Notes under the pieces: model-generated
The model's database searches: none
What the model was told of the DNA's origin: nothing
The model's input: only the letters and a program-made list of their open reading frames with translations
Part shown: positions 1 through 64,000 of the stretch, one piece after another
Position numbering within the stretch: the stretch's first letter is position 1
Layout: the number at the start of each line of letters is the position of its first letter
Made by a program: the position numbers and the translations under genes
Assembly (NCBI GenBank): GCA_963816185.1
Contig: CAWFJJ010000001.1
Location: 161,224 to 225,223, forward strand
Source: Thermoanaerobaculia bacterium
GTDB lineage: Bacteria > Acidobacteriota > Thermoanaerobaculia > UBA5066
DNA length: 64,000 nt
Direction of reading: 5' to 3'

Positions 1-278
1 CGCCGTCGTTGATGACGACGCGGTAGCTGTCGAGGGAGAGCGTGCGCGCGATCTGGGTGAGCGCGACGAGACAGGGGCCGAGAAGCGCGGCGTGATCACC
101 CGAGGCGTCGGAAAGGCGCGCGACGTGCGTCTTCGGAATCACGAGCACGTGCGTGGGCGCCTTCGGGTCGACGTCGTGAAATGCGAGCACGCGCTCGTCC
201 TCGAAAGCGATCTTCGCGGGAATCTCCTTTCGAACGATCCGGCAGAAGAGGCACGAAGGGTCGGGCGAAGGGCTCATC
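1..278 (-). CDS. HIT-family (histidine triad) protein, partial. The start is at 278; the 3' end runs off the window.
   Basis: Reverse-strand translation from ATG at 278 gives MSPSPDPSCLFCRIVRKEIPAKIAFEDERVLAFHDVDPKAPTHVLVIPKTHVARL. This is a typical Hint/HIT N-terminus. The six-frame track shows only its antisense. Confidence 0.75.
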
Positions 279-285
279 GGGCGGA

Positions 286-1572
286 TTATCCGTCGATCCG
301 CTCGACGGAGGCTCCGAGACTTCGCAAGCGCTGATCCATCGCCGCATAGCCCCGGTCGAGATGGTAGATGCGGCGCACGCGCGTCTCGCCCCGGGCGACG
401 AGGCCCGCCAGGACGAGAGCCGCGGACGCGCGGAGATCCGAGGCGGTCACGGGTGCGCCCTCGAGCTTCGAAGGCCCGTGCACGAGAGCCGTGCGCCCTT
501 CGACGCGCACGTCGGCGCCGAGGCGCGCGAGCTCCACGGCGTGCAGGAAGCGGTTCTCGAAGATCGTCTCGACGAGTCGGGACGTTCCCGTGGCCTGCGT
601 CATGAGGGCGAGAAATTGCGCCTGCAGGTCGGTCGGAAAGCCGGGGTGCGGCGCAGTCTCGATGTCCACGCCCTCGAGCGGCCGCGAGGCGAAGACCCGG
701 ACGCCGTCTTTCGTCGTCTCGACGCCGGCCCCGGCGCGGCGGAGGGCGTCGAGAAACGCCTCGAGATCGCGCGCCCGCGCGCCGGAAACGGTCACGTCGC
801 CCCCGGTGATCGCGCCGGCGGCGAGGTACGTTCCCGCTTCGATGCGATCCGGCAGGATCGTGTGAGGGGAAGAGCCCGTGCCCGAGAGCTTCTCGACGCC
901 CTGGACCGTGATCGTGGGAGTCCCCGCGCCCGTCACGCGCGCCCCCATGCGATTGAGGAGGAGCGCCACGTCCTCCACCTCGGGCTCTCGCGCCGCGTTT
1001 TCGATCACCGTCGTCCCGCGCGCGAGGGCCGCGGCGAAGAGCACGTTCTCGGTGCCGGTCACGGTGGGAGTCGGGAAGCGGATCGCCGTTCCGGTGAGCC
1101 GGCCTCTTCCGCGCCCGACGCGCGAGACGTGCGCGTGGATGTAGCCTTTCTCGACGGCGATCCTCGCGCCCAGCGCCTCGAGCGCGAGGAGGTGCAGGTC
1201 CACGGGCCGGAGGCCGATCGCGCACCCTCCGGGCAGCGAGACGCGCGCCTCGCCGAAGCGCGCGACGAGCGGGCCGAGGACGAGGATGGAGGCCCGCATC
1301 GTCCGGACGAGGTCGTAGGGGGCCTCGGTCGAGGAGACGTGCGACGCGTCGACGACCCGGCGCGAGGGCGTGGGCGCTTCGACCGAAACGCCCATGCCGT
1401 CGAGAAGGCGCGTCATCGTGGCGACGTCCGCAAGGTTGGGCACCTCGTCGAGCGTCACGGGAGCGTCCGTGAGAAGCGCGGCGGCGAGAGCCGGAAGCGC
1501 GGCGTTCTTCGCGCCGCTCGCGCGGACGGTGCCCGCGAGGCGTACGGGGCCCTTGAGGAGGAAGGCGTCCAT
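286..1572 (-). CDS. murA: UDP-N-acetylglucosamine 1-carboxyvinyltransferase
   Basis: 428-aa ORF with full-length MurA-like sequence (LKGPVRLAGTVRASGAKNAALP ... RIYHLDRGY ...). Confidence 0.95.
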   Translation of the reverse strand: MDAFLLKGPVRLAGTVRASGAKNAALPALAAALLTDAPVTLDEVPNLADVATMTRLLDGMGVSVEAPTPSRRVVDASHVSSTEAPYDLVRTMRASILVLGPLVARFGEARVSLPGGCAIGLRPVDLHLLALEALGARIAVEKGYIHAHVSRVGRGRGRLTGTAIRFPTPTVTGTENVLFAAALARGTTVIENAAREPEVEDVALLLNRMGARVTGAGTPTITVQGVEKLSGTGSSPHTILPDRIEAGTYLAAGAITGGDVTVSGARARDLEAFLDALRRAGAGVETTKDGVRVFASRPLEGVDIETAPHPGFPTDLQAQFLALMTQATGTSRLVETIFENRFLHAVELARLGADVRVEGRTALVHGPSKLEGAPVTASDLRASAALVLAGLVARGETRVRRIYHLDRGYAAMDQRLRSLGASVERIDG

Positions 1573-1602
1573 CTGAGAAGGAGTCTACGGGCTCGCGCGC
1601 CC

Positions 1603-2466
1603 TCAGAGCCGCCGCGCGGTCGCCGTGCGCGGGATTCCGGCCGTGTCGAGGCGGATGTCGACGAGCCGGAACGTGCCCGACGCCTCCACGAGCGCCGAGA
1701 CGTCGCGGGCCTGCGCATACCCGAACTCGAACACGAAGGGCGCGCCGGGACGGAGGAAGACGGCCAGCGCCGCGAGGAGCGCACGCATCGGCTCGAGCCC
1801 GTCGTCCCCGCCGTAAAGCGCGAGGGGCGGCTCGAAGTCGGAGACCGTCTTCGAGAGATGCGGGGCGTCGGCTACGGGAACGTAGGGCGGGTTCGCGACG
1901 GCGAGGTCGAAGAGCGGCCGGGGGGCGAACGCCGAAAGCCAGTCGGAGGCGACGATCATCACCCGCTCGCACACGCCGTGGCGGCGCGCGTTGGCGGCGG
2001 CGAGCGCGAGAGCGGCCGGCGAGCGGTCGATCGCGAGAACGCGCGCCTCCGGGCGCTCGAGCGCGAGCGTGACCGCCAGGATACCGCTGCCCGTGCCGAG
2101 GTCGGCGAGTGCGCGGGCGCCGGGCGCGGCGGAGCGCGCCGCTTCGATGATGCCCTCCGTCTCGAGGCGGGGGATCAGCGCGCGCGAGTCGACTCGGAAC
2201 GTGCGGCCGAGGAATTCCCATTCGCCGAGAAGGTATTGCAGCGGCTCGCCGGCAGCGCGGCGCGCGACGAGCGTCTCGAACGCCGTTCGGCTCGTGGCAT
2301 CCGCCGACTCGGATCGCCGGCCCAGAAACCAGGCGCGGGGGCGCGCGGCGGCCCGGGCGAGAAGCTCTTCCGCCTCGTACGGCGCGTTTTCTTCGCCGGA
2401 GAGGCGGCGCCGCCCCTCGGCAAGGAGAGCGCCCCAGGTCGGTTCGGGCTCCGTGGAGAAGCTCAT
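1603..2466 (-). CDS. prmC: Release-factor glutamine N5-methyltransferase (HemK/PrmC)
   Basis: 287 aa. It has the LQYLLGEWEF motif, a SAM-binding DLGTGSG motif and an NPPY motif. Confidence 0.9.
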   Translation of the reverse strand: MSFSTEPEPTWGALLAEGRRRLSGEENAPYEAEELLARAAARPRAWFLGRRSESADATSRTAFETLVARRAAGEPLQYLLGEWEFLGRTFRVDSRALIPRLETEGIIEAARSAAPGARALADLGTGSGILAVTLALERPEARVLAIDRSPAALALAAANARRHGVCERVMIVASDWLSAFAPRPLFDLAVANPPYVPVADAPHLSKTVSDFEPPLALYGGDDGLEPMRALLAALAVFLRPGAPFVFEFGYAQARDVSALVEASGTFRLVDIRLDTAGIPRTATARRL

Positions 2467-2493
2467 TCGGGTCTCGTGTTTAAGATAGGAACG

Positions 2494-4039
2494 ATGTCCG
2501 GCTCCCGGATTCTCGTCCTTTTCGCCCTCCTGCTCCTCGGCGCTGGGCGTCCTGCTCGGACTGCCCTCGTCCCTCGCGCCGGCCGCAGTCGTGATCGCCG
2601 TGGCGGCCGTTCTCGTTTTTCTCGCGGCGAGCCGGTCCCCCTCGTCCGCGGGTTCCCGCGCGGAGCCGGTGACGTCCGTGCGCGCGGTCTTCGGGCCGGC
2701 CGTGGACGCGATCGAGGCCGTCGCCGTCTACACGCTGGATCGGGCCGGCCGGATCGGCTACGCGAACAGAGGCGCGCGCCGCGCCCTCGGGATCGAGGAA
2801 CGCGACGTGGAAGGGCACGCCTCTTCGGAGCTGCCCGCCCTCGGCGCCGAGGCGCCCGAGATGATCGAGGGTCTGAACGAGGTCTTCGAGACCGGCCAGG
2901 CTCGAGCCGCTCGGCGGATCCTGCTGCCCGGGGACGGCGCGACGAAGGTCGAGTCGATCGTCTCGATGACGCCTGTCTTGCGGTACGGCAAGGTCGTCGA
3001 GGCCGCCATCTGGCGCGTCGACACGCGCGGTCCGGCAGGCGAGGACGAGCACCTCGCGCGCCTGCTCGATTCGTCGCCCGCGGGCCTCCTCGGCGTGGAC
3101 GCCGTGGGCCGCATCGAGGCGGTGAGCCGCCGGCTCGCGGAGTGGGTGGGGCGCCGCGCGGACGCTCTCGAGGGCCTCGACGTGGAGCGCTCGGAAGTCC
3201 TGCCCGAAGAGCTACGGGCGCTCATCCGCGCGCACGCCGTGAACCGGGCCCCGCAGGGCACGCCGACCACCCCGGTCGAGGAGGACGTCTCTCTCGTCAC
3301 GCCCGAAGGCGTTTCCCGGATGCTGCACGTCGTCGTGACGCCGCGCCCGGGCGGCGGAGCAGACGCCGTCTTTCTCGACGGGAGCTCGCGGCGCCGGCTC
3401 CTTGCCGAGCTGGACGCGGCCCGTCGGGCGCTCGCCGAGGCGCGCGAAGCCGCGGTGGACGTCCTGCAGTCCACGACGCGCGATCTCAAGACGCGCGTTC
3501 AGGAGATCGTGGCGGCGGCACGCCGCGCGGCGGACGAGACTTCCGGTCCGATCCAGCGCGCGCGCGCCGAGGCCGAGCTGAAGGCGACGAGCGACGAGCT
3601 TCTCGCGAGCGTCGACGAGAGCGGACCCCGGGACGCCCGCCGGCCGATCGGTGGCGCAGACGGCCGTCCGCGCGTCCTGCTCGTGGAGGACAACGAGGAA
3701 AATCGCGAGCTTCTCGCCCACATGCTGAGGTCGCGCGGCGCCGAGGTGCTCACGGCGGGCAGCGGTCGCGAGGCCGTGGACGCGGCCGCGGGCTTCCGCT
3801 TCGATTTCGTCCTCCTGGACCTGCACATGCCCGAGATGGACGGCTTCCAGGTGCTGAGGCGGCTGCGCGGCCTGCCGGACGGAGAGCGGTTGCCGGTCAT
3901 CGCGCTCACCGCGCTCACGTCCGACCTCATCAAGGAGCGATGCGAAGCGGAGGGAATGAACGACTTCGTGTCCAAGCCCGTGACGCTCGCGCGCGTCGGG
4001 GAGCTCGTGGCGAAATGGGGGCGTACGGGTCGGACCTGA
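2494..4039 (+). CDS. Membrane-anchored PAS-domain response regulator (REC at C-terminus). It has an apparent 1-nt frameshift near 2545.
   Basis: The ATG at 2494 encodes MSGSRILVLFALLLLGA in frame 1. From ~2545 frame 2 is continuous through two predicted TM helices, then through 2591..4039 with a PAS-like region and a C-terminal receiver (RVLLVEDNEENRELL ... DFVLLDLHMPEMDG ... DFVSKP). Removing one G from the GGG at 2544-2546 joins the frames. Confidence 0.7.
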
Positions 4040-4459
4040 CTACCAGCGCATCCGGTAGAGCATCGCGTAGACGACGACGCCGGTCAGGGAGACGTAGAGC
4101 CAGATCGGCAGCGTGAACCGGGCGAGCCTGCGATGCCGTTCGAACCGCCCGCGCCGGGCGAGGACGAACGTCGCGATCGCGAGCGGCGCGACAACGGCCG
4201 CGAGAACCGTGTGCGTGAAGAGAATGCCGAGATAGAGCGTCCGCGCGCGGCCCGTGCCGGGGAATCGCACGCTTCCGACCTGCGCGTGATAGGCGAGGTA
4301 CGAGACGAGGAAGAGCGTCGAGCACAGGAAGGCCGCCGTCATCGTGCGGCGGTGCGCGGCGATCTGCCGCTTCCGGATGAACGTCCAGCCGACGACGAGG
4401 AGGACGGCGCTCGTCGCGTTGAGGCAGGCGTTCAGCGTCGGCAGGTCGCGGACCGTCAT
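4040..4459 (-). CDS. DUF420 membrane protein (CtaM-like, cytochrome-oxidase associated)
   Basis: C-terminal 139 aa of the 248-aa ORF start at the internal Met (MTVRDLPTLNACLNATSAVLLVVGW ...). It is a four-TM DUF420-like sequence. It overlaps the stop of the upstream permease by 4 nt. Confidence 0.65.
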   Translation of the reverse strand: MTVRDLPTLNACLNATSAVLLVVGWTFIRKRQIAAHRRTMTAAFLCSTLFLVSYLAYHAQVGSVRFPGTGRARTLYLGILFTHTVLAAVVAPLAIATFVLARRGRFERHRRLARFTLPIWLYVSLTGVVVYAMLYRMRW

Positions 4460-5233
4460 CGGGCCCGAGGCTCTCGCGCGGCGGCGAGGCGGGCGGCGGG
4501 GCCCGCGGGAAAGCGCGCGACGACGGCCACGGCGGCCGCGAACATGAGGACGGCGAACGCCGCCGTCACGGCCCACGAGAGCGACGGAGACATCCACGCC
4601 GGCGCGGAGCCGCCGAGGGCCCGGCGCAGAGCCGCCACGCCGTAGGTGAGGGGGTTCACGGCCATCGCCGCGTGCAGCCACGATGGGGCGCCGTCGACCG
4701 GGAAGAAAGCCCCCGAGAGGAGCCACATCGGAATCAGGAAGAGATTCATGATCGCGTGGAAGCCCTGTGTCGATTCGAGCGACCACGCGATCGCGAATCC
4801 GAGGGACGTGAGCGCGAAGGAGAGGACCGCGAGCAGCGCGGCGGCGCCCAGAAGGCCCGGTCCGTCGACCTTGAGGCCGGTCAAAGGCACGAGGAGGAGC
4901 AGGGGAAGGCCCTGCATCAGCCCGAGCGCCGCCCCCCCGAGGATCTTTCCGAGCGCGATCGAGGCGGGAGCAACCGGCGAGACGAGGACTCCCTGCAGGA
5001 AGCCCTCGCGCCGGTCCTCGATGACGGAGATCGTCGCGAAGATCGCGGCGAAGAGGACGACGAGGACGACCGTGCCCGGGAAGAAATAGCCGAACGAGTC
5101 CTCGCGGAACGACCGCGGAAGCCCGAGCCCACGAGGATCCACATGACGAGGGGGGGAGCGACCGCTCCGACGATGCGGCTCTTCTGCCGGAAGAAGCGGA
5201 CGATCTCCCGGCGCGCGAGGGCGAGGGAGGAGC
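4456..5233 (-). CDS. ABC-2 type transporter permease. It has an apparent frameshift at a G7 tract.
   Basis: N-terminus VSSSLALARREIVRFFRQKSRIVGAVAPPLVMWILVGSGF in the frame of ORF 4917..5498. The body (VVLFAAIFATISVIEDRREGFLQGVLVSPV ...) is in the frame of ORF 4456..5142. The junction coincides with the ggggggg run at 5146-5152. The GTG start lies immediately after the ATPase stop. Confidence 0.7.
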
Positions 5234-5244
5234 TCACGGGAACC

Positions 5245-6216
5245 TCATGTTGCGTCTTGCCCGCTCTCCGGCGTGTCCGCCTCGCGGAAGCGTCGGCCCG
5301 TCTTCGCGATGAACACGTCCTCGAGCGAGGGCGCGCCGAGCGTGACGGATTTGAAGGCGCCCGGGAACGCCTCGACGAGACGGGGCACGAACGTGTGCGC
5401 CGCCTTCCGCTCCACCCGGACGGTGGGTCCGACGACGGTGATCCGGCCCGCCTCGGCGCCGAAGCGGCTCTCGATCCCGGCCGCGAGAGCCGGCGCACCG
5501 GTGTCGTCCTTCGCCTCCACCGTCACGACGTCGCCGCCGAGCGTGGCTTTCAGCGCGGCGGGCGTGTCGAGCGCGAGCAGGCGTCCCCGGTCGAGGAGGC
5601 CGATGCGGTGCGCCGCCTCGGCCTCTTCGAAGAGATGCGTCGTCAGGAGGATCGCCGTGCCCGCGCGGGCGAGAACGGCGAGCGCGTCGATGAGATCGCG
5701 CCGGGCGCCGGGGTCGAGACCGGTCGACGGCTCGTCGAGGAGAAGCACGGGCGGAGCGTGAAGAAGCGCTTTGGCGATCTCCACGCGTCGCGCGAGGCCC
5801 CCGGACAAGGTCTCGACGAGATCGCGCGCACGGTCCTCGAGACGGAACATCTCGAGGAGCTCGCGGATGCGCGCGGCGCGCGCGCCCGACGGAAGGCCGT
5901 ACAGGTCGCCCTGGAGCGCGAGGTTCTCCCCGACGGTCAGCTTCTTGTCGAGGCTCGCCGCCTGGAACACGACGCCGAGCCGCCGGCGCACGGCGCGGCG
6001 CGCGGCCGTCGGATCGAGCCCGTCGATGGAGAAGCTCCCCGCGCCCGGAGGCAACAGGGTCGCGAGAATCCGGAAGAGCGTCGTCTTGCCGCCGCCGTTC
6101 GGGCCGAGAAGCGCGAAGATCTCGCCCCGCGGCACCGAAAACGTGACGTCCGTCAGCGCGGCGCGCGCGCCGAAGGCGCGGGAGAGAGAACGGGCTTCGA
6201 CGGCGGGTGGCGTCAC
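5245..6216 (-). CDS. ABC transporter ATP-binding protein
   Basis: 323 aa. Walker A GPNGGGKTT, signature LSGGLARR, Walker B LLLDEP. Confidence 0.9.
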   Translation of the reverse strand: MTPPAVEARSLSRAFGARAALTDVTFSVPRGEIFALLGPNGGGKTTLFRILATLLPPGAGSFSIDGLDPTAARRAVRRRLGVVFQAASLDKKLTVGENLALQGDLYGLPSGARAARIRELLEMFRLEDRARDLVETLSGGLARRVEIAKALLHAPPVLLLDEPSTGLDPGARRDLIDALAVLARAGTAILLTTHLFEEAEAAHRIGLLDRGRLLALDTPAALKATLGGDVVTVEAKDDTGAPALAAGIESRFGAEAGRITVVGPTVRVERKAAHTFVPRLVEAFPGAFKSVTLGAPSLEDVFIAKTGRRFREADTPESGQDAT

Positions 6217-6240
6217 GTTCGCGGTGAGGATTCTCTCGCG

Positions 6241-7122
6241 TCAGACGCGGTCGAGGACGAGAAGGATGAGAATCGCCGGAAGCCAGCCGATCGACGCAAG
6301 AAAGAGCGAGCGGGCACGTCCGTCCGTCGTCTCGCGTGCGAAGGCGAGCGATGCCCGGAGGAAGACGAGCGTCAGGACGAACGCCCCGAGCGCGTACGCG
6401 AAACCGGCCGTTCCCACGAGGGAAGGCAGGAGGCTGATGGGCAGAAGCACGGCCGTCCAGAGAAGCGTCTGCCGGGCCGTCCGCCGCCCGGAGGGGTCGA
6501 TGACGGGGAGGATTCTCACTCCCGCGCGGGCGTAGTCGGCTCGGTGGCGCCACCCGATCGCGAAGAAATGCGGAAGCTGCCAGACGAAGAGGATCGCGAA
6601 GAGCGCGAGGCCCGGAAGGCCGATCGCGCCCGCCGCCGCGGTGTACCCGCCCAAGGGCGGGAGCGCGCCGGGCACGGCCCCGACGACCGTGGAGGCAGGC
6701 GAGCGGACCTTCATCGGCGTGTAGAGGCAGACGTACGAGACGAGCGTGAAGGCGGCGAGGGCGGTCGTCAGAACGTTCGTGAAGAAGAAGAGCTCGGCGA
6801 GGCCCACGACCGAGAGCGCGCCCGCGAAGAAGGCGGCGCCGTGGAGACTGATGCGCCCGGACGGCAGGGGGCGGTCCTGCGTGCGCCTCATCAGGCCGTC
6901 GACGCCCACCTCGCGCACCTGGTTGAAGGCGCTCGTGCCGGAGGCGACGAGAGCGGTCCCGAGGAGCGTGTGGAGAAGGAGCGGCAGGGCGAGGGAGGAC
7001 AGCGGCCCTCTCACCCCCGCGACGAAACCGACGAACGCCGTCATCACGACGAAGACGGTGATGCGCGGCTTCGTGAGGGCGACGTAAGACGCGAACGCGG
7101 AGGAGTTGCGACTCAGGCTCAT
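6241..7122 (-). CDS. ctaB: Protohaem IX farnesyltransferase (haem O synthase)
   Basis: Internal start MSLSRNSSAFASYVALTKPRITVFVV. It is a polytopic UbiA-family sequence. There is an ATGA overlap with ctaA. Confidence 0.85.
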   Translation of the reverse strand: MSLSRNSSAFASYVALTKPRITVFVVMTAFVGFVAGVRGPLSSLALPLLLHTLLGTALVASGTSAFNQVREVGVDGLMRRTQDRPLPSGRISLHGAAFFAGALSVVGLAELFFFTNVLTTALAAFTLVSYVCLYTPMKVRSPASTVVGAVPGALPPLGGYTAAAGAIGLPGLALFAILFVWQLPHFFAIGWRHRADYARAGVRILPVIDPSGRRTARQTLLWTAVLLPISLLPSLVGTAGFAYALGAFVLTLVFLRASLAFARETTDGRARSLFLASIGWLPAILILLVLDRV

Positions 7123-8126
7123 GCGCGCAGGCGGGAGCTTACCGCGTTCGGAAGATTCCGGCAGGCCCCGGCCGAGACCGTGGCGAGGACGCCCGTGACC
7201 CAGCACAGGGCGCCCCCGGCGAGATGGGCGGCCGTCAGGGGCGGCGCTTTTTTCGACCAGATGGAAAGGGCGCCGAGGAGGATCTGGATCGCGACGAGGC
7301 CGGTCCATGTCGCGGCGAATCCGGCGAAAACACCGCTCACCGCCGAGAGTCGTGAGAGCGCGCGCACGGCAGCGAGGACGAGAACGAGAACGACGACGGC
7401 TCCGATCCTGTGCGCGAGGTGGAGGCCTACGCCGCGGCGATGGAGCTCATCCGCGGAGGGCCAGAGGCCGCCGAAGACGGTTGGGAAATCCGGGATCGCG
7501 AGGCCGGCCCCCGTGTGCCGCATGACCGCACCGAGGACGATCTGGACGTAGATCGCCGCGGTGGCGACCAGCGTCCATTGGAAAGCAGACGAGAGGTTTT
7601 TCTGCTGATATTCGGCGGCTGCATTTGCAGCCGTCGATAGCGTCAGATCATTCCACGTCTTCGAGCACATGAGCGCCACTACCGCAGTGAGGGCGAAGAC
7701 GATCTCGGCGAGGGCGGCGTGTGCAGACGAGATCGCCGGAGGCAGAAGAAACAGCACCGTGAGGCCGCCCAGGAGGGCCTGCAGCAAAATCGCTCCAAAC
7801 GCGACGGCGGCGAGGACCTTGACCGCTTTCCTGCCTTCTAAGAAAAAAAGAAACGCGCCCAGCTCCAGACCCACCAATGTGGAGACAGCCGCCGCGATGA
7901 GCCGATGGCCGTGCTCATAGAGGATGCCGCCGACCATCGGCGGCATGAGCTTGCCGTACGAGAGCGGCCAGTCCGGGACGGCGAGACCCGACCCGGTGGA
8001 CGTGACGAGCGCGCCCGCGACGAGGAGCAGGAAGACTCCAAGCGCGACGACGCGCGTTCCGATCCTCAGAATTCCGGCGTTCCGCGCCGCGTGTGCGTCC
8101 CTGTCCTTCGTCCTGTCCGCGCTCAT
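7119..8126 (-). CDS. ctaA: Haem A synthase (CtaA/COX15 family)
   Basis: Eight-TM protein from the internal Met (MSADRTKDR...). It has conserved His-containing helices (YEHGHRLIAA, HAALAE, HLAHRIGAV). Confidence 0.8.
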   Translation of the reverse strand: MSADRTKDRDAHAARNAGILRIGTRVVALGVFLLLVAGALVTSTGSGLAVPDWPLSYGKLMPPMVGGILYEHGHRLIAAAVSTLVGLELGAFLFFLEGRKAVKVLAAVAFGAILLQALLGGLTVLFLLPPAISSAHAALAEIVFALTAVVALMCSKTWNDLTLSTAANAAAEYQQKNLSSAFQWTLVATAAIYVQIVLGAVMRHTGAGLAIPDFPTVFGGLWPSADELHRRGVGLHLAHRIGAVVVLVLVLAAVRALSRLSAVSGVFAGFAATWTGLVAIQILLGALSIWSKKAPPLTAAHLAGGALCWVTGVLATVSAGACRNLPNAVSSRLRA

Positions 8127-8139
8127 CCCGTCTGGGAAA

Positions 8140-8985
8140 TCAGGCTCCGGCCTTGAACGTGAACGCGAGCGGCTTGGACTCGGTCGCGCCGACCGTGACC
8201 TGTTGCGTCTGGGTGCCGAGCTTCTCGTGCCACGCCTCGATCGTGTACGTACCGGCCGGCAGGTTCTTGATCGCGTAGGTGCCATCCGCCGCCGTGACCG
8301 CGAAGAACGGGTGCGCGACGACGCCGCAATAGGCGGACATCCAGCCGTGCACGTCGCACTTGATGTGGATCATGACCTCGGGCTTGTCGAATTTCTTCGT
8401 GTACTTCATCCCCTTGACGGGCATCCCGAGGTTGAAGGACTCGTTCTTCTCCGGAAGGGAATGGATGTTGTGAAGCGTGTCGTCGCTGTTCAGGATGTCG
8501 AGGCTCTGGCCCGCGACCATGCCGAAAACGTGCGGATGGTACGTGCAGCCCCTCTGGTCGATGACGGCCGCGGCGGCGGGCGGAGGATACGTTCCGGAGA
8601 TGCCCGACTTCACGTACACGAATACATTCGCGAGACCCTTGTCGGGGCCGACGACGATCTCTTCCTTCGCCACTTCGCCCGGGTGCTGCTTCGCGCAGAA
8701 CGCGTCGGCAGACATCTTGAACTTCTCGGGCGGCGGCACCGCCCCTTCGAAGACGATCTTGCCGGTGATCGAGGCCGAGCCCGTGGCGCCGGCGGCGGGG
8801 CCGGCGGCGGATGAGGCCGGAGCCGCCGGAGCGGCGGCGCCCTCCGTCGCGGCGCCCTTGGCCCGCGCGGACTTGGGCTGGTCCTCGTCCTCGTCCTTGC
8901 CGCCGCACCCGGCGGCGAGAACGGCCGCGAGCGCGGTGACGGCGCAGACGGAGACGAAGCGGAAGCGGATTGCGGAACCGGACAT
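8140..8985 (-). CDS. Lipoprotein with a cupredoxin-like copper site motif and a C-terminal carboxypeptidase-regulatory-like beta-sandwich
   Basis: Start MSGSAIRFRFVSVCAVTALAAVLAAGC with lipobox LAAGC. GGAGG lies 6 nt upstream of the start. H186 ... C221-x2-H224-x2-M227 (HIKCDVHGWM) has amicyanin/pseudoazurin-like spacing. C-terminus GTYAIKNLPAGTYTIEAW. Confidence 0.55.
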   Translation of the reverse strand: MSGSAIRFRFVSVCAVTALAAVLAAGCGGKDEDEDQPKSARAKGAATEGAAAPAAPASSAAGPAAGATGSASITGKIVFEGAVPPPEKFKMSADAFCAKQHPGEVAKEEIVVGPDKGLANVFVYVKSGISGTYPPPAAAAVIDQRGCTYHPHVFGMVAGQSLDILNSDDTLHNIHSLPEKNESFNLGMPVKGMKYTKKFDKPEVMIHIKCDVHGWMSAYCGVVAHPFFAVTAADGTYAIKNLPAGTYTIEAWHEKLGTQTQQVTVGATESKPLAFTFKAGA

Positions 8986-9042
8986 GCGGACCTCCTCGAC
9001 GGTCGATTTCCTTATCATGTTCCCCCGGAACGAGGGAAATCG

Positions 9043-10167
9043 ATGATAGACAATCGTCCGATGCGCGTCGAATTCGCGGTACTCCGGCACGTCGAGATGC
9101 CCCTCAAGTTCCGTTTCCGCACGTCCTTCGGGGAGACGGGCGTGAAGAAGTTCCTCCTCCTCGAGGTCCGCGCCGACGGCCTTTCCGGATGGGGCGAGTG
9201 CGTCGCCGAGGAAGGGCCGTTCTATTCGCCCGAGACGATCTCCACGGCGTCCTCGATCCTCACGGCGTTCCTGCTGCCGCTCGTTCTCGGCAAGTCCGTC
9301 GCGTCTCCCGAGGAGTTCGAGCGTCTCTCCTCGCGCATCCGCGGGAACCGGATGGCGAAAGGCGCCGTCGAGTGCGCGCTCCGTGACCTGTTCGCGAAGG
9401 CGGCCGGCGTCCCCCTGGGGAAGTCGCTCGGGGGCTCGCGCGAGAAGATCGAGGTCGGTGTCTCGCTCGGCATCTCGCCGACGCCGGCGGAGACCGTCGA
9501 GAACGTGAGGAAGCACGTCGAGCAGGGCTATCGCCGCATCAAGCTGAAGATCGAGCCGGGCTCGGATCAGGACCGGCTCTCCGCCGTGCGCGCCGCGTTC
9601 CCGGACATCACGCTCACGGTCGACGCGAACGCCGCCTATACGCCCGCGCAGGCGGACATGCTGCGCGCCCTCGACGCGTTCCGGCTCGACTACATGGAGC
9701 AGCCTCTGCACCACGAGGACCTCGTCGCGCACGCCGAGCTCGCGAGAACGCTGAAGACGCCGATCTGCCTCGACGAGTCGATCCGCTCGGCCGCCGACGC
9801 GAGGGCCGCGATCCAGCTCGGCGCCTGTAAGGTCCTCAACGTCAAGATCGGCCGCGTCGGCGGGCACGGCGAAGCCGTGCGGATTCACGACGCCGCGCGA
9901 GCCGCAGGCGTGCCGGTGTGGTGCGGGGGCATGCTCGAGGCCGGAATCGGTCGCGCCCACAACGTCGCGATCGCGAGCCTGCCGGGCTTTTCGAAGCCGG
10001 GCGACACGTCATCCTCGTCCCGCTACTTCGAGGAGGACATCGTGGCACCCCCGCTCGAAGCCACGGACGGGCTCATGCCCGTGCCGAAGGGGCCGGGCAT
10101 CGGGGTCGCGATCCGGCCGGAGATCCTCTCCCGTGTCACGACGGGAATCCAGGAGCTTCGCGCGTGA
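9043..10167 (+). CDS. Enolase-superfamily N-succinylamino acid racemase / o-succinylbenzoate synthase family enzyme
   Basis: 374 aa. It carries MR/MLE/OSBS hallmark segments (KIEVGVSLG, RIKLKIEPG, TVDANAAY, DYMEQP, CLDES, KIGRVGG). Confidence 0.85.
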   Translation: MIDNRPMRVEFAVLRHVEMPLKFRFRTSFGETGVKKFLLLEVRADGLSGWGECVAEEGPFYSPETISTASSILTAFLLPLVLGKSVASPEEFERLSSRIRGNRMAKGAVECALRDLFAKAAGVPLGKSLGGSREKIEVGVSLGISPTPAETVENVRKHVEQGYRRIKLKIEPGSDQDRLSAVRAAFPDITLTVDANAAYTPAQADMLRALDAFRLDYMEQPLHHEDLVAHAELARTLKTPICLDESIRSAADARAAIQLGACKVLNVKIGRVGGHGEAVRIHDAARAAGVPVWCGGMLEAGIGRAHNVAIASLPGFSKPGDTSSSSRYFEEDIVAPPLEATDGLMPVPKGPGIGVAIRPEILSRVTTGIQELRA

Positions 10168-11306
10168 GCGCGCGCGTCCGCGACCTCGCCGCGCTGTTTG
10201 CCGCGCGTCAGAAGTCGATGCTGTCCGACCTCGAGGCCCTCGTCGTGCGGGAGAGCCCGTCCGGCGAGCCCGCCCTGGTCGGCACCCTCACGCGCTGGAT
10301 CGCGGCGCGCCTCGAAGAGGCTGGAATTCCGGCTTCGGGTGTTCCGTGCGCGGGTCGCGGCGACGCCCTGCTCGCGCGCGCCGGCCCCGAGCGCGGGGGC
10401 ACTCTTCTGCTCGGCCATCTCGACACGGTCTGGCCCGCCGGCACGCTGAAAGGGATTCCGTTTCGCGTCGAGGCCGGCGTCGCGCGGGGGCCGGGCGTCT
10501 TCGACATGAAGGGGGGCATCGCCGTCGCCCTCGCCGTCCTCGAGGCCGTCGCGCATGGAGATGTGACTCCTGCCGGGGGCTTCACGCTCCTCCTGACGCC
10601 GGACGAGGAGGTCGGGACACACGCTTCGCGCGACCTCCTCGTCGCCGAGGCCCTGAAGCGCGACCGGGTGTTCGTCCTCGAGCCGTCGGGCGAGGGCGGT
10701 GCCGCGAAGATCGCACGGAAGGGAGTCGGCCTCGTGGCGGTCCGCTTTTCCGGCGTGGCCGCGCACGCGGGGCTCGAGCCCGAGAAGGGGGCTTCGGCCC
10801 TCCTCGAGATGGCGCGGTTCGCGCTGTATGCCGACGCGCTCGCAGACCTTCCGTCGGGCACCTCGGTCGTGCCGACGGTCGCGGCGTCGGGCACGGTGAC
10901 GAACGTCGTGCCCGAGAGCGCCTCGCTCTCGGTGGATTTCCGGCTCTGGACCCAGGCCGAGGGAGAGCGCGTCCTCGCGGGACTTCGCGCGTACCGTCCG
11001 GGGGACTCGCGGGTAGAGGTCACACTCGACGGCGGCGTCAACCGTCCGCCCATGGAGGCGACCGAAGCGTCACTCGCGCTCCACAGGCGCGCCGCGGCGC
11101 TCGCGAAGACGCTCGGTTTCGACCTCGGGGCGGTGCGCGTCGGCGGAGGTTCCGACGGGAATCTCACGGCCTCCGCGGGCGTCCCGACGCTGGACGGCCT
11201 CGGGCCTTCGGGCGCCGGCGCGCACGCCCGCACGGAGCATCTCCTCGTGGAGGATCTTCCCCGGCGCGCGGCTCTCCTCGCGGGTCTCCTCGAGGATGCG
11301 GCGTGA
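10164..11306 (+). CDS. M20-family amidohydrolase (desuccinylase/deacetylase-like)
   Basis: The GTG start overlaps the preceding stop (GTGA). It has M20 motifs (LLGHLDTVWP, GVFDMKGG, DEEVG) and a C-terminal dimerisation region. Confidence 0.8.
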   Translation: MSARVRDLAALFAARQKSMLSDLEALVVRESPSGEPALVGTLTRWIAARLEEAGIPASGVPCAGRGDALLARAGPERGGTLLLGHLDTVWPAGTLKGIPFRVEAGVARGPGVFDMKGGIAVALAVLEAVAHGDVTPAGGFTLLLTPDEEVGTHASRDLLVAEALKRDRVFVLEPSGEGGAAKIARKGVGLVAVRFSGVAAHAGLEPEKGASALLEMARFALYADALADLPSGTSVVPTVAASGTVTNVVPESASLSVDFRLWTQAEGERVLAGLRAYRPGDSRVEVTLDGGVNRPPMEATEASLALHRRAAALAKTLGFDLGAVRVGGGSDGNLTASAGVPTLDGLGPSGAGAHARTEHLLVEDLPRRAALLAGLLEDAA

Positions 11307-12082
11307 GCGGACGCCTCGTGGTCCGGGAGCTCAGGACCCCGGAGGAATTCATCGAGACGGCGCACGTCTCGAAGGCCGCGTGGGGATTCGCCGAACGTTT
11401 CCTCTCGCCCGCGAGCGACCTCGTCGCGGCCACGCACGCAGGCGGTCTCACGGCCGCTGCGTTCGAGGGGAAGAAGATGCTCGGCTTCGTGCACGGCATC
11501 CCGCGCACGAACGTGGGCGAGCCGTGCCAGCATTCGCACCTCCTCGCCGTCCGGCCCGATGCGCAAGGGCGCGGGCTCGGCGCGACGCTCAAGCTCTTCC
11601 AGCGGGCGTGGTGCCTCGAGCGTGGGATCCGGCTCGTGACCTGGACCTACGACCCGTTCCTGCTGAAGAACGCGAAGCTGAACATCGCGCGGCTGCGCGC
11701 GACGGTGCGGACCCTCCTGCCGGATTTCTACGGCCACATGGGCGGCATCTACGCCGGCCTGCCGACGGACCGGTTCGAGGTGAACTGGCGCCTCGACGAT
11801 CCGCTCGTCGAGAGCGCGGCGCGGGGCGAGGAGCCGCCTCCGGACGGCACGGCCGGCGCGCCGGCGGTGACCCGGCCAGGGCAGATTCCCGAAGCAAGGC
11901 GGGTTCTCCTTCCGTTCCTCGCGGACGCGCCCCGCGTCTATCGCACCGATCCGAAGCGGAGCCTCGCCGCGCGCAGGAAGTTCCGGAGGCTGGCCCTGGC
12001 CCTGTTCGCGGCGGGCTACGAGGTCACGGACGTGACGGCCCGGGACGGCGAGCCCGCGTACGTCCTCGACCGGGCCGGGTGA
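11303..12082 (+). CDS. GNAT-family acyltransferase
   Basis: The GTG start overlaps the M20 stop (GTGA). It has a GNAT core (HSHLLAVRPDAQGRGLGATLKLFQRAW). It lies in the C-terminal part of ORF 10133..12082. Confidence 0.65.
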   Translation: MSGRLVVRELRTPEEFIETAHVSKAAWGFAERFLSPASDLVAATHAGGLTAAAFEGKKMLGFVHGIPRTNVGEPCQHSHLLAVRPDAQGRGLGATLKLFQRAWCLERGIRLVTWTYDPFLLKNAKLNIARLRATVRTLLPDFYGHMGGIYAGLPTDRFEVNWRLDDPLVESAARGEEPPPDGTAGAPAVTRPGQIPEARRVLLPFLADAPRVYRTDPKRSLAARRKFRRLALALFAAGYEVTDVTARDGEPAYVLDRAG

Positions 12083-12108
12083 TAGAGTTTTCGACCAGGA
12101 GGACGACG

Positions 12109-12396
12109 ATGAAGAAGATTCTTCGAGTGCTGGTTCCCGCTGCCTTTCTGCTGCTCGCTCCCGTCTTCGCGCAGGCGGCCGTCGACGACTTCCAGGTGAC
12201 CGGAAACGTCACGGAGAAGACCGCCGACTCGATCACGGTCATGAAGGGCAAGGAGCGCTTCCAGATCGCGATCGACAAGGACACGAAGATGACCGGCGAC
12301 GTGAAGGTCGGCGGCAAGGTCACGATCAAGTACAAGATGCACGCGAGCTCGATCGAGGCGAAGGAAGCGGCGGCGAAGCCTGCCAAGAAGAAATAA
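12109..12396 (+). CDS. Small secreted Lys-rich protein
   Basis: AGGAGG lies upstream of ATG 12109. Signal peptide MKKILRVLVPAAFLLLAPVFAQA. 95 aa. Confidence 0.5.
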   Translation: MKKILRVLVPAAFLLLAPVFAQAAVDDFQVTGNVTEKTADSITVMKGKERFQIAIDKDTKMTGDVKVGGKVTIKYKMHASSIEAKEAAAKPAKKK

Positions 12397-12466
12397 AGAA
12401 GGAAGCGACGAGCCGGCGCGCCAGCCCTCTTTACCTTCTAAGAAAGAATTTCTTTCTTTCTCTTTC

Positions 12467-13549
12467 TCAGGCTTTCGCCAGCTCTTCCTTCAGCTTCTCG
12501 GCTTGGAAGTGCGCGACGAGCGGGTCGATCAGCTCGTCGAGGCGTCCGTCGAGAATTTCCGGGAGCCGGTGTGACGTGAAGGCGATGCGATGGTCCGTCA
12601 CCCGGCTCTGGGGAAAGTTGTACGTCCGGATCTTCTCGGAGCGGTCGCCCGAGCCCACCATCTTCTTGCGGTCGGCGGCGTAAGCGGCTTCCTTCTTCGC
12701 ACGCTCCGCCTCGTAGATGCGCGCCTTGAGGACACGCATCGCCTTCGCCTTGTTCTTGATCTGCGAGCGCTCGTCCTGACACTGCACGACGACGCCGGTG
12801 GGGACGTGCGTGAGGCGCACCGCCGAGTACGTCGTGTTGACGCCCTGCCCGCCCGGCCCGGACGCGCAGAAGAGATCCACCCGGACGTCCTTGTCCAGGA
12901 TCGAAACGTCCACGTCCTCCGCCTCGGGCAGGACGGCGACCGTGGCCGCGGAGGTGTGGATGCGCCCGGCGGCCTCCGTGGCCGGAACGCGCTGCACGCG
13001 GTGAACGCCGCCCTCATACTTGAGACGCGAGTAGGCGCCTTCGCCCTCGACGATGGCCTCGACCTCCTTGAGGCCGCCGGCGCCGCCGGAGTCGCTGCGG
13101 TCGATGATCTCGACTTTCCAGCCGCGGCTTTCGGCGTAACGCACGTACATCCTCAGGAGCTCCTCGGCGAAAAGGGCAGCCTCGTCGCCACCGGTCCCCG
13201 CCCGGATCTCGAGGACGACGTTCTTGCCGTCGTTCGGGTCCTTGGGCAGAAGGAGAAGGCGAATCTCCTCCTCGATCGCGGTACAACGCGCCCTCAGGCT
13301 CTCGAGCTCCTGCTGCGCGATGGGCCGCAGCTCGTCCGCGGGCGGAAGCGTGTCGAGAAGCTCCTGGGCTCCGGCGAGCTGCACGTCGATCCTCTTCCGC
13401 TCGCGGTTCTTCTCGACGATCGGCAGGATCTCGCGCATCGCCCGCATCGTCTTCGTCGCGAGGGCGTGGTCGGCGAGCACCTCGGGCGAGGCCGCGCGGG
13501 CTTCGAGATCGGCGTAGCGGCGTTCGATCTCGTCGAGTCTTTGAAACAT
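12467..13549 (-). CDS. prfA: Peptide chain release factor 1
   Basis: 360 aa from [12 protein letters not shown]. It has the PAT tripeptide region and the GGQ motif (SGPGGQGVN). Confidence 0.95.
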
Positions 13550-13587
13550 GGGAGGCGGACGCGGGCGGCCCGGGAGGACCGCCGCGA

Positions 13588-13851
13588 TCAGGCGGTCGTC
13601 GGGACGGCGGGCTTGGCGGGCTTCTCTTTGGCCGCGGCGGCCGCGGCCTTGGGCGTGTTCGCGTAACGCTTCTGGAAACGCTCGACGCGGCCGGCCGTGT
13701 CGACGAGCTTCGATTTGCCCGTGAAGAACGGGTGGCAATTCGAGCAGATCTCGAGGCGGAGCTCGGTCTTCGTGCTTTTCGTCTTCCACGTGTTTCCGCA
13801 CGCGCAATGCACGGTCACGTCGTGGTAGGCGGGGTGGATCTTCTCTTTCAT
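13588..13851 (-). CDS. rpmE: 50S ribosomal protein L31
   Basis: 87 aa. [28 protein letters not shown] ... [10 protein letters not shown], with a Zn ribbon. Confidence 0.95.
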
Positions 13852-13967
13852 CTCGGGGCTCCCTTCACGGCTCCGCCGCGTGTGAGCGGCGCCGGAACCG
13901 CGAAGAATAACATGGGCCTGCCGTACGGGGAACCCCCAGAACCGATTGTCCTTGCTAGACTTCGCGC

Positions 13968-15630
13968 GTGCTCGTTCTCAACGTGCGCGTGCCCGGAGAG
14001 CCGGCGCGCCGCATCCGGCTCGACCGCCCGGTCCTGACGCTCGGCCGCTCCTCCACGAACGACGTCCCCCTCGGGGATCGGACGCTCTCGCGCGTGCACG
14101 CACGAATCGAGGGCGTCCTCGACGGCGGGCCGATCCGTCTCGTGGACCTCGGATCGCGGAACGGCACGTCCCTGAACGGCTCGCGCATCACGGAGCCGAC
14201 GCCGCTTTCGGCCGGGGACCGCATCCAGCTCGGCGAGACGCTCGTGGAGATCATCGAGGAATCCACGACCCGCGTCGTCATCGATCCCTTCGGGGAAGAG
14301 AGCTCCAAGAGAACGACGTTCCTGCAGTCCTCCAAGGATCTCCTGCGTCCGCACAAGCAGGAGCGGGACTCGAAGCTCGGGGCCGAGGAGCTCGCGCGCC
14401 TGAACGCGTCGCTCCGGATGCTCAACGAGATCTCCGTCGAGCTTCTCGGCGATATCCCGTTGAACCGCCTGCTCGAGCTGATCCTCGAAAAGACCTTCAC
14501 GTTCCTGCAGCCCGACCGCGGTCTCCTGATGCTCGCGGACGAGCACGGGGAGCTGAAACCGGAGAAGGTGAAGTATGCCCCGGGCGTCGACCCGTCCGAC
14601 ATCCGGCTCAGCAAGACGCTCATCCAGTCGGTGGTGGAAAAGAAGAACGGCGTCCTCCTGATCGACGCGGCGACGGACGCCGGTCTCGGCGCCGCCGAGT
14701 CGATCCGGATCCAGGGCATCACGTCCTGCATGGCGGCCCCTCTTTTCGTCGAGGACAGGGTCATCGGACTCATCTACCTCGAGGTGCGGCTCGGGCGGAA
14801 GAGCTTCAGCGAGGAGGACCTGCGCCTCCTGACCTCCCTCGCGAACACGTCCGCCATCAAGATCCAGAATCTGCGCCTGCAGGAAGGCGCCGCGGCCCGG
14901 AAGCGCATCGAGAGCCGAGATGGCTCTCGCGTGGGACATCCAGCGGCGCCTGCTGCCGGAAGCCGAGCCCATCCTGCCGCACACGGAGCTCCTCGGCCGG
15001 ACGGTTCCGGCGAGCACGGTCTCGGGGGACTATTACGACTTCTTCGAGCGGGGGGACAAGTCGCTCGACGTCGTCGTCGCGGACGTGAGCGGAAAAGGCA
15101 TGGGCGCCTCGATTCTCGCGGCCTCGGTGCAGGCCGCGTTCCAGGCGTGGGCCGGAGAGCACTTCCCGCCGGATCGGCTCTGCTCGCGGCTCAACGAGAT
15201 GGTCTTCCGGCGCACGAGCCCGGAGAAGTTCATCACGTTCTTCCTCGCGCTCTACGATCCCGAGTCGGGCTCCGTCGTGTTCACGAACGCGGGTCACAAC
15301 CCGGGCATTCTCGTGCGGGCCGGCGGCGCCACGGAGCTGCTCGGCGCCCACGGGCCTCCGCTCGGGCTCTTTCCGGGAAAGACCTACGGTTCGGGGACCT
15401 TCACGCTGGAGACGGGCGACGTCCTCGCCCTCTACACCGACGGCGTGACGGAGGCCGCGAATCCCGAGGACGAGGAATTCGGGACGCCGCGCCTCGTCGA
15501 GACGCTCGTGAGGGCGCGCCGGGGCTCAGTCGCGCAGATCGAAGCCGAGGTCGGCGCGGCTCTCACGGCGTTTACCGCCGGCACGCCTTTCGGCGATGAC
15601 CGGACGTTCGTCGTACTGAAGCGAACCTAG
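13968..15630 (+). CDS. FHA-GAF-PP2C (SpoIIE-type) serine/threonine phosphatase. It has an apparent +1 frameshift near 14900.
   Basis: ORF 13968..15599 carries an FHA domain ([13 protein letters not shown] ... SRVHARI ... [10 protein letters not shown]) and a GAF domain. ORF 14920..15630 in the +1 frame carries the PP2C domain ([14 protein letters not shown] ... GDYYDFF ... [13 protein letters not shown] ... [11 protein letters not shown]). The frame-0 continuation is low-complexity. Confidence 0.75.
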
Positions 15631-15679
15631 ACGAGAACCCGGACACCGGCGCCACGGGGCTCAATGCGCGGACGGAATC

Positions 15680-16288
15680 TCAGCCGCCCTTCGGCTCCCC
15701 CATGAGTTCTCCTCGCTCGTTGTAATAGCACCGGCAGTTGCGGCGGAGCTCTCCGTTGAGCATGGTGCGGGCTCGGTGCAGCCTGATCTTGACGGTTCCC
15801 ACGGAGAGGGAGAGGCGACGAGCGGTCTCCTCGCTCGTCAAATCCTCGAACTCGCTGAGGACGTATACGTCGTGGTAGCGGGGGGGAAGCTTTCGGACGT
15901 AGTCGAGGTAGCACGCGACCATCTCGTTCCGAACCGCGTTCTCCTCGGGCGTGCGCGAGCCGGGGTCCGGAAGGCGCGAAGAGGCGGTGTCTTCCTCGTC
16001 ATTTCGCCACGCGGGCTCGGAGCGTTTTCGTCGGGCCGCATCCCGGACCGTGTTGAGGGTGATCGTGTAGATCCAGGATGTCAGCTTCGAGGAGTCCGAG
16101 ACCGTCGACAGGGACCGACGAATCTTGACGAAGACCTCCTGGGCGATGTCGTCGGCTTCGTTGCGGCCGAGCAGCTTGGCCGCATAAGCCACCACCTTGC
16201 CGTGGTAGGTCTCGTAGATCCGAGAGAGGTCGAGGGCCCCATCGCTCACCGGCGCTCCTCCACGGAACCGTCCCTCGAATTGTCCCAC
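15680..16288 (-). CDS. ECF-subfamily RNA polymerase sigma factor
   Basis: 202 aa. It has region 2 (DIAQEVFVKI) and region 4 HTH (TSEETARRLSLSVGTVKIRLHRAR). The C-terminal tail has CRCYYNE. Confidence 0.85.
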   Translation of the reverse strand: MGQFEGRFRGGAPVSDGALDLSRIYETYHGKVVAYAAKLLGRNEADDIAQEVFVKIRRSLSTVSDSSKLTSWIYTITLNTVRDAARRKRSEPAWRNDEEDTASSRLPDPGSRTPEENAVRNEMVACYLDYVRKLPPRYHDVYVLSEFEDLTSEETARRLSLSVGTVKIRLHRARTMLNGELRRNCRCYYNERGELMGEPKGG

Positions 16289-16358
16289 CGATGGACGATC
16301 CGCCGAGCGGCCGCGTATCTCACCCCCGCCCGTTTTCGTCTCGGGATGTGAAGTCGGG

Positions 16359-16374
16359 CCTCAGGGCCCTGAGG
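16359..16374. promoter_or_regulatory. Perfect 16-bp palindrome cctcagggccctgagg. It may be an operator for a dimeric regulator.
   Basis: The palindrome was read directly. It lies 12 nt upstream of the DUF2892 start. It is also in the upstream region of the divergent ECF sigma gene. Confidence 0.3.
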
Positions 16375-16385
16375 GGAGAGCAGCA

Positions 16386-16586
16386 ATGAGGAAGAACATC
16401 GGAAACGTCGAGCGCATCGTCCGGGTGGTTCTCGGGATCGTGGTGGTGTCACTGGCATTCGTGGGTCCCCGGTCGCCTTGGGCGTTGCTGGGGATCATTC
16501 CGATCGTGACGGGATTGATCGGCTATTGCCCACCGTACGCCCTTTTCGGCATCGACACCACGCGCCTCACGTATGGCAAGGGGTGA
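16386..16586 (+). CDS. DUF2892 (YgaP-like) small inner-membrane protein
   Basis: 66 aa. MRKNIGNVERIVRVVLGIVVVSLAFVG ... GLIGYCPPYALFGIDT. Two TM helices and a conserved GxCP motif. Confidence 0.6.
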   Translation: MRKNIGNVERIVRVVLGIVVVSLAFVGPRSPWALLGIIPIVTGLIGYCPPYALFGIDTTRLTYGKG

Positions 16587-16626
16587 GTCCAAGATGGACT
16601 CGGTGCGTCAATCTCGCCGGAGGAAC

Positions 16627-18033
16627 CTACGCGCGAGGCGGCGCGGCGGCCTCCGGCTCGACCGCGTCCCGGGCGTCTCGTGAAAGCATGCCGTGGCGCT
16701 TCAGCATCTCGTTCAGCGTCGTCGGCTTGAGGCCGAGGAGCTCGGCCGCGCGCTTCTGAACGCCCGACGCGCGCTGCAAGGCCGCCGAAAGCAGCGAGCG
16801 CTCGTAGGCGGCGACGGCATCCTTGAAGGAGAGCCCCTCGGCGGGCAGCGCCGCCGCGCGCGGCACGGAGCGCCGCACGGTGTCCGGAAGCTGGTCGAGG
16901 TCGATGACGCCGTGGCCGAGAACGAGGGCGCGCTCGAGGACGTTCTCGAGCTCGCGCACGTTGCCGGGCCAATCGTGGTCGAGGAGCGCCTTCATCGTCG
17001 CAGGCGTGACGGAGGGGACGGCCCTGCCGTTCTCCGCGGCGGCTCGCGCGAGGAGCGTCTCCACGAGAAGCGGCACGTCCTCGCGGCGCTCGCGCAGCGG
17101 AGGAAGCGGAATCGTGATGACGCAGAGGCGGTAGAAGAGGTCTTCGCGGAAGCGGCCCTCGGCCACGAGCCGCGCGAGATCGGCGTTCGTGGCCGCGATG
17201 ACGCGCACGTCGGCGTGCTGCGGCTCGACCGCGCCCACGGGCAGGAATTCGCGCTCCTGCAGGACGCGCAGGAGCTTCGCCTGCGTCTCGATCGGGACCG
17301 TGCCGATCTCGTCGAAGAAGATCGTGCCCTGGTCGGCCGCCTTGAACAGGCCCTTCTTGTCGGCGACCGCACCCGTGAACGAGCCCCGCACGTGTCCGAA
17401 GAGATTCGACTCGAGAAGGTCGGGCGGGAGAGCTCCGGAGTGTACGGTGACGAACGGGCCCGACGCCCGCGGAGACAGCCGGTGGAGCGCCTTGGCGACG
17501 AGCTCCTTGCCCGTTCCGCTCTCTCCGGTGATCAGGATTGTCGAGCGCGCGGCCGCCGCCTGGCGGATCGTCTCGAACACGCGCTCCATCGAGGCCGAGC
17601 GCCCGATGATCTCCTTGAGGCCGGGCGGAGTTTCGAGGCGCGCCTTGAGGGCTCGGTTCTCGGCCACGAGCCGGCGCTTCTCGAGCGCCTGCTTGACGAC
17701 GTGGACGACCTCCTCGTTCCGGAATGGCTTGGGGAGGTAGTGAAACGCGCCTTCGCGCATCGCGGCGATCGCGCTCTCGACGGATGAGTACGCGGTCACG
17801 ACGACGATCGGCACCTCGGGATGCCGCGCCTTGACCTCCGACAGGACTTCGAGGCCCGGGCGGTCGGGGAGCATGAGGTCGAGGAGCAGCAGGTCGATGG
17901 GCTCCTTGGCGAGGCGGTCGAGCCCCTCTGCCGCTGTTGCGGCTTCGCGCGTCACGAACCCGGCCTTCGCGAGCACGGACCCGAGAACGTCGCGGATGAC
18001 GGGCTCGTCGTCGAGAATGAGAACGGTGGACAT
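16627..18033 (-). CDS. Sigma54-dependent response regulator (NtrC family: REC + AAA+ + HTH)
   Basis: 468 aa. REC (ILILDDEPVIRDVL ... LLLLDLMLPD), AAA+ (GESGTGKE, GAFTGA-like, ESNLFGH) and C-terminal Fis-type HTH. Confidence 0.95.
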   Translation of the reverse strand: MSTVLILDDEPVIRDVLGSVLAKAGFVTREAATAAEGLDRLAKEPIDLLLLDLMLPDRPGLEVLSEVKARHPEVPIVVVTAYSSVESAIAAMREGAFHYLPKPFRNEEVVHVVKQALEKRRLVAENRALKARLETPPGLKEIIGRSASMERVFETIRQAAAARSTILITGESGTGKELVAKALHRLSPRASGPFVTVHSGALPPDLLESNLFGHVRGSFTGAVADKKGLFKAADQGTIFFDEIGTVPIETQAKLLRVLQEREFLPVGAVEPQHADVRVIAATNADLARLVAEGRFREDLFYRLCVITIPLPPLRERREDVPLLVETLLARAAAENGRAVPSVTPATMKALLDHDWPGNVRELENVLERALVLGHGVIDLDQLPDTVRRSVPRAAALPAEGLSFKDAVAAYERSLLSAALQRASGVQKRAAELLGLKPTTLNEMLKRHGMLSRDARDAVEPEAAAPPRA

Positions 18034-18036
18034 TTT

Positions 18037-20778
18037 TCAGGTCGCGGCGGGAAGGGATACGGTGAATCGGGCGCCACGCTTTCCCGCGGACGTCACCGTC
18101 AACGTCCCGCCATGCGCGTGGATGATATCCCTCGCGATGGCGAGCCCGAGTCCGGTCCCCCCCTTCGCGGTCTTCGTGGAATAGAACGGCTCGAACACGC
18201 GGGCCGCCTCGGCATCCGTCAGGCCGGGTCCGTTGTCCTCGACGGAGAAGATGACGTGGCCGTCGTCTGCGGCAACGCGCAGCGTGACGGCAGGCGGCGG
18301 ATCGCCGGCCGCGCGCGGCAAAGAAGGCGATGTCACCGCCTCGAGCCCGTTCTTGGCGAGATTCACGAGCACCTGGACGAGGGCGTCGCGATGGCCGGAG
18401 ACCGCCGGGAGGCCGGGCGCGGCCTCGACGTCGAGCGTTGCGCACCGCGCCGCGCTCTCGTCCGCGAGCGCCCATCCGGTCTCCTCGGCGAGGGCGGCAG
18501 GGTCGAGGCGCACGAACTCGCGCGGCTTCCCGCGCGCGAGGTCCAGAAGGCTGCCGACGAGGCGCGAGGCCCGGAAGGCCTGGCGTTCGATCTTCTCGAC
18601 GAGCGTCCGGCGGGGATCGTCGCTGGGCGTCTCGTCGAGAAGCAGGCGCGCGAACCCTGCAACGCCCGCGAGCGGCGTATTGACCTCGTGCGCGACGCCG
18701 GCCGAGAGGGTGCCGAGGGCCGCGAGGCGCTCGCGGTCGGCGAGCGCGCGTTCGAGGCGCGCGGTCTCGGTTGCGTCGTAGAGGACGAGTACGCGGGCGT
18801 GGGATCCCGGACCCGCGCCGGGAAATGGCGAGACGGCGACGTTGAGGACGCGCGGCCCCGAGCCGAGGTCCGCCTCGAGCCGCGCGGGCGGCATCTGGGA
18901 AACGAGCGCGGCAGGCAGCACATCCGCTGCCAGCGTGCCCACGAGGGACGTTGCGTCGCGCCCGAGGAGGGCTTCGAAGGCCGGGTTGACCGACGTGAAT
19001 CGGCCCAGATCATCGGTGGCTGCGATTGCCGCGGCCGAGCCCGCGACGACGTTCTCGTGAAAGCGCTGGAGCGTCCGGTAACGGTCGGCCTCGACGCGCA
19101 GCTCGTCGAACAAACGCGCGTGGTCGAGCGCGAGCGCCGCCGGCGCGAGAACGGTTTCGAGAAGCTCCGTGTCCTCGGCCGACAGGGGAACGCGCCCGGC
19201 GCGGTCGCCGACCGCGAAAAGGGCGAGGAGCCGCCCGGAAACGGTCAAGGGCGCGAGCGTGCGGAACCCTGCGTGCCTCAGGCGCGAGACGGCGGCGGTC
19301 GGACGCGCCGCAAAATCCTGCCGCGACAGGCGCGTCGTACGCGAGAGGGCCCTCGCGGGAAGCTCCGAGAGCGCGAGCGGCGGGCCTCCGTCGACGTCCA
19401 CGCCGAGGAGGACGTCCTCCTCGACGGGCAGGAGGGCCGCGCGCGAGACGCCGAGACCCCGCGAAACGCGGTCCGCAAGAATGTTCTGAAGGTCTTTGAA
19501 AGCCCGCGGCGTCGGCAGCTCTCGAACGAGCGCGAGCAGGCCTTCACGATCCCGCAGGGCTTCGCGATACTGAAGGCGCGTGAGCGCGGTCGAAAGGCCC
19601 CGACGCACGGGTCCGAAGCTGAGCGCCATGAGAAGTCCGGCGGACACCTGCAACGCCGCCCTCGCGTGGGGAATCCCCACGGCCACAGGCTGCGCGAGAA
19701 GAAGCTGGGCGAGCGTGAAGAAGCCGGCTCCTACGAGCAGGGCGCCGAGCACCGACGCCGTTTGGCGGCCGAGAACCTCGACGTCCCACAGGCGGTAACG
19801 CGTGAGCGACGCGAGGAAAGCCGCTGGAACGAGCGCGAGAGGAAGCACCGAAAGCGACGAGACGATCGGAATCGAGCCCCCGAGAAGCCGGGGCACGAGA
19901 TTCAGGAGAACGAGGGGAAGCATGCCCACGGCCGTGCCGAGCAGGAGGAAGCGGACCTGCTTCTCCGTCAGAAGGTCAGTCGGCCGCCGCGCGAGGACGA
20001 GGAGCCGTACGGCCGCAAGGGCGGCTCCCGACGCCATCCAGATGATCTGCGCGCGGTCGAGGGCGTTCACCGCTGCCGACGTGTCGCGTCCCGCCCTTCC
20101 GGAATACACGGCCGCAGTCGCGATGAGAAGCAGCGCAGCGGGCGCGAACGGGAGCCACGCGGGTGTGCGACGCATGCGCCTTGGGAACGTGAAGACGAGC
20201 GAGAGAAGGAGAGCGGGGAACAGCGCGCGCGCAACGTCCTCGATCAGAACCGCCGCGCGAAACAGCCCGTCGATCGGCGGCACCGGCGTCAGGGTGAGGA
20301 CGAGAGCCACCGAAAGGGCGAAGCCGGAGAAGACGAGCGATTCTCGCGACGGCGGGGAGGGGCGGGCCGCCGCCAAGCCCGCCGCCAGGAACGCGAGGCC
20401 CACGGCGAAGAGGAAGAGGTAGCGCCAGTCCCAGGACGACACCGGGACGTTCCGGAATGTCCGAAGCGCGTCGCCTCGGAGGACGGTCACCTCGGCGGAG
20501 CGCTCCGCGAGCCAGCGCGAAGGATCGCCCGCACGCCGCGCCTCGTCTCCGTCGACGAGCAGCAGCAAGTCACCGGGCTTCAGACCCGACGGGGCGGCGG
20601 ATTCGCCGACTCGGCGCACGCGGAGGCCCTCCGGCTCGGGCGAAACCAGGACGTCGGCCCGACCGAATGCCGAAACCTTACGCGCCAGGCAAAGCGCGGA
20701 CGGCACGAGCGCGAGCGCGAGAGAGCACAGCACGAACCATCGCGCTAGGGCGCGCACCCAGGGAGATCGAGCCTCCAT
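18037..20778 (-). CDS. Sensor histidine kinase with an N-terminal PDZ-like domain, a multi-TM domain, GAF/PAS, HisKA and HATPase
   Basis: 913 aa. H-box LSAGVAHEVNTPL. G-boxes DNGPGL and GGTGLGL. The N-terminal half is polytopic, with the motif RYRLWDVEV. Confidence 0.9.
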   Translation of the reverse strand: MEARSPWVRALARWFVLCSLALALVPSALCLARKVSAFGRADVLVSPEPEGLRVRRVGESAAPSGLKPGDLLLLVDGDEARRAGDPSRWLAERSAEVTVLRGDALRTFRNVPVSSWDWRYLFLFAVGLAFLAAGLAAARPSPPSRESLVFSGFALSVALVLTLTPVPPIDGLFRAAVLIEDVARALFPALLLSLVFTFPRRMRRTPAWLPFAPAALLLIATAAVYSGRAGRDTSAAVNALDRAQIIWMASGAALAAVRLLVLARRPTDLLTEKQVRFLLLGTAVGMLPLVLLNLVPRLLGGSIPIVSSLSVLPLALVPAAFLASLTRYRLWDVEVLGRQTASVLGALLVGAGFFTLAQLLLAQPVAVGIPHARAALQVSAGLLMALSFGPVRRGLSTALTRLQYREALRDREGLLALVRELPTPRAFKDLQNILADRVSRGLGVSRAALLPVEEDVLLGVDVDGGPPLALSELPARALSRTTRLSRQDFAARPTAAVSRLRHAGFRTLAPLTVSGRLLALFAVGDRAGRVPLSAEDTELLETVLAPAALALDHARLFDELRVEADRYRTLQRFHENVVAGSAAAIAATDDLGRFTSVNPAFEALLGRDATSLVGTLAADVLPAALVSQMPPARLEADLGSGPRVLNVAVSPFPGAGPGSHARVLVLYDATETARLERALADRERLAALGTLSAGVAHEVNTPLAGVAGFARLLLDETPSDDPRRTLVEKIERQAFRASRLVGSLLDLARGKPREFVRLDPAALAEETGWALADESAARCATLDVEAAPGLPAVSGHRDALVQVLVNLAKNGLEAVTSPSLPRAAGDPPPAVTLRVAADDGHVIFSVEDNGPGLTDAEAARVFEPFYSTKTAKGGTGLGLAIARDIIHAHGGTLTVTSAGKRGARFTVSLPAAT

Positions 20779-20790
20779 GCCAAAGTTCGC

Positions 20791-20806
20791 AGCAAGGGAG
20801 ATGCCA
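20791..20806 (-). promoter_or_regulatory. Candidate sigma54 (-24/-12) promoter TGGCAT-N5-TTGCT for the HK-NtrC operon
   Basis: The reverse complement of 20791-20806 is tggcatctcccttgct. It is one mismatch from TGGCAC-N5-TTGC. The GC of the -12 element lies 14 nt upstream of the HK ATG, so the transcript would be leaderless or nearly so. Confidence 0.45.
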
Positions 20807-20944
20807 GTTATCCGATTCCTTGAATCAGTTTAACTCATTGATGAAATGGGTCTTGCCTGCCATGGAGGGGGGCGAAGAGGTCATGCCTCACGAAATCTTG
20901 AAGACAAACCCGACTATTTGGAGAGCCGACCTTGAAAAGGCAGA

Positions 20945-22882
20945 CTAGAACGAGACCGCGAATCCGCCAGCGAGTCGGCGATTCAGCTTCTCCTCGTCCT
21001 CCCCCTCACGCCGCTTGCCGAGCTCCAGGGAGAACAACGCGCGCAGGTCCGAACCGATCGAGCGCATCGCCTCGAGCGGGATGGACTGCCCGAGCGTGAG
21101 ATCCACCGCCTCGACGTCGTTGTGCAGGACCGCTGTTCCGCGCGTGAGCGATTGCGTCACGACGCGGTAGCCCATGCCGAGCGACGTGTCTGTGGCGCGG
21201 ATGCGGATTGCGGCCCGCACGACGCCCCACGTCGCGTCGTCGGACTGAATCTCGCCGTCGCGCTGTCCCGAGAGCTTTCCCGCGCGCATCGAGACGCGGC
21301 CGTCGAGAGCCTTGCCGAGCCGCGCGGCGGCGCCGAACGAGACGTCCGTCGCGATGTCGTTCGCGAAGAAATAGAGCGAGTCGAGTCGGTCGAGAAAATC
21401 CGGATCGAAAAGCAGGCGGTAGGTGCCCGTGAGCTCGCGACGCGACGCCTCGAGGAAGAGATTCTGGTCCTCGCCGGTCTGCCATCTCAGGCCCGCCTTG
21501 TACAACGCGCGCGAGCGCCGCGTGAGATCGGCCTCGTCGGTGCCCGCCTCTCCCGGCAGGAGCTCGTCGCCGTCGAGACGCCGCTCGAAGCGGCGCGCGG
21601 CGAAGCCGTAGAGCTTCCAGCCGTCGCGCGTCGCGATCGCGAGCGTGACCTCGGGTGTAATGCCGCGCGAACGCTCCGACACGTCGCCCGTCCCGCCCGT
21701 CTCGATCACGAAGACGTCGAGCAAACGGACGCCCGCGACGGCGCCCGCCCGCGTCTCCCGGTCGAAAGGCGACGTCTGGCCGGCGAACTCGTTCATGGCG
21801 CTCCGATAGGAGACGGAGACGCGCGCGAACGTCGAGGAGGAGAGGTCGGTTTGATAGCGGGCGGCGACGTCGACGGCGTTCGACTCCCGCGCGAAAAGGT
21901 CCGCCACGGGCCCTGCCGACAACAGCCGTGACTGCGAGACGACGTGGGCGGAGACCGATGCCTGTGAGCGCTCCGAGACGGCGCCGTTCCAATCGAGAGA
22001 GTGTGCGGCAAAGCGTGCGCCGTCGGCGTCGTCGGCCACGGTCTGCTGGCGGGAGGAGAGGTGAATGTTCTGGCCCGAGCCCATCGGCCCCGATGCCAGG
22101 TCGAGCGCCACGCGCGACGCATCGCCCGTCTTCTCGCCCGACATCGCGGCGAGCCGCGCGTAGGCGCCCGAGGCTCCCCAGCGCAGCTTGTCTCCGGCCG
22201 TTCCGCTCAGATCGAGCGAGGCCCGTGACAGGGAGGAGGCGCCCGCGGCGCCGAATCCCGCGGTGGACGCCACGGACGCGCGGACGGGAAGTGAGGTCGT
22301 TCGCCCGTCACGGCCTGCGATCGAGACGGGGGGCGTCGCGTTCTCGGGTCCTTGCTCGAGGGCGGCCAGCACCGCGGGGACCTCGCGCAGGACGTCGCCT
22401 GGCGCGACGGCGCGTGCGATCCATGCGTCGAGGGGTCCGCCCGTCGCCTCGGGGAGGATGCCGGCCGGAGGTTCGAGATCGAGGCGTACGAAGGAGAGTG
22501 CGCCGTCGGAGGTCGCCCGGTGCAGTAAGCGTACGAGCGCGGGGCGGAAGCCCGGCACGACGGAGAGGACCGTGTAGAGGCCTTCGGCCGCGTCGCCGAG
22601 GACGAACGTGCCGTCCGTGTCGCTCTTGAGGAGCTTCACGACGCTCGCTCCTCCGGCCGTCACGCCGCGCACGACGAGGGCGGCGCCCGGGACGGGCACG
22701 CCGCCGGCCCTCACGATGCCCGACAGAGGGGCCCGGCGCGCTCCGGCTTCGCCCGCGGCCGCGGGGCGCGCAAGAAGCGCCGCCGCAGCCACTCCGGCAA
22801 GCAGGCGTCCGGTCGAGCGGCTCAAAAGGGTCACGAACCCTCCCCTTTGACTATCATCCGCCCGGTTTCGGCGCCCCGTCAA
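20945..22882 (-). CDS. Outer-membrane beta-barrel protein with an N-terminal carboxypeptidase-regulatory-like domain
   Basis: 645 aa. Signal peptide (LLAGVAAAALLARPAAA). CarbopepD_reg-like motif GIVRAGGVPVPGAALVV ... TDGTFVL. The remainder is amphipathic beta-strand-rich and ends in a terminal F. Confidence 0.65.
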   Translation of the reverse strand: MTGRRNRADDSQRGGFVTLLSRSTGRLLAGVAAAALLARPAAAGEAGARRAPLSGIVRAGGVPVPGAALVVRGVTAGGASVVKLLKSDTDGTFVLGDAAEGLYTVLSVVPGFRPALVRLLHRATSDGALSFVRLDLEPPAGILPEATGGPLDAWIARAVAPGDVLREVPAVLAALEQGPENATPPVSIAGRDGRTTSLPVRASVASTAGFGAAGASSLSRASLDLSGTAGDKLRWGASGAYARLAAMSGEKTGDASRVALDLASGPMGSGQNIHLSSRQQTVADDADGARFAAHSLDWNGAVSERSQASVSAHVVSQSRLLSAGPVADLFARESNAVDVAARYQTDLSSSTFARVSVSYRSAMNEFAGQTSPFDRETRAGAVAGVRLLDVFVIETGGTGDVSERSRGITPEVTLAIATRDGWKLYGFAARRFERRLDGDELLPGEAGTDEADLTRRSRALYKAGLRWQTGEDQNLFLEASRRELTGTYRLLFDPDFLDRLDSLYFFANDIATDVSFGAAARLGKALDGRVSMRAGKLSGQRDGEIQSDDATWGVVRAAIRIRATDTSLGMGYRVVTQSLTRGTAVLHNDVEAVDLTLGQSIPLEAMRSIGSDLRALFSLELGKRREGEDEEKLNRRLAGGFAVSF

Positions 22883-22906
22883 CCGGAGTTTGAAGCGAGT
22901 GACACG

Positions 22907-23818
22907 TCAGGCCGCCGGTCCCAGACCAAGCGTGGCGCGGATCACGTGCCGGGCGACCGAGGGATTCTCCTTGAGCCGCCGCGTCGAGTAGGCGTACCAG
23001 TCCGCTCCGAACGGGACGTACACGCGCAGCCGGTGGCCGGCGTCGAGAAGGCTGCGCCTGAGGACGGGGTCTACGCCGAGAAGCATCTGAAACTCGTAGC
23101 GGTCGGGTCCGAGAGAGAGACGGTCGATCGTGGCCAGCGCGCGCTGCACGCAGGCCTCGTCGTGCGTCGCGATACACGCGTAGCAGCCCGCGGACAGGTG
23201 CTTGTCGACGAGCGCACTGAAGCTGTCGATGATCGTCGCGCGCTCCTTCCAGGCGATCGTGCGGGGCTCCACGTAAATACCCTTGCAGATCCTCACGTTC
23301 ATGCGGGCTGCGACGAGGCGGTCGAGATCGTGCAGGCTGCGCTTCAGGTAGGCCTGAATCGCGACCCCCACGGCGGGGAACTTCGCCTTGAGCTCGAGCG
23401 CAAGGCGGAGCGTCGACTCCGTGTAGGGGCTGTCCTCCATGTCGAGGCGGACGAACATGCCGTGCGAGGCGGCGCGCGCGCAGATGTCCGTGCAGTTGTC
23501 GAAGGCGAGAGCCGGGTCGATCGCGAGACCCACGGCGGTCGCCTTCACGGAGACGTTCGCGTCGAGGCCGCTCGAGGCGATCGCGTCGATGACGCGCAGG
23601 TACTGATCCCGCGTGGTCCCCGTCTGCTCCTTGCGGGTCACGCTCTCCCCGAGAATGTCGAGCGTTGCCATCGCGCCCTCCGCAGCGAGCGCGCGCACGG
23701 TGGCGAGCGCGTCGTCGAGAGTCGCACCCGCCACGTACCGCGAAGCCACGCGCTTCACGAGCGCGCGCGGAACGAGCGGAAGGGTGCCGACGACGAGGCG
23801 GTCGAACAGCGCCGTCAT
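22907..23818 (-). CDS. Proline dehydrogenase (monofunctional)
   Basis: 303 aa. It is a TIM-barrel ProDH-like sequence (ATLDILGES, VSVKATAVG, VRLDMEDS, YVPFGADWYAY, RRLKEN). Confidence 0.85.
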   Translation of the reverse strand: MTALFDRLVVGTLPLVPRALVKRVASRYVAGATLDDALATVRALAAEGAMATLDILGESVTRKEQTGTTRDQYLRVIDAIASSGLDANVSVKATAVGLAIDPALAFDNCTDICARAASHGMFVRLDMEDSPYTESTLRLALELKAKFPAVGVAIQAYLKRSLHDLDRLVAARMNVRICKGIYVEPRTIAWKERATIIDSFSALVDKHLSAGCYACIATHDEACVQRALATIDRLSLGPDRYEFQMLLGVDPVLRRSLLDAGHRLRVYVPFGADWYAYSTRRLKENPSVARHVIRATLGLGPAA

Positions 23819-24534
23819 CCGTTCTCCGGCGTTCGGGCAAGGACGAGGGCCCGCACCTCGGCCGCTCCCGCTGCTGAGAGCGCGTCGGCCGCCGCGAACA
23901 GGGTCGCGCCCGTCGTGACGACATCGTCGACCAGAACGAGGACGCGCCCTCGTGCCCGGGGAGATGCGGCAAACGCGCCCTTGACGTTCGCACGCCGGCC
24001 CGGCGCGGGCAGAGAAGACTGCGGTGGCGTGTCGCGTGTGCGAGAGAGAAGGACCCGGTTCGGCGTATCGAGGCGGCGGCTCGTCTCGTGGGCGAGAAGC
24101 ATGGCCGGATCGTACCCGCGCTCGCGGTTACGCCGCCGGGTGGACGGCACGCTCACGAGCGCGTGAGCGCCGTCCGTAATTCCCGTGGAGAGGGCGAGAG
24201 CGGCCAGGCGATCGCCGAGAGGCGCCGCCAGGAGGTCCCAGCCGGCGAACTTGAACGCGTGATGGAGCGTGCGCAGGCCGCCCGCGTAGAGACCGAATGC
24301 GGCCGTGCGCGTCACCGCCGGGGGGGCGAGGCGGCAGCTCGCGCAGGGTGAACCGCTGCCCGGCAACGCGCAGCGCGGGCATGCGGCGGCCGCGTCGAGG
24401 ATGGGGAGCGACGCCCAGCAGGCTCGGCATACGCCCCCGCCGCCGAGATCGACGCGCGGGGCGTCACAGACGCCGCATCGCGATGGAGCCAGGAGCTCGA
24501 GTAGGGGCGCGAAAAATGCGTGGCCCGACGTCAT
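23815..24534 (-). CDS. comF: ComF-family phosphoribosyltransferase-like protein
   Basis: N-terminal Cys cluster (SRCGVCD ... CRACW ... CPRC ... CASC). C-terminal PRTase motif VLVLVDDVVTTGAT. Possible starts extend upstream to 24609. There is an ATGA overlap with the ProDH start. Confidence 0.7.
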   Translation of the reverse strand: MTSGHAFFAPLLELLAPSRCGVCDAPRVDLGGGGVCRACWASLPILDAAAACPRCALPGSGSPCASCRLAPPAVTRTAAFGLYAGGLRTLHHAFKFAGWDLLAAPLGDRLAALALSTGITDGAHALVSVPSTRRRNRERGYDPAMLLAHETSRRLDTPNRVLLSRTRDTPPQSSLPAPGRRANVKGAFAASPRARGRVLVLVDDVVTTGATLFAAADALSAAGAAEVRALVLARTPENG

Positions 24535-24655
24535 CTGTGTCGCTGTTCCGGCGCCCGGCACGGTCATCGATTCTAGACGAGGGATTGCCGGCCTCCGTAT
24601 TCGCAGCATGCATCATGTCTTCGGTCGGGCCCTCTCTGACGTATCCTCGCCGGCG

Positions 24656-25249
24656 ATGTCGCGACGATTCGCGCGCGCGTTCGCGCTCGCCGCCCTTCTC
24701 GTCTTGTGGTGTCGTGTCGTCTCGGCGCAGACGACGCGGGTCCAGGAGTTCCCGTTCGCCGTCGGCGCCGGCGGATCTTTCGTGAACGACACGGGGCATT
24801 CCGCCGACGTGAAGGCCTTCTCGACCGGCGGGTTCCACGCCTTTGCCGAGCTCGCTCTCGACCCGGGCGTTCTTCTTCAGGTGCGGTACGAGAGCTTCCT
24901 GCTGCCGGGCAGGGCCTCCCAAGCTCCTTTCCAGCCCGCGGCCGCCGCTCCCCGAACGAAGGTGGAGGCGGGCGACGTGACCGTTGCCTACGTTTTCCGC
25001 GAGGAGTGGTGGGAGGCTGGCCTGTTTGCCGGAGTCGGCCTTTACGGCCTCACGCCACGATCTCCCGAGGCGGGCCAGACGCCCGTTGCCGTCCACGAGA
25101 CCGTCTTCGGCTGGAATGGCGGGTTACTCCTCACCTTCCAGCTCGCACGGCGCTGGGACCTGCGCGTCGAAGCAGCGGGCTATCTCCTGCAAGACGTTGC
25201 CGCGACCAAGATCGTTCGCCTCGGCGGCTCCGTCGCGTACCACTTTTAG
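24656..25249 (+). CDS. Small outer-membrane beta-barrel protein
   Basis: Signal peptide MSRRFARAFALAALLVLWCRVVSAQ. The strands alternate in hydrophobicity. It ends in the C-terminal aromatic VAYHF. An alternative start is at 24608. Confidence 0.55.
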   Translation: MSRRFARAFALAALLVLWCRVVSAQTTRVQEFPFAVGAGGSFVNDTGHSADVKAFSTGGFHAFAELALDPGVLLQVRYESFLLPGRASQAPFQPAAAAPRTKVEAGDVTVAYVFREEWWEAGLFAGVGLYGLTPRSPEAGQTPVAVHETVFGWNGGLLLTFQLARRWDLRVEAAGYLLQDVAATKIVRLGGSVAYHF

Positions 25250-25637
25250 TAATCCCGATCACGTTTCGACGCCCAAAACGGTGGGCTCCCACCCGACCTT
25301 TCGGTCGGGCGGGGATTGCGGCGGTGGGATTGACTAACTGAGGCTCTGGATGGAGGGAAGAAACTGGAGGGCCCGGCGGCCGAATGGCCGGCGGGACTGG
25401 GGGGTGGAAATGAAGATCGTCGTATCCATTTGAGATTTTGTCGAAATGTCCGTTTCGATCTCCTGTCCATGTATACGCAAGGTCGATGCCTTCTGTTTCC
25501 GCCTCAGCGAGAAAAACAGTAAGCCATTTAATCCAAATCGCTTACACGCGATCAGGGTCTCTTGCATGAGGCGGGAAATTCCTGCGCGAGAGATCGAAAA
25601 TGGACACTCCCGGTGCGAAAACGACACTTCGCCCGAC

Positions 25638-26096
25638 TCAGGCTCCTTCCGAAAGGGGCAGAAGCGTGGAGTCTTTCTTGACGGAAAGGGAGAGCTCGAC
25701 GCGGGTTCTCACGACGCCACGAAGCGTCTGGACTTTCTCCCTCAGGATCGCCTCCAGGTGCTCCACGTCGCGAGCGCGGATCTTCAGCCGGTAGCCGAAG
25801 TCGCCCGAGATCGCATAGCACTCCTGGACGTCGAGCAGGGCTTCGATCTCCTCGAGAAACGGTCGCTCGAAACGCGGGTGCTCGAGCAGGACGTCCACGT
25901 GCGCCACGAGGGGCATTCCGACGAGGCGAGGATCGAGGAGAGCCGTGAAGCGCCGGATGAATCCGCGCGTCTCCAGTTTCTTGATCCGCTCGTTGACGGA
26001 TGGCGTCGTGAGCCCGACCGTTTCCGCGATTCTCGCCTGCGAGATCTTCGCGTCCCGCTGGAGGATATCGAGGATCCGGCGATCGATGTCGTCCAT
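25638..26096 (-). CDS. Lrp/AsnC-family transcriptional regulator
   Basis: 152 aa from MDDIDRRILDILQRDAKISQARIAETVGLTTPSVNERIKKLE. HTH plus RAM domain. Confidence 0.85.
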   Translation of the reverse strand: MDDIDRRILDILQRDAKISQARIAETVGLTTPSVNERIKKLETRGFIRRFTALLDPRLVGMPLVAHVDVLLEHPRFERPFLEEIEALLDVQECYAISGDFGYRLKIRARDVEHLEAILREKVQTLRGVVRTRVELSLSVKKDSTLLPLSEGA

Positions 26097-26177
26097 ATAA
26101 AATTCGGTCTGAAGGTTCGAAACCCGAACTTTATATGGTTGCAGGGCCCGAAGCAACCAGGGCGCCTTGCTCCAGGG

Positions 26178-27431
26178 TCAGGCGGCTGGACCGGGAACCT
26201 CGGCTCCTTTCGGGATCACCACGACACCTCCCTCGGAGACGTGGAAGCGCTTGCGATCCTCCTCCGCGTCGAAGCCGATCTCGGTGTGGGGCGGAATCTG
26301 CACGCCGCGGTCGACGATGACCCGGCGGAGGCGTGCGTAACGCCCCACGTCGACGCCGTCCATGAGCACGCACTCCTCGACGTGGGAGAACGAGTTGATC
26401 CTCACGCGCGGGAACAGGATCGAGCGGTGAATCGTGCCGCCCGAGATGATGCAGCCCGACGCGACCGTCGAGTCGGTCGCGATTCCGATACGCTGGGAGA
26501 CCGCGTCCGCGAAGACGAACTTCGCGGGCGGCTGCTGCGAGGCGTGGCTCTTGAGCGGCCACTTGTGGTTGTAGAGGTTGAGCGGCGGCGTCACCGAGAT
26601 CAGGTCCATCGAAGCATCCCAGTAGGAATCGATCGTGCCGACGTCCCGCCAGTAGGGCGCGAGATCCTCGGCTCCCGGGACGCGGTTCGTCGAGAAGTCG
26701 TACGCGTAGAGGCCCACGCCACCCGCCAGCAGCGCCGGGATGATCGTCTTGCCGAAGTCGTGGGAGGTGTCCTGAAGGGCGTCGTGCTCGAGCGCATCGA
26801 TCAGGACGCCCGCGCGGAAGATGTAATTGCCCATCGACGCGAGCGCGAGGTCGGGGTGGCCGGGCATCGGGCGGGGCACCGCGGGTTTCTCGTGGAAGTT
26901 GACGATCCTTCCGTTTTCATCGACGTCGAGGATGCCGAACCGGGAGGCCTCGGCGATCGGCACGGGAATCGCCGCGATCGTGAGGTCGTGCCCGCCTTCC
27001 TCGTGGGCGAGGAGCATCGGGTTCACGTCCATCATGTAGATGTGGTCGCCGCCGAACACGCAGACGTGGTCGGGCTCCTCGTCGAAGATCAGGTCGAGAT
27101 TCTGGTAGACCGCGTCCGCCGTCCCTCGGAACCAGTGCGGTCCGCGGCGCATCTGGGCCGGCACGGGATCCACGAACTGTCCGATGTCGGAGCTCAGGCG
27201 CCAGGTGCGGATGATGTGCTCGATGAGCGAGTTCGACTTGAATTGCGTCAGGACCTTGATCTTCGTGAGGCCGGAGTTGACGCAGTTGTTGAGCGCGAAA
27301 TCGATGATGCGATAACGGCCGCCGAACGGGACGGCGGGTTTCGCGCGATCCCGCGTGAGCGGAAACAGTCGCTCACCCATCCCGCCGGCGAGGATGATCG
27401 AGAGGACGTCGCGATGCTGCAGGATCTTCAC
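26178..27431 (-). CDS. glgC: Glucose-1-phosphate adenylyltransferase
   Basis: 417 aa. N-terminal LAGGMGERLFPLT and a C-terminal left-handed beta-helix region. Confidence 0.9.
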   Translation of the reverse strand: MKILQHRDVLSIILAGGMGERLFPLTRDRAKPAVPFGGRYRIIDFALNNCVNSGLTKIKVLTQFKSNSLIEHIIRTWRLSSDIGQFVDPVPAQMRRGPHWFRGTADAVYQNLDLIFDEEPDHVCVFGGDHIYMMDVNPMLLAHEEGGHDLTIAAIPVPIAEASRFGILDVDENGRIVNFHEKPAVPRPMPGHPDLALASMGNYIFRAGVLIDALEHDALQDTSHDFGKTIIPALLAGGVGLYAYDFSTNRVPGAEDLAPYWRDVGTIDSYWDASMDLISVTPPLNLYNHKWPLKSHASQQPPAKFVFADAVSQRIGIATDSTVASGCIISGGTIHRSILFPRVRINSFSHVEECVLMDGVDVGRYARLRRVIVDRGVQIPPHTEIGFDAEEDRKRFHVSEGGVVVIPKGAEVPGPAA

Positions 27432-27520
27432 GCGGCTCCCGCCCTGAGATGCCCCACGATCGTACCGCGTTCGGCGCTCCTTTCGGGGGTTGGCGCGCGT
27501 CGGGTATCGTAGCGGCGCGG

Positions 27521-28528
27521 ATGGCCACGAAGGATCCCTACGAGGTTCTCGGCGTCGATCGTAAGGCGAGCGAAGCCGAGATCAAGAAGGCGTACCGCCG
27601 TCTTGCGCGAAAGCACCATCCGGACGTGAACGTCTCGGACGCGGCCGCGAAGAGAAAGTTCCAGGAGATCGCCGCCGCTTATGAGGTCCTCAAGGACCCG
27701 AAGCGCCGGAAGCACTTCGACATGACCGGCGACGCCGGAGGCCCGCCCGAAGCCGGCGCGCCGCGCCCGTCCGGAGCCGGGCCGTTCGGCGGAGGCGGTC
27801 CGTTCGGTGGAACGCCCCGCGGGACCTCGGGCTTCCGCTGGTCGGGCGACTTCGGCGACCTCTTCTCCGATCTCTTCTCGGGCGCCCGCGCAGGAACGCC
27901 CCGCGGCTTCGACGAGGAGGACGACGACGCGGCAGCGGAGCTCACGATCTCCTTTCGGGACGCGGTCCTCGGCGGAACCATCGCGCTGCAGATGCGATAC
28001 CCGCGCCGTTGCAGCCGGTGCGGCGGGTCGGGCCGGGTGGGTACCTCGACCTGCCCCACGTGTCACGGCGCGGGAGAGGTCGTGTCGAAGGAGCGCCTCG
28101 CCGTACGCATTCCCGCCGGCGTCGCGACCGGCTCGAAGGTGCGCGTGCCGGGCAAGGGCCGCAGCGAGAAGGGTGATCTCTACGTCGCCCTCACCGTCGT
28201 TCCGCACCCGTACTTCGTGCGCGAGGGCGACGACATCCTCGCCGAGGTGCCGGTGACGGTGTCGGAGGCTTACCTCGGCGCGGAGATCGACGTTCCGACG
28301 ATTCACGGGCCCGTGCGGGCCCGAATCCCGCCCGGGACCGCCGGAGGCCAGCGTTTCCGGCTCAAGGGCTACGGGGTGAGGAGCGGGCGAGGGGTGGACG
28401 GGGACCACACCTACCGCGTCTCGATCGCGATGCCGGGGCGCCCCACGGACGAGGGACGCGCCCTCGCCGCCAAGTTCGCCGTGCTCTACGAGAAGGATCC
28501 GCGCGCAGACCTTCCGCGCGGGCTGTGA
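27521..28528 (+). CDS. DnaJ-class J-domain chaperone (CbpA/DnaJ-like with a reduced Zn-finger)
   Basis: J-domain DPYEVLGV ... KKAYRRLARKHHPD. It has a Gly/Phe-rich linker, two CxxCxG repeats and a C-terminal DnaJ_C region. Confidence 0.85.
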   Translation: MATKDPYEVLGVDRKASEAEIKKAYRRLARKHHPDVNVSDAAAKRKFQEIAAAYEVLKDPKRRKHFDMTGDAGGPPEAGAPRPSGAGPFGGGGPFGGTPRGTSGFRWSGDFGDLFSDLFSGARAGTPRGFDEEDDDAAAELTISFRDAVLGGTIALQMRYPRRCSRCGGSGRVGTSTCPTCHGAGEVVSKERLAVRIPAGVATGSKVRVPGKGRSEKGDLYVALTVVPHPYFVREGDDILAEVPVTVSEAYLGAEIDVPTIHGPVRARIPPGTAGGQRFRLKGYGVRSGRGVDGDHTYRVSIAMPGRPTDEGRALAAKFAVLYEKDPRADLPRGL

Positions 28529-28539
28529 CCGATCGCCTT

Positions 28540-29655
28540 CTACTGCCTCTCGGACATGTCCGTCAAGACCGCGAGAGCGCGGTCGACGGGGAAGTCCGGT
28601 CGGGTCGGGATCGTGAGGATCGAGCTCGACCCGCCAGGGAGGTAAGAGAGGCCCGTGTCCGTGCTCCAGTAGAACGTCGGGACGCCGGCCGGCGAGATGA
28701 TCGTGCCGATTTCCATCTGGTACGGCAGGTCGATCTGGGTCGGGAGCGAGCGCTCGGTGAACGCCCGGCCGATGGGCGTGTGGCCGCGCGCGAACGACGT
28801 CCTTTGCGAGGGTGTGAGGCCGTCGGGCGGCACGAGCTTCGGAAGGTTGTCGGGAAACGCGAGGCGGATGACCTGCTGCGTGCGGGTCGCGAGATTCGCG
28901 AAGGACACGAGCACGCCGCCGTTCGTCCCCACGTCGCGCTGCAGGCCGGGGTGCGCGTACGACGACACGGGGAGGCCTGAGCTGTCGGTCGGGCCGGCGG
29001 CGCCGTTCAGCTCGTTGAGGTTCCACGCCGTGACGTCGTCGAGTCCGAGGCTGCCGTCCTCGATGAAGACGGCGGCATAGCGGGCCTGCGAGGCGCCGCT
29101 CTCTTCCCACCACACGATGGAGAGAATCGAGCGGCTTTTCGTGACCAGCTGGCCGTCGGCGTTCGTGTCCGTGTACGTCTGGCGCGTCACGAGAAGCCTC
29201 GGACTGACCGAAATGTAGAGGCCGGGGTTCGGCAGGAAGCTGCCGTCGACCCAGGAGCCGTCGCGGCGGATCGCGACCAGGACGTCCGAGAAGAAGCCGC
29301 GAACGCGGGAATACACGATGAAGACGGTCTGTGTCGCCTCGTCGAATTCGATCGACGACTCGAGCTTGAAGAAATCGTTCACGGTCCCGCCGACGACCTC
29401 GACCGTCGGCTGACCTCCGGGAGGGGTCGTGCGCAGCGCGAGGACGCGGAACGCCGCGTCGGATGCGTTCGCGCCGTTGACGACGTCACCGTAGGAAGCC
29501 GGGAACACCTCGTAGAGCGTTCCGTCCTTCGCGAGCACGGCGGACGCCGCGTCCGCCCGCCCCGCGAAAAGCCCGAAGGTCGCGAGCACGAGGAGGCCCG
29601 CGAGGGCAGAGGCGAGGCGGAAGGGAAGGCGGCGGGTGATCGAGCGGCGCTTCAC
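28540..29655 (-). CDS. Secreted hypothetical protein
   Basis: The GTG start sits 2 nt after the TPR gene stop. The signal-peptide region is VKRRSITRRLPFRLASALAGLLVLATFGLFAGRADA. No recognisable domain. Confidence 0.45.
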   Translation of the reverse strand: MKRRSITRRLPFRLASALAGLLVLATFGLFAGRADAASAVLAKDGTLYEVFPASYGDVVNGANASDAAFRVLALRTTPPGGQPTVEVVGGTVNDFFKLESSIEFDEATQTVFIVYSRVRGFFSDVLVAIRRDGSWVDGSFLPNPGLYISVSPRLLVTRQTYTDTNADGQLVTKSRSILSIVWWEESGASQARYAAVFIEDGSLGLDDVTAWNLNELNGAAGPTDSSGLPVSSYAHPGLQRDVGTNGGVLVSFANLATRTQQVIRLAFPDNLPKLVPPDGLTPSQRTSFARGHTPIGRAFTERSLPTQIDLPYQMEIGTIISPAGVPTFYWSTDTGLSYLPGGSSSILTIPTRPDFPVDRALAVLTDMSERQ

Positions 29656-29657
29656 GG

Positions 29658-30563
29658 TCAGCTCCGGAGGTTGATCACGTTGCGGAAATCGAAGACCTCG
29701 AGGTACGCACGGAGGTTCTTGAATTCCGGGTAGAGGTTCGCGAGCCGGTCGAAGTAACCGCGCGCGGCGGCGTCGTCGCCCGCGAGGTGGCACGTCTCAC
29801 CGAGGAGGTAGAGGAAGCTCTTCTCGACGGCGGGCTCCCCGCACAAGGGCACGCGCTCGAGGCCGCACTCGCCGAAAAAGCGAGCCTCCGCGTGCCGATC
29901 GCTCTTCAAGTACCCGAAGCACAGGTCCAGAAGAGGGTAGACCGTGTAGCTTCGGGCGTCCTCTCTCTCGAGCGTCTCGAAGGCCTCGTGTACGAAGGTG
30001 AGGCCTTCGGAAACGCGGTCGAGAGCGATGAGGCAATAGCCGAGGTTGTCGCGCCAGACGGCGCGAAAGATGGTGGACACGCCTTCCCGCCCATCGGTCC
30101 TTTCGAGCGCGCGGCGGTAAATCGCCGCGGCTTCCTCGAAACGACTGTCGACGGTCAGCAGCATGCCCGACTGGTTGTCGCAATGCGCGAGGATCGCCTC
30201 GTCGCCGAGCGCCTCGGCGTGGCGGCGCGCGATACGGTTGTAGAAGAGCGCCTTCTCGAAGTCGCGGCGTAGCTCGTAAACGCGCGCCGACGCATGCGCG
30301 GCGCGAACGGCCGTCGCGGGGCTCGCGGACCGGAGCAGGACGCGCTTGAGCTCGACGAGGACGTCGTCCGCCGGACCCGCCTCGATCGCGGCGTAGGCGC
30401 GGCAGACGTACATCCAGTCTTCGAAGGCGGGGTCTTCGGTCTCACGAGCGGACTCGAGGGCCCGGTCATAAGCCGAAAGCGCGGCGGGAAACTCACCCTT
30501 CTCGAGCAGGGCGAGCGCTTCCTGGCGGGCCGCTTCCGCGGTGGCGCGCGGAGCTTCAGTCAT
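29658..30563 (-). CDS. Tetratricopeptide-repeat protein
   Basis: 301 aa of repeated helical-pair motifs. It overlaps the upstream XRE gene by 8 nt. Confidence 0.65.
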   Translation of the reverse strand: MTEAPRATAEAARQEALALLEKGEFPAALSAYDRALESARETEDPAFEDWMYVCRAYAAIEAGPADDVLVELKRVLLRSASPATAVRAAHASARVYELRRDFEKALFYNRIARRHAEALGDEAILAHCDNQSGMLLTVDSRFEEAAAIYRRALERTDGREGVSTIFRAVWRDNLGYCLIALDRVSEGLTFVHEAFETLEREDARSYTVYPLLDLCFGYLKSDRHAEARFFGECGLERVPLCGEPAVEKSFLYLLGETCHLAGDDAAARGYFDRLANLYPEFKNLRAYLEVFDFRNVINLRS

Positions 30564-30984
30564 CTCCGTCCCCGTCGTGGCTGTCGTCGCCGTCGGGCCG
30601 GGTCTTGTCGACCTGCATTCTCTTGAACGTGACGAATTCGCGGACTTCGCGGCGCGCGCCTTCGGGGAGGGCCGACCAGTCGCGCGCGAGAGGCGCCTCG
30701 TCGAACGGAGCCGGCGGTACGTCGGCCGCCGCCATGTCTGACGACCCCGCCTCGGCCGGGGGCTCCTCGAAGAAGTGGCTCATGGAAAGCTCGAACACCT
30801 GAAGGATCCTGAAGAGAGTGTCGAGACCGACCTTGTACTCACCGTTCTCCATCCGCGACAGGTCGGATTGCGTCACGCCGATGCGGGAGGCGAGCTCCGC
30901 CTGCGTCAGATGCCGGCTCTTCCGGATTTGACGGATCTTCTGCCCCACCAGGAGGATCTGGGACGCACGCGGCACAGCGCTCAT
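30556..30984 (-). CDS. XRE-family helix-turn-helix transcriptional regulator
   Basis: 142 aa. HTH KIRQIRKSRHLTQAELASRIGVTQSDLSRMENGE. Acidic C-terminal tail. Confidence 0.8.
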   Translation of the reverse strand: MSAVPRASQILLVGQKIRQIRKSRHLTQAELASRIGVTQSDLSRMENGEYKVGLDTLFRILQVFELSMSHFFEEPPAEAGSSDMAAADVPPAPFDEAPLARDWSALPEGARREVREFVTFKRMQVDKTRPDGDDSHDGDGDD

Positions 30985-31062
30985 GAGCCTTCATCATCTA
31001 AGATAGTCTCTCCGCCCCGTGTGTCAAGCGGTTTCGGGTGACTTCGGATAAGCGCTACCTCA

Positions 31063-31830
31063 TTGAAGAACAAGATCTTCCTCCTTTCGGAGCTCCTCCG
31101 AAGAGACCTGGCGGCCCGATACGGGGGCAGTTTCGCGGGTCCCTTATGGGCGGTCCTGAACCCGGCTGTCTTCTGCGCGCTCAACGCCTTCGTGTTCGCC
31201 TTTGTCATCAAACTTCCGGTTCCAGCCGGTTTCAAAGGCAGTTATGTGGAGTTCCTCCTGGCAGGCCTCCTCCCCTGGCTCGGCATCCAGGAGGCGGTGA
31301 TGAGGGCCACGGTGTCGGTGAGCGACCAGGCGCATCTCGTCAAGAAGCTGCGTTTCCCGGTTCATCTCCTGACGGCGTCCGCGCTCGGAGCCGCGCTCGT
31401 CGTCCAGGCGATCGGAATGAGCCTCCTGACCGTTTTCCTCCTCGTGACCGGACGCGGCTCCGTGAATTTCGGCCTCCTCGTCGCCGCCTTCGCTTTCGAG
31501 TGCCTCCTTCTCGCCGGGCCGGCCCTCGTTCTCTCGTCGCTGAACGTCTTCTTCCGCGATCTCGCTCAGCTTCTCCCGCCGTTTCTCATGATCGCGTTCT
31601 ACCTCTCGCCGATCATCTATCCCGAATCGATGGTCCCGCGCTTCGCCGCGCCCTTCCTCGCGTTCAACCCGCTGCGCGATCTCCTCGCACTTTTTCGCGC
31701 TGCGCTGTTCGGGGCGCCGCCGCCATCTCTCGCGCACCTCGCCGGGTGGTCGGCCGTGCTCGTCGTGGTAGGCTTGCTGGGAGTCCGGTTCTTTCGGCGG
31801 TGCCGCCCGTCGTTCGCGGACCTTCTCTAG
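31063..31830 (+). CDS. wzm: ABC-2 type polysaccharide export permease (Wzm/KpsM-like)
   Basis: 255 aa with a TTG start and six TM segments. N-terminal LLRRDLAARYGGSFAGPLWA is typical of Wzm/TagG. Confidence 0.75.
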   Translation: MKNKIFLLSELLRRDLAARYGGSFAGPLWAVLNPAVFCALNAFVFAFVIKLPVPAGFKGSYVEFLLAGLLPWLGIQEAVMRATVSVSDQAHLVKKLRFPVHLLTASALGAALVVQAIGMSLLTVFLLVTGRGSVNFGLLVAAFAFECLLLAGPALVLSSLNVFFRDLAQLLPPFLMIAFYLSPIIYPESMVPRFAAPFLAFNPLRDLLALFRAALFGAPPPSLAHLAGWSAVLVVVGLLGVRFFRRCRPSFADLL

Positions 31831-31893
31831 AATGACTCTTCATCGCCCGAAGGCCGAAGGCCCGAGGGTTCCGTGCGCTGCTAGGAGTTTTCC

Positions 31894-33600
31894 GTGAAAG
31901 TGTCCCTCTCCGCCCTCTTGGCGGCTGTACTGGCTGCGGCTATCGGCTGCTCGTCCTCTGGGCCTTCGGCTCCCGCCGCGAAAACCGCGGCCGAAGAGAA
32001 GGCCGCAGAGGACGCGAAGCGAAGTGAACGCGCGAAGGCGCTCCTCGGCCTGCAGCCTCCGGCGCCGGTTCCGGGAGAAGAGACCGGCGAAGTTCCAACG
32101 ACGACGGTCGTGGACCCTGACACCGGAAAGAAGCTCCTCAGGATCCCAAAGCAGATCCTCTATTACGAGAAAGGGGGACGCCTCTTCAACGCCGTCGTGG
32201 TCGGGCCGGGACTCCCGATCGTCCGCGAGGACGACAAGGCGTACTTCATCCTCGCGCCTCCGGAGCGGCCGAAGCCAGCTCCGGGGAAAGCCGGCGAGCC
32301 GGAACCCGAAGACCTCAAGCCGATCATCGAGCTCCCGGCGAGCGAAGCCGCCGTCGTGACGCCGAAGGTCTCGAAGGGCGCGTTTCGTTTCGAGGAGATC
32401 TCCGATGGTTTGCCGGTCGGGGGCATGTGGCGTGAGAACTTCGACGTGGGAGACGTCCTTGGGCAGGGCCGTCCCCAGATCGTCGTGCCGCCGGCCCGGC
32501 TCACGGGCAACTTCATTCGCGTGTACCGGCTCGACAAGGGCGAGGACGACAAGTGGCGCTGGCACCTGGCCAACGTCACGTTCGAAAACGCCGAGAATAT
32601 TCAAGCGGCTTACGGTGCCGCCACCCTCGCGGACATGGACGGCGACGGCAAGCTCGACATCGTCTTCGGAGGACACGGCTCTGGACCCGCGATCGCGTTC
32701 AACAAGGGTGGAGGCGCGTTCAAGGTCGAGACCCTGGGTCTGCCCCGGCAGATGTCGACGCGTGCGATCGCCGTCGGAGACCTCAACGGCGACGGCCGGC
32801 AGGACCTTCTCGCCATCTCCGACGATCCCGAGTGGCTGCTCGCCGCCGGCAAGCCGCACGCCGACAAGGGCAGCTCCTACGTGCGGGGGTACGACGTCCG
32901 GGCCTTCCTGAACGAAGGCACGCGTTTCCGCGAAATTCACAAGGGCCTCGAAGGAGCCTGTTTCGGGTACTCGATTGCGCTCGTCGTGCCGAAGGACGCG
33001 AAGGACGGGCTGCCGTTCTATTCGTCCGGCTGCCGGTACACCTCGAGCGCCACGCATCTCTTCGAGTTCGATCCCAAGCTTGAGGAATTCCGCTACGCGG
33101 GCGTCGGCGTGGTGGAGCTCTTCTCCCAGCACATGGGATCGGCCGCCGGCACGTACCACGGCCGGCCCGCGGCCTTCGCCTCCTGGTTCAAGCGTTCGCC
33201 GTTCGGCGCCACGCCCAAGATCGACGGGCAGGGGGTCACGGTCTATTACCGGGACGTGGACGGGAAGATGGCGAGCAAGCGCGTTGTGAAGACGCTCCAG
33301 CCCGAGGCCCCCGGGTCATCCGGCATCGCCGTCGGGGACCTGAACGGAGACGGCCTCGACGACGTCGTGTGGTGCGACGAAACGTCGCAGCGCATACGGG
33401 TCTTCTTCCAGACGTCCGAGGGCGAATTCGAAGAGCTGCCGACCGAACGGGAGCCGACCTTCATCAACCATCCGACCTCGCTCCGGATCGCGGACTTCGA
33501 CGGGGACGGGCACAAGGACGTCGCCCTCATGTACCAGTACCTCACAGGGGACGAAACCCGGGCGGGTGGATTACGCGTCTTTCGAGGCCTCCCGAAGTGA
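31894..33600 (+). CDS. FG-GAP/VCBS-repeat beta-propeller lipoprotein
   Basis: GTG start with an AGGAG RBS. Lipobox AAAIGC. Repeated DxDGDGxxD motifs (DMDGDGKLD, VGDLNGDGRQD, VGDLNGDGLDD, ADFDGDGHKD). Confidence 0.7.
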   Translation: MKVSLSALLAAVLAAAIGCSSSGPSAPAAKTAAEEKAAEDAKRSERAKALLGLQPPAPVPGEETGEVPTTTVVDPDTGKKLLRIPKQILYYEKGGRLFNAVVVGPGLPIVREDDKAYFILAPPERPKPAPGKAGEPEPEDLKPIIELPASEAAVVTPKVSKGAFRFEEISDGLPVGGMWRENFDVGDVLGQGRPQIVVPPARLTGNFIRVYRLDKGEDDKWRWHLANVTFENAENIQAAYGAATLADMDGDGKLDIVFGGHGSGPAIAFNKGGGAFKVETLGLPRQMSTRAIAVGDLNGDGRQDLLAISDDPEWLLAAGKPHADKGSSYVRGYDVRAFLNEGTRFREIHKGLEGACFGYSIALVVPKDAKDGLPFYSSGCRYTSSATHLFEFDPKLEEFRYAGVGVVELFSQHMGSAAGTYHGRPAAFASWFKRSPFGATPKIDGQGVTVYYRDVDGKMASKRVVKTLQPEAPGSSGIAVGDLNGDGLDDVVWCDETSQRIRVFFQTSEGEFEELPTEREPTFINHPTSLRIADFDGDGHKDVALMYQYLTGDETRAGGLRVFRGLPK

Positions 33601-33666
33601 GGTTTCCGGCCGGAACGACACTCTCCTAGCGGATATGCGCGTCCACCATATTTTTCGGGAAACCCC

Positions 33667-33695
33667 TTGACATCGAGGAATTTTATTCCTATTGT
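33667..33695 (+). promoter_or_regulatory. Sigma70-type promoter candidate (TTGACA-17 nt-TATTGT)
   Basis: The -35 hexamer is at 33667-33672 and the -10 hexamer at 33690-33695. It lies in a low-GC intergenic region ~200 nt upstream of the 33894 gene. Confidence 0.4.
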
Positions 33696-33893
33696 TCGAC
33701 CAATGTTCAGGAGACTGGTGTCAGCCAGACTAGATATGCGCCCGCAGGGCGCTGCAAACCGGATTTCAAATTGAATTTCGGGAGGTGATTCAATATCGCG
33801 CGCGGCAGGAGCCGGATTAACCTTTCGAAAAACTCTCTTGAAAGAACTCACTCGGCACTAACGGATCCACTCGAATCATCGGTAGGAGTAAAA

Positions 33894-35640
33894 ATGAAAA
33901 AGTTTTCCGTCCTCATCGCCTTGGTGCTCCTCGCGGTCGCGGGCACGGGCTATGCGGTCACCTGCGCGTATGACAACGTGCCGGCGGCCACGTTGCTCGT
34001 TCCGTACTGGAAGGTGTCCCTGAACGGGGCCGCGGGCGCGCCCATCCCCACCGGCGGCACGGACACCCTCGTGTCGATCGTCAACGTCTCCACGCCGGGC
34101 GTCATCGCGCACGTCACGGTCTGGAACAAGTATTCCAAGGCTGTCATCGACTTCAACCTTCCCCTCACCGGGAAGGACGAAGTCTCGTTCTCGATGCGCG
34201 ACATCATGAACGGCAGGCTGAGCCCGAACTTCCCGCAGTGCGACCTGCTCCTGCCTGCGGCTGATCTCGCGAAGTGCCTGGCGACCTACAAGGTCGACCC
34301 GTGCGGCCTGAAGAACCCCGGCCTGCCGACCGCGGTGTACGTGCCGAGCGTCGGCTTCGGCCAGACCCAGTTCATCCGCTTCTCGCACCCCGATGCGGCT
34401 GCCCTGGGCACCGATGTCCTCACGTCGATCTCGCAGTACAACCTCACCACTCAGGACGCGATCGGAGCGGGCTTCCGCGGCAGTCGTGTGGAACTCGCTC
34501 GACGAGTCCGGCGACGTCACGTCGTTCACGTCCTCCTCGGGCGCGAACATCCTCGACAAGGACAACCCGGCTTGCGGCTGGGCCGCCAGCAACCCGGTGG
34601 GTGGCGCCCTGTCCGGCTACCTCACGATCGACGTCGTGAACTATTGCACGAACTTCTTCCCCGACCAGGCCGACTTCTACAACAAGGACGCGATCGCGAC
34701 GGCCGGTTGGACCCAGTCCGCGTACACGAACTTCCCGTGCACGACCGGAGTCGCATGCGCCGTCACGTACACGCCGAACGTCCTGATCGGCGACGTGTTC
34801 TACGTTGACACCGCCACGCAGGGCGGCAACGTCTCGGGCGACCCGGCTGTCGCGCTCGAGTTCGACGCGCGCCTCCCGTTCTCGAACGCAAATGAATCGA
34901 TAAACAAGACCTTCTTCGGCAAGTTCGTCGAGCTGGTCGCCGGCGCGACGGCCGCGTGCCCCGCAGAGCTCACGATTGGTTGCCAGAACCCGAACGTCCC
35001 CGTGAATTTCCGGTTCCCCGGCGACGGCCGCGAGCCCCTCGGCGACCATTACGGCTTCCGCTATCTGGCCGACCAGGCCAACGGCCTTCAGTCCTGGATC
35101 ACCGTTTGGCGCAGCGACATCTACCTGGACACCGCTGGCCTCCCCACCGAGGTCAACCTGTGTGACTGGGCCGATCCCACGAAGGACGCCAACAACGGCG
35201 CCTCGGGCTCTGGGCTCTTCGACGATCTGCACCAGGTCGTGATCCTCACCTACGACAACGACGAGAACCTGTTCGGCGGCGTCGGCGTTCCTCCGGGCCC
35301 GTCCGGTCAGCAGCCCGGCAGCTCGTCCCCGAACTACATCTTCCTCGAGTCCCAGCGCATCGACCTGCTCGCGTCATCGACCGCAGGGACTGGCTGGAAC
35401 CCGCAGCCCTTCAAGGGCGGCTGGGTCGACATCACGTTCCGCGGACCCACGTGGACGGGCGCGGATGATGAGACCGGCTTCTGGAACCAGGCTTGGGTCG
35501 GCGTGCAGCACACTGCTCCCGGCGCGTTCATCAGCGTCGGTCACGCCGCGTCAGACCTGAACAATGACTTCCAGTGCCAGCCGAACAGGTCCACGTTTGG
35601 AACGTACGTCAACTTCCAAACGCCCTCAAACGGCTTCTAA
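33894..35640 (+). CDS. Secreted Cys-rich protein of unknown function. It has an apparent +1 frameshift near 34478.
   Basis: AGGAGT RBS. Signal peptide MKKFSVLIALVLLAVAGTGYA. ORF 33894..34808 continues in ORF 34393..35640. The junction ggcttccgcggcagtc is consistent with one extra C. The C-terminal frame extends with no stop. The gene is flanked by its own promoter candidate and terminator. Confidence 0.55.
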
Positions 35641-35662
35641 AGTCTCTTTTTCCTGATTCCCT

Positions 35663-35699
35663 GGGCGGGCGGCTTCGGCCGCCCGCCCTTTTCTTTTCT
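35663..35699 (+). terminator. Rho-independent terminator
   Basis: Perfect 11-bp GC stem gggcgggcggc-ttcg-gccgcccgccc followed by ttttcttttct. Confidence 0.65.
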
Positions 35700-35853
35700 G
35701 AAAGATGCCCCACATCCGGGACACTTCGATCCGGCCCCTCGGCCACGCGTAAATGACGAAACCGGCTGGACACGGCCCACGCTCGGAGATAAACTTACGC
35801 TCGGATCACCTTCGCCCTGGAAGGGTTATTCGCGCCCCTAATCGAGGACCCAG

Positions 35854-38800
35854 ATGCCCCATGTGACCCGCACTCGTCGCCACGATCGTTCTCGCGCGTC
35901 CCTTTTCGTGGCAGGCCCCGCCGCCATGGGACTTCTCCTGGTTCTTGCAACGCTTCCTTCGCGCCTGGAGGGTCAGTGCACGCTGTCGGGCTCGCCGGCT
36001 GCGTTCGAACCGAATCCACCCGGCGTCACGCGGCCCGGAACCCTGAGTAGCGGATTCAACAACAGCCTCGTGCTCTATCAGCCGGCGGCAGCGGTCCGTA
36101 TCGGCTCCTCATGCAGGAGTCGTTCGGCTACTCGGTCCTCGATCTCACGACACCGACGAATCCGACCGCGCTCACGTACCACGACATCCGGTTTCCGTTA
36201 GGCGGCCCCAACAGCGTGCGCGCAAGCCGGCGACGGGCAGAATCTCGTTCAGACGATCGCCGTGTCTCCGGACGGGGTGCGCGGGGCCTTCTCGATGACG
36301 GGGCTGTCGGCGACGATCCAGACGGCCGTCGGAACTCCCAGCGGCGGAGGCGGCTTTACCCTCTGGGGGGATTTCTATCCCAAGCGTTCGAACAGCACGC
36401 TCGTCCAGCACATCGGCACACGTTACATCGCGTACGACATCCACCCGAACGTCGTGACGGCCTCGGACGTCAGCTCGTTACCGGGGGGCTCTCTCCAGCC
36501 CAACAACCTCTCGTACGAGATCACGACGTGGCCGGGCGGAGGCCGCGCGGTCCTGGCCGGGAACTACATTCTCTACCAGATCACCGGCGCCATCCGGGTC
36601 ATCGATGCGTCCCTTCCGGGACCCGTCGGAAACATCACGGCCTCTTACCCGCAGACGTCCATCACGAACGCCGATTTTCCCGGCGGCCGCACGATCGCGA
36701 ACTTCACGGCGGCCGTCGATCCGGCCGACGCGACGAAGCTCTGGGTCCTCGTGGAGCTGAGCGCGCTGGCCGGCGAGAACTCGCCCAGCTACGGGCTTCT
36801 CTCCGTCACGAAGAGCGGCCTCGGAAAGGTCTCGGCGGGCCCGACCTGGCGAGTCCCGTCGCAGACGGGCGACGTGTGGCTGCCCGTGGGGATGAGCTCG
36901 GCTCTCGTTGCGAACGGCACCGACCTGTTCGTCCTGATGTGGGCGGAGAGCCAGCTCCCGACGAACCAGTTCCTCCTCTATTCGACGACGGCGGGAGCAT
37001 GGGGGAGCGTGGCTCCGAGCTCATTTCCCGTGAGCGGCACGACGTTCGCGCTCCCGGGGAGGACGGCGGGCTTCGGGGTCGCGGGGACCAGCTCCGTCTA
37101 CTTGTACGTGCCCACGACGGTGTCCGCATACGTGATCCCGATGTCCTGCGTTTCCGTAAACGCGCCCGCGGTCGCATCGATGACCGTCGCCAACCAGGCG
37201 GGCGCAGCTCTCAACAACGGCGACACCGTGTTCCTGGGCGACCGGATCACGATCACTCCGTCGATCAACCCGCCGCCGTCGACCCAGCCCCTGACGGGAT
37301 TCGGCTGGAACTTCGACCTCGACTTTCACGCGGGCGCCGCGTCCGAAGACAACGGCGCCACCGCGTCGCCACGCCTCCATGCGCCGGACAACACCCTGGG
37401 GGTGTTCGGCGTCAGCCAGCAGGCTCCTCTCCCCGCGACCATCTTCGGCCCTTGTGATCCTCAGGTGGGCGGCGTGACCGTGAGTAGCGGCGCCGGCTGC
37501 TGGACCTCGGTCACGACGAACGGCGCGTTCGCCGGCGGCACGGCGGATTTCAACGCGCAAAGTCCGGTCGCGAAGGCCCTCACCTTCGCATTCGAGGCGA
37601 ACAACGTCCTCGGCAGTGCGGGCTCGAAGCTTTTCACGCTGAACTGGGCGATCCCTACGGCGAAGCTCCAGACGACGCAGGTCCTGTCCGGCAGTCCGCT
37701 CGTGAGCGCCTCCGACGGCCACCCGATGGCCACAGGCTTCAAGTGGTATTTCGGCGCGACTTCGGGGGCCCTGACGCAGGCGGCATGTGCCGGCCCGACG
37801 TGCGTGCCGACGTTCGACACGACGGGCACCTACAACTACTGGCTCACGGCGACGTACGCGAACGGGTACGTGACGCCGGACTGCCCGGGCGCTCCGAACT
37901 GCACGGCCGCGATGGGGACGTACACCATCACCGACTTCGCGCCGGCGTTCACCGTGAACGGCAGCACGAGCGGCCCGATCACGGGGGTCATCAACCAGAA
38001 CTTGAACGTGACGAACAGCTCGCAGCGCGGCCAGACCGTGACCGCCGCGGGAGGTTTCTATTACAGCCTCTGCAAGGTTCCCTGTACGGGCGGGGACCAA
38101 TACGTGCTCTGGGGCACGATGGGCGATGCCCCGCCGAGCGGCTCGCCTCCGTATGGTCCGGCGACGATTCCGATCCCGGCCGACGGCCGGGACCTACGCC
38201 CTCAAGATCAGGGTGAATTACACGAACCCGACCGGGACGGCGTTCTGGCCGGATCCGGCAGGCGTCTCCTACTTCACCGTGAACGTCGTGGACGTGACCC
38301 CGCTCGTCGTGACCGAGTCCGTGAACCCTGCGAGCGCGTCCGTCGGCCAGAACGTGACGTTCTCGTGCAACGCGAGCGGCGGCCTCACGCCCTATTCGTA
38401 CCAGTGGCGAAACCCGATCTCGTTCGTCATCCCTGGCGCAACGGGGCCGACGTACACGACCACGTCGACCGTCGCGGGGGGCGTCACGGCCTACTGCTTC
38501 GTCACGGACAGCCAGCAGCCGGTTCCCGCCTCGAGCAGCGCGAGCGCGACCGCGACGTTCACCGGAGGAGGAGGCGGAGGGGGAGGCGGCGGCGGCAATC
38601 TCTCCGTATACGTCTCGGCGAGTCCAAACCCCGGCGCGGTCGGCCAGCCGGTCACGTTCTCGTGCGGCGCCTCCGGCGGGACGGCTCCCTACTCGTACGT
38701 GTGGCGTTCGCCGGCCACGAGCGCGTTCCAGATCCCGGGAGCGACTTCGTCGAGCTACACGACGTCGTCGTCGGTCGTCGGGAGCCTCTCGGCGGGATGC

Positions 38801-40966
38801 ACCGTCACGGACAACGCCGGCGCGCAGAGCACCAACTCGACTACCGTCGCGATCAACGCTCCGGCCGGTCCGCCCGCCGTGTGCGTGGACGCGAACTTCA
38901 CGGTTCTCGACCGGGGAACCGCCCCCTGGGCCCAGATCCCGTCTTCCTCGGCGCTCGGGATTCAGTACTTCGCGGTGGAAACCGGACAGAAGCTCGCCCT
39001 GGTGGCTTCCGGCACCGGCCTGGCGAGCGCGGACTGGACGTTCGGAAACGGCGACACCGCGAGCGGCAATCCGGTGTGGTATTCGTACGCGACCGCCGGG
39101 ACGTTCAACACGACCCTCACCCTGAACTCGGCAACGGCGGGAACGGCCTGCACGAGGTCCTACAAGTTCATCGTCGCGGGCCCCTCGGGCCTCTTCACGG
39201 CGTACTACGCGGACAGCTCGCAGTTCACCTCGACGCAGGTGCAATCCGGGAAGGAGCTGACTTTCCTGGCCACGGACTCGGCCGACAGCTACGCGTGGGA
39301 CTTCGGCGACGGCACCACGGCGACCGGGAAGAGCGTGACGCACGCGTTCCACGTCAGCGGCGGGACGAGCGTCACGTTCACGACGACCCTCACCGTGACG
39401 ATCGGCTCGCAGAACTTGACGACGACGCAGAACTTCACCGTCATTCCGCCGCCCGAGCCGCCGAAGTGGTTCGTCGCGGGCATGGCGTACCTCCAGGGCT
39501 CGCTCGGGGACACGCTCTGGCAGACGGACGTCACCCTTTTCAACCCCGACCCGACCCGTCCGGGTACGTATTCACTCGCCTTCCTCGACGGAAGATCCCC
39601 CGTCGATCCGGCCAACCTCGTCTGGAAGACGATCAATCTCGGCGCGCAGCAGAGCATCTCGTCGCCGAACATCCTGGCCTTCTTCGGGCAGCCGCTCGGA
39701 AGCTACGGAGCCCTTCTCGTGCGGGGCGACTCGGCTCCCGTACCGCCCGTTCTGACGGCGCGTACGTTCAACAGCGGCGACCCCACGAAAGGGACGTTCG
39801 GTCTGTCCGTGCCGTCCACGCAGCCGTCCAGCGGCCTGACGCCTCAGGCCGCGCTCGCGCAGCAGTTCCTCATCGGCCTGCGTGACGACGACACGGCTTA
39901 CACGAACATCGGCCTCATGAACGTCACGACCGACTGGAGCCACGCGCGGCTCGAGTTCACGGATCGCAGCGGAGCCACGAGCTTCGGCAATGTGAACGTG
40001 GACGTGCCGCCGTACGGCGTCGCGCAGCTCTCGCGCCCGCTCTTCGCGGCTCCGCCCAACGGCGTGGGGTTCACGGATGCGCTGGACGAATTCAGCGTCA
40101 AGGTGTCGGTCCTCTCCGGCGGCGCGGTCTTCCCCTACGCGACCGTCATCGACCGCCGGTCGACGGACTCGATCGTCGTGACCGCGTCCGACCGGCCCTC
40201 GCCCACGTCTCGCATGCCCGGCATCATTCGCCTGCAGGGCGCGAACAACACCACGTGGCGGAGCCGTTTCTACATCACGAACCCGTCGACGACGTCCCGT
40301 AAGGCGTCGATCTCCTACTCCTTCATTCCCTGCGACGCGACCGGCTTCTGCAGGGGCCGCGTCACGGGCCTGCAGGCCGACGTGACGATGCTGCCTGGCG
40401 AGACGCTCTGGGCCGACGACTTCCCGAAAGTGTGGCTGGCCGGCTTCGGGTTCGACGTCTCCGACACCACGTCCTACGCGTCCTCGTACGTCGACGTCTC
40501 TCCTTCCCCCGACGACCCGAACCAGGATCCGCTGCTCGTCCTCGGCCAGACGTACAACGACCAGCCGAACGGCCCCGTGGGCCTTCAGGTGCCGGGCTTC
40601 ACCGACGCGGACACCGCTTCGAAGAACGGCGCTTACAAGCGCCTCCTCCTCGCGGGCCTGATCTCGAACGCCTCGTACCGCACGAACGTCGCGGTGTTCC
40701 TCCAGAGAGGCACGTCGGGAAAGTGCACGTTGCACGTGCTGTCCGACACCGGCGTCGAGCTGGGCCACCAGGACATCGGATTCGGCGGCACGAACACGTT
40801 CGTCCAGATCAACGACTCCGCGCTCTTCGGATCGATCTCCGGCAACAAGGACCGGCTCACGATCGTGATCGACTCGTTCGACGGCTCGCCCATCTCGGCG
40901 TACGCGACCGTCGTCGACAATACCTCGGGCGACGCGACGTTCCTGAAGGCCCAACCGGCCCCCTGA
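35854..40966 (+). CDS. Giant secreted Ser/Thr/Gly-rich surface protein (~1700 aa) with PKD-like repeats and a poly-Gly11 tract. It is broken by at least 3 apparent frameshifts.
   Basis: Signal peptide in ORF 35854..36201. The protein continues in frame 0 (36111..), frame 1 (36262..) and frame 2 (38126..40966). Each junction gives a continuous sensible protein. PKD signatures: WDFGDGTTATGKSVTHAF and TFSCNASGGLTPYSYQWR/TFSCGASGGTAPYSYVWR. The junction at ~38190 (ggccgggacc) fits one extra G. Confidence 0.55.
38564..38596 (+). repeat. (GGN)11 simple repeat encoding Gly11
   Basis: The run ggaggaggaggcggagggggaggcggcggcggc lies inside the giant protein gene. Confidence 0.8.
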
Positions 40967-40989
40967 CGATCGCCGAGACCACCGTTCCA

Positions 40990-41026
40990 GAATGCCCGGG
41001 CCCGAAGCCCGGGCATTCTTTCTTCC
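40990..41026 (+). terminator. Rho-independent terminator
   Basis: 12-bp stem gaatgcccgggc-ccgaa-gcccgggcattc followed by tttcttcc, directly after the giant gene stop. Confidence 0.6.
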
Positions 41027-41074
41027 AGGGAGCGCTTTCGTCCCGCGGAGGCTTCGGGCAACATCGAGACTCCG

Positions 41075-42271
41075 ATGCCCTCTCTCCCTTATTCGTTCTC
41101 GAACCTGAGCAAGGTCTACCGCCTCTACTCGGCTCCGCGCGACCGCCTTCTCGAAGCGCTGACCGGCCGCCCGCGACACGCCGAGGTCCACGCGCTCTCG
41201 GACGTTTCCGGGGGCATCGACCGGGGCGCGGTCCTCGGCGTCATCGGCGAGAACGGCTCGGGCAAGAGCACGCTCTTCAAGATCCTTGCGGGAACCACGG
41301 CCGCGACGTCGGGCAGCGTGAGCCTGCCGGGGCGGGTGGCGTCGATCCTCGAGCTGGGGGGGGCCTTCCATCCGGAGGACACGGGCCGGCGCAACGTGAT
41401 CCTGCAGGCCGCCCTCGCGGGGCTCTCGCGCGAGGAGGTCTCCGCGGCTTTGCCGGAGATCGAGGCGTTCGCCGAGCTCGGCGATTTTTTCAACCGGCCC
41501 GTCAAGACGTACTCCTCGGGCATGCAGATGCGGCTCGCGTTCTCGGTCGCGACCGCGGTTCTGCCCGACGTGATCCTGCTCGACGAAGCGCTCGCCGTGG
41601 GCGACGGCCGTTTCCAGAAGAAGTGCGTCGACCGCATTTTCGAGCTCAAGGCCGCGGGCAAGACGATCTTCTTCTGCAGCCACGCCATGTACTACGTGTC
41701 GACGCTGTGCGACCGCGCGCTCTGGCTGAACGCGGGCCGCGTGGAGGCCGCGGGCGACGCGCAGAGCGTCGTTCTGGAGTATGAGAAGTTCCTCGCGCGG
41801 AAGGACGCCGCCGTGCCCCATCAACCCCGCCCGCCCGCGGATTCGCACGGACACATCACGGGCCTTTCCTTCGTCGGCGCCGACGGGATCGACACGGAAG
41901 AATTCCGTCCGAACGAGCCGTGGGTCGCCGAGGTCTCGTTCGAGGGCGACACACCCGAACGGCTCATGCACGTTCATCTGGGCGTCGCGACGCTCGATGG
42001 TGTCGTGTGCTTTACGGCCGACTCTCGTCTCGATGGCGCGGGACCCTTCGGAGGACGAACCCGGCACCGGATCCGCATCGCCCTCGAGAAATTGCCTCTC
42101 GGGAAAGGAGAGTTCGTCGCGAACGTCTTCCTTGGCGACGAGAAAGCTCTCGCGCTCTACGACTCGCGGAGCCGCACGTTCCGCGTGGAATCCGAGACTT
42201 GGCGGAACGGTCTGATGAGCCCGCCGCTCACGTGGAAGACGATTCCCGCGCGGGGCGACGGCCCCGGATGA
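41075..42271 (+). CDS. wzt: Polysaccharide ABC transporter ATP-binding protein Wzt with a C-terminal extension (putative carbohydrate-binding domain)
   Basis: 398 aa. Walker A GENGSGKST, signature YSSGMQMRL, Walker B ILLDEA. About 150 aa lie beyond the NBD (GHITGLSFVGADG ... ). This resembles the Wzt C-terminal O-antigen-binding domain. Confidence 0.85.
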   Translation: MPSLPYSFSNLSKVYRLYSAPRDRLLEALTGRPRHAEVHALSDVSGGIDRGAVLGVIGENGSGKSTLFKILAGTTAATSGSVSLPGRVASILELGGAFHPEDTGRRNVILQAALAGLSREEVSAALPEIEAFAELGDFFNRPVKTYSSGMQMRLAFSVATAVLPDVILLDEALAVGDGRFQKKCVDRIFELKAAGKTIFFCSHAMYYVSTLCDRALWLNAGRVEAAGDAQSVVLEYEKFLARKDAAVPHQPRPPADSHGHITGLSFVGADGIDTEEFRPNEPWVAEVSFEGDTPERLMHVHLGVATLDGVVCFTADSRLDGAGPFGGRTRHRIRIALEKLPLGKGEFVANVFLGDEKALALYDSRSRTFRVESETWRNGLMSPPLTWKTIPARGDGPG

Positions 42272-43275
42272 GGATCGCGTACATCCTCGAGTCCCTCGAG
42301 CTGTCAGGCGGCGTCAAAGTCGTCGTCGCGCACGCCGAAGGACTCGCAGCCCGGGGACACGACGTCTCGATCGTGACGAGGGACGCACGGCATGACTGGC
42401 TCGAGATCCGGGTGCCGATCGTGGCCGTTCAGCATTTCGGCCCCGAGACGCTGCCCGAAGCCGATGTCCACGTCGCGACATGGTTCCCGACGGTCCTCCC
42501 CGTCGTCAACGCGCACCGCGCCGCGCAGGTCTTTCATTTCTGCCAGGGCTACGAGGCGCCCCATCCGCACACCGTTCACCGGCTTGCGGAGATCGAAGAG
42601 GCCTATCGGCAGGGGATTCCGAAGCTGCTCGTCTCAGCGCACCTTCTCCCGCTTCTCGAAGGGCGTTATCCGGGGCCCTTCCACGTCCTGCCGCAGGCGA
42701 TTTCGGCGCGGGACTTCGCGCCGCCCGATCCCGAGCGCACCCGGCCGCGGCGCCCCTCGGTCCTCGGCGTCGTCGGCCCGTTCGAGGCTCCTCTGAAGGG
42801 GATCGGCTTCGCGCTCCGTGCGGCCCTCAGGCTCCGCGAGGGAGGCCGCGACGTGCACCTTCACCGTGCGAGCGCCCTGCCGCTCACCGAGGCCGAGCGG
42901 GACCTGTGCGCGCCCGACGCGTATTCCCACGCGCTTCCCGCGGCGGCGATGCCGGCGTGGTACCACGGCCTCGACGTCCTCCTGTATCCCTCTTTCGACG
43001 CCGAGGGCTTCGGGCTTCCGCCGCTCGAGGCGATGGCCTCGGGGGTCCCGGCCGTCATCTCCGACATCCCGTCGCTCGTCGTCCTGCCGCCTGACGCGGT
43101 CTCCCGCGTCTCGGCCGGCGATTTCGCGGCGATGTCGCGGGAGGCAGCCGGCCTCCTCGACGACCCGGCGTTGTGGGCCGAGCGGCGCGCCCGGGGTCTC
43201 GAGGTCGCCCGGACGTTCACGATCGACCGCGTCCTCGACCGGCTCGAGGAAATCTTCTGTCAGAAGACGTCGTGA
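42268..43275 (+). CDS. Glycosyltransferase family 4 (GT-B)
   Basis: 335 aa. ATGA overlap with wzt. The C-terminal motif EGFGLPPLEAMASGVPAV is typical of GT4. Confidence 0.8.
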   Translation: MRIAYILESLELSGGVKVVVAHAEGLAARGHDVSIVTRDARHDWLEIRVPIVAVQHFGPETLPEADVHVATWFPTVLPVVNAHRAAQVFHFCQGYEAPHPHTVHRLAEIEEAYRQGIPKLLVSAHLLPLLEGRYPGPFHVLPQAISARDFAPPDPERTRPRRPSVLGVVGPFEAPLKGIGFALRAALRLREGGRDVHLHRASALPLTEAERDLCAPDAYSHALPAAAMPAWYHGLDVLLYPSFDAEGFGLPPLEAMASGVPAVISDIPSLVVLPPDAVSRVSAGDFAAMSREAAGLLDDPALWAERRARGLEVARTFTIDRVLDRLEEIFCQKTS

Positions 43276-44222
43276 TCGAGAAACCGGTAGTCGAAGGTGG
43301 GCGCGGCGCGCACGAGATCGAACGCGGGATGGAACGGGCGCACCGTGAAATGCGTATCGCTGACCGCCGGCGCGAAGCCCAGCTCGGCCGCGCGGGCGGC
43401 GAGACCGCTCTTCGAGCCCGCGCGCAGGACCAGCGTCCGCGCCCCGGTTCCCGCGAGCGCCTCCACGATCGTGTCGAGAAGGTCCGCCACGGCGCCGCCA
43501 TCTTCGTCCGCGGCCTGAAGATCGACGAGGAGGGCGCGGTCGGCGACGGTCCGAAGGGCGGCGTACGCCGTCGAATGGCCCCGCCCGTCGAGGAGCTCGT
43601 GAACGTCGTACGAGACGCCCGGGCGCGCGAAGCGCCAGTCGAGCGTGGAGCGCGAGCGGTCGGTGCGCCAGCCTGCTCGGGCGTGGAGCTCCTCGGCGAG
43701 CGCGTCATGAGCCTTCGAGACGACCGGGCCGCGGCGATGCCGCAGCCGGCGCCGCCTCAGGCGCGCGAGGAAGCCGGAGCTGCCGATGGCGCGCGTCCAT
43801 TCCGCAGCAGGCTCGACAGAGATGTATTCGAGCATCCGCTCGCCCGCGAGGAGGTGCCGGTCGTTCGGGAACCCGAGGACGAACGGGGCACCCGCCGCGC
43901 CGTTCCGGTCGAAGAACTCCAGGGCGACGCGCTGAAAAAGCACGCGGCGTCCGAGCGCGCGGGACGACGGCGCGGTCATCACGTCTACCGCGGAGAGCCC
44001 GGGGAGATTGCCCTCGCGTCCGCGGTAGCGCGTCCCGAGGCCTCCGAAGAACCCGACCGCTTTCTCTCCGTCGAATGCGCCGACGGACACCGCAGAGTGC
44101 GGGCAGCGGTCGTATTTCCACGCCCAGTCTTCCGGCGAGGCCTCGGCCCCGAACGCCGCGCGAAAGAGCTCGAGAAGAGCCGGCCGGTCGGCGGGCGTCG
44201 CAGGTCGCACCTTGACGTGCAT
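43260..44222 (-). CDS. GNAT-like acyltransferase (Acetyltransf_6/FemAB-like)
   Basis: 320 aa. N-terminal ATPADRPALLELFRAAFG. Weak GNAT-fold similarity only. Confidence 0.5.
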   Translation of the reverse strand: MHVKVRPATPADRPALLELFRAAFGAEASPEDWAWKYDRCPHSAVSVGAFDGEKAVGFFGGLGTRYRGREGNLPGLSAVDVMTAPSSRALGRRVLFQRVALEFFDRNGAAGAPFVLGFPNDRHLLAGERMLEYISVEPAAEWTRAIGSSGFLARLRRRRLRHRRGPVVSKAHDALAEELHARAGWRTDRSRSTLDWRFARPGVSYDVHELLDGRGHSTAYAALRTVADRALLVDLQAADEDGGAVADLLDTIVEALAGTGARTLVLRAGSKSGLAARAAELGFAPAVSDTHFTVRPFHPAFDLVRAAPTFDYRFLDHDVF

Positions 44223-44239
44223 CGGCCCGAAAATACCTC

Positions 44240-45301
44240 ATGCCCCTGATTTCCGCCGTCCTCGTGAGCTATCGGTCCGCGGGCCTGGCCGTGCGCGCGA
44301 TCGAGAGCCTGCGCAGTGACGCGGCGAAAGCGAACCTCGCGCTCGAGACGATCGCCGTCGTGAACTCGGGCGACCCGGAGGAAGCGCGCGCTCTCGCCTC
44401 GGCCGCCGATCGCGTCGTCGATCCCGGCCGCAACCTCGGCTTCGCGGGCGGCCTCAACGCCGGGATCTCTGTCGCGCGCGGGGAGATCCTCGTCCTCGCG
44501 AATCCCGACGTCGTCGTCGGCGCGGGGACGCTCGAGGCGCTCTCGGCCGAGGTGCTCGGCTCCTTCGTCGCGGCGGGTCCGGCGCTCTTCCTCGACGAAG
44601 CCGAGACGCTCCACCTGCCGCCCGCCGAGGAGCCGCACCCGTTCGAGCTCGCGCGCCGCCGGCTCCGAGGAGCCGACTGTCAGGCAGCGTTCCGGCGGCG
44701 GTACCGGCGCGCACGGGGCGCGGCCGAAGCGGCGGAGAGAAACGAGACTCGCCTCACGACGGCCCTTTCGGGGGCGTTCATCGCGGTGTCTCGGCGGACG
44801 CTCGAGCGCGTCGGTGCTTTCGATGAGGGCTACGCACTCTACTTCGAGGAGAACGACTGGCAGCGGCGCCTGAGGAAGACCGGAGGCCGGCTGTCGCGCG
44901 TCGGCGCCGCGCGCGTCGTCCATCGGTACAACCAGAGCGCCCGGCTCGAGCCGCGCGCCGCAGCCTGGTTCGCGGCGTCCGAACGCCGCTATTTCGAGAC
45001 GTATTTCGGCGTGCGGGGCTCACGCGCGCTCGACGCTCTCGCGGCCACGCCGTCGCGGGCTGCTGACGCTCCCGTTCCGGCGCCTCTCGCGAACGGCATC
45101 CTTCTCTTCGACGCGCCGTCCGCCGCCATCGCGCTTTCGCCGGTATCGGACTTCGGTGCGTTCGCGCTCGATCCGTGCGCCTCGGGCGGCTCCTGGCGTC
45201 CGCCGGAAAACGTCAGGCGAGGCTTCGGCGGCGCCACGTGGTTCGTGCGGGCCGTGGACCTCGAGACGGGCCGCATCCTGTCCGAAGGTACTCTCTCCTG
45301 A
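44240..45301 (+). CDS. Glycosyltransferase family 2
   Basis: N-terminal VLVSYRS ... IAVVNSGD. GT-A DxD-type region NPDVVV. It also has GAFIAVSRRTLERVGAFDE. Confidence 0.8.
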   Translation: MPLISAVLVSYRSAGLAVRAIESLRSDAAKANLALETIAVVNSGDPEEARALASAADRVVDPGRNLGFAGGLNAGISVARGEILVLANPDVVVGAGTLEALSAEVLGSFVAAGPALFLDEAETLHLPPAEEPHPFELARRRLRGADCQAAFRRRYRRARGAAEAAERNETRLTTALSGAFIAVSRRTLERVGAFDEGYALYFEENDWQRRLRKTGGRLSRVGAARVVHRYNQSARLEPRAAAWFAASERRYFETYFGVRGSRALDALAATPSRAADAPVPAPLANGILLFDAPSAAIALSPVSDFGAFALDPCASGGSWRPPENVRRGFGGATWFVRAVDLETGRILSEGTLS

Positions 45302-45374
45302 TGCTCCGGCGCTTCTCGAGCGGTGAAGGGGGAAGGGGGAAACACGTCCGTGTTTCCCCCATCACTCACAGCTG

Positions 45375-47387
45375 CTAGCGCGCCCTTCCTAGGCGCGTGC
45401 GAAGCACGCGGCGCGCTAGCTGGGCGGCCTTCCAGACCCTCGAGCCGGCGATCGCGCTCAGCGTCTTTCCGAGCTCGTGTCGCTCGGCCACGAGGCTCGT
45501 GCGCGTGCGGTGCTCGAAGGCGAGGAGCTCGAGCGCGGCACGCTCGCCCGGCGACACCTCCCGCGCAGGAGGGAGCCGGTCCATGAACGCGCGGAAACGC
45601 GTGGCCGTGAGCTTCCATGTGAAGCGCCGAGCCGTCTCGACGCCCTTTGCCGCGAGTCGCTCTCGGAGCGCCGGATCGTCGAGCAGCCGCCGGATGCCCG
45701 CCTCGAGCGCCTTTGAATCCCGCGGGGGCACGACGAGCGCGTTGACTCCGTCGATCGCGTATTCGGCGGCGCCGCCGGAGTCTGTCAGGACGCACGCGGC
45801 CCCGCTCGCCATGCCCTCGAGCCCGATGAGGCCGAAGCCCTGGAAGAGAGAGGGATCGATCACGATGTGTACCGTCGAGAGGAGGTTCGGCACCGCGTCC
45901 CGCTGTATCGTGCCGAGATGCGTGTGCCGGAAGCGGGGCGCGTCGGCCGGCACCGTCGCGTGCCCGAAGAGGACGATGTCGACGCCGGGCCGGTTCGCGA
46001 TCTCGGCGAGCGCGGGAAGAAGGAACTTCATCCCACGCCGCTCGTCCTGCCGCAACATCGCGGTGATGCGGATCGGGGGGCCCGCCTGCCTGTCCCCCCG
46101 CGGGTAGTACACGTCGGGATCCGCGCTGATCGGGATGGGAGTCGCCACGTGTCCGTCGCGCGTCTCGATCTCGCGGGCGAGCCAGGTCGAGATCGTGACG
46201 ATGCGGGGTATGAGGTCGTACGTTCGCGCGACGTACTCGGGCGAGTCGAAGCCGAACCAGCCTTCGTAATCCTGGACGAAGTAGGCCGTCTGGATTCCGC
46301 GGGATGCCGCGGCGGCAGCCACGTGGGCTGCGGTCTGGTATCCCGTGGCGACGAGCAGCTTCGCGGGCGGGCAGCGTTCGAGGAATTCCGCCGCCGAGAG
46401 CCGAAGCGGCCGGAAGAAGAGCTCCATCTCGATTTCCGGCGGCACGGTCTCGAAGACGACGACGCCGGCGCGCACGCCCTGGAGCACGAGCGCGTTCGCG
46501 AGCTCGAGGACGTCCGCCACGCCCCCGTAGATCCCGAGGAGCGGCAGGACGAAGAGGACGTCGTAAGGAGCCGCCGGCTCGGAATCGGGCAGCGTCCACT
46601 CGAACGTCACGGCGTCGCGCACGGCGCCGAGCTCGTTCCTGCCGTTGAACTCGGCGAGCTCCTTCTCGTGCCGTTCACGCCAGCGGGACATCAGGATCCT
46701 GAGGTTCGCAGCGATCCGCACATCGGAATCGGGAAAGCTCGCGCCTTGGCGGTGGTGAATCCACGTGTCGTCGGCGACGACGCAGCGCCAGCCCGCCGCG
46801 CGCGCCCGGTAATGGAGGTCGGTCTCCTCGCAGTAGCCGCGTCCGAAGACCTCGTCGAAAACCCCGAGCGTGCGGATGACCTCGCGCCGCACGAGAAGGC
46901 AGTGGCCGACGATCGTCGTCGCATCGGGGTACCGCGCGGGGCTGGTCCGCGCGACGCGGCGGGCGAACGAGAAGACGTTCTCGCCGGGAGGGAGCTTCAC
47001 CGAGAGGTTCACGGCGCTGCCCGAGAGGGGGCAGCAGAGGCCGATCGCGGGATCCCCTTCGCAACGCGCCACCATCCGCTCGAGAGCGCCCTCCGTGAGA
47101 AGGGTGTCGGAATTCAGGAGGCAGACCCACGGCGCGTCGGAGAACAGGAGCCCGCGGTTCGCGGTCTTCACGAAGCCGAGATTCACCTCGTTTTCGAGGA
47201 GGACGATCCCTTCCTGCGCCCTCAGGAACTGCGTGGTCCGGTCGTTGCTCCCGTCGTTGACGACGACGACGCGCGCCCAGGAAGGGGCGAAGCGGCGCAC
47301 GCTCTCGAGGCAGTCGCGTGTCGAGCGGAGCGCGTTGTAGACCGGGATGACGAGGTCGCAGCGCACTCCCGCGGTTGGAACCGTCAT
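45375..47387 (-). CDS. Bifunctional glycosyltransferase (N-terminal GT2 + C-terminal GT4) with a C-terminal helical tail
   Basis: 670 aa from MTVPTAGVRCDLVIPVYN. The GT2 part has VVVNDGSND, CLLNSD and GHCLLVRREV. The GT4 part has GFGLIGLEGMASGAACVLTD. ATGA overlap with the next gene. Confidence 0.8.
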   Translation of the reverse strand: MTVPTAGVRCDLVIPVYNALRSTRDCLESVRRFAPSWARVVVVNDGSNDRTTQFLRAQEGIVLLENEVNLGFVKTANRGLLFSDAPWVCLLNSDTLLTEGALERMVARCEGDPAIGLCCPLSGSAVNLSVKLPPGENVFSFARRVARTSPARYPDATTIVGHCLLVRREVIRTLGVFDEVFGRGYCEETDLHYRARAAGWRCVVADDTWIHHRQGASFPDSDVRIAANLRILMSRWRERHEKELAEFNGRNELGAVRDAVTFEWTLPDSEPAAPYDVLFVLPLLGIYGGVADVLELANALVLQGVRAGVVVFETVPPEIEMELFFRPLRLSAAEFLERCPPAKLLVATGYQTAAHVAAAAASRGIQTAYFVQDYEGWFGFDSPEYVARTYDLIPRIVTISTWLAREIETRDGHVATPIPISADPDVYYPRGDRQAGPPIRITAMLRQDERRGMKFLLPALAEIANRPGVDIVLFGHATVPADAPRFRHTHLGTIQRDAVPNLLSTVHIVIDPSLFQGFGLIGLEGMASGAACVLTDSGGAAEYAIDGVNALVVPPRDSKALEAGIRRLLDDPALRERLAAKGVETARRFTWKLTATRFRAFMDRLPPAREVSPGERAALELLAFEHRTRTSLVAERHELGKTLSAIAGSRVWKAAQLARRVLRTRLGRAR

Positions 47388-48409
47388 CGCTTCAGGAGCT
47401 CCTTGAGCTTCCACCACGGTGTGAAGAGACGCCACGCGAGAGAGCTGTTCATGGCATCGACGGTCGCGCGAAGTCGGACGTTCTCGACGGCGAGCGCCTG
47501 CTCACGCGTCGCGGACTCTTCGCTCTGGCGCGCGGTGTGATCCCGTGTCGCACGCAGCTCGGCTTCGCGGGCGGCGGCCGCGGCGAGGGCCGCCCGGTCC
47601 GCCTCACTCCGCGCGCGGGCCTCTCCGGCTTCGCTCTCGAGGCTGTCGATGACGGCCATCTCGGTCGAAACCGACCGCCGAGCCGCATGTTTCTCGAAGA
47701 GGCGGCGGCGAGCCGTCTGCGCTTCCGCCGAGTGCCACGGAAAGGCGGCCGTGATGTTCGACGCGTCGTTACGGACCCGGTAGACGGCGGTGACGGAAGG
47801 CAGATGATGGAACCGCGTCCGCGCGGAGAGGCGGATGAGGAAATCCCAGTCCTCGAACTCGTCGAAGGTCTCGTCGAAGCCGCCGATCTCTTCCGCGAGT
47901 GCGCGGCGATGCGCGAGGCCGATGAGGGGAATGTCATTCTTGTAGAGGAGACGCGCGGCATCGAACGGCCTCCCGTAGACCGTGATCTCGCGCCCGCCGC
48001 GGTAACGACCGTCGTCGCCGAGCACCTGCTCGATCTGGCGGACGGACGTGTAGGCGGCGCGGTACTCGTCGCTGCCGTCGAGAAAACGCACCAGCGTGTC
48101 GAGATGAGCGGGCAGGTAGAGGTCGTCGTCGTCGAGATACGCCACGTACGTGCCGCGCGCGGCCGCGAGGCCGGCGTTCAGGGACCGCGTTCTCCCGCCC
48201 GGTGGAGGCGGAACGAGCACCTGGATGGCACGGCCCGGCGCAGGGTCGAGAAGTCCGGCCGGAAGGAGGCCGCCGTCGTTCACGAGAACGGTCTCGAAGT
48301 CGGAGAACGTCTGGGCGCGAAGGCTGTCGAGGGCCTCGGCGAGGAGGCTCGGCCGGTCCTTCGTCCGGAGCAGCACGGAAACGCGCGGCGCGCTTGCCTG
48401 ATCGACCAC
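47384..48409 (-). CDS. Glycosyltransferase family 2 with a C-terminal coiled-coil and a Trp-rich amphipathic tail
   Basis: GTG start. GT2 motifs VSVLLRTKDRP ... VLVNDGG ... YLDDDD. The last ~100 aa are heptad/Ala-Arg-Glu rich and end in SSLAWRLFTPWWKLKELLKR. Confidence 0.8.
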   Translation of the reverse strand: MVDQASAPRVSVLLRTKDRPSLLAEALDSLRAQTFSDFETVLVNDGGLLPAGLLDPAPGRAIQVLVPPPPGGRTRSLNAGLAAARGTYVAYLDDDDLYLPAHLDTLVRFLDGSDEYRAAYTSVRQIEQVLGDDGRYRGGREITVYGRPFDAARLLYKNDIPLIGLAHRRALAEEIGGFDETFDEFEDWDFLIRLSARTRFHHLPSVTAVYRVRNDASNITAAFPWHSAEAQTARRRLFEKHAARRSVSTEMAVIDSLESEAGEARARSEADRAALAAAAAREAELRATRDHTARQSEESATREQALAVENVRLRATVDAMNSSLAWRLFTPWWKLKELLKR

Positions 48410-48441
48410 TGAACTGATTGTAGGCGGTAAGCTTCCCCGAG

Positions 48442-49224
48442 ATGCCGTCCCCTGATTTTCCGGACGAGCGCGAACTCGTGCCTTACGAGGCGTCGACGTT
48501 CTTCGCGAGTCGCGTCGTCGTATTCGCCCCGCATCCGGACGACGAGGTCCTCGGCTGCGGCGGGGCGCTCGCGGACCTCCTCGACCGCGGGGCCCGCCTC
48601 GACGTCGTCCTCGTGACGGATGGCGCGGCGGGGGCGCGCGACGCCGAAGAGCGTGGGCGCATCGCGAAAACGCGGATGGAGGAATCGCGCCGGGCTCTCG
48701 ACGCGCTCGGCGGCGGGGCGTTGCATGCTGGCGGCTTTCCCGATCGCGGCCTCGCGGACCGGCTCGACGACGTCGAGGCGCTGCTCGAGAGATGGCTGCT
48801 CGAAGCGTCGCCCGACCTCGTTTTCGCGCCGTCGCCGGTCGAAACGCATCCCGATCATCGCGCGGTCGCTGCCTCTCTCCTCCGGCTGGCGGCGCGTCCC
48901 GCCGGCGATGCAGCGGCCCGGGCGCTGGAGGGGACGATCGTGGCGTTCTTCGAGCTCTCCCAGCCCTTCCGTCCCAACTTTCTCTTCGACGCCACTCGCG
49001 TCGCCGACCGCAAGGAGCGGGCGATGGCCGCGTTCTTTTCCCAGGCTGCCGAGCGAGACTACGCGGGGTTCGCAAGGGGTCTCAACGCCTACCGCCGGAT
49101 GACGCTTTCCGCGGACGTCGCCTCCGTCGAGGCGTACTCCGTGGCAGCCGGTTCCCGGCTTCGTCGCGACCCGGAAGGGGTCGTCCGGGCGCTCCTTCCC
49201 GTCGCGGCGGCAGGGAAGAGATAA
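48442..49224 (+). CDS. PIG-L/LmbE-family N-acetylglucosaminyl deacetylase
   Basis: 260 aa with the HPDDE motif (VVFAPHPDDEVLGCGG) and a later HPDH motif. Confidence 0.85.
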   Translation: MPSPDFPDERELVPYEASTFFASRVVVFAPHPDDEVLGCGGALADLLDRGARLDVVLVTDGAAGARDAEERGRIAKTRMEESRRALDALGGGALHAGGFPDRGLADRLDDVEALLERWLLEASPDLVFAPSPVETHPDHRAVAASLLRLAARPAGDAAARALEGTIVAFFELSQPFRPNFLFDATRVADRKERAMAAFFSQAAERDYAGFARGLNAYRRMTLSADVASVEAYSVAAGSRLRRDPEGVVRALLPVAAAGKR

Positions 49225-49325
49225 TGGCGTCCGGGACAGGGGACATTCGGTCCGAACGCGGCGGGCAGGGCCTTTGCATTTCCGCCAAGGGGACGTGGAT
49301 TGAAACCTCGTCCGGGAGCCCCAAA

Positions 49326-50429
49326 ATGGTCACTTCCTCTTCAGATCGAATCCGTCCGGCCCTCGTCGCCTGTGCCGCGCTCTGCGCGGCCCTTCTCGTG
49401 TTCCCCCGGGCTGCCAACGCCGCTGGACAGAGCGGCGGGCACGGAGGAGGTGGCGGAAGTCACTCCGGAGTAAGTCACTCCGGCGGGGGCCATGTGAGCA
49501 GCTCTCACTCCTCGGGCCGCACGACCGCCGCGTTCCACGGCGGCAGCCGCGGCGGATTCCATGGTGGGTTCCATGGCCGCGGTTTCCGCCACTTCCGCGG
49601 GGGCTTCTCTCCGTGGTGGGGCTGGGGTTGGGGTTGGGGCGGGTGGCCGTATGACTGGTGGTGGGGCGGCCCGAGCGTCTATGTCGTCACGGGCGATGAA
49701 GACGGCTATGTGGACGTCGCCGCGCGCACCGGTCGATACGCGATCGTGAAGACCGACGTCTCGCCCGAAGAGGCGCAGCTCTACCTCGACGGCAAGTACA
49801 TCGGCTCCGCCGACGACTTCGACGGAATGCCCGGCTACCTCTATCTCGGCCCCGGGAAATACCACCTCGAGTTCCGTCTGCCGAATTACACGACCTTCGC
49901 CACGGATCTCGACGTGACGCCGGGCCAGCGCGTGCGCCTCGACCAGAAGCTGAAGCTCGCGCCGGGCAAGAGCGCCCTCGACCAGTTCCCGCCCGAATCG
50001 AAGGGCACGCCTCTCGGCCGCGTCTTCGCAAAGGGCGCCGACGGGGCCGCTGAAGCGGCCCCGCCTCCGGGGCCTCAGGGGCCGCGGTACGGGACTCGCC
50101 GCGACGACGGATGGAGCGACCGCGACACCCCGCCTCAGGGCGAGGGAATGTCCGAGGAGCAGATGGACGCCCGGCCCGAGCCCCTGCCGCGGCGGGCCGC
50201 AAACCGCGCGCGCATGAGATTCAAGGTCACGCCCGAGGACGCCGCCGTCTACGTCGACGACAAATACCTCGGCGCGGGCGAAGATCTCGAGGCCAACCCG
50301 CGGGGCGTCGTCACGGATCCCGGCAAGCACACGATCACCGTCACGCGTCCCGGTTACAAGACGAAGACCGTCGACATCACCGTCCGCATCGGCGCCCCGG
50401 TGGACGTCGTCGTGGAGCTCGAGAAGTAA
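49326..50429 (+). CDS. Secreted protein with a Gly/His-rich and Trp-rich low-complexity region followed by two PEGA domains
   Basis: Signal peptide MVTSSSDRIRPALVACAALCAALLVFPRAANA. It has the runs GGHGGGGGSHSGVSHSGGGH and WWGWGWGWGGWPYDWWWGG. Two PEGA-like repeats (PEEAQLYLDGKYIG ... PGKYHLEF and PEDAAVYVDDKYLG ... PGKHTITV). Confidence 0.7.
   Translation: MVTSSSDRIRPALVACAALCAALLVFPRAANAAGQSGGHGGGGGSHSGVSHSGGGHVSSSHSSGRTTAAFHGGSRGGFHGGFHGRGFRHFRGGFSPWWGWGWGWGGWPYDWWWGGPSVYVVTGDEDGYVDVAARTGRYAIVKTDVSPEEAQLYLDGKYIGSADDFDGMPGYLYLGPGKYHLEFRLPNYTTFATDLDVTPGQRVRLDQKLKLAPGKSALDQFPPESKGTPLGRVFAKGADGAAEAAPPPGPQGPRYGTRRDDGWSDRDTPPQGEGMSEEQMDARPEPLPRRAANRARMRFKVTPEDAAVYVDDKYLGAGEDLEANPRGVVTDPGKHTITVTRPGYKTKTVDITVRIGAPVDVVVELEK
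49614..49670 (+). repeat. Trp/Gly codon-rich low-complexity tract (tggggttgg repeats)
   Basis: Read directly. It encodes WWGWGWGWGGWPYDWWWGG. Confidence 0.7.
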
Positions 50430-50457
50430 GACATCCCCGCGAATGCGGCGAAGAAGA

Positions 50458-50486
50458 GGGCCCGGGAAACCGGGCCCTTTTTGTTG
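50458..50486 (+). terminator. Rho-independent terminator
   Basis: gggcccgg-gaaa-ccgggccc followed by tttttgttg, 29 nt after the stop of the PEGA gene. Confidence 0.7.
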
Positions 50487-50708
50487 TCTGCAAGACCGAG
50501 TCGAGTACCCGGGTGATGCATCTGCATGTTCCGCGTGGCTTCTTTCGGCCCACAACTTGCGATGCACTCTGCAAACGTCGTTTTTGACGCGATTATGCCG
50601 ATTTTTGTCTTCCCTCGTTGATGGTCGACGCCGCGAATTCGTCGCGGTGATCCGACTGGAAGAAGCCCTCGCCTGTCGAGGGCGGTTGCCACAGGAAGGA
50701 CGTCAGTC

Positions 50709-51695
50709 ATGAAGCAATTCCAATCCGCGTTTACCCGTGGACTCATCTTTGCCGCTTTCCTGACCGTAGGGGTCGCGGAACCCGGCCGCGCGGAAGAAGC
50801 CACGCATGAAGCCGGCAAAGTGATTGACGTGAGCGCCTTCCGGGCCGCTCCCGACGCGGGGGTGACGGTCACGGGCGCTTCGACGAGCGAAAGCTCTGAC
50901 TCTCGGTCTCCGGAGATCGCGGCCGGCCGTGCCGCCCTCGCACAACCTGGCTGCACGATTTGTCTCGGGGGCACGGGGTCGATCCAGTGGAACGGAGCGA
51001 GCGGGTCTTTCCATGTCGACAGCATCACCAATAACCGCAGCTCCGGCACGAGCGGATCACTCGACCTGAGGGTGGCCCTTTCGAGCTCCTTTCCCGTGTA
51101 CGGCCAGACGCTGACCTATTACTCGTTCTCGGACACACTCTCGCTGAATCCGCTCGCCGCGGGGTACATGTATTCAAACGTCAACTCGGGGGCCGTCAAC
51201 TACCACGGAAGCTCCATTCCGGCGGGTCTGTATTGGCAGCTCCTCTACTTGCGGGAGTATCAGGGCGGGGGCGTCTACCAATACGCCGACTGGATTGTGA
51301 TGCCCAACAAGATCTCGTGCAATGGCTCCGGATGCTCCGTCGTTTCATCGTGCACCGAGGACGCCTACACGATGTGTCTCGTGAACGGGCGTTACCGGGT
51401 CACGAGCCACTGGAAGAACCAGTACGCCGGCGGGGCGACGGCGAATCTCTCCAAGGCGAAGCTGACGGACACGACGGGTGCTTTCTGGATCGCGGACGCG
51501 AACACCTACGAGTACCTGGTCAGGTTCAACACGGCGACGAATAACGGCAGAATCTGGGTCGCGATCCCCACGTTTACCGACGTCGAGTTCTGGGTGGATG
51601 TGACGGACACCGTCGGCGGGCAGAGCAAGGAGTACCACAGCCTTCCGGGGAACCAGACGCTGATCTACGACCCGTTCTTCTTCATCTATCCGTAG
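50709..51695 (+). CDS. Secreted hypothetical protein (Cys-containing, beta-rich)
   Basis: Signal peptide MKQFQSAFTRGLIFAAFLTVGVAEPGRA. No recognisable domain. Confidence 0.45.
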   Translation: MKQFQSAFTRGLIFAAFLTVGVAEPGRAEEATHEAGKVIDVSAFRAAPDAGVTVTGASTSESSDSRSPEIAAGRAALAQPGCTICLGGTGSIQWNGASGSFHVDSITNNRSSGTSGSLDLRVALSSSFPVYGQTLTYYSFSDTLSLNPLAAGYMYSNVNSGAVNYHGSSIPAGLYWQLLYLREYQGGGVYQYADWIVMPNKISCNGSGCSVVSSCTEDAYTMCLVNGRYRVTSHWKNQYAGGATANLSKAKLTDTTGAFWIADANTYEYLVRFNTATNNGRIWVAIPTFTDVEFWVDVTDTVGGQSKEYHSLPGNQTLIYDPFFFIYP

Positions 51696-51728
51696 ACGCG
51701 GGGCGGGGTCCGATATCCTGACGGGACC

Positions 51729-53261
51729 GTGTCGGTTCCTCGATCGGATCGCATCCCGCCCCTGTTGCTCGCTGCGTTCGCCGCCCTGGGGGCGTTGCCG
51801 GTCGTGCGCTCCCTCGTCGTCGCCGACGTCAACCTCTGCTACCCGTACATGACGGCGGACTCGTACGACTGGATCAGCAACGGCCTCTTCTGGTCGGGCA
51901 AGCCGGTCCTCGCGAGCCTGCGGCCGCCGGGGCTGCCCCTTGTCATCGCCGGGCTCTCGAGGCTCGGGGCGCTGTCGCTGCTCCCCGTCGTGAGCTTTCT
52001 CTTCCTCGGCCTCTCGACGGCTCTCCTCTACCTTCTCCTGAGGGAGCGGCACGACGCGTGGATCGCGGCGGCGGCCTCCTGGTTCTTCTTCGCGAACGAC
52101 GCCGTGCAGGACCTCGCGAGATACGTGCTGGCCGAGACCTACGCGACGCCCTTCGTCATCCTCGCGGCGCTCGCGTTCGTGCGCGCGGAACGCGACGTCC
52201 GGTGGTACCGCGTGATGGGAGGGGCGCTCGCGACCGCGTTCCTCTTCTCGTACGCCGCGGTTCCCGCGGGCATCGGGCTCGCGGTCGCCGTCGTCGCCGT
52301 GCGGGCCGGGGACGTGCGGAGCAAGGAGCTCTGGAAGGGCGCGCTGTCGACCGTGGTTGTCGCCCTCGGCTGGTTCGCCGTGCGCTCGTGGTTCCAACAC
52401 GCCCACCCGGACGCTCCTCGCCACGACTTCGAGGCGCTGCTCAGGCCGACGCTGTCGAACCTGACGTCGTACGCGATTTCCGGCGTCGCACTCCTCGGGC
52501 TCCTGCTGCTTCCGCTTTACGCGCTGGGGGCGTTGCGGCTCCTCGCCGGCGGCGTGGCCTCCCGCCGTTACCGGGCCGCGTCGATCTTCGCCGCCTCGGC
52601 GATCCTCGTCTTCATGGTCTTCTTCTACGACTGGGCCGACAAGCGATTCCTCGTCTACGTCCTCCCGTTCGCTACGTGCGCTTTCGCGGAGGGGCTCGAG
52701 AGTCTGCGGAGGTACGCAAAGCGAGGGCGCCTCGCGGCAACGGCGGCAGCCGCCTTCCTCGCCGCGTGTCTTCTCTGGAACCAGATCCGGTACCCGAGTT
52801 ACGGCTTTGGCTATCTCGCCCTGACGCCGGAGCGGTTCTTCGTGGCGGGGCGCACGACCGCGGCCAACCTGAAGACCGAGCTGCACCTGACGGGTGCGCA
52901 CCTCGTGCGCCTCCACGAGACGCTGGCCTCGAGTTTTTCGCGTGGGCTCTTCGATCCCCGTCCGCGCCCGGCGCCCTGTTCTCTCGCCGATCCCGCCTTC
53001 ACGTGCCTCGGGGCGCTCAAGGGTGCGGCGGACAGACTCCTCGCGGAGGGCCAGCCGATCGGATTCCGGCCGCCACAGAGCTGGCCCGCGGACAGGCTCG
53101 TGAGCTTCATTCGGCTCCGCAACATTTTCCTGAGGCCGATCGTCGATCCCGGAGCCGCCGACATCAGCCTGGCGGGTGTCGAGGCCGCACCGGGTGCGGA
53201 CTTCTCCCAGCCTCCGTTCGTGGCCCGCTGCGGGCCGTACGTACTCGTGCGGACGCGTTGA
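51729..53261 (+). CDS. Polytopic membrane protein. It is a candidate GT-C-fold glycosyltransferase or glycan ligase/polymerase.
   Basis: 510 aa with a GTG start. About 10 predicted TM helices in the first 330 aa, then a soluble C-terminal domain. The GT-C assignment is inference from architecture and locus context only. Confidence 0.4.
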   Translation: MSVPRSDRIPPLLLAAFAALGALPVVRSLVVADVNLCYPYMTADSYDWISNGLFWSGKPVLASLRPPGLPLVIAGLSRLGALSLLPVVSFLFLGLSTALLYLLLRERHDAWIAAAASWFFFANDAVQDLARYVLAETYATPFVILAALAFVRAERDVRWYRVMGGALATAFLFSYAAVPAGIGLAVAVVAVRAGDVRSKELWKGALSTVVVALGWFAVRSWFQHAHPDAPRHDFEALLRPTLSNLTSYAISGVALLGLLLLPLYALGALRLLAGGVASRRYRAASIFAASAILVFMVFFYDWADKRFLVYVLPFATCAFAEGLESLRRYAKRGRLAATAAAAFLAACLLWNQIRYPSYGFGYLALTPERFFVAGRTTAANLKTELHLTGAHLVRLHETLASSFSRGLFDPRPRPAPCSLADPAFTCLGALKGAADRLLAEGQPIGFRPPQSWPADRLVSFIRLRNIFLRPIVDPGAADISLAGVEAAPGADFSQPPFVARCGPYVLVRTR

Positions 53262-53323
53262 CGGTTAGTCGCCGAGCGAGAGTCGGAGGCGACGCATGGG
53301 GTATCGTGAGATTCAGAGACCCA

Positions 53324-54034
53324 ATGAAGTACGACGCCGTCATGGCCGCCCTTCGCGCGTTCGTCGTCGAGGGCGGCAAGCCCGAGAGCATCTTCCTTCT
53401 CACCGAAGGAGGAATGCGCGAGATCTACGATTGCATCGTCAAGAATCGGCTGCGCGCCTGCCTCGAGCTTGGGAGCGGATTCGGCGCGACGAGCTGTGTG
53501 ATGGGAGCGGCTGTGGCGGAGACGGGGGGCACCGTCACCACCATCGATCTTGCCCTCCACTGGCCCGCAAACGCCTCCACGTTGAAGGCGCACGTTGGAC
53601 TCGGTAACGAGCTCGAGGTCGTCGCGGATCCGCTCGGTTACAACTGGTACCTCGCCGACCTGATCGCAAAGCGGACCGTCAGCGGGAAGTGCGAGCCGCT
53701 GTTCGACTTCTGTTTCCTGGACGGCGCGCACGAGTGGGAGCCGGACGCTCTCGCAGTGATCCTCGCCGCGAAGCTCCTGAAGCCGGGCGGCTGGCTTGTC
53801 CTCGACGACCTCGACTTTGCTCTCCGGAGCATGCCGACGTGGAAGGAGTCGCACGGCCACCTGTCCGACCGCGAGCTCGACTCGTACCAACTCAAGATGG
53901 TCTGGGACCTCGTGATCAGACAACATCCCGACCTGACAGCCTTCGAAGTCACTGGGAACGGACGTATCGGCTGGGCGAGGAAGGTGGGCGTTTCGGCGGG
54001 CAAGGGATTGTTTTCCCGGCTCCTGGGCGGATGA
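53324..54034 (+). CDS. Class I SAM-dependent methyltransferase (O-methyltransferase-like, Methyltransf_24/TylF-type)
   Basis: SAM motif LELGSGFGATS. Acidic motif FCFLDGAHEWE. A possible GTG start at 53306. Confidence 0.7.
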   Translation: MKYDAVMAALRAFVVEGGKPESIFLLTEGGMREIYDCIVKNRLRACLELGSGFGATSCVMGAAVAETGGTVTTIDLALHWPANASTLKAHVGLGNELEVVADPLGYNWYLADLIAKRTVSGKCEPLFDFCFLDGAHEWEPDALAVILAAKLLKPGGWLVLDDLDFALRSMPTWKESHGHLSDRELDSYQLKMVWDLVIRQHPDLTAFEVTGNGRIGWARKVGVSAGKGLFSRLLGG

Positions 54035-54080
54035 CCGCCTCCTCCTCGCCTCGGACTCGCTGACCGTACAATTCCGTCGT

Positions 54081-56106
54081 TTGAGCCAGGATTCGTTCGA
54101 GGAGCTCCGCGAAGAGCTGGAGAAGACCCGCGCCGAGCTTTCGGAGGCGCGGGCGCGCATCGCGGGGATGGAGATGAGCTTCTTCTGGAAGGTCCGCAAT
54201 GCGTGGTGGAGGCTCAAAGGCGGGCTCGCCGGCAGCGCGCCGTCCGGCGAGCACACCGCGCGGCCCGCTGCGGATCCAGCGCTCGTCCACGTTCCCGGCT
54301 TCGCGCCCGTTCGCATCCGGCGCGCCGCATTCGATTGCTCGTCGGATGCCGTCGACGTCGTCGTTCTCGTTCACGACGATCTGCCCGTTCTCGAGGAGTG
54401 CCTCGGGGCCCTGCTCCGGCACGCGCGTCCCCCTTACAAGCTCTTCCTCGCCGATCCGGGCGTGTCGCCCGCGCCGCGGACCTGGCTGGAGGGTTTCGCG
54501 CGCGATCAGGGAGCCGTCCTCGTGCAGGGCGCAGACGCCTTCCAGGAAGCGTGTGGCGCGGGCGCGTCACGCTTCGCTCTCCTGCTCGACGGGCGCGCGC
54601 GCGTCGCGGCGGATTTCCTCGACCGGCTGATCGCCTGTCTCGCCTCCGATCCGAGAGACGGCGGGTGTCATTCCCCTCGCCGCCGACATTCCGGGCGCCG
54701 GCCCGGCCTTCGAGCGCGTCGAGCGCGCGCTGGCCGACGGGGATAGGGCTCCCGCGACTCTCCTCGCCGCCGAGTCGGCTCGGCTCTTTCCGGCATCCGG
54801 AGACGGTGGCGGCTGCGCGCTCCTCGTGAGGCGACCGGCATTGCGCTCCGGCGGATCGGAGCGCTCGCCAGGTGAGGTCCTCGCCCGGATGCGGGCCGAT
54901 AAGAAGCGGATTCTCCTTGCGGACGACACGTGGGTGGCCGGCGCCGCCGCCGCGGCCCCGGAGGCGCCGGACCGCGTGACCGCCGGCATCGCGGCCCGTT
55001 TCGCGATTCTGCCGGAGCGGGTCGGCCTTCGGGAGCGCGCGCGACGGCGGTGGGAAGGGAAGCGCGTCCTGTACGTCCTGCCGGTGCTCGAGCGCGGAGG
55101 CGGGTCGAACGTCGTCCTGGCGGAAGCGCGGGCGATGACGCGGATGGGCGTCGAAGCGCGCGTCTTCAACCTCGCGGGTCACCGATCCGTCTTCGAGAAG
55201 AGCTATCCGGCGCCGGGCGTTCCGATCGTCTACGGACGCGAGTCCGATCTCGTCGAGATCGCGCAGGGCTTCGACGCCGTGATCGGGACGGCTCACTACT
55301 CGGTGCCTTGGATGGTGCCGCTCGCGAGGCTTTCGCGGCCTCCGGTTCTCGGCTACTGCATCCAGGATTACGAGCCGCTCTTCTACGCCGAAGGCTCGGA
55401 CGATTGGAAGCGTGCGTTCGCCTCGTACTCTCTCGTGCCGGGCATGCGACGTTTCTCGAAGTCCGCGTGGAATGCCGACGAGGTCGTCGCCCGGACGGGC
55501 CTCGACTGCGCGCTCGTGAGCGCGAGCTTCGACGCGGACATCTTCCGCCCCCGGCTGCCGGAGCCTGCCGCAAGCCCGGTGCGGATCGCCGCGATGGTGC
55601 GTCCCTCGACGCCGCGGAGGCAGCCAGGCCTCACCGTCGACGTGATGCGGGCCCTCGCGCAGAAGCTCGGCGACCGGGTCGAGGTCGTCCTCTTCGGGTC
55701 CGAGCGGTCGGATCCCGCCCTGCGTCCACTTCGCCTCGACTTTCCGCACCGCTTCCTCGGCGTCCTCGACGACCGGCAGCTCTCGGCTCTCCTGTCGCAG
55801 GTGCACGTCTTCGCGGATCTCTCGACGTATCAGGCGCTCGGCGTCGCATCGCTCGAGGCCATGGCATCGGGCGCCGTGGTCGTCGTCCCGAAGACGGGCG
55901 GAGCGAACACATTCGCCACGCACGAGATCAACGCCCTCGCCGTCGACACGTCGTCCCGGGACGCTTGCGTCGCCTGCCTCGAGCGGCTCGCCACGGACGA
56001 GGCGCTCCTCCGGCGCCTCGCCGCTCAGGCGATCGCGGACGCCGGTCTCCATACGCCCGACCGCGCGGCGGCGGGCATCCTCGAGGTCCTGTTTGCACAA
56101 GCGTAG
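54081..56106 (+). CDS. Bifunctional glycosyltransferase (N-terminal coiled-coil + GT2 + GT4). It has an apparent frameshift near 54640.
   Basis: ORF 54081..54746 has a coiled coil (EELREELEKTRAELSEARARIAGME) and a GT2 start (VDVVVLVHDD). The GT2 domain continues in the frame of ORF 54826..56106 (GVIPLAADIPG ... GGCALLVRR), then the GT4 part (ASLEAMASGAVVVVP). The junction ggcgggtgtc fits one extra G. Confidence 0.65.
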
Positions 56107-57155
56107 GGTCCACGTCCTCCACGGCTTCTATGGCGCGGAGATTCCCTACAGCTGCACGTACATCCGCCTCCTGCGCCCGCTCTCGCATCCGGCCCTCGCT
56201 GACGAGATCGACCTGACGCACGGCACGGCGGAAGCGGTGCCCGACTGCGACCTCCTCGTCGTCGAGCGGCACGTTCTCTGGCCGTACGAGAGGCAGCTGG
56301 ACGGATTCGTCCGCGTGCTTTCCCGTTGCCGGCAGAAGGGCATCCCCGTCGTCTACGAGCTCGACGACAACCTGCTCGACCTCCACCGCGACGAGCCGTG
56401 GGAGACCGTACCCGGGAGACTCGCTCCGCGCCGTCGTCGCGTTTCTCGCGCGCCAGGCCGACGGCATGATCGTCTCGACGCCGGCGCTCGCGGAGCGCGT
56501 GGCGGATCTCAGAAGCGGGGTTCTCGTCGTGCCGAGTGCGCTCGACGAACGGCTCTTCGGCTCCGCGCCGGATCCCTTCCTGTCGCATTCATCCACGGTG
56601 ACGATCGGCTACATGGGCACGCTGACGCACGAGGCGGACCTCCGCATGGTGCTCGCGCCGCTCCGGGCGCTCCTCGCGCGCCACGCCGGAAGGGTGCGGC
56701 TGGAGCTCGTGGGCGGAGTCGCGGGGCGGAGGACGGCGTCACTTTTCGATGGCCTGCCGTTCCGGATGCGGGAGCCGGGGAACGAGGACCCTTACCCGAG
56801 GTTCGTCCCGTGGATGCGGCAGCATCTGCGATGGGACGTCGCGATCGCGCCGCTCGAGGACAACCCTTTCACGCGGTGCAAGTCCGACCTCAAGTACCTC
56901 GACTACGCGGCGCTCGGGATTCCGGCCGTCTTCAGCGACGTGCGCCCCTACCGGGATACGGTGCGCCATCGCGAGACGGGTCTCCTCGCTGCGAACGAGC
57001 CCAAGGCGTGGGCGGACGCGCTCGAGGAAATCGTGAGAGACGGCGCCCTTCGCGCACGGCTCGCGGAGGCCGCGAAGGCCGAGGTACACGGCAGCCGGAT
57101 GCTGAGGACGAACGCCGTGCTTTGGCGCGAGGTCCTGCTTTCGGTCGGTCGTTAG
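56093..57155 (+). CDS. Glycosyltransferase (GT-B, family 1/4-like). It has an apparent frameshift near 56420.
   Basis: N-terminal part in ORF 56093..57895 (TTG start). It continues in ORF 56466..57155 (GDSLRAVVAFLARQADGMIVSTPALAERV ... IGYMGTL). The junction gtacccgggagac fits one extra G. Confidence 0.6.
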
Positions 57156-57814
57156 CGCGATTCGCTGAGCCACTCCATCGCGGCCCCGACGTCCTCGCCC
57201 GCAAAGCGGCCCTTCGACACGTCGATTCGCTCGAGGATCCAGCGCTTCCCGTTGCGCTCGAGCGCGATCGAGCGAAGCGGGCGCGACTCGGGGGGCGGCT
57301 TGTCGCGGCGCACCTCCAGGCGGACTCCCCACTCCCGGACGACGCCCTTGTAGAGCCTGAGCGCGTGCTCGACGGGGATGCGCCTTCTGTGAAGGTCGAT
57401 CGCGACGTCCGGGTGAATCACGTATGTGATCTCGCGGAGCAGCCAGCGCGCGTGCAGGATGTTCTCCCAGAAGTCGACGAACCACACGCAGATGTGAAGG
57501 TAGTGGTCCTCGTTGAAGAACATCTTGTGGTCGATGATGAACGCCGAGTTCTCCCACGCGTAAGGAGTCCAGAACTCGAGGGTCGCGCCGTCCTCCGCGA
57601 CGCGCGTGATCTCGGCGAAGAGGGCGGTCGGGTCCTTGACGTGCTCGAGAAAGTGCGAGGAGTGCACGTACGCGACGCTCCGGTCGGGAAACGGGAGCGG
57701 GGCGTTCAGGAGGTCGACGACCTGGTCGACGCCGGGGCCGGGCAGGACGTCGAGCCCGATGGTGCCGTCCTTCTTCTTGGCTCCGCAGCCCAGGTCGATT
57801 CTCAGTCCCGCCAT
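57152..57814 (-). CDS. Class I SAM-dependent methyltransferase
   Basis: 220 aa from MAGLRIDLGCGAKKKDGTIGLDVLPGPGVDQVVDL, with a GxGxG-type SAM motif. Its stop is convergent with and overlaps the GT stop. Confidence 0.65.
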   Translation of the reverse strand: MAGLRIDLGCGAKKKDGTIGLDVLPGPGVDQVVDLLNAPLPFPDRSVAYVHSSHFLEHVKDPTALFAEITRVAEDGATLEFWTPYAWENSAFIIDHKMFFNEDHYLHICVWFVDFWENILHARWLLREITYVIHPDVAIDLHRRRIPVEHALRLYKGVVREWGVRLEVRRDKPPPESRPLRSIALERNGKRWILERIDVSKGRFAGEDVGAAMEWLSESR

Positions 57815-57846
57815 CGCGCCGCCATTATCGTCCGGGGTCGCGAGCC

Positions 57847-59460
57847 TCAATTGTGTCCTCCGCGTGAATCTCGATCTTCGGCGCCTCGAAGATGAGCGGG
57901 TCGCGCCCTTGGGACTCTTCGCCGGCGAGGCGCAACGGACCCGTTTCGCCGTCGAGGAGGGCGATCGACGAAAGGGGGCGTGTCGCTTCGCGAGGAAGAA
58001 AGTCGTTCTCCAGGGAACGGTAGCCTCCGCCGTGACCGAGAGCGGCGACGCGCCGAGCTGCGGGTCGGCGCGGGGTCGCGCGACGCGTGCTCGGGCGCTC
58101 GGGGGCATCGACGCGCCCCCAAGCGGCCTGCCGGGCGGGAGGTAGTAGACCGAGTCGGTGGCAGGGTCGACGCCGGGCCTCGAGGTAGACGCTCGGCATG
58201 AGCGGCGACGAGGCGATACGTTCGTCCGGCTCCGTAAGCGCCTCTATGTACCGCGCGACATTCAACCAGGCGCCGCCTCCGCGACGAGCCTCGGGACATC
58301 GCGGAATCGAAAGGACTCGTGTCGCGCCGCCGCTGAAAGGGCGGGAATGAAGACGAGAGCGACGAGGTCGCAACGAGTCGCGGCCTCCGGAAGCTACCGG
58401 CCCACGGAAAGAAGGCTGCCACGGCGAAGATCGCGAGGCAGCGGAATGGCACGGGAGTCGCCGGGCCGGAGAAGCCCGCCCAGAACGAGGACCATCGGTG
58501 ACGCGAGCAATGCGAGGGCCACGCCTGCCAAAGCGCCTCGCGGCGAAACCTCGGCGATGAGGAAGAACGGAAGACGAGGAGCGCAATTACGACGAAATCT
58601 CCGGCGGAGGAGGCCTGGAGTGCACGGCGAGGGCGTCCGGATAGAGTCGGGCGCCGTACTCGCCCCGACCCAGGCGTTGAGGACCTGGGCGATTCCACCG
58701 ACGAACGGGCGTTGCCGAGAACGTCGTAGAGAAGATCGACTTGACATCCAAGAAACTTTCGCGAAAACAACCCTGGTCGCCGAACGAGGTGCCGGGCCAC
58801 AACGAAGCGCTGCCGAGGCTCGCCGTCACCCGCCGAAGGATCGCCCATGCGCGGCGAGGTGCGGTTGGGCCAGGGCAACGATGAGGAGGAGGCCAAACCA
58901 TGATTCCGCCGCCCCAGGACCACGAGGCCAGGATTCCTCCGAAGGCGAGAGCCTTGGCGAGGGGAATCGGCCGGCTGGGCCAGCGCGCGAGGGCAAATGC
59001 CCCGATCGCCACGCCGAGCTGCGAAAGCCCGTACTGAAGAGCGGGACTCGCCGAATGTGAAAACGGTGACGCGCGACGTCGAGAAGAGGAGGAGCGACAG
59101 CAGGGGCAGGAGGAGCCAGCGCAACGCCGCCGGGAATGGCACGGGCGAGGAGAACCAGCGTCGCCGGCCACGAGCGCAAGACCGAGGCCGAGCTCGACCC
59201 ACACGGACCATTCGAAGAATCGCGCGTTCAGGTAATAGATCGGGATTACCGCGATCAGGGAGTGCCCACCCACGACCTAAGCCTCGCGAATGTACTTCGC
59301 GAACGAACAGGTGCCGTCGAAGACATCGAGACGACGAGAGGAACGCGCATCCCGTAGTCGTTCGAAAGGTTGTTCTCGCCGTTCGTGAAGACGATCCACG
59401 CCATGCGCACCGGTGGGAGAAGCGCCAGGGCCGAAGCAGCGACAGGACCTTTGCGCCGCG
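57847..59460 (-). pseudogene. Probable disrupted or heavily frame-shifted membrane-protein gene downstream of holB
   Basis: Minus-strand ORF fragments in all three frames carry TM-like segments (MAWIVFTNGENNLSNDYG, GHSLIAVIPIYYLNARFFEWSVWVELGLGLALVAG, LQYGLSQLGVAIGAFALARW, WLLLPLLSLLLF). No single frame is open. The function is unclear. Confidence 0.3.
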
Positions 59461-59484
59461 GGAGACAGGCCTCGTCGTCGGCGC

Positions 59485-60429
59485 TCACAGCCCCAGCGCG
59501 AAGGCTTCCGTCGCGAGCTTCACGTTGCGGCGCGAGTCCGTGAGGCTCGCGGCGAGGTCGAGGGCGCCCGACGCCGCGTCGAGGAGGTCCGCGGCCCTGA
59601 CCGTGCCGAGGTGCGCGAGATCGGCGAAGCGTTCGCGGAAGAGGATGTGGCGGCCGGCGGGATCGACGGGCGCCGCCGCGGCATCGCGCAGGAGCTGCGC
59701 GAGGAGCTGGAGGCGGCGCACGGCCTCGGGGCCGTCGTCGGCTCCGAGGAGCGTTCCGAGGGCGAGCGACCACGACAGCGAGCGCGTGAGGAAGATTCCG
59801 GAGACGGCCTCGAGGAGCGCGTCCCGCGTGGCGCGCGCCTCGGCGAGGTCCAATTCGGCGGCTTCGTCGGCGTCGTGCGGCGCGAAGGCCGCGCGCGCCT
59901 CCGCTTCTTCCTCACCCAAGCCGCGGCTTCTCAGAGCGGCGGCCGTCTCTTCACGCGTGGCGCCCGGGACCGGGCGGAGCGCGACGCGCGAGAGGATCGT
60001 GGACGGGAGAAGGCGCGGGCGCGTGGCCGTGAGGATGAAGCGCGTCTTCGTGGGCGGCTCCTCGAGGATCTTCAGGAGCGCGCTGAAGGCCGCGCTCTCG
60101 GTGCGGTCCACGTCGAGGAGGACGACGGCGCGCCGCGGCGCCTCGTAGGGAAGCCGCGTCGCGTCCGCGGCGACCGCGCGCACGAGCGCGGTCGGCAGCG
60201 TCGTCTCCTTGCCGTCGGCCTCCTCGAACGGCGGGGGGTTGACGCGGCGCCGCCTCTCGGGCGCGGCGACCATGAGGTCGGGATGCTCGCGCCGGTAAAC
60301 GCGCCGCGCGGCGGGGGATTCGGGGTCGAAGCCGGGTCCGCAGACGATCTCGGCCGCCGCCTCGAGCGCCAGCGCCTCGAGACGCCGCCCGCCCGGTCCC
60401 GCGAGGAGGACGACCGGAGCGCCGCTCAT
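59485..60429 (-). CDS. holB: DNA polymerase III subunit delta-prime
   Basis: 314 aa. LKILEEPPTKTRFILTATRPRLLPSTILSRV. There is an ATGA-type overlap with tmk. Confidence 0.85.
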   Translation of the reverse strand: MSGAPVVLLAGPGGRRLEALALEAAAEIVCGPGFDPESPAARRVYRREHPDLMVAAPERRRRVNPPPFEEADGKETTLPTALVRAVAADATRLPYEAPRRAVVLLDVDRTESAAFSALLKILEEPPTKTRFILTATRPRLLPSTILSRVALRPVPGATREETAAALRSRGLGEEEAEARAAFAPHDADEAAELDLAEARATRDALLEAVSGIFLTRSLSWSLALGTLLGADDGPEAVRRLQLLAQLLRDAAAAPVDPAGRHILFRERFADLAHLGTVRAADLLDAASGALDLAASLTDSRRNVKLATEAFALGL

Positions 60430-61100
60430 CGGCGGCTCGACGCAGGCGCGCGGCGGCGGGACCGGAAGAGGATCTGAAGATCTTCTTCGAGTGAAGAGAA
60501 GACCTCGTCCGCGGACGGCGTCGCGTCGATGACGACGAATCGTCTCGGCTCGCGTCGAGCGCGACGCCGATAGGCCGCGCGCACTCTTTCATGGAATTCT
60601 CTTCCCTCCTCCTCGAACCGATCGAACGATGCGCCCTTTCGGCCCGCGACGCGGGCGAGCGCCGTCTCGACCGGGAGATCGAAGAGGTACGTTCGATCGG
60701 GGTTCCTCCTGCACCAGCGCTCGTGGAGCTCGTCGACGCGCTTCTCGCCGAGCCCCCGGCCGGCGCCCTGGTAGGCGCGCGAGGCGTCCGTGTACCGGTC
60801 ACAGAGGACGTGCGTTCCGGCCGCGAGGGCGGGCTCGATCATCGTCATGAGGTGATGCCGCCGGTCCGCCATCATGAGGAGGAGCTCGGCACCCGCGTCG
60901 ATGTGATCCCTGGAATGGAGGAGCGCTTCGCGCAGGTGCCGCCCGAGCTCCGTCCCGCCGGGGTTCCGCGTCGCGAGGACCGGGAAGCCCCGTGCCTCCA
61001 TCCACGCGGCGGCGCGCGCGACCTGCGTGGTCTTTCCCGAGCCCTCGATCCCCTCGAACGTCAGGAACAGTCCACGGGTCACGACGCGGGATTCTCGCAT
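60426..61100 (-). CDS. tmk: Thymidylate kinase
   Basis: 224 aa from MRESRVVTRGLFLTFEGIEGSGKTTQ, with a P-loop and DRY motif. It is the C-terminal part of the 1100-aa antisense ORF. Confidence 0.9.
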   Translation of the reverse strand: MRESRVVTRGLFLTFEGIEGSGKTTQVARAAAWMEARGFPVLATRNPGGTELGRHLREALLHSRDHIDAGAELLLMMADRRHHLMTMIEPALAAGTHVLCDRYTDASRAYQGAGRGLGEKRVDELHERWCRRNPDRTYLFDLPVETALARVAGRKGASFDRFEEEGREFHERVRAAYRRRARREPRRFVVIDATPSADEVFSSLEEDLQILFRSRRRAPASSRR

Positions 61101-61150
61101 GCAGGTTCGGCGCCTGCCGCGGAACGATCGTGGCACGCCGTTCGTATACT

Positions 61151-63767
61151 GAGACTGCGCATGTCGGTTCTGACGCCGGACCCGAGCAGCCCGGAGGGCG
61201 CCGTCGGCGTACCCGGCGGCTCGCCGCGGCGCCTGCTCATCTTCGTCGGCGTCCTCGCCTGCCTTCTCGCGCTTCTGTCCGTCGTCGACATGTTCATGGC
61301 GAAGGCCTACGACGGTGTCGTGCCGGACCCGTACTCCGTGAGCGGCATTCTCATCCGCGATCTCGTCCCCGGGGGCGCGGCCGAAAAGGCAGGCCTCAGG
61401 ACCGGGGACACGGTGCTGGGCATCGGACACCACATGCTCAACAAGGCGGCCGAGGCACCCGCCGAGCTGCGCCGCCACCGCGCGGGCGAGGCGGTCGACT
61501 ACCTCGTGAGACGCGGGGAGGACGTCTTCGAGACGAAGCTCGTCCTGACGCCCTTCCGCCTGGGTTCGGCATCGTATTTCTATTTCGCGTTCCTGGGCCT
61601 CCTCTTCTTCGTCCTTGGCGCTTTCGTGATCTCGCGGCGGCCGGACGACCCGGCCGTGCAGGTCTTTTACGTCCTGTGCATTCTCTTCATGCTTTTCTTC
61701 ATCTGCCGGCTGCGTCCGTCCAGCTACTACTGGATCGACTACGTCGTTCAGGTTGCCGGCACGCTCGCCCTGTTCCTCCTGCCGGCGGTTTTTCTGCACT
61801 TCTTCCTCCTGTTCCCGAAGAAGAAGACGTTCCGGTTCGCCGACCGTGCGCCCGGCGAAGCGCCCGCGGCGCCGTGGCTCTCCGCGCTCCAGCGTTTCCT
61901 CAATCGCTCGCCGCTGCTCCTGACTCTCCTGTACACGCTTCCGCCCGTCCTTTACGTCCTCCAGATGGCGGGCGCCAGAGGCGGCGGCTCGAGGCGGCTC
62001 ATTTACGGTGCGCCCACGCTCAACTGGATCCTTCTCGCCGACTACCTCATCCTCGGCCTGCTCGCACTCGCGCACACGTGGTGGACGAGCGACGACCGGG
62101 CGGCACGCCGGCCGATCCTCGTTCTTCTGATCGGCACCGTGGCCGGCATCGTGCCGTTCGTCGTCTTCGCCGTCTTTTTCCCGTCGCTCTTTCGCGAGGA
62201 CCGGTATCTCGCCTGGGGCGTCGTGCCGATGGCGCTCATCCCGCTCACGTTCGCATACGCGATCGTCCGATTCCGCCTCTTCGACGTCGAGGTCATCGTC
62301 CGCAAATCGCTCGTCTATGCGATCCTGACGGCCGTCGTCACGGGGTTCTATGCGCTCTGCGTCGTGACGGGGAACGCGCTCGTCTCGACCGTCTCGTCGT
62401 CGACTCTCCTCTCGTCTCCCGCGTTCGCGTTCGGCTTCACCCTCGTCGTCGTGCTTCTCTTCGATCCCCTGCGCAGGCGGATGCAGCGCGTCGTGGACCG
62501 CCTGTTCTTCCGCGACCGTGCTGACTTCCAGCACGCGCTCCTGGAGATGAGCCGCTCGGTCGTCTCCCAGCTCGAGAGGCCGAAGCTGCGGGCGCTCTTG
62601 ACGTCGCGCACGGCGGACCTCCTGCGGCTCGAGAGCCTCGACCTCCTCCTGCCGCGCGGCGAGGACGGCGCCTTCACGGACGGCTCCACCGGGGGCGTGG
62701 CCCTTCCCGCCCTTCCCATGGGGGCCGTGCTGCCCCGGCTGGTCCTCGAAAGGGGGTCTCCCGTGAGGCTCGCCGAGCTGGACGGCTGGGAGCTCGACCC
62801 CGACTCGCGCGCGTTCGTGGCCGCGGCGAAACGCCGGCCCGTCACGGTCGTCCTGCCGCTCGCGACGCACGGCAAGCTCCTGGGACTTCTCGCCGTCGGG
62901 CGCAAGCGTTCCGAGGAGGAGCTTTCGCGAGAGGATCTCGACCATCTGCTGACGATCGCGAATCAGGGCGCGCTCGGGCTCGAGGCGGCGGGTCTCCACG
63001 AGGAGCTCACGCGCCGGGCGGAGATGGAGAGGGATCTGGACATCGCGCGCGAGATCCAGACGAGCCTTTTTCCGCGGGAGCTGCCGCGCGTGCCGGGGGT
63101 TTCGTTCTTCGGCGTGAGCCGGCCGGCGCGCGTCGTGGGCGGCGACTTCTACGACTTTCTCGAGGTGGACGGCGACGTGCGAGCGGGCGGGCGCCTCGGC
63201 CTCGTCGTGGGCGACGTGTCGGGCAAGTCGATCCCGGCCTCGCTCCTCATGGTCGCCGCCAAGGAGATCGTCTACGCCCGGGCGATGGCCGATCCCGATC
63301 CCGGCGTCGTCTTCCGCGAGTCGAACCGGCGCCTGTACGACATCAAGCGGCGGATGTTCGTGTCGCTCGCGTACTTCCTCCTCGACCCGAAGACGCTCTC
63401 CCTCACCTACGCGTTCGGCGGCCAGCCGACGCCCCTCCTCCTGCGCGCGGGCTCGGGCACCGCGGTGGAGATTCCGGCACCTACGAATCGGCTGCCTCTC
63501 GGAGCCTTCCGCGACGTTCCTTACGACACCGTCACGTCTTACCTCTCGCCCGGGGACCTCCTCCTCTTCTACACGGACGGCCTCAACGAGGCGATGTCCG
63601 CCGAAATGGCACCGTACGGGGACGAAAGGCTCAAGGCCTCGTTCGTCCGCCACGCAAAGCGCCCTCTGCCGCAGCTCGCCGACGAGCTTCTCGAGGACAT
63701 CCGCCAGTTTACCCAGGACGCCGAGCAATACGACGACCAGACCTTCGTCCTGATGCGCGTCGGGTAA
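61151..63767 (+). CDS. Membrane sensor phosphatase: PDZ domain, multi-TM domain, GAF and PP2C (SpoIIE)
   Basis: 872 aa from MSVLTPDPSS. PDZ (GILIRDLVPGGAAEKAGLRTGDTVLGIG). About 8 TM segments with the motif VRFRLFDVEV. GAF. PP2C (GGDFYDFL ... VGDVSGKSIPASL ... LLFYTDGLNEA). Confidence 0.85.
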
Positions 63768-63828
63768 AACTCGAAACGCCGCGGGCGCGTATCATCGAAT
63801 GGCCGCCCCGTGCGGCCTCCGGAGGCTC

Positions 63829-64000
63829 CATGCCGCTCGCGTCCCGCCGCTTCCTGCGCCCGCTCACCCTCGCCCTCGTGGTGGCGGGTCTCGTGGTGGC
63901 CGGGACCGCCGCGGCGTTCTTCCTCAGGAGCCGCCGCGAGGTCACGACGTCCTCGAAGCAGGCCCTGAAGGCTTACAACGAGGCGCGCGACAACGACCTC
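63829..64000 (+). CDS. Partial hypothetical membrane or secreted protein (5' end only)
   Basis: ATG at 63829. MPLASRRFLRPLTLALVVAGLVVAGTAAAFFL. The gene runs off the window. Confidence 0.3.

Follow-up and report, generated by a model that had tools for sequence, protein, structure and literature searches.

A conserved cell-envelope glycan locus with exported-protein genes between wzm and wzt in a Thermoanaerobaculia bacterium

What part do large exported proteins play when their genes lie between wzm and wzt, the two genes of a glycan exporter? The question was raised by a locus of a Thermoanaerobaculia bacterium (GCA_963816185.1, contig CAWFJJ010000001.1, positions 161,224-225,223 of the forward strand); this whole 64,000-nt stretch is called the window. 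The earlier note on this DNA suggested that the glycan may be attached to the proteins. The analysis showed that this cell-envelope glycan locus is chromosomal and vertically inherited. It is a genuine sugar-polymer gene cluster kept across uncultured soil Thermoanaerobaculia (Acidobacteriota), and its layout links the exported proteins to the polymer. This linkage is equally compatible with a non-covalent protein-glycan partnership.

Gene content of the locus

The locus is of the ABC-transporter-dependent glycan type, with co-inherited surface proteins (Table 1). The parts of such a pathway were all there: Wzm, Wzt (its C-terminus of the carbohydrate-binding type), cytoplasmic glycosyltransferases with several domains, coiled coils and a pair of SAM methyltransferases. 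The wzt gene was followed, in order, by the genes of GT4, GNAT, GT2, GT2-GT4, coiled-coil GT2, PIG-L, PEGA and secreted orphan proteins, and then by those of the GT-C protein, two methyltransferases and two more GT4 proteins; the GNAT, GT2-GT4, coiled-coil GT2 and Methyltransf_11 genes lay on the minus strand. Five or six exported orphan proteins were interspersed among the enzyme genes along the locus. The PDB relatives of the PIG-L protein were TT1542, diacetylchitobiose deacetylase and BshB.

Pfam analysis recovered the GT4, GT2, coiled-coil GT2, PIG-L, PEGA, GT-C and two methyltransferase genes described in the earlier note, but only one of its two bifunctional GT2-GT4 enzymes (45375-47435). 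The protein at 54081-56106 had no GT2 match in Pfam and was rejected as a second fusion; its homologue in L089 was a 438-aa protein with a coiled coil and GT4. The GNAT (43260-44222), secreted orphan (50709-51695), GT4 (56093-57155) and second polytopic (57825-~59488) genes were additional to that description. Neither WaaL nor an initiating phosphoglycosyl transferase could be found in the window, nor could an outer-membrane export component, and Pfam gave no Wza/KpsD-type, PCP or WaaL component in the locus.

All three large exported proteins were present as described, but the Cys-rich and giant genes were frameshifted in this sequence, with one and three frameshifts to be bridged for single ORFs; two glycosyltransferase genes were also shifted. 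An FHA-GAF-PP2C gene unrelated to the locus was frameshifted too (~14905), homologues aligned without break over the junctions, and the genes were intact in relatives, the giant being a single ORF of 1687-1699 aa in short-read relatives and the Cys-rich homologues measuring 517-603 aa. The frameshifts of the locus are therefore assembly indels.

Table 1. Features of the locus and its flanks, with positions in the window
Feature	Position	Strand	Basis and remarks
Secreted orphan, 417 aa	28540..29793	-	one N-terminal hydrophobic segment
TPR-repeat protein	29658..30563	-	Pfam TPR families
XRE-type HTH regulator, divergent from wzm	30556..30984	-	HTH_3, E 1e-14
wzm, ABC-2 permease	31063..31830	+	ABC2_membrane E 3e-13; about six hydrophobic segments
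FG-GAP beta-propeller protein, probable lipoprotein	31894..33600	+	FG-GAP_3 E 4e-29; FG-GAP E 2e-15
Sigma-70-like promoter match upstream of Cys-rich gene	33667..33695	+	TTGACA-17-TATTGT, 10/12; consensus match only
Cys-rich secreted orphan, ~581 aa	33894..35640	+	signal peptide, 12 Cys; frameshift ~34480
Intrinsic terminator 3' of Cys-rich gene	35663..35688	+	11 G-C pairs then T-run
Giant secreted protein, ~1697 aa	35854..40966	+	signal peptide; frameshifts ~36090, ~36215, ~38180
wzt, ABC ATPase, C-terminal carbohydrate-binding-type domain	41075..42271	+	ABC_tran E 3e-18
GT4 glycosyltransferase	42268..43275	+	Glyco_trans_1_4 E 1.5e-13; start codon checked, overlaps wzt stop (ATGA)
GNAT acetyltransferase, 320 aa	43260..44222	-	Acetyltransf_9 E 1.5e-8
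GT2 without C-terminal membrane helices	44240..45301	+	Glycos_transf_2 E 1.3e-8; hydropathy
Bifunctional GT2-GT4, 686 aa	45375..47435	-	Glycos_transf_2 E 7e-21 (28-190); Glycos_transf_1 E 3e-18 (503-598)
GT2 with C-terminal coiled coil	47384..48412	-	Glycos_transf_2 E 5e-15; coiled-coil tail visible in sequence
PIG-L/LmbE-family de-N-acetylase	48442..49224	+	PIG-L E 1.8e-27
Secreted protein, Gly/His/Trp-rich region and two PEGA domains	49326..50429	+	PEGA E 9e-15; signal peptide; start codon checked
Secreted orphan, 328 aa	50709..51695	+	signal peptide
GT-C (GT-C_A) polytopic glycosyltransferase, ArnT/PMT_2-like	51729..53261	+	PMT_2 exactly at cutoff
SAM methyltransferase (Methyltransf_24)	53324..54034	+	E 2.5e-11
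N-terminal coiled coil, unassigned domain and GT4, ~674 aa	54081..56106	+	Glycos_transf_1 E 1e-12, C-terminal half; frameshift ~54660
GT4, ~353 aa	56093..57155	+	Glyco_trans_1_4 E 9e-11 on joined sequence; frameshift ~56405
SAM methyltransferase (Methyltransf_11)	57152..57814	-	E 6e-7
Remnant of second polytopic membrane protein, unclassified family	57825..~59488	-	at least five frame breaks; beyond 57814

Exporter genes and conservation in relatives

The best PDB relatives of Wzt were Aquifex Wzt and TarH/TagH (E 1e-59), structurally characterised polymer exporters that it resembles; Wzt_C scored 24.3 bits, below the cutoff of 30.4, and was recorded for orthologues. The wzm-wzt distance was 9,244 nt, and Pfam and signal-peptide analyses bore out the separation of about 9 kb, with three exported-protein genes inside, noted earlier. 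Among 56 other Wzt loci with a detectable Wzm, the gap was at most 414 nt in 53 and exceeded 1 kb in three, with a maximum of 6.4 kb.

The proposed check of synteny showed that the order wzm / FG-GAP / Cys-rich / giant / wzt recurred in at least ten contigs of relatives (L081, L084, L093, L094, L096, L097, L101, L104, L114 and L115), across which the Cys-rich and giant proteins were about 40-80% identical. Judged from this recurrence, the three exported-protein genes are no recent insertion; they and the genes of the PEGA and orphan proteins downstream were shown to be long-standing members of the locus. L089 had a further PKD protein at the same place in the locus. In the best-scoring aligned segments of close relatives, the enzymes were mostly 70-92% identical and the giant 40-76%; GNAT and GT2 dropped to 51-69% in several loci, and GT2-GT4 was 88-92% identical in most close relatives and 65-72% in L085 and L097. 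The entire neighbourhood, including DnaJ, NTP-transferase and proline dehydrogenase genes, was syntenic in closer relatives, so much of the conserved order may reflect relatedness and not selection for linkage.

A core of wzt, GT4 (42268..43275), GNAT (43260..44222), GT2, PIG-L and GT2 was common to L001 and L002 (Acidobacteriota and Holophagales genomes) and to L087, a distant Thermoanaerobaculia genome. L001 and L002 had this core without giants, and L001 had no adjacent giant.

Exported proteins

The N-terminus of the FG-GAP protein was VKVSLSALLAAVLAAAIGC, with a Cys in the signal peptide (...AAIGC). This protein was 56-80% identical among relatives, and its propeller had weak matches to that of rhamnogalacturonan lyase (RGL11_C, E 0.006). 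The Cys-rich family had at least 293 members, every one hypothetical, and matched nothing in Pfam or the PDB; in a set of 1.84 billion representatives it accounted for only 76 clusters at 50% identity. Identity of the Cys-rich protein within alignment A3 was 57-91%, and the terminator of its gene was kept in seven relatives; the stem change seen in L101 was a compensatory one. For both the Cys-rich and the giant gene, separate promoter-like sites and terminators appeared to be present.

In the giant, a signal peptide and an unassigned N-terminal region of ~750 aa were followed by Ig/PKD domains and their poly-Gly linker. The C-terminal region, ~500 aa long and conserved, was modelled as four beta-sandwich modules, whose best structural neighbours included carbohydrate-binding modules. 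Ser and Thr made up 21.6% of this giant and 19-22% across giants, and N-x-S/T sequons in giants were not consistently enriched. Ser/Thr richness is common in beta-rich surface proteins. Directly 3' of the giant C-terminus, wzt was found in 13 of 16 close metagenome homologues, and a giant homologue also adjoined wzt in L003, L085 and L087. The L087 giant (1612 aa, with PKD) was 26% identical, and its pair with wzt had different neighbours (radical SAM, 2OG oxygenase). Part of the N-terminal region had no match in L097, and the L115 giant had no PKD match. The C-terminal module alone occurred as paralogues elsewhere in genomes (L082, L083, L086, L098, L102 and L103).

Downstream, the 328-aa orphan had no Pfam or NCBIfam match; in L089 its domain also made up the C-terminal end of an 805-aa sedolisin-propeptide/PKD protein.

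Polytopic membrane proteins

The best match of the GT-C protein was ArnT. An ordinary O-antigen ligase, which the earlier note had named as the outcome against glycosylation, was rejected for this protein (Foldseek against WaaL 7tpg, E 1.7, TM 0.18). A homologue of 45% identity to it in L088 lay outside any such locus. A WWD motif was absent. Hydropathy revealed no GT2 of the ArnC/GtrB type, with membrane helices at the C-terminus, in the locus, and no polyprenyl-phosphate-sugar synthase was found there. The known en-bloc O-oligosaccharyltransferases PglL, PilO and WsaB have Wzy_C (PMC2943079); in contrast, no Wzy_C-domain O-oligosaccharyltransferase was present among the ORFs scanned in this locus or in the precomputed Pfam lists of relatives.

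Using the intact 585-aa protein of L089, tblastn gave matches in three frames at 57825..59488. This protein had multiple hydrophobic segments and a C-terminal soluble domain of ~200 aa. Neither Pfam nor the PDB gave a match for it, and hhalign did not match it to the GT-C family.

Relationship between the exported proteins and the glycan

The reading that we tentatively prefer makes the exported proteins partners of the polymer at the surface or in the periplasm, with the giant held on the glycan, or helping to assemble it, non-covalently. Going by family membership, the cytoplasmic GT4, GT2 and GT2-GT4 enzymes would use a polyprenyl carrier to build the polymer, an N-acetyl-hexosamine would be remodelled by PIG-L and GNAT, and the methyltransferases and coiled-coil proteins would cap the chain or control its length. 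The finished chain would be exported by Wzm/Wzt, and the ArnT-like GT-C may add or modify sugars on the periplasmic side. The highly conserved Cys-rich protein would be a structural component, probably abundant and made from a transcript of its own. In the giant, an exposed, fast-evolving N-terminal part would be joined to the conserved beta-sandwich tandem that would make the contact with glycan; the faster divergence of the giant than of the enzymes and the L097 and L115 patterns suggest a variable part joined to a conserved one. This putative contact would be similar to that of S-layer proteins, which bind O-antigen or secondary cell-wall polymers; Gram-negative S-layers are held via LPS O-antigen (PMC6978808). 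Besides this precedent, the partnership is supported by the Pfam domain content, the likeness of Wzt to characterised exporters, the shared enzyme core, the full order in relatives and the giant-wzt adjacency. The stand-alone paralogues are as expected of reusable anchoring modules, and the carbohydrate-binding structural neighbours and the promoter-like site and strong conserved terminator of the Cys-rich gene point the same way. Against it stand the syntenic neighbourhood, the L001 core, the missing initiation, WaaL and outer-membrane export genes, and Ser/Thr-rich giants beside a PMT_2-family GT-C, which fit covalent glycosylation equally well.

Covalent glycosylation is a possible but rather doubtful alternative, in which the giant, the Cys-rich protein and/or the FG-GAP protein would carry the Wzm/Wzt glycan, or sugars from polyprenyl-phosphate donors, in O-linkage, with the GT-C or the second polytopic protein as transferase. 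If true, it would give diderms an equivalent of the S-layer glycosylation of Gram-positives; in the Geobacillus slg cluster, the neighbours of the S-layer gene are wzm/wzt, a methyl cap and glycosyltransferases (PMC2943079). The Ser+Thr content, the conserved position of target-like genes inside a glycan locus and the GT-C unlike WaaL argue for it, and a new transferase could be represented by the 585-aa protein, which is kept at the locus edge and has a C-terminal domain of periplasmic type. However, the Wzy_C result, the ArnT-like GT-C in a locus without a polyprenyl-phosphate-sugar synthase, the L088 homologue and the L001 core without giant argue against it, and the missing WWD motif and sequon enrichment against an N-linked version.

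About equally unlikely is an ordinary LPS O-polysaccharide or exopolysaccharide, with functionally independent, vertically kept exported-protein genes and a GT-C confined to decorating polysaccharide or lipid A, in the manner of ArnT or of the Klebsiella GmlB/GmlC side-branch system. The enzyme types are all standard for ABC-transporter-dependent O-antigen loci, ArnT is closest to the GT-C, and GT-C side-chain addition to ABC-exported O-antigen is established (PMC12797948). Syntenic chromosomal surroundings make conserved order weak evidence of function, and the separate transcription signals of the Cys-rich and giant genes and the L001 and L002 cores without giants also fit. Nevertheless, the rare wzm-wzt split is stably kept here, the giant-wzt pair persists in L003, L085 and the divergent L087, exported orphans lie among the enzymes, with the extra PKD protein in L089, and the window has no waaL. 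The least probable reading, and an improbable one, makes the exported proteins periplasmic or outer-membrane pathway machinery (lyase/hydrolase, scaffold or export component) that replaces the missing OPX/PCP or ligase functions. Exopolysaccharide operons often encode periplasmic glycan-processing proteins, and the absent Wza/KpsD-type, PCP and WaaL components, the RGL11_C matches and the conservation of the Cys-rich protein are consistent with this. Yet no lyase, hydrolase, OPX or PCP family was matched significantly, fast divergence and domain turnover of the giant are unlike core machinery, and a strong terminator behind a monocistronic gene suggests a structural product and not a machine part.

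Genes upstream of wzm

A promoter-like site was located at 31027-31000 (-) by the HTH regulator gene, whose position was kept in L081, L093, L096, L104, L114 and L115; the TPR-repeat gene adjoined the HTH gene in relatives too. The 417-aa orphan had no Pfam or NCBIfam match and accompanied the regulator genes upstream in relatives, being syntenic in L081, L084, L093 and L104.

Gene content and sequence quality

The G+C content of the window was about 68%, and genes were called from third-position G+C. The nearest relatives of the encoded proteins were found in Acidobacteriota genomes, mainly Thermoanaerobaculia. Pfam scans showed that the gene inventory of the earlier note was essentially right, though frameshifts had evidently been read through. 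Of the two GT2-GT4 fusions that it had listed, the one at 45375-47435 was recovered, while the protein at 54081-56106 had no detectable GT2 domain. Beyond the second polytopic gene lay holB and then a gene for a PDZ-SpoIIE phosphatase. Rfam models run over 30000-60000 gave no match at the gathering threshold. A second ABC-2 permease/ATPase pair (4456-6216, minus strand) adjoined heme O/A synthase genes (CtaA, UbiA-type) and was apparently unrelated to the glycan locus.

Features of the glycan locus, its flanks and related loci (window positions unless the locus of a relative, L-number, is named)
Feature	Position	Strand	Remark
FHA-GAF-PP2C (SpoIIE-type) phosphatase	13968-15630	+	split by single frameshift at ~14905; unrelated to locus
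Secreted orphan, 417 aa	28540-29793	-	divergent regulator block upstream
TPR protein	29658-30563	-	divergent regulator block
XRE-type HTH protein	30556-30984	-	divergent regulator block
wzm	31063-31830	+	Pfam ABC2_membrane
FG-GAP probable lipoprotein	31894-33600	+	
Cys-rich secreted protein	33894-35640	+	
Giant secreted protein, about 1697 aa	35854-40966	+	
wzt	41075-42271	+	Pfam ABC_tran
GT4	42268-43275	+	Pfam
GNAT, 320 aa	43260-44222	-	Pfam
GT2	44240-45301	+	Pfam
GT2-GT4	45375-47435	-	Pfam
GT2 with coiled-coil tail	47384-48412	-	Pfam
PIG-L	48442-49224	+	Pfam
PEGA protein, 368 aa	49326-50429	+	Pfam
Secreted orphan, 328 aa	50709-51695	+	
GT-C, 510 aa	51729-53261	+	PMT_2
Methyltransf_24	53324-54034	+	Pfam
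Coiled-coil/unassigned/GT4 protein	54081-56106	+	Pfam
GT4	56093-57155	+	Pfam
Methyltransf_11	57152-57814	-	Pfam; locus end
Second polytopic membrane protein (remains of gene in window)	57825 to ~59488; L089 13888-15645	-	just past locus end, between last methyltransferase and holB
Radical SAM genes beside wzt	L087 5052-6185; L001 8872-9993, 12359-13279; L002 1917-2882		

Frameshifts were located in the Cys-rich gene (~34480), in the giant gene (about 36090, 36215 and 38180) and in two glycosyltransferase genes (about 54660 and 56405). Since the FHA-GAF-PP2C gene was shifted as well, indel errors were spread across the window and were not specific to the locus. Homologues P0021, P0032, P0002 and P0008 aligned unbroken over the junctions, short-read metagenome contigs carried single ORFs, and the sister long-read contigs L081 and L084 were broken at other positions; therefore, the shifts were treated as assembly errors and not as gene decay. 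Pseudogenisation of the locus was ruled out, because an unrelated gene was also frameshifted and homologues crossed the junctions. The open frames that overlap at 6241-10008 and 22907-24612 were assigned to separate genes, and frameshifts were rejected there.

Conservation of the wzm-wzt arrangement

Comparison with relatives showed that the exported-protein genes were old and stable members of the locus. The gap between wzm and wzt was 9,244 nt, whereas in 53 of 56 other Wzt loci with a detectable Wzm the two genes were at most 414 nt apart, and the widest gap was 6.4 kb. Synteny in related genomes, named as a check by the earlier note, was found: the full order HTH, wzm, FG-GAP, Cys-rich, giant, wzt, GT4, GNAT, GT2, GT2-GT4, GT2, PIG-L, PEGA recurred in ten loci (L081, L084, L093, L094, L096, L097, L101, L104, L114, and L115). 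The far end of the locus was seen in L089 and L097, which were parts of one 139-kb contig, and comprised PEGA, an extra PKD protein, an orphan, GT-C, GT4, a methyltransferase, the 585-aa membrane protein, and holB. As a limit to this evidence, synteny in the closest relatives reached well past the locus (DnaJ, NTP-transferase, proline dehydrogenase). Exact-sequence look-ups of the window's Wzt and of P0001 gave no recorded genomic context.

In L087, from a distant Thermoanaerobaculia genome, a 1612-aa PKD giant (26% identical to that of the window) was followed by radical SAM/SPASM, wzt, an unknown gene, a 2OG oxygenase, GT4, GT2, GNAT, and a PIG-L-GT2 fusion. In L003 and L085, the gene immediately before wzt encoded a homologue of the giant's C-terminus, and among 16 close metagenomic homologues of this C-terminus, 13 had wzt directly downstream, the other three being unlinked paralogues. 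As a second limit, L001 had the enzyme core (wzt, GT4, GNAT, GT2, PIG-L, GT2) and no giant upstream. Radical SAM genes, two of them with SPASM, adjoined wzt in the more distant core relatives; the window had none.

Exported proteins and transcription signals

The giant contained 21.6% Ser+Thr, 20 Cys, a Gly11 linker and Ig/PKD domains, and Ser+Thr made up 19-22% of the giants of the window and its relatives. On the best-scoring aligned segment, the giant was 40-76% identical in close relatives, against 70-92% for most enzymes, with GNAT and GT2 dropping to 51-69% in several loci. Part of the N-terminal region of the giant was unmatched in L097, and the L115 giant had no PKD match. N-x-S/T sequons numbered 25 in the window giant (15.6 expected), the only giant above expectation; those of the relatives had 14-19, compared with 14-17.5 expected by shuffling.

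Pfam and NCBIfam gave no match for the N-terminal 800 aa or the C-terminal 502 aa of the giant, for the Cys-rich protein, or for the 328-aa and 417-aa orphans. The exported proteins were not similar to one another in BLASTP. No S-layer or anchoring domain (SLH, CWB2, RsaA-like) was matched in Pfam, and inspection of the giant's C-terminus (...ATFLKAQPAP) by eye showed no PEP-CTERM or other sorting signal. In all closer orthologues of the giant (window 35854-35980, L093, L096, L104, L114, and L115), the signal peptide was followed by a conserved Gln-Cys-Thr (...A/G-QCT...) at the predicted mature N-terminus, from which the distant L087 giant differed; this hints at a conserved N-terminal modification or disulfide.

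Paralogues of the C-terminal module, P0013 and P0019, were placed elsewhere on their contigs, and P0013 adjoined an ECF sigma/anti-sigma pair. Proteins consisting of a signal peptide and this module alone occurred outside glycan loci (L082 10001-11641, L083, and L086 640-2451); in L082/L083, one of them was directly beside an ECF sigma factor/RskA anti-sigma pair.

The Cys-rich protein was well conserved, with 57-91% identity within the alignment of its family (A3). The family was narrow: at least 293 proteins belonged to it, and among 1.84 billion representatives it made up just 76 clusters at 50% identity. Its profile gave no match in a sequence search of the PDB. A promoter-like site lay upstream of the gene (33667-33695), and an 11-bp G-C hairpin terminator followed it (35663-35688). 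The terminator was kept in seven relatives (L081, L093, L094, L096, L097, L101, and L104), with a compensatory change in the stem of L101 (GGGTGG/CCACCC). The combination of a promoter-like site and a conserved terminator is typical of a structural gene with separate, strong expression, and one exported orphan is probably an abundant structural protein. Conserved CACTTC and CTGGACA boxes were observed between the terminator and the giant gene (within 35663-35860), and together with the terminator they suggest a conserved regulatory leader.

The earlier note had pointed to the occurrence of PEGA domains in S-layer proteins. A PEGA protein was present; however, PEGA is not S-layer-specific and was located in a separate 368-aa protein, in which a Gly/His/Trp-rich low-complexity stretch (GGHGGGGGSHSG... 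WWGWGWGWGGWPYDWWWGG) preceded two PEGA domains. An 805-aa sedolisin-propeptide and PKD protein in L089 (6591-9008) ended in a domain 47% identical to window 50946-51692, and thus the 328-aa orphan is a reusable C-terminal module.

Glycan pathway

The locus was shown to contain parts of an ABC-transporter-dependent glycan pathway. Wzm matched ABC2_membrane (E 3e-13) over profile positions 5-211 of 211. Wzt matched ABC_tran (E 3e-18), and its best PDB matches were Aquifex Wzt and TarH/TagH (E 1e-59 to 1e-53). The Wzt_C domain of the window protein was sub-threshold (24.3 bits; cutoff, 30.4); it was recorded unmarked for the orthologues in L084, L085, L087, L114, and L115, and the L081 match was marked weak. 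Judged from their domains, the two SAM methyltransferases and the two coiled-coil glycosyltransferase proteins are possible parts of a chain terminator or length regulator. No WbdD-like kinase was found in the window.

Glycos_transf_4, Bac_transf and Wzy_C had no Pfam match in any window ORF scanned, and Wzy_C was also absent from the precomputed Pfam lists of the relatives. The genes for an initiating phosphoglycosyl transferase and WaaL may lie elsewhere in the genome. Judged by hydrophobic segments, no GT2 in the locus ended in membrane helices as ArnC/GtrB-type donor synthases do.

Polytopic membrane proteins

The GT-C protein matched PMT_2 with 26.1 bits, equal to the gathering cutoff (26.1), and PF13231 was precomputed for nearly all of its homologues. 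The family was confined to Thermoanaerobaculia and other Acidobacteriota, with annotations as GT39 or ArnT-like, and a sequence search of the PDB gave no relative. An AlphaFold model built from 34 homologues was confident (pLDDT 91.6). Foldseek ranked ArnT best (E 2e-6), followed by STT3/AglB, AftA and ALG9, while the comparison with WaaL (7tpg) was at noise level (E 1.7, TM 0.18). D44, S45, D47, W48, and R65-P66-P67 were invariant among the 34 homologues (43-88% identity), and the first four were placed by the model in and around a short helix after TM1. Conserved acidic residues of the first extracytoplasmic loop, a trait of GT-C_A enzymes, were present, and the model combined a multi-helix membrane core with a periplasmic domain, as in the GT-C_A fold.

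Based on the ArnT-first ranking and the invariant residues, the modeled protein is a GT-C_A enzyme. Its acceptor is not readable from the fold. The earlier note had proposed structure prediction and a comparison with PglL, WsaB, O-antigen ligase and PMT folds, and the fold comparison ruled out an O-antigen ligase. A PglL/WsaB-type oligosaccharyltransferase was ruled out with the GT-C_A assignment. The GT-C protein had no WWD motif; STT3/PglB-type N-glycosylation was ruled out by this absence and by a sequon excess that was not consistent among the giants.

The second polytopic protein of L089 was 585 aa long with a C-terminal soluble domain of about 200 aa. It had no relative in Pfam or the PDB, and none by hhalign against the GT-C family. 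In the window, the gene was interrupted by five or more frame breaks and by a stop in frame, which may reflect either a cluster of errors or true pseudogenisation. The protein is a candidate ligase, polymerase or transferase.

Comparison with known systems

The slg cluster of Geobacillus stearothermophilus NRS 2004/3a consists of sgsE, wzm/wzt, WsaC-F and WsaB (PMC2943079). Like the window, it combines a Wzm/Wzt ABC exporter with multidomain cytoplasmic glycosyltransferases and potentially chain-capping methyltransferase activity, and a surface-protein gene adjoins the glycan genes; a weak WsaF_C-like signal was found in one window GT4. However, the slg host is Gram-positive and low-GC, while the organism of the window is diderm. 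The slg wzm/wzt genes are adjacent or one ORF apart, in contrast to 9.2 kb here. WsaB carries Wzy_C, which the window lacks, and the WsaP initiation and rml genes have no counterpart in the window cluster, whose candidate membrane enzymes are instead the ArnT-like GT-C and the unclassified polytopic protein. The window's exported proteins had no detectable similarity to known S-layer families.

The ABC-transporter-dependent O-antigen pathway is represented by E. coli O8/O9a (WbdA/WbdD/Wzm/Wzt) and by the Wzm/Wzt structures of Aquifex aeolicus. The Wzt nucleotide-binding domain of the window matched Aquifex Wzt (E 1e-59), and the C-terminus of the protein is a possible Wzt_C-type domain, sub-threshold in the window. 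WbdD controls chain length through terminal modification, and the multidomain glycosyltransferases, coiled coils and SAM methyltransferases would fit this type of control. Unlike the known pathway, the window had exported-protein genes splitting wzm and wzt by 9.2 kb, no WbdD-like kinase, waaL or wecA, and a PIG-L/GNAT pair and many exported orphans embedded in the locus.

In Caulobacter crescentus, S-layer genes lie near O-antigen genes. The RsaA S-layer is bound to O-antigen (PMC6978808), so that a diderm has a large secreted surface protein relying non-covalently on O-polysaccharide; a similar reliance is proposed here from genes. The logic of a conserved anchor and a variable exposed part matched the giant, whereas neither sequence similarity nor a detected fold similarity to RsaA was present, and the locus had no type I secretion genes.

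GT-C-dependent protein O-glycosylation includes actinobacterial PMT and the TfpW pilin arabinosylation of Pseudomonas aeruginosa. By analogy, the window could share with them a PMT_2-family/GT-C enzyme, polyprenyl-phosphate sugar donors and secreted Ser/Thr-rich protein targets. The GT-C protein was 14-16% identical to ArnT; unlike ArnC/ArnT and Klebsiella GmlB/GmlC (PMC12797948), it had no ArnC/GtrB-type synthase or GtrA-like flippase nearby.

Interpretation of the locus

The gene neighbourhood points to a link between the exported proteins and the glycan. A non-covalent partnership was slightly preferred as a tentative reading, in which the conserved C-terminal module of the giant would hold the surface proteins on the polymer or mediate their assembly with it. 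The preference was based on the conserved module with its variable N-terminus, the dispersed module paralogues, and a weak resemblance to carbohydrate-binding modules; the anchoring of Gram-negative S-layers by O-antigen provides a precedent (PMC6978808). The covalent attachment of the glycan to the exported proteins, proposed earlier, was considered rather unlikely: Ser+Thr composition (19-22%) and gene linkage are in its favor, but the Geobacillus slg analogue uses a Wzy_C transferase (PMC2943079), and its absence here means that a new transferase would be required. Diderm protein O-glycosylation, with a capped polysaccharide exported by the split Wzm/Wzt and put onto the giant and Cys-rich proteins, appeared improbable; the new-type transferase would be the ArnT-like GT-C or the 585-aa polytopic protein, and the product a glycoprotein surface layer.

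General synteny and side-branch addition by GT-C enzymes, as in GmlB/GmlC (PMC12797948), would also agree with a locus for an ordinary O-antigen or exopolysaccharide whose neighbour genes are unrelated. Against it stand the giants paired with wzt in distant genomes and the finding that wzm and wzt are rarely split, and this explanation was considered as unlikely as the covalent one. That the exported proteins are pathway machinery was regarded as very unlikely, as their family assignments lent this role no positive support.

Thermoanaerobaculia are common in soils and peat and are mostly uncultured, and to our knowledge their cell envelope has not been described. Limited searches found no description of this locus, in which several orphan families occur alongside one unclassified membrane protein. 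A complete polymer-export pathway is grouped here with a number of exported orphan proteins specific to the lineage, one of which is probably an abundant structural protein; studies of the surface composition of Thermoanaerobaculia could therefore naturally begin with this locus. If the proteins were glycosylated by the Wzm/Wzt-exported polymer, the Gram-positive S-layer mechanism would extend to diderms, probably with a new type of oligosaccharyltransferase. If they bind it without a covalent bond, the tandem of beta-sandwiches at the C-terminus would represent a new module for surface anchoring.

Together with wzt, the first GT4 gene and those of GNAT and PIG-L were the most widely conserved core. 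The trio is reminiscent of MshA/MshB/MshD, which act in mycothiol synthesis; alternatively, its role may be to remodel a GlcNAc primer.

Follow-up and report, generated by a model that had tools for sequence, protein, structure and literature searches.

The segment from 35854 to 40966 on the plus strand of the window (the whole 64,000-nucleotide stretch of Thermoanaerobaculia DNA analyzed here) is best read, with a probability of about 0.7, as a single gene encoding a Sec-exported multi-domain beta-protein, interrupted by three breaks that are most likely consensus errors. The preliminary description had proposed one continuous exported protein across three frame changes, and intact orthologous ORFs do run through all three breaks. 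The label "giant" does not hold: at ~1,700 amino acids, within the range of its orthologues (1,675-1,817), the protein is large.

35663..35688 (+): strong terminator-like hairpin, 11 G-C pairs then a T-run, between the gene for a 533-aa-type secreted protein and the 35854-40966 gene (consensus scan)
35767..35795 (+): promoter-like site TGGACA-17-TAAACT, ~60 nt 5' of the ATG (consensus match only)
35854..40966 (+): whole gene, stop codon at 40964-40966, collinear with intact ORFs in 12 metagenome-assembled genomes (MAGs)
35854..35973 (+): Sec-type signal peptide, MPHVTRTRRHDRSRASLFVAGPAAMGLLLVLATLPSRLEG followed by QC (hydrophobicity and alignments; putative cleavage site)
36083..36096 (+): break 1, -1, placed most simply in CAGCC^GGCGGC; the restored base gives LVLYQPGGSGPYRLLMQESFGY, where a homologue (P0058) has LVLYQPGGGGPYRLLMQESFGY
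36219..36222 (+): break 2, +1 in a GCGCGC run (~36222); removing the base gives PNSVRQAGDGQNLVQ, which P0058 also has
38182..38188 (+): break 3, an extra G in GCCGAC[G]GCCGGG (~38185); removing it gives ATIPIPADAGTYALKIRVNY, where orthologues have ATIPIPGT-AGNYALKIRVSY and similar

A Shine-Dalgarno-like GAGGA lies 6 nt 5' of the ATG at 35854. The signal peptide, which the preliminary description had also claimed, is borne out by a hydrophobicity maximum at residues ~14-36; this h-region is the sole strongly hydrophobic 19-aa window of the protein, and the [AG]-QC junction is kept in orthologues. Three-frame translation and codon-usage Viterbi segmentation place the coding frame at pos%3=1 from 35854 to ~36100, at pos%3=0 over ~36103-36219, at pos%3=1 again from 36220 to ~38190, and at pos%3=2 over ~38193-40966, with three single-base indels (-1, +1 and +1, in order). 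The joined frames encode ~1,703 amino acids. Predicted read-through peptides across the junctions include ...LYQPGGSGPYR..., ...NSVRQAGDGQNLVQ... and ...IPIPADAGTYALK..., and in sequence alignments homologues are collinear at each of the three.

By sequence and gene order, the protein belongs to an unnamed orthologous family of the Thermoanaerobaculia and Holophagales (Acidobacteriota). In 12 independent MAGs from these groups (L015, L025, L027, L028, L030, L032, L035, L036, L038, L039, L048 and L050), the orthologue is an uninterrupted ORF of 1,675-1,817 amino acids, and single-HSP tblastn alignments to these ORFs cover residues ~2-1704 at 39-67% identity. The hosts are related soil and sediment Acidobacteriota.

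The existence of intact orthologues, the near-restriction of breaks to Nanopore-only assemblies and the differing positions of the breaks make errors left in the consensus of an error-prone long-read assembly the most likely cause, rather than pseudogenization or programmed frameshifting. Seven of nine Nanopore-only Microflora Danica (MFD) loci have a broken orthologue, versus ~1 of 16 loci from Illumina or hybrid assemblies (p=5e-4, Fisher test), and the positions and directions of the breaks vary from genome to genome; in L005, the break sits within a G5 run. The MFD MAGs were assembled from Nanopore reads only and given a single round of Medaka polishing (PMC12313526). Other window genes are also broken, including an unrelated FHA-GAF/SpoIIE gene at ~14911 and the upstream gene for the 533-aa-type protein at ~34480 (confirmed against L005).

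It is improbable that the three indels are true mutations of this genome and that the locus is decaying, although several observations point that way. The gene makes up 8% of the window length yet holds three of its ~7 breaks (p~0.014). Across the 22 kb syntenic with L005, all four breaks lie either here or in the adjacent secreted-protein gene (p~0.01), and 13 nearby syntenic genes are intact. Homopolymer density is not raised in the gene and does not explain this enrichment. Several other MAGs also have a fragmented orthologue, and crude dN/dS values of 0.46-0.8 against L001, L005 and L006 are weak evidence for a pseudogene, since dS is probably saturated. However, fragmentation follows sequencing technology rather than lineage, no two genomes share break sites, and genes unrelated to this one are broken too. 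Breaks 1 and 2 offset each other within 130 nt, leaving ~40 codons out of frame, and beyond break 3 there are 926 open codons in the correct frame, with 75% identity to the L015 orthologue, which is intact. If the stops were authentic, this copy would be a pseudogene, and the nature of the gene family would be unaffected.

Programmed ribosomal frameshifting or phase variation, in which the breaks would be regulatory and read through or switched in vivo, is far less probable still. Frame changes do recur in orthologues over several assemblies, and in three genomes a break lies roughly near the junction of the N-terminal module and the Ig-like domains (residue 778 in the window, ~792 in L005 and a site within ~819-917 in L006). 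However, the sites and directions are unlike (+1 in the window versus -1 in L005), neither a slippery heptamer nor a long simple repeat is found at the break sites, the 12 intact orthologues need no shift, and the breaks track sequencing technology.

From N- to C-terminus, the read-through protein comprises the signal peptide, a beta-propeller-like head, a beta-sandwich region, an Ig-Gly11-Ig segment, two PKD domains and tandem ~250-aa beta units.

35974..37323 (+): N-terminal module with a predicted beta-propeller-like fold, residues ~41-490 (AlphaFold2, Foldseek)
37375..38296 (+): Cys-containing beta-sandwich region, residues ~508-815, conserved in a 1,123-aa paralogue family
38297..38563 (+): Ig-like domain 1 with the SprB-type motif GGLTPYSYQW (Pfam Ig_3, Ig_2)
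38564..38596 (+): Gly11 linker, (GGN)11, joining the two Ig-like domains (codons GGA GGA GGA GGC GGA GGG GGA GGC GGC GGC GGC)
38597..38866 (+): Ig-like domain 2 with GGTAPYSYVW, the second Pfam Ig_3 stretch; K319L-like_PKD is sub-threshold
38882..39448 (+): two PKD domains, WTFGNGDTASG and WDFGDGTTATGKSVTHAF, residues ~1011-1199 (Pfam PKD_4, PKD)
39464..40963 (+): tandem pair of homologous ~250-aa all-beta units, ending ...DATFLKAQPAP (AlphaFold2, hhalign)
39464-40198 (+): C-terminal unit 1 (halves compared by hhalign)
40199-40963 (+): C-terminal unit 2

The AlphaFold2 model of the N-terminal 815 residues has a mean pLDDT of 77, with residues ~41-490 mostly at 80-94. Its best Foldseek matches are beta-propeller ectodomains, from the eukaryotic SorCS2 (a VPS10 receptor) and plexin and from BT4663-type periplasmic sensors of Bacteroides. 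The likeness, a propeller and then beta-sandwich domains, is a generic architectural resemblance only, at TM-scores of 0.19-0.29 and 7-10% identity. The N-terminal module has no Pfam, NCBIfam or PDB-sequence family match, and the beta-sandwich region likewise matches no family. Of the S/T/G/N-rich repeats in the preliminary description, a compositional bias stands, with S, T, G and A abundant in the N-terminal part (S+T 21.5%); the repeats do not, as Tandem Repeats Finder reports the Gly tract only.

The modules with TPYSY[QV]W motifs had been taken for PKD-like modules. They are Ig-like instead: the Ig_3 model (PF13927) reaches 42.8 bits, above its cutoff of 30, and Ig_2 reaches 30.4 (cutoff 27), with the SprB-type motif inside the domain. 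The SprB repeat model itself (PF13573) reaches 20.7 bits, below its cutoff of 28, so these are not SprB repeats proper. The Gly11 tract encoded by (GGN)11 is real, and it differs among orthologues: L015 has G5PPAGG, L030 has poly-Pro, and other linkers are short. The canonical PKD core reported earlier, WDFGDGTTATGKSVTHAF, likewise lies inside a domain that passes the Pfam thresholds (PF00801/PF18911; PKD_4 62.0 bits, cutoff 27; PKD 52.1 bits, cutoff 23.5). With the cores WTFGNGDTASG and WDFGDGTTATG, there are two genuine PKD domains besides the Ig-like pair, and a PDB profile search matches them to the PKD domains of ColH. Two PKD domains, a Sec signal and a beads-on-a-string all-beta architecture are shared with PKD/Ig-spacer surface or secreted proteins such as this clostridial collagenase. 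However, PKD and Ig domains account for only ~1/4 of the protein, and the ~780-aa N-terminal and 500-aa C-terminal parts contain no named family, protease or other catalytic domain.

No LPXTG, PEP-CTERM or autotransporter barrel is present by regex, hydropathy or HMM, in agreement with the preliminary description. Regex, hydropathy and NCBIfam searches also find no lipobox or second transmembrane segment, and the only PEP occurs in an internal PPPEPPKW linker. Pfam, NCBIfam and Foldseek against the PDB detect neither an autotransporter barrel (PF03797) nor a T9SS Por_Secre_tail-type CTD.

The best candidate for the attachment or sorting part is the C-terminal module, given its family of more than 4,000 representatives and its nearly constant place at the extreme C-terminus. 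The family comprises 4,058 cluster representatives. Of 132 of them, 127 end in the module; it closes a large number of secreted proteins that are otherwise unrelated and often very large, with Kelch, NHL, Flg_new, BACON, DUF11 or beta-helix N-termini. One member (P0003) consists of a signal peptide and the module alone. AlphaFold2 models the module with a pLDDT of 93 and a pTM of 0.90, and hhalign shows one half to be homologous to the other (probability 99.9%, E 9.5e-33). No part of the protein is better conserved: the module has 75% identity to L015 versus ~65% for the remainder, and in distant orthologues it retains 44-53% identity versus 20-36% for the two Ig-like domains.

The last 500 residues have no Pfam or NCBIfam family at E<=1 and no PDB sequence relative. 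Foldseek against the PDB returns weak MG/Ig-like arrays and no barrels (TM-scores 0.10-0.19); the top fold matches, alpha-2-macroglobulin/thioester-containing proteins, were rejected at these scores, and no CxEQ motif is present. The protein does not match DUF5719 (PF18986) at E<=1, and distant members of the module family score 23.2-25.8 bits, below its cutoff of 26.2. Any relationship is putative and carries no hint of function; no literature on DUF5719 was found. In its extreme C-terminal place on unrelated secreted proteins, the module resembles the T9SS CTD, PEP-CTERM, LPXTG and autotransporter barrels. However, it is far larger, a tandem beta pair of ~370-500 amino acids, and has no sequence match to them, no transmembrane or basic tail, no conserved processing neighbour and no PDB barrel match. 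Module-bearing paralogues occur in unrelated contexts, with no common neighbour gene and no conserved adjoining processing enzyme.

The gene is the last of a five-gene core whose order (HTH, wzm, FG-GAP protein, 533-aa-type secreted protein, 35854-40966 gene) is kept in 25 of 25 loci examined. Its other members, and the gene that follows, are these:

30556-30990 (-): HTH regulator (Pfam)
31063-31830 (+): ABC-2 permease Wzm, ABC2_membrane (Pfam)
31894-33600 (+): FG-GAP protein (Pfam)
33894-35640 (+): 533-aa-type secreted protein, frame-broken at ~34480
41075..42271 (+): Wzt-type ABC ATPase, ABC_tran and Wzt_C (Pfam)

Genes of the types GT4, GNAT, GT2, GT2-GT4, GT2, PIG-L and PEGA follow wzt, in that order. 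In all Thermoanaerobaculia-type loci, wzm and wzt flank the 35854-40966 gene. The downstream wzt/glycosyltransferase block is conserved only in these loci, and in Holophagales-type loci no such block adjoins the orthologue.

The preliminary description had called the protein the most likely cargo or substrate of the surrounding glycan machinery; in that strength the claim is not supported, conserved gene order and S/T richness being its only evidence. It may be, although it is rather unlikely, that the exported protein is O- or N-glycosylated with a glycan that the neighbouring glycosyltransferases build and Wzm/Wzt exports, like S-layer glycoproteins with their slg clusters. The S+T content, 24 N-x-S/T sequons and the position of the gene between wzm and wzt are consistent with this, as is a candidate PMT_2-type GT-C glycosyltransferase (51729-53261, 26.1 bits, exactly the cutoff). 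The slg clusters of Geobacillus and Paenibacillus, which employ Wzm/Wzt, provide a precedent; in these systems the defining transferase is a Wzy_C O-oligosaccharyltransferase (WsaB/WsfB), accompanied by an initiating phosphoglycosyltransferase (PMC2943079). As in Geobacillus stearothermophilus, where sgsE occurs with wzm/wzt/wsaA-F (PMC2943079), a gene for a large secreted structural-type protein lies beside wzm, wzt (with Wzt_C), glycosyltransferases and methyltransferases, a likeness in gene content. However, the protein genes are here placed between wzm and wzt, and a Pfam scan of ~60 window ORFs, all but a few at about 57.8-59.5 kb and some short ones, finds no Wzy_C/PglL/PglB-type oligosaccharyltransferase (the WsaB equivalent) or initiating phosphoglycosyltransferase; such genes could lie beyond the window. 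The Holophagales-type orthologues, with no adjoining block, also argue against glycosylation, and beta-rich secreted proteins are commonly S/T-rich.

A tentative proposal, at somewhat less than even odds, is that this is a non-enzymatic envelope or surface protein. The fast-evolving Ig/PKD segment would serve as a spacer, the beta-propeller-like module as a distal binding head, and the strongly conserved C-terminal tandem module as a constant part for attachment or sorting. The protein may attach to the glycan that the co-conserved Wzm(/Wzt) exporter transports. Coupling to export is suggested by the invariant gene order. Against the proposal are the two large modules, which lack any sequence or fold match pointing to an activity (Foldseek TM-scores <0.3), the paralogues that carry the module in unrelated contexts, and the Holophagales-type loci.

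A secreted glycan-processing enzyme is an improbable alternative to a non-enzymatic surface protein: the propeller head would be a lyase or hydrolase trimming or remodelling the exported polysaccharide, with the Ig/PKD domains and C-terminal module as carbohydrate-binding accessories. A dedicated enzyme for degradation or trimming is a frequent component of polysaccharide clusters, the conserved core has two propeller-type proteins (the FG-GAP protein and this one), and one fold match is the glycan-sensing BT4663 periplasmic domain. However, Pfam, NCBIfam and PDB sequences yield no glycoside hydrolase or polysaccharide lyase family match, the fold matches are to generic propellers, and no catalytic residues were identified.

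More speculatively, and with low probability, the C-terminal tandem module may be a new kind of domain by which Acidobacteriota and neighbouring phyla attach proteins to the cell surface or sort them, and the five-gene core may specify a glycan-anchored surface layer or appendage. In Caulobacter, the RsaA S-layer is bound to O-antigen. If the proposal is correct, the proteins of the HTH, wzm, FG-GAP, 533-aa-type and 35854-40966 core would dock in a similar way onto a polysaccharide exported by Wzm/Wzt.

The giant gene (35854-40966, forward strand) passes through several reading frames in this window, whose G+C content is approximately 68%. The ORF listing and a translation of the three forward frames show a protein-like frame that begins at the ATG at 35854 with position modulo 3 equal to 1. 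This changes at about 36100 to frame 0, at about 36220 to frame 1 and at about 38190 to frame 2, which runs to the stop codon at 40964-40966. An independent Viterbi segmentation by codon usage, trained on the other genes of the window, gives segments at 36103-36219, 36220-38192 and 38193-40951. Joined, the segments encode a protein of about 1,703-1,704 aa, and the simplest repair of each break involves one base:

36083-36096, forward strand: break 1, one missing base restored, CAGCC^GGCGGC
36219-36222, forward strand: break 2, one surplus base dropped at about 36222, GTGCGC[G]CAAGCC
38182-38188, forward strand: break 3, one surplus G dropped at about 38185, GCCGAC[G]GCCGGG

The peptides across the repaired junctions are …LYQPGGSGPYR…, …NSVRQAGDGQNLVQTIAVSPDGVR… and …ATIPIPADAGTYALK…. 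Because breaks 1 and 2 cancel each other, the displacement is limited to about 40 codons. Homologues in public MAGs are uninterrupted across each of the three junctions. The closest homologue, P0058 (83% identical), shows LVLYQPGGGGPYRLLMQESFGY and PNSVRQAGDGQNLVQ at breaks 1 and 2, and orthologues read ATIPIPGT-AGNYALKIRVSY at break 3. The proposal in the preliminary description that this is one protein interrupted by three frame breaks is thus correct, as frame translation, Viterbi segmentation and homologues continuous through the junctions all indicate.

Species-representative genomes were scanned with an alignment of the C-terminal region, yielding 75 loci. In tblastn searches, the reconstruction aligns in a single frame over residues ~2-1704 in L015 (67% identity), L025, L027, L028, L030, L036 and L038, and as same-frame pairs in L032, L035, L039, L048 and L050. 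All 12 of these loci contain unbroken ORFs of 1,675-1,817 aa that have a signal peptide and end in ...DATFVKAQPxP. Since the ORFs of relatives are unbroken, the single-ORF form is the normal state of the giant gene.

The window encodes, in order, a TPR protein and an HTH protein (both on the reverse strand), the ABC-2 permease Wzm, an FG-GAP protein, the secreted protein of the 533-aa type and the giant-gene product. These are followed by wzt (ABC_tran plus Wzt_C) and by GT4, GNAT (reverse strand), GT2, GT2-GT4 (reverse), GT2 (reverse) and PIG-L genes, and then by PEGA, an ORF without a family match, a borderline PMT_2 GT-C gene, methyltransferases and more GT4 genes. The core, consisting of the HTH, wzm, FG-GAP, 533-aa-type and giant genes, is kept in 25 of the 25 loci examined, down to about 30% identity in Holophagales. 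The downstream block of wzt and glycosyltransferases is confined to Thermoanaerobaculia-type loci. In the Holophagales-type locus L048, a 2,885-aa ORF (12603-21260, forward strand), with CarboxypepD_reg as its sole Pfam match, follows the giant gene and replaces that block. Features flanking the giant gene or relevant to glycan transfer are as follows:

33667-33695: promoter-like site of the 533-aa-type gene, 10/12 consensus matches, ~200 nt upstream
33894-35640, forward strand: gene for the 533-aa-type secreted protein, no Pfam match, L005 orthologue of 533 aa
35663-35688: strong terminator-like hairpin between the 533-aa-type gene and the giant gene, consensus match only
35767-35795: promoter-like site between the same two genes, consensus match only
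51729-53261, forward strand: PMT_2 candidate, 510-aa membrane protein, 26.1 bits (exactly the gathering score)

With a good promoter-like site ahead of it and a very strong terminator-like hairpin behind it, the 533-aa-type gene, which is conserved at each of the 25 syntenic loci, recalls in its layout the genes for abundant structural proteins. PMT_2 is a GT-C family that includes dolichyl-phosphate-mannose protein mannosyltransferases and ArnT-like enzymes, and the 510-aa protein is the sole candidate in the window for a glycosyltransferase acting on the periplasmic face. It is possible, if doubtful, that the giant-gene protein is itself a glycoprotein substrate of such machinery. The defining parts of slg-type S-layer glycosylation are a Wzy_C oligosaccharyltransferase and an initiating transferase (PMC2943079); the locus differs from that system in that the ORFs scanned in the window include neither.

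The distribution of breaks among relatives bears on their origin. The orthologue is frame-broken in seven of nine Nanopore-only Microflora Danica (MFD) loci, with 2-7 breaks apiece at differing positions; among 16 loci from Illumina or hybrid assemblies, about 1 is broken (Fisher p=5e-4). L005, which by its name belongs to an activated-sludge long-read MAG series, has a single break; this sits in a G5 homopolymer and shifts the frame in the direction opposite to window break 3. A conserved programmed shift is therefore ruled out, and programmed frameshifting of any kind at these sites is extremely improbable.

Breaks are also concentrated within the locus. Outside the giant gene, the window has breaks in an FHA-GAF/SpoIIE gene and, at ~34480, in the 533-aa-type neighbour. 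The giant gene occupies 8% of the window but holds 3 of ~7 breaks (p~0.014), and of the four breaks within the 22 kb stretch that shares synteny with L005, all belong to it or to the secreted neighbour (p~0.01). The excess in the giant gene is not attributable to homopolymer density (8.0 G/C runs of at least 4 per kb, versus 6.7 window-wide). Similarly, the nine MFD loci contain 47 frame changes in the half from wzm to the giant gene versus 2 in the half from wzt to PIG-L. Per kb, breaks in Nanopore-only MAGs (L001, L006, L008, L010, L023, L031 and L058 being those named for this contrast) are ~12 times denser in the former half than in the latter. The Illumina or hybrid loci have 1 frame change in total, and L027, L028, L032, L035, L036 and L038 have none. 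The wzm-to-giant-gene half evolves fast, the giant gene being 44% identical to that of L005 versus 83% for Wzt, and it may be that strain-level heterogeneity (microdiversity) degrades the long-read consensus there, as one possible cause of the excess. An authentic recent pseudogene, which would concern the state of the window copy and not function, is unlikely. Values of dN/dS against L001, L005 and L006 are 0.46-0.8, but dS is probably saturated or constrained (GC3 85-90%), and they are therefore given no weight. The three breaks are most probably assembly errors, and the source assembly is probably long-read.

Frame switches are found elsewhere in the window as well. At 13968-15630 (forward strand), FHA-GAF and SpoIIE/PP2C phosphatase domains occupy separate frames, with a switch at ~14911 that involves no stop codon, probably because this unrelated cytoplasmic gene, too, has a single-base indel. 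Two GT4 genes at 54027-57155 (forward), in which the coding signal begins well ahead of any start codon available to the downstream frame, are probably frame-split at ~54635 and ~56407. At 4040-8285 (reverse), a second ABC-2 permease/ATPase pair (4456-6216) adjoins genes for DUF420, a UbiA-family prenyltransferase and a COX15/CtaA-family protein; the first ~50 profile positions of this permease are missing from its frame, and there may be an indel near 5112. At 12467-13830 (reverse), rpmE, which encodes ribosomal protein L31, comes after a gene for a peptide chain release factor with PCRF and RF-1 domains. A prfB programmed frameshift at 13600 (reverse) was considered and rejected, the frame switch being the boundary with the adjacent rpmE gene.

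Matches to Pfam and NCBIfam are confined to the middle part of the giant-gene protein, where there are two PKD domains (62 and 52 bits) and two Ig-like domains (Ig_3, 42.8 bits) that enclose a GG(L/T)xPYSYxW motif. PDB sequence-profile searches matched the PKD domains only. The preliminary description had two PKD-like modules each followed by a TPYSY motif; the motif is real, but because the Ig_3 match has it inside, these modules are Ig-like domains. The Gly11 tract is present as described (nt 38564-38596) and lineage-specific, being replaced by G5PPAGG in L015, poly-Pro in L030 and short linkers elsewhere; aside from it, Tandem Repeats Finder detected no repeat in the gene. A motif check of the whole protein upheld the absence of LPXTG, and the protein likewise lacks hydrophobic segments beyond the signal peptide, a lipobox and a thioester motif. 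A Tat signal was rejected: the RR of TRTRRHDRSR lacks a following x-F-L-K consensus and is not kept in homologues.

The model of the N-terminal 815 aa (pLDDT 77) places beta-sandwiches after a beta-propeller-like domain at ~70-490, and its best PDB fold matches are generic propeller-plus-Ig/PKD ectodomains (TM-scores 0.19-0.29). This module recurs in a family of ~1,123-aa paralogues in unrelated genomic context (P0068, at L004 10001-13375; P0061, P0064 and P0073), whose C-terminal domain is instead one of ~150 aa in which the motif (S/T)PCR(L/V)LDTRN is conserved. That the giant-gene protein is a glycan-processing enzyme is quite unlikely; it may instead be an envelope or surface protein without enzymatic activity.

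The last 500 aa are modelled as all-beta with very high confidence (pLDDT 93, pTM 0.90), and comparison with PDB folds gave no convincing match (MG/Ig arrays at TM-scores 0.1-0.2). The two halves are homologous (hhalign probability 99.9%, E 9.5e-33). This C-terminal module is the best-conserved part among orthologues, the two Ig-like domains being the least conserved. Its profile retrieves 4,058 cluster representatives at E<=1e-3, including 2,071 at E<=1e-10. Among the 132 best representatives, whose proteins span 132-2,917 aa, 127 have at most 15 residues between the end of the module and the C-terminus. It stands alone after the signal peptide in P0003, and elsewhere also follows PKD, Kelch, NHL, Flg_new, BACON, DUF11/CARDB and beta-helix regions. 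Some genomes encode two module-bearing proteins in tandem (L020, 2-1720 and 1835-6043; L066, 5878-8568 and 8600-11401; all forward strand). By an HMM of the module, the copy in the giant gene is the only one in the window, and no neighbouring family that might represent a sortase-like partner is common to more than 3 of 26 non-syntenic loci. Distant members reach sub-threshold DUF5719 matches only, and a literature search on DUF5719 found nothing.

The giant gene is therefore one gene in tight synteny with wzm, with an exported product, intact in relatives and split here by single-base indels. Its product adds a new member to a well-known kind of secreted protein, large and containing PKD and Ig domains. 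The propeller might act as a head and the Ig/PKD domains as a spacer, with the always-C-terminal tandem module as a constant attachment or sorting part; docking to the exported glycan is possible.

The breaks are mostly a matter of data quality, three indels having split an ordinary large secreted protein. Given the denser breaks in the fast-evolving half of Nanopore-only loci, genes for surface proteins can be expected to be systematically over-called as pseudogenes or fragments. Thermoanaerobaculia and Holophagales are abundant soil and sediment Acidobacteriota; to our knowledge, they are uncultured and their cell envelopes essentially unstudied. The biological value is modest but real: a strict five-gene core around a Wzm permease in both groups, and a large unannotated, C-terminus-specific domain family that is a reasonable candidate for how very large surface proteins attach.

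Follow-up and report, generated by a model that had tools for sequence, protein, structure and literature searches.

The DNA analysed here is a 64,000-nucleotide stretch (the window; GC ~68%) of an uncultured acidobacterium known only from a metagenome-assembled genome. Its nearest relatives are genomes of the same kind, with the label Thermoanaerobaculia or Acidobacteriota. Pfam scans delineate a glycan locus at ~31.0 to 59.4 kb of the window, within which wzt (41075-42271, + strand) encodes an ABC transporter ATPase of 398 aa. The wzt open reading frame has a strong third-position GC bias (GC3 of 0.86), and its product is 100% identical to database protein P0001 and has more than 100 full-length homologues at 62-90% identity in a database search. 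The only candidate partner found is wzm (31063-31830, +), located 9.2 kb upstream of wzt and encoding an ABC-2 permease (Pfam ABC2_membrane, E 3e-13) that is Wzm/RfbD- and KpsM-like in NCBIfam at scores below the cut-off. The intervening DNA contains a gene for an FG-GAP protein (31894-33600, +), two unknown genes (about 33900-35640, +) and a gene for a large PKD/Ig protein (36262-40966, +). This arrangement, in which large FG-GAP and PKD protein genes separate wzm from wzt, is kept in the related loci L001-L003. The two transporter genes are also separated in Synechocystis, where hypothetical genes lie between slr0977 (wzm) and slr0982 (wzt) (PMC3769361).

Downstream of wzt is a GT4 glycosyltransferase gene (42268-43275, +), the start of which overlaps the wzt stop (ATGA). 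A GT4 gene follows wzt in all relatives, mostly directly, and in L001, L013 and L087 after a gene for a 420-aa methyltransferase. The conserved glycan-assembly core (43260..49224) then comprises genes for a GNAT-like protein (43260-44222, -), a GT2 (44240-45301, +), a GT2+GT4 protein (45375-47435, -), a second GT2 (47384-48412, -) and a PIG-L deacetylase (48442-49224, +), and is followed by a PEGA protein gene (about 49250-50429, +). All relatives examined keep the same gene order between wzt and the PIG-L and PEGA genes; screening metagenome contigs with the PIG-L gene as anchor yielded no more than two additional orthologous loci. Further downstream are genes for a secreted protein (50709-51695, +) and for a PMT_2-like GT-C membrane glycosyltransferase (51729-53261, +; Pfam PMT_2 at 26.1 bits, which is at the cut-off), a methyltransferase gene of the Methyltransf_24 family (MT24; 53324-54034, +), a coiled-coil/GT2-like/GT4 gene (54081-56106, +), a GT4 gene termed GT4c (56093-57155, +) and a second methyltransferase gene (MT11; 57152-57814, -), of which GT4c is a conserved neighbour. 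A degraded membrane-protein gene (about 57850-59450, -) and holB (59485-60429, -) complete the region. NCBIfam provided no specific name for any of the locus proteins.

Compared with intact orthologues, single frameshifts break at least four of the locus genes, at about 34475, 38150, 54660 and 56412. The coiled-coil glycosyltransferase gene is a single gene interrupted near 54655-54668 (intact orthologues of 672-681 aa), and GT4c is interrupted near 56409-56416 (intact orthologues of 349-353 aa). Since sister assemblies carry like defects, the frameshifts point to assembly error rather than biology, although, given these interruptions, the locus might be partly decayed.

The N-terminal part of Wzt is a clear ABC transporter ATPase domain (residues 1-242, nt 41075-41800). 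Pfam ABC_tran matches residues 41-173 (E 3e-18), and residues 12-242 align with Aquifex aeolicus Wzt at E 1e-59 (1.2e-59 by phmmer against the PDB), with the teichoic-acid ATPases TarH and TagH as the next PDB matches. The ATPase domain is followed by ~156 residues, made up of a linker (residues 243-258, nt 41801-41848) and an eight-strand beta domain (residues 259-390, nt 41849-42244, +) with a short tail. The initial annotation, which had the ATPase domain ending around residue 250 with some 150 aa beyond it, agrees well with the end at 242-250 found here. The C-terminal extension that it described is thus real, but its start at nt 41880 is not accurate: the peptide quoted for it begins at G259, corresponding to nt 41849 and ~30 nt earlier, and the whole extension begins near nt 41801. 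Tyr236 of Wzt is invariant in the family and aligns with the hinge-helix residue Tyr233 of A. aeolicus Wzt, which contacts the glycan (PMC9445017). Since TarH, which is without the C-terminal domain, also has a Tyr at this position, the residue is not diagnostic for that domain.

Fold and evolution of the Wzt C-terminal domain

The Pfam family Wzt_C (PF14524) matches residues 259-379 of Wzt over profile positions 10-139 of 143 (130 positions), with E 3.3e-5 and 24.3 bits, short of the curated cut-off of 30.4 bits; most Wzt homologues at 62-90% identity have a precomputed PF14524 call. The alignment of a full-length family profile with A. aeolicus Wzt extends across the linker into the first two strands of the binding domain. 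PDB sequence searches with the C-terminal 158 aa, as a single sequence and as a 34-sequence profile, gave 0 matches, so that the relation of this domain to Wzt binding domains is visible by fold comparison only. An AlphaFold2 (AF2) monomer model of residues 240-398 was built from the aligned C-terminal regions of 34 homologues (42-83% identity). The model (mean pLDDT 85.9, pTM 0.81) has a disordered linker at 243-258 (pLDDT 43-67) and eight beta strands in 259-390, with pLDDT above 90 across most of the domain. In a Foldseek search of the PDB, ranks 1-16 are all Wzt carbohydrate-binding domains, from three species (E 1.7e-7 to 1.2e-5, TM 0.60-0.76), followed by RhoGDI and glycosidase accessory domains at a query-normalised TM of at most ~0.56. 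Among the 16 are A. aeolicus 6O14 and 8DKY, of which 8DKY has 3-O-methyl-D-mannose bound. Cryo-EM structures at full length (8DL0, 8DKU, 8DNE, 7K2T) are likewise among them, as are 2R5O from E. coli O9a and 5HNO and 5HNP from R. terrigena O12. Identity between these solved binding domains and the domain in the window is only 12-16%.

The best structural match is the A. aeolicus WzmWzt transporter (6O14, 8DKY, 7K2T, 8DKU; E 1.7e-7, TM 0.69/0.76). A. aeolicus Wzt has the same architecture and size (404 aa in the deposited chain vs. 398 aa here) and its ATPase domain is the best sequence match, whereas the two binding domains are only ~15% identical. The methyl pocket of A. aeolicus Wzt is formed by Leu300, Thr346, Ala348 and Trp362; in the domain of the window, W376 and W387 would be candidates for an aromatic lid. 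The E. coli O9a/O8 and Klebsiella O3/O5 Wzt proteins likewise carry a binding domain after the ATPase domain, and 2R5O from this group is among the top matches. Fold prediction thus yields a Wzt carbohydrate-binding beta-sandwich and not a dimerisation helix, in line with the earlier proposal of a cap-reading extension. Because the domain models as such a beta-sandwich, the reading that it recognises a terminal modification is, by analogy with the solved domains, well founded. Judged by its predicted fold, the protein belongs with the binding-domain Wzt proteins, and what the model describes is a familiar exporter design in a new lineage rather than a new mechanism. A profile of the domain detects 461 cluster representatives at E <=1e-3 among 1.84 billion proteins. 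Most of the full-length matches (~390-430 aa) share the architecture and likewise carry the domain C-terminally; many of the listed matches are shorter fragments.

How the domain has evolved was assessed among nine orthologous loci, in which binding-domain types could be defined. Type A comprises the window, L002/L006 and L012 (76-82% mutual identity) and type B comprises L003, L008 and L009 (89-96% identity), with singleton domains in L001, L013 and L004. Identity between types is only 48-65%, whereas the ATPase domains are 83-93% identical across loci except for L001 and L004, which are more distant (69-76%). The binding domain is under purifying selection within types, with dN/dS of 0.06-0.33, which also indicates that wzt is a real gene and not a chance open reading frame. 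Between types, dN is 0.31-0.34 for the binding domain vs. 0.04-0.09 for the ATPase domain while dS is approximately doubled, and among relatives the binding domain diverges about sevenfold faster than the ATPase domain. The combination of low within-type dN/dS and high between-type dN suggests that the domain is constrained but evolving, or being exchanged, as a separate cassette. From the sequence comparison it behaves as an exchangeable specificity cassette, and such constraint together with cassette-like divergence speaks against a vestigial domain or one with a structural role alone. The same divergence behaviour has been described for the specificity-determining domain of the E. coli and Klebsiella systems, and the O9a/O8 and O3/O5 loci resemble the window both in the faster divergence of the binding domain and in having methyltransferase genes in the locus. 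The close relatives of the window provide a natural experiment, with near-identical ATPase domains and with binding domains and methyltransferase genes swapped between loci, which could help to match each enzyme to the cap it makes and to find the pocket residues that recognise it.

These data bear directly on the question of whether the domain still reads a cap at all. It could instead only dimerise Wzt or bind the polymer backbone, with export being independent of termination; the Pfam Wzt_C score under the cut-off, the lack of a terminator of a known family in the locus, and the lack of a methyltransferase directly after wzt, unlike in L001, L013, L087 and the cyanobacterial loci, all speak for this. 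We consider such a loss of cap recognition very improbable, however, in view of the within-type purifying selection and the 23 domain columns that are invariant across all 34 sequences. The fast type-wise divergence fits a domain that determines ligand specificity and not a pure dimerisation domain, and every characterised Wzt domain of the same fold binds caps (PMC9445017).

Methyltransferases and candidate capping enzymes

The two SAM methyltransferases noted earlier in the locus are both class I enzymes, according to Pfam and, for MT11, AF2. Every related locus in which the sites could be fully inspected encodes at least one methyltransferase, the kinds and positions of which vary: MT24, MT11, an enzyme of 248-274 aa, or the 420-aa enzyme directly after wzt. 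The last position, occupied in L001, L013 and L087, is the classical one for wbdD, and there is no homologue of the 420-aa methyltransferase within the window. With regard to a likeness to WbdD, PDB sequence searches with MT24 and MT11 gave only generic class I methyltransferases, as did Foldseek with the AF2 model of MT11, in which WbdD was not preferred.

MT24 (236 aa; Pfam Methyltransf_24, E 2.5e-11) is encoded in a slot flanked by the genes for the GT-C enzyme and the coiled-coil glycosyltransferase. Only the window and L012 have MT24 in this slot (2/10 related loci); in L006 the slot holds an unrelated 241-aa methyltransferase, and in L009, L011, L013, L165, L166, L167 and L168 it is empty. 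MT24 might still be the terminator, considering that its position is that of the methyltransferase domain in fused terminator-polymerase proteins: 46 nt separate it from the coiled-coil glycosyltransferase gene that follows, the homologous protein in Calothrix has a methyltransferase domain fused at its N-terminus (compare Klebsiella O7 ORF6; PMC11231755), and in L006 another methyltransferase occupies the slot. We regard this as improbable, given that MT24 and the fused cyanobacterial domain share no homology and that the seven loci with an empty slot include L165 and L166, whose binding domains are 81-83% identical to that of the window (the two loci being paired indirectly with Wzt proteins P0003 and P0004). 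A type-A domain thus does not require MT24, and MT24 was rejected as a partner of that type, L165 and L166 being type A with an empty slot. The gene content of the relatives suggests that MT24 is a strain-variable accessory gene, more likely responsible for a strain-specific extra decoration.

MT11 (220 aa, starting MAGLRIDLGCG; Methyltransf_11, E 9e-7) is convergent to GT4c. Its AF2 model is a class I methyltransferase with a compact alpha/beta domain, and its C-terminal half is conserved and rich in His and Trp. The site after GT4c is occupied by MT11 in the window, L165 (96% identity), L166 (73%) and L168 (82%), and by an unrelated 248-274-aa methyltransferase in L167, L013 and L087. Where both the binding-domain type and the enzyme are known, MT11 occurs with type A in 3/3 loci (window, L165, L166) and the 248-274-aa enzyme with non-A types in 3/3 loci (L167, L013, L087), an association that comprises a small sample of six loci with indirect pairing for two. 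The pattern is not simply phylogeny, since the flanking genes of L167 are as close to those of the window (87-89% for the GT4, holB and GT2+GT4 products) as are those of L165 and L166. Because MT11 co-varies with the binding-domain type and recurs in cyanobacterial Wzt_C loci, it is on circumstantial grounds the better candidate for the terminal-modification enzyme than MT24. Of the two methyltransferases that the initial annotation placed in a recognition module with Wzt, then, MT11 is retained as a candidate, as it tracks the binding-domain type in six loci, and MT24 is not, being absent alongside domains that are 81-83% identical. Both MT11 and MT24 could also methylate internal residues.

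The latter option forms part of a broader alternative, in which the cap would not be a methyl group but a terminal sugar or acyl group added by a glycosyltransferase or the GNAT-like protein, with the methyltransferases decorating internal residues. A precedent for a terminal-sugar cap is beta-Kdo in Klebsiella O12/O4. The caps bound by solved Wzt binding domains differ chemically, and the domain in the window matches the fold of the Kdo-binding domain 5HNO equally well. All relatives conserve at least seven glycosyltransferase modules together with the GNAT-like protein and the PIG-L deacetylase, and close relatives do without MT24. We see a non-methyl cap as possible but clearly less probable than a methyl cap, considering that the conserved genes do not follow the binding-domain type: the GNAT-like protein is 84% identical to that of a type-B locus and 51% identical to that of a type-A locus, and GT4a has a similar identity pattern, while the methyltransferase at the MT11 site does follow the type. 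Moreover, Pfam found no GT99- or GT137-like terminator.

An enzyme of the MT11 family could also be placed in a wider context. The family has 177 detected members, with 71-97% identity within Acidobacteriota and ~50-56% in cyanobacteria. MT11 homologues at 51-53% identity adjoin GT4c in cyanobacterial-type loci that have wzm, wzt (with Wzt_C) and coiled-coil glycosyltransferase homologues. The order in L169 (Calothrix NIES-22) and L170 is wzm, wzt, a methyltransferase related to the 420-aa kind, and homologues of the coiled-coil/GT2/GT4 protein, GT4c and MT11. In L169 (5853-8882) the methyltransferase and the coiled-coil/GT2/GT4 homologue are fused into one protein of 1009 aa, to the C-terminal part of which the 54081-56106 product is homologous. 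The locus of a further MT11 homologue (L171) encodes eight methyltransferases, and no transporter gene is found within 10 kb. The coiled-coil glycosyltransferase, GT4c and MT11 thus form a cassette that is common to two phyla and associated with binding-domain Wzt proteins, which suggests an old and widespread assembly module that is biochemically unstudied.

The coiled-coil glycosyltransferase (54081-56106) begins with a short coiled coil and an amphipathic helix, after which come its GT2-like and GT4 domains. Its coiled coil, the only one seen in the locus, is ~30 residues long, judged by eye, and is followed by an amphipathic SFFWKVRNAWWRLKG segment; the orthologues of 672-681 aa carry the N-terminal motif SQDSFEELREELEKTRAELSEARARIAGMEMSFFWKVRNAWWRLKG and then the GT2-like and GT4 domains. 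The protein resembles Klebsiella O7 ORF6 and O12 WbbB in having a coiled coil followed by glycosyltransferase modules, here two, but in those proteins the terminator is on the same polypeptide, whereas no terminator domain was found on the window protein or its acidobacterial orthologues. Klebsiella O7 ORF6 consists of a methyltransferase-kinase, a coiled coil and two glycosyltransferase modules, and its cyanobacterial orthologues have been noted (PMC11231755); the Calothrix 1009-aa protein, with its methyltransferase fused at the N-terminus, has this O7 layout. By comparison with the E. coli O9a/O8 and Klebsiella O3/O5 systems, the window is without a WbdD homologue, kinase or extended coiled-coil ruler, its methyltransferases are small and stand-alone, and its wzm and wzt are non-adjacent. 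Besides a SAM methyltransferase domain for the terminal sugar, WbdD has an extended coiled-coil ruler and, at its C-terminus, a region for membrane attachment and polymerase recruitment; in O9a it also has a kinase. Pfam detected no kinase domain in the locus proteins scanned, and the coiled coil of the 54081 product appears too short for a WbdD-type ruler. Thus, with neither a kinase nor a long coiled-coil ruler in the locus, the length control that had been proposed for the glycan does not find support.

A proposed route of glycan export and its surface context

What was observed directly comprises the predicted fold, the homology of the ATPase domain, the selection on the binding domain, the content of the locus and its variation among relatives. 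The reading that we favour, with a probability of roughly 60%, is that Wzt is the ATPase of a carbohydrate-binding-domain-dependent Wzm/Wzt exporter, with the cap most likely being O-methyl and MT11 most likely being the enzyme that makes it. Transporters with a Wzt carbohydrate-binding domain need a capped chain (PMC9445017), and by analogy the exported glycan is probably end-capped before export. We infer cap binding, the chemistry of the cap, the capping enzyme and the fate of the exported glycan, as follows. The cytoplasmic glycosyltransferases of the locus would assemble a polyprenol-linked glycan, the elongation of which would be halted by a modification of the non-reducing end, with MT11 adding an O-methyl cap. 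The C-terminal beta-sandwich of Wzt, by analogy a dimer that exchanges C-terminal strands and docks on the hinge helix of the ATPase, would bind this non-reducing-end modification, and the bound cap would license the chain for ATP-driven export via Wzm. In Synechocystis, a mutant in the methyltransferase slr1610 phenocopies the wzm and wzt mutants, and the exported product of slr0977/slr0982 is an exopolysaccharide and not an O antigen (PMC3769361). The favoured reading would place cap-dependent ABC-transporter glycan export in the Thermoanaerobaculia (Acidobacteriota), most of which are uncultured and whose cell-surface glycans have so far not been characterised.

As for the destination of the glycan, one tentative and rather doubtful suggestion is that the transporter serves a lineage-specific surface system, in which a capped glycan would be coupled to secreted proteins by GT-C attachment or by anchoring, and not an LPS O antigen. 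The suggestion stems from the fact that in this clade wzm and wzt bracket the genes for the FG-GAP protein and for a PKD-domain protein of ~1,570-1,800 aa, and from the secreted C-terminal-domain proteins being encoded next to the GT-C glycosyltransferase gene. PMT_2-like GT-C enzymes belong to the periplasmic-face class, and the GT-C gene adjoins a gene for such a C-terminal-domain protein in the relatives as well.

The side observations made at the locus are more unusual than the Wzt finding itself. One to four secreted proteins per locus carry an unannotated C-terminal domain of ~110 aa that ends in ...LIYDPxxFVYP, and the genes for these proteins always adjoin the PMT_2-type GT-C gene.

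Methyltransferases at two fixed sites

The methyltransferases of the locus sit at two fixed positions and are subject to non-orthologous replacement at both. The first is an intergenic slot with the GT-C gene, encoding a PMT_2-type glycosyltransferase, on one side and the coiled-coil glycosyltransferase gene on the other; depending on the relative, this slot holds non-homologous methyltransferases or is empty (53262-54080 in the window, and 17338-18063 and 18842-19516 in the related acidobacterial loci L006 and L012). At the second site, following the GT4 glycosyltransferase gene GT4c, the methyltransferase MT11 (57152-57814, minus strand) alternates with an unrelated methyltransferase of 248-274 aa. 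Within the MT11 family, SAM motif I lies at residues 7-11, and the C-terminal half is strongly conserved and rich in His, Trp and Asp, with W82, P84, W87, NSAF 89-92, H96, NEDH 101-104, H107, C109 and F115-W116 as conserved residues. Since solved methyltransferases match the whole predicted model weakly (TM at most 0.52), this half may constitute a distinctive acceptor-binding region.

A coiled-coil plus amphipathic motif with the pattern …EELREELEKTRAEL…MEMSFFWK-RNAWW-LKG was also observed. It forms the N-terminus of the window's coiled-coil glycosyltransferase (54081-54220), and in the cyanobacterial loci it is C-terminal on stand-alone methyltransferases, including an MT11 homologue (L170 6378-6521; L171 1592-1696 and 10661-10780). 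The motif may link terminator and polymerase, serving both as a common element for docking or membrane association.

In the close relative L165, a second PMT_2-type GT-C gene (15522-17129, minus strand) lies between MT11 and holB. The same interval holds two extra unknown genes (~580 aa), whereas the window retains only degraded remnants at this position.

A recurrent C-terminal domain on secreted proteins

A domain of ~110 aa, with the pattern C-x-EDAYTMCL-x-GRYRVTSHWKNQYAGGA ... GAFW ... YEYLIR-NTATDNG ... LIYDPxxFVYP-stop, has no Pfam or NCBIfam match. In any one locus it forms the C-terminus of between one and four distinct secreted proteins. One carrier has an S8-peptidase-like region, and others are propeller-like or PKD proteins; their genes are always flanked by the PEGA gene on one side and the PMT_2 GT-C gene on the other. 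Examples are found at 50709-51695 in the window, L009 12272-14245, L011 4182-7349, L013 12413-16285 and L012 10864-14982, 15194-16003 and 16085-17170. Among 172 sequences (171 loci and the window), the domain is confined to Thermoanaerobaculia loci.

Interrupted genes

Five genes of the window's glycan locus are broken relative to intact orthologues. Single frameshifts interrupt an unknown 397-aa gene (about 34471-34478), the giant PKD protein gene (38110-38200), the coiled-coil/GT2/GT4 gene (54655-54668) and GT4c (56409-56416), while the gene for a membrane protein of ~585 aa is degraded into fragments (57850-59450). The one frameshift inspected, of the four, falls in a G/C run. These breaks may reflect decay of the locus; long-read assembly error is the likely cause, because the sister assemblies L006, L009 and L167 carry comparable breaks.

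Locus layout and conserved core

The permease gene wzm (31063-31830) and the exporter ATPase gene wzt (41075-42271) are 9.2 kb apart in the window. The first gene between them, at 31894-33600, codes for an FG-GAP repeat protein; two genes for unknown proteins follow (about 33900-35640), and then the gene for a PKD/Ig protein of ~1,570 aa (36262-40966), whose conserved C-terminal ~490 aa have no Pfam match. The more distant L004 lacks this split layout; L001, L002 and L003 keep it. The conserved core in all relatives includes genes for a GNAT-like protein (320 aa; 43260-44222, minus strand; weak Acetyltransf_9 match), a PIG-L-type de-N-acetylase (48442-49224, plus strand) and a PEGA-domain protein (about 49250-50429, plus strand), and this conservation hints at an amino sugar in the glycan that is de-N-acetylated and re-acylated.

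Follow-up and report, generated by a model that had tools for sequence, protein, structure and literature searches.

The stretch of DNA analysed in this work (the window) consists of 64,000 nucleotides from a Thermoanaerobaculia bacterium, an uncultured acidobacterium. The GC content of the window is about 69%, and many spurious open reading frames that are rich in Arg and Ala are present. The window carries a polysaccharide gene cluster that encodes both halves of an ABC transporter and three glycosyltransferase-like proteins, which are named A, B, and C here. The ABC-2 permease Wzm is encoded at positions 31042 to 31830 of the forward strand (Pfam ABC2_membrane, 50 bits). The ATPase Wzt is encoded at positions 41075 to 42271 of the forward strand (Pfam ABC_tran, 67 bits). 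About 150 residues extend Wzt at its C-terminus, and the Pfam model Wzt_C matches this extension with 24.3 bits (E 3.3e-5), under the cut-off of 30.4. The cluster that hosts proteins A, B, and C therefore encodes the Wzm and Wzt pair that characterises clusters of the ruler and terminator class.

The gene order PIG-L, A, C, GT2, GNAT, GT4, and Wzt is conserved across loci. Protein C directly follows protein A in 26 of the 33 loci with full flanks, and Wzt is syntenic with proteins A and C in 17 of them.

Protein A and its helical stalk

Protein A is a GT2 glycosyltransferase of 341 residues with a C-terminal stalk and motif (positions 47384 to 48409 of the reverse strand, stop codon included; Pfam PF00535, 57 bits). 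Its C-terminus reads ...VDAMNSSLAWRLFTPWWKLKELLKR. A protein that is 100% identical to protein A (P0001) and 560 homologues were detected. The AlphaFold2 model of protein A has a mean pLDDT of 93.7, residues 1-240 form a GT-A domain, and the top Foldseek matches of the model are GT-A enzymes. The acidic DxD-type motif (D93-D96 in YLDDDD) is invariant among 71 orthologues. The Pfam match, the fold, and this motif all agree with the GT2 family.

The stalk is predicted as a single continuous helix from residue 247 to residue 322 (76 residues, about 11 nm; positions 47444 to 47671 of the reverse strand; AlphaFold2 and DSSP, pLDDT 93-98). The helix is broken at S323 according to DSSP, and a second helix of 17 residues (324-340) follows. 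The break and the second helix form the junction motif of protein A, LAWRLFTPWWKLKELLK (positions 47387 to 47443 of the reverse strand). S323, W326, and R327 are invariant in the 71 orthologues, which extend down to 56% identity. The same set shows conservation of 90% or more at T330, P331, W332, W333, and K334, and the neighbouring stalk is variable.

The first-pass annotation had described about 100 residues of heptad-like sequence in this tail. Clean heptads are confined to the last four or so, whereas the heptad signal upstream is weak and the predicted helices cover residues 247-322 and 324-340. Family-averaged hydrophobic spacing at a and d positions is exhibited by the last four or so heptads, which look like a coiled coil from their sequence. 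Periodicity of 3.5 residues is weak in the upstream two-thirds of the stalk (family-averaged, positions -70 to -36, p 0.2, not significant). Only 9 of the 22 a and d positions are strongly hydrophobic in the stalk of the window's own protein A. These patterns therefore do not establish an oligomeric coiled coil over the full length of the stalk. The upstream stalk consists of 33% charged residues and 26% Ala. A single alpha-helix (ER/K) spacer was considered for this part and rejected, given the 33% charged residues and the nine opposite-charge i/i+4 pairs in 76 residues. Typical ER/K helices have a charge and salt-bridge density well above these values.

Between the catalytic anchor and the motif, members of the A family (117 orthologues) have 127 to 193 residues, which is a spread of 66 residues. 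The stalk length falls in mod-7 class 0 or 4 in 107 of the 117 orthologues, so it changes in heptad-phased steps, and the insertions are visible as VRLQAEA heptad repeats. The height of the stalk is estimated at about 9-19 nm across the orthologues. Protein A exhibits the extended helical stalk of the ruler and terminator class, both in the AlphaFold2 helix 247-322 and in the heptad-phased variation of its length.

Proteins B and C

Protein C has a GT2 domain (Pfam PF00535, 75 bits) and a GT4 domain (PF13692, 69 bits) that are followed by a short C-terminal coil and a variant of the motif. Its open frame covers positions 45375 to 47435 of the reverse strand. Translation probably starts at the ATG at 47387-47385, in an overlap with the stop codon of protein A (ATGA). 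The C-terminus of protein C reads ...LVAERHELGKTLSAIAGSRVWKAAQLARRVLRTRLGRAR. The tail (positions 45378 to 45554 of the reverse strand) consists of a predicted coil at residues 628-664 and the motif SRVWKAAQLARRVLRTRLGRAR at residues 665-686. Within the window, this motif ranks third among the matches of the motif profiles (E 0.002-0.005), and it is weaker than the copies of proteins A and B. The copy in this lineage does not have the second Trp pair. Orthologues of protein C show SRVWKAAQRWRGLRDRVRG or SRAWRFLRPWRKLKNRLR at the motif, and the variant in the window is common to the loci L001, L004, and L017 and is therefore not a sequencing error.

Protein B is encoded at positions 54081 to 56106 of the forward strand. 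From its N-terminus onwards, it has a coil with the motif, a linker, a GT-A-like domain that is degenerate, and a GT4 domain. This protein had been annotated as a bifunctional glycosyltransferase. Its orthologues are intact, but the open frame is broken here, and the N-terminal half has no Pfam GT2 domain. Frame 0 ends at the stop at 54746, and the remainder is in frame +1, as the frame plot and the sequence show. The +1 frameshift arises from an insertion of one nucleotide near 54650-54657 that distinguishes the window from all orthologous loci (e.g. L017, L004, and L002). The repaired protein has 674 residues, and the intact orthologues have 666-681. The GT4 gene adjoining protein B is also frameshifted in this assembly. 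The glycan system may therefore be non-functional in this particular genome.

Pfam gives only GT1/GT4 families for protein B, and LLLDGRA occupies the site where a DxD motif is expected. A GT-A-like fold is nevertheless predicted for the N-terminal half (AlphaFold2 on the orthologue P0125), and more distant homologues of protein B do have PF00535. The N-terminus reads MSQDSFEELREELEKTRAELSEARARIAGMEMSFFWKVRNAWWRLKG. The N-terminal helix covers residues 3-32, or about four heptads (positions 54087 to 54176 of the forward strand), and is predicted at residues 3-31 (29 residues) in the model of P0125. Among 52 homologues that extend down to 41% identity, the invariant residues of this helix are L13, L20, and M30, and the nearly invariant ones are L9, I27, and A28. 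Hydrophobic a and d residues are conserved in the last four or so heptads of the B family too, and some homologues acquired insertions of seven residues in the helix. The junction motif consists of S33 and the helix FFWKVRNAWWRLKGGL (positions 54177 to 54227 of the forward strand). The helix is predicted to break at residues 32-33 and to resume at residues 34-49 in P0125. S33, F35, W36, R39, and W42 are invariant in the 52 homologues, whereas the GT-A-like domain is almost without invariant residues. Judged from these alignments, the motif is under purifying selection.

The stalk-end module and its relatives

Both sequences that the first-pass annotation had quoted for proteins A and B are present in the window. 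The motif that it had reported on the two proteins is indeed shared, and protein C is a third carrier. The spacing that had been given, W-x3-WW, is W-x5-WW in the actual sequences, and the truly invariant part is the first Trp together with the Ser three residues before it (S-x-x-W-[RK]). In the six frames of the window, there are exactly two occurrences of the strict pattern W[RK]x4WW[RK]LK, where 5e-6 are expected. Both the A-only profile and the B-only profile find the other family as the best non-self match in the window, followed by protein C. The profile built only from the A family finds the motif site of protein B with E 5e-5 among 753 six-frame open reading frames, and the reciprocal E-values between the two families are 5e-5 and 1.4e-4. 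The two separate AlphaFold2 models (protein A and the B orthologue P0125) also agree on a helix, a break at Ser, and a second helix. The signature of the module is S-x-x-W-[RK]-h-x3-4-[WY][WRF][KR]-h-[KR].

The profile search identified the module in 560 protein clusters (clustered at 50% identity, E<=1e-3), mostly at the extreme C-terminus. The 70 long matches include 22 methyltransferases, 21 GT2, and 13 GT1/4 proteins, and FkbM, radical SAM, and sulfotransferase domains also occur. Such enzyme classes would be expected of terminators and polymerases. One module-bearing protein is encoded directly 3' of wzm-wzt. The module lies mid-protein between glycosyltransferase domains in P0301 and P0366. 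No Pfam model and no solved structure was found to cover the element, and text searches of the literature returned no mention of it. Weak PDB matches of the first half of the profile are all canonical coiled coils, and none is significant.

A profile made from the acidobacterial A and B families alone also matches residues 573-604 of E. coli O9 WbdD (HHLSNENQQLRQEIEKIHRSRSWRMTKGYRYLGL) with 21.6-23.5 bits. This score is reached by none of 5000 composition-preserving shuffles, the maximum of which is 12.2. WbdD thus has the same element at the membrane-proximal end of its stalk, where ENQQLRQEIEKIHRSRSWRM of WbdD corresponds to ENVRLRATVDAMNSSLAWRL of protein A. At the matched site, the ruler coiled coil joins the C-terminal region responsible for membrane binding and for the recruitment of WbdA (PMC3447403, PMC6286764, PMC11231755). 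The truncation point of the soluble WbdD 1-600 construct falls inside the element (PMC3447403).

WbdD is the chain-terminating methyltransferase-kinase of E. coli O9/O9a and Klebsiella O3. Both WbdD and protein A consist of a catalytic domain, a long helical stalk, and a membrane-proximal element. Both are encoded in Wzm/Wzt clusters, and stalk length is a variable parameter in both. They differ in their catalytic domains (methyltransferase and kinase in WbdD, GT2 in protein A), in the longer coil of WbdD (about 200 Å; PMC5082667), and in what follows the motif. WbdD continues for about 100 residues (605-708, the region that binds the membrane and WbdA), whereas protein A ends 15 residues past the Trp. 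No sequence similarity between WbdD and the proteins of the window was detected beyond the module. Among the E. coli O9 proteins WbdA, WbdB, WbdC, and WbdD, only WbdD has the motif, so polymerases do not in general need to have it. The polymerase WbdA is without it, whereas the two dual-glycosyltransferase proteins here (B and C) have their own copies.

The layout of protein A, with a catalytic domain, a long helix, and the motif, also matches the one described for chain terminators (PMC11231755). A C-terminal coiled coil is a marker of terminating enzymes in that description, where the terminator is distal and the coiled-coil protein is a membrane-associated scaffold. The chain-terminating ORF7 of Klebsiella pneumoniae O4 (GT137; PMC11231755) consists, like protein A with its putative coiled coil, of a single glycosyltransferase and a C-terminal coiled coil. 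Its cluster, which is likened here to that of protein A, is ABC-transporter-dependent and has its polymerase activities on separate complex-forming polypeptides (PMC11231755). ORF7, compared by description, depends on CMP-Kdo and combines a GT-B-like novel fold with a TPR-like bundle. Protein A, in contrast, is an ordinary GT-A GT2. The coiled coil lies between the terminator and the polymerising modules in WbbB (Klebsiella O12) and ORF6 (Klebsiella O7), and the mid-protein module of P0301 and P0366 is comparable. WbbB and ORF6, also compared by description, are single polypeptides, whereas the stalk-bearing glycosyltransferase and the dual-glycosyltransferase proteins of the window are separate and each has the module.

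Proposed roles of the module at the membrane

Coiled-coil rulers are the accepted means of setting the length of O-antigen and related glycans in ABC-transporter-dependent pathways. The element on three sugar-adding enzymes is most likely a variation on this chain-length setting. In the reading that we favour, which we hold with roughly balanced confidence, the enzymes would be brought together at the membrane by a stalk-end module like that of WbdD, and protein A, with its long stalk, would be a distal and probably chain-terminating enzyme whose stalk helps to set the length. We infer membrane binding, oligomerisation, the terminator role of protein A, and the ruler function from these comparisons.

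The first part of the module is a predicted helical stalk that ends at the invariant Ser, where the helix is broken or capped. The second part is a predicted helix of 15-20 residues, rich in Trp and basic residues, directly after the Ser. The module is placed at the C-terminus of proteins A (GT2) and C (GT2 and GT4) and at the N-terminus of protein B (GT-A-like and GT4). It may gather these proteins at the membrane by the binding of Trp and Lys/Arg to anionic lipid, by bundling of the terminal heptads, or by both. The stalks of proteins B and C are short (about 30-35 residues) and each of these proteins has two catalytic domains, which suggests polymerising enzymes beside the membrane. The GT2 domain of protein A would be held about 11 nm out on the 76-residue stalk and could act only on chains already grown to that length, which would make it a distal and probably terminating enzyme. 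As for WbdD and the ORF7 terminator of Klebsiella O4, the length of the stalk may help to set the chain length. An initiating, an adaptor, or a branching role is equally conceivable for the glycosyltransferase protein A.

The analogy to WbdD had been proposed in the first-pass annotation. It is partly supported by the match at WbdD 573-604, the Wzm/Wzt genes, the layout of protein A, and the phased stalk lengths, but the copy of protein C is predicted to be unfavourable at the membrane interface. The Wimley-White interfacial sums are -2.1, -4.0, and +4.8 kcal/mol for the motifs of proteins A, B, and C. The motif had also been described as Trp-rich and amphipathic. The helix is rich in Trp and basic residues, but its hydrophobic moment is not significantly above that of shuffles in protein A (0.49, z 1.5), protein B (0.35, z 0.3), or protein C (0.40, z 0.7). 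The net charge of the motif is +4, +4, and +8 in proteins A, B, and C. The in-plane amphipathic anchors of peripheral glycosyltransferases are also short terminal helices that are rich in Trp, Leu, Lys, and Arg and have a net positive charge, and on a helical wheel of the A motif the Leu residues lie side by side on one face, with Trp and Lys at its borders. However, such anchors are usually conserved only in physico-chemical character, whereas the module has an invariant Ser, Trp, and Arg/Lys across unrelated enzyme families, and its hydrophobic moment does not stand out significantly from shuffles. Helices that only bind lipid seldom have a near-invariant sequence. The strong conservation of the motif points to a specific role in structure or in protein contacts and speaks against a generic amphipathic anchor.

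It is possible, though we consider it unlikely, that the module serves as a tag for oligomerisation and does not anchor the proteins in lipid. A single bundle would then be made of the terminal heptads and S-x-x-W helices of proteins A, B, and C. This bundle would be a homo- or hetero-oligomer and may be trimeric like WbdD, its register and its cap would be provided by the conserved Ser, Trp, and Arg, and membrane attachment would come from another partner such as Wzm/Wzt or the lipid-linked substrate. The conservation far above the needs of a generic amphipathic helix, the non-significant amphipathicity, and the unfavourable partitioning of the C copy are consistent with this explanation, as is the presence of exactly three carriers in the cluster. 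The translational coupling of proteins A and C through the ATGA overlap suits a fixed stoichiometry, the heptad core pattern of protein B can be traced into the motif (F34, V38, A41, and L45), and WbdD is trimeric through a helical bundle (PMC3482155). However, AlphaFold2 predicts a helix break at the Ser and no continuous coil, and an anionic membrane interface would be well matched by the net charge (+4 to +8) and the Trp content. The part of WbdD that is homologous to the module also starts the region that has been reported as necessary for membrane association (PMC3447403, PMC6286764).

It is improbable that the tails are ordinary dimerisation or stability helices with no role in spacing or chain length, with the motif as a common helix cap inherited with a mobile coiled-coil segment. 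Many glycosyltransferases oligomerise via terminal helices, and the weak heptad signal through much of the A stalk would suit such helices. However, the length of the A stalk varies in large and phased steps (66 residues) while the motif is invariant, and the module recurs on methyltransferases, sulfotransferases, and glycosyltransferases, typically at the extreme terminus. The module is also linked to Wzm/Wzt and is located at the ruler end of WbdD, an experimentally established ruler protein. A chance or low-complexity resemblance, in which a high-GC window full of spurious frames yields Ala/Arg/Glu-rich translations with a coincidental Trp cluster, is refuted by the two coding frames of proteins A and B with their hundreds of homologues, the reciprocal profile detection, the 560 independent clusters, and the expectation of 5e-6.

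The favoured reading, a WbdD-like module that gathers enzymes at the membrane, bears on the membrane-proximal end of rulers, which lies at the membrane and the polymerase and is still described as structurally uncharacterised (PMC6286764). A short and sharply conserved element is located at that junction, and it is common to WbdD, three acidobacterial enzymes, and hundreds of methyltransferase and glycosyltransferase families. The occurrence of the module on presumptive polymerases too suggests a mode of complex building other than the recruitment of WbdA by WbdD. A broader and rather doubtful proposal is that the S-x-x-W-[RK] module is a general co-assembly tag in ABC-transporter-dependent glycan factories, by which the carriers plug into one membrane-bound helical bundle and the stalk length of each carrier sets the height of its catalytic domain. 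Polymerases would then lie at the membrane itself, with modifying or terminating enzymes at a greater distance from it, in an assembly line that is ordered by height. Its carriers would be glycosyltransferases, methyltransferases, sulfotransferases, and radical SAM enzymes, with WbdD as the first characterised case.

The element provides a simple sequence marker for terminator and scaffold proteins in uncultured bacteria. It also provides a mutational target in an established genetic system, namely S592, S594, W595, and R596 of WbdD.

A shared motif in the glycan-biosynthesis cluster

The G+C content of the window is about 69%, and real genes were separated from the many spurious ORFs by third-position GC content. 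The nearest relatives of the window, in protein and in DNA, place it in an uncultured Thermoanaerobaculia (Acidobacteriota) genome. The glycan-biosynthesis cluster occupies 41 to 58 kb. In map order, it consists of Wzt (an ABC-transporter ATPase with a C-terminal extension, 41075-42271), a GT4 glycosyltransferase, a GNAT acetyltransferase, a GT2 glycosyltransferase, protein C (GT2 and GT4 domains; 45375-47435, minus strand), protein A (GT2; 47384-48409, minus strand), a PIG-L deacetylase, two secreted proteins, a GT-C/PMT_2 membrane protein, a methyltransferase, protein B (54081-56106, plus strand), a GT4 glycosyltransferase next to B (56093-57155), and a last methyltransferase. The TGA stop codon of A (47386-47384) overlaps the ATG of C (47387-47385) as ATGA, which implies translational coupling and places the start of C 16 codons past the first GTG of its ORF.

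The first-pass annotation had quoted a tail sequence of A and a start sequence of B as carriers of a common Trp-rich motif, and both sequences are found in the window. The motif peptides are SLAWRLFTPWWKLKELLKR and SFFWKVRNAWWRLKGGL. The spacing given at that time, W-x3-WW, is W-x5-WW in the actual sequences. A six-frame search with the strict pattern W[RK]x4WW[RK]LK matches the A and B sites and no others, with 5e-6 occurrences expected. The motif is not limited to these two proteins since C, which ends in ...LVAERHELGKTLSAIAGSRVWKAAQLARRVLRTRLGRAR, is a third carrier.

Family profiles were constructed from 40-residue segments anchored on the first Trp. When the 753 six-frame ORFs of the window were searched with the profile of the A family alone, the best non-self match was the N-terminus of B (E 5e-5), followed by the tail of C (E 5e-3). 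The profile of the B family recovered the tail of A (E 1.4e-4). Both families exhibit an invariant first Trp and an invariant Ser three residues ahead of that Trp. In the 71 sequences of the A family (lowest identity 56%), S323, W326, and R327 are invariant, while T330, P331, W332, W333, and K334 are at least 90% conserved and the stalk ahead of the motif is poorly conserved. In the 52 sequences of the B family (lowest identity 41%), the invariant residues are L13, L20, M30, S33, F35, W36, R39, and W42. Chance or low-complexity origin of the motif is rejected by the reciprocal profile matches, the expectation of 5e-6, and the 560 clusters described below. The motif shared by A and B is real and non-random.

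Among 80 related loci, the motif is present on the A, B, and C orthologues wherever the flanks extend to them. The usual C-type tail in these loci is SRVWKAAQRWRGLRDRVRG or SRAWRFLRPWRKLKNRLR. A frameshift behind the odd ending of C (AAQLARRVL compared with AAQRWRGL) was considered and rejected, since the variant is common to three close relatives (L001, L004, and L017, including a short-read MAG) and is thus genuine. More distant A-like GT2 proteins (about 35% identity; L062, L063, L070-L072, L076, L077, and L080) end in ...LLDAIFKSRTWKLHTIVERVK, a variant that keeps the Ser and the Trp-Lys pair without the second Trp pair. This variant points to S-x-x-W-[KR] as the motif core.

Structure and length of the stalk

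The AlphaFold2 model of A (mean pLDDT 93.7, from the 71-sequence alignment) exhibits a GT-A domain (residues 1-240), an unbroken helix (247-322), a single non-helical residue which is the invariant S323, and a second helix (324-340). The model of an intact B orthologue exhibits a helix (3-31), a break (32-33) that includes the invariant Ser (S33), and a second helix (34-49), followed by a disordered linker, a GT-A-like domain, a long helix, and a GT-B domain. Both models agree, so that the same geometry of stalk, Ser break, and short helix is obtained in two independent predictions. The models suggest that the Ser may be a helix cap, by which the short helix would be angled away from the stalk. 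In the Foldseek search of the PDB with the A model, all matches were generic GT-A enzymes, and none was informative on the tail. The profile search of the PDB identified no structure with the motif and returned only non-significant matches, where the first half of the profile matched coiled coils.

The stalk had been described as a heptad coiled coil. This description fits the stretch of about four heptads next to the motif, where the family-averaged profiles of both A and B exhibit strongly hydrophobic residues at 3-4-3-4 spacing, and fits less well the upstream Ala/Arg/Glu part of the window's own A stalk, where the heptad signal is poor. The evidence that the A stalk is a coiled coil is mixed. 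An ER/K single alpha-helix was also considered for the polar part of the A stalk and was rejected on composition (33% charged).

The variation in length of the A stalk was followed by the distance from FEDWDF, a conserved anchor in the catalytic domain, to the motif. This distance ranges from 127 to 193 residues among 117 A orthologues, and mod-7 classes 0 and 4 hold 107 of them. A rise of 0.15 nm per residue gives the stalk a length of about 11 nm in the window and about 9-19 nm among the orthologues. The insertions in A are visibly whole heptads (for example VRLQAEA), and insertions of +7 are also present in B homologues. In these alignments, the variation in stalk length behaves as expected of a phased helical spacer, which speaks for a coiled coil.

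The motif had also been proposed to be amphipathic. The motif of A does exhibit a contiguous Leu face on a helical wheel with Trp and Lys on its flanks, but its hydrophobic moment (0.49) is only 1.5 SD above shuffles and is not significant, and the moments of the B and C motifs are indistinguishable from shuffles. The Wimley-White interfacial energy is favourable for A (-2.1 kcal/mol) and B (-4.0 kcal/mol) and unfavourable for C (+4.8 kcal/mol). The net charge is strongly positive in each of the three copies (+4 to +8). The favourable energies together with the basic charge make binding to the membrane interface plausible for the motifs of A and B. The near-invariance of specific residues suggests that the motif also has a more specific structural or protein-contact role.

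Distribution of the module and its match in WbdD

The search of 1.84 billion representative proteins with a 38-sequence profile identified 560 clusters with the module at E<=1e-3. Most matches exhibit the consensus IAAMExSKFWKLRxxWFxLKxxLGL. The module lies nearly always a few residues (usually 3-6) from the C-terminus; some proteins have it at the N-terminus and, in rare cases, in the middle. The 70 long matches consist primarily of proteins with SAM-methyltransferase (22), GT2 (21), and GT1/GT4 (13) domains; FkbM, radical SAM, or sulfotransferase domains are present in a few. The proteins with the consensus (matches P0224-P0369) represent hundreds of families of methyltransferases and glycosyltransferases, well outside Acidobacteria. 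In one distant locus (L083, 2394-4220), the only one of the distant loci looked up whose contig was long enough to show the neighbours, a double methyltransferase with coil and motif is encoded immediately after wzm and wzt. The motif itself is not covered by any Pfam family, and the text search of the literature for the motif strings found no mention among the matches listed. The motif has apparently not been described so far.

The proteins of the O9 rfb cluster of E. coli HS were scanned with the motif profile. Only WbdD, the chain terminator, matches, at residues 573-604 (HHLSNENQQLRQEIEKIHRSRSWRMTKGYRYLGL; 21.6-23.5 bits), while none of 5000 shuffles of its C-terminal 249 residues exceeds 12.2 bits. 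In the alignment of A with WbdD (ENVRLRATVDAMNSSLAWRL against ENQQLRQEIEKIHRSRSWRM), both proteins agree at the core Leu, Val/Ile, and Met/Ile positions, at one core Asn, and at the Ser, Trp, and Arg. It has been reported that the ruler coiled coil of WbdD (about 200 Å) ends in the region of residues 573-604, and that the structurally uncharacterised C-terminal region past the ruler is responsible for membrane association and recruitment of the polymerase WbdA (PMC3482155, PMC3447403, PMC5082667, PMC6286764, PMC11231755). The soluble WbdD 1-600 construct stops within the element (PMC3447403). The homologue search with the WbdD C-terminus returned five fragments. In a search of E. coli DNA, a second class of wbdD 3' ends that is 80-90% identical to the E. 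coli HS wbdD (L082, 8967-11093) was observed in 33 of 263 genomes; this class is probably the WbdD of another serogroup with the same C-terminal module.

Proposed roles of proteins A, B, and C

The analogy to WbdD that had been drawn is largely on target. The layout of A, in which a single catalytic domain is followed by a long C-terminal stalk and by an element at the very end, parallels that of WbdD, and its closest counterpart is ORF7, the terminating glycosyltransferase of Klebsiella O4. The feature is best grouped with the coiled-coil proteins that act as rulers and scaffolds in ABC-transporter-dependent glycan assembly. From this class and the layout of A, the following roles are proposed. 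The motif end would be the membrane-proximal end of the stalk. B and C, which have short stalks and two catalytic domains each, would polymerise near the membrane. The GT2 domain of A would act about 11 nm out, on chains grown that long, so that A is most likely the terminator and the stalk length would contribute to the chain length. The conserved synteny of the A/C region with Wzt, the ATGA coupling of A and C, and the weakly Wzt_C-like C-terminal extension of Wzt all fit a ruler and terminator. Alternatively, A could be an initiating or branching glycosyltransferase.

The cluster differs from the E. coli system in that the presumptive polymerases B and C bear their own module whereas WbdA has none. 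This difference suggests that the modules may bundle like-with-like or target the membrane independently, as opposed to recruitment of a motif-less polymerase. What the cluster adds is a sharply conserved stalk-end motif that is common to its three carriers and WbdD.

B had been annotated as one bifunctional glycosyltransferase. The coding frame switches near 54657 in the window, and compared with every orthologous locus, B has a 1-nt insertion near 54650-54657, while its orthologues are intact (666-681 aa). In the GT4 gene next to B (56093-57155), a comparable 1-nt insertion is present at about 56407 (within 56400-56410; GGGAGACCGTACCC compared with GGGAGAC-GTACCC) relative to all orthologous loci. 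Each insertion splits its gene into two frames. The two insertions are either assembly indel errors or the marks of two neighbouring decaying genes; the system may be inactive in this genome in the latter case. The N-terminal half of B (window 54350-54900, residues about 90-290) has a predicted GT-A-like fold but no Pfam GT2 match and no DxD, with LLLDGRA at the expected position. Almost no positions of this domain are invariant among the 52 sequences (identity down to 41%), and a recognisable GT2 is retained in more distant B homologues. The domain may be catalytically dead.

The Wzm permease (31042-31830) is separated from Wzt (41075-42271) by about 9 kb, which is unusual for a wzm-wzt pair. 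The gap is filled by large secreted proteins, namely an FG-GAP-repeat protein (31885-33600), a protein that matches no family (34312-35640), and a PKD/Ig-repeat protein that contains 11 consecutive Gly (38126-40966). The ORF at about 49330-50429 (plus strand) has a start that resembles a signal peptide, a Gly/His/Ser-rich stretch (GGHGGGGGSHSGVSHSGGGH...), a striking Trp/Gly run (FSPWWGWGWGWGGWPYDWWWGG), and terminal repeats that resemble PEGA domains.
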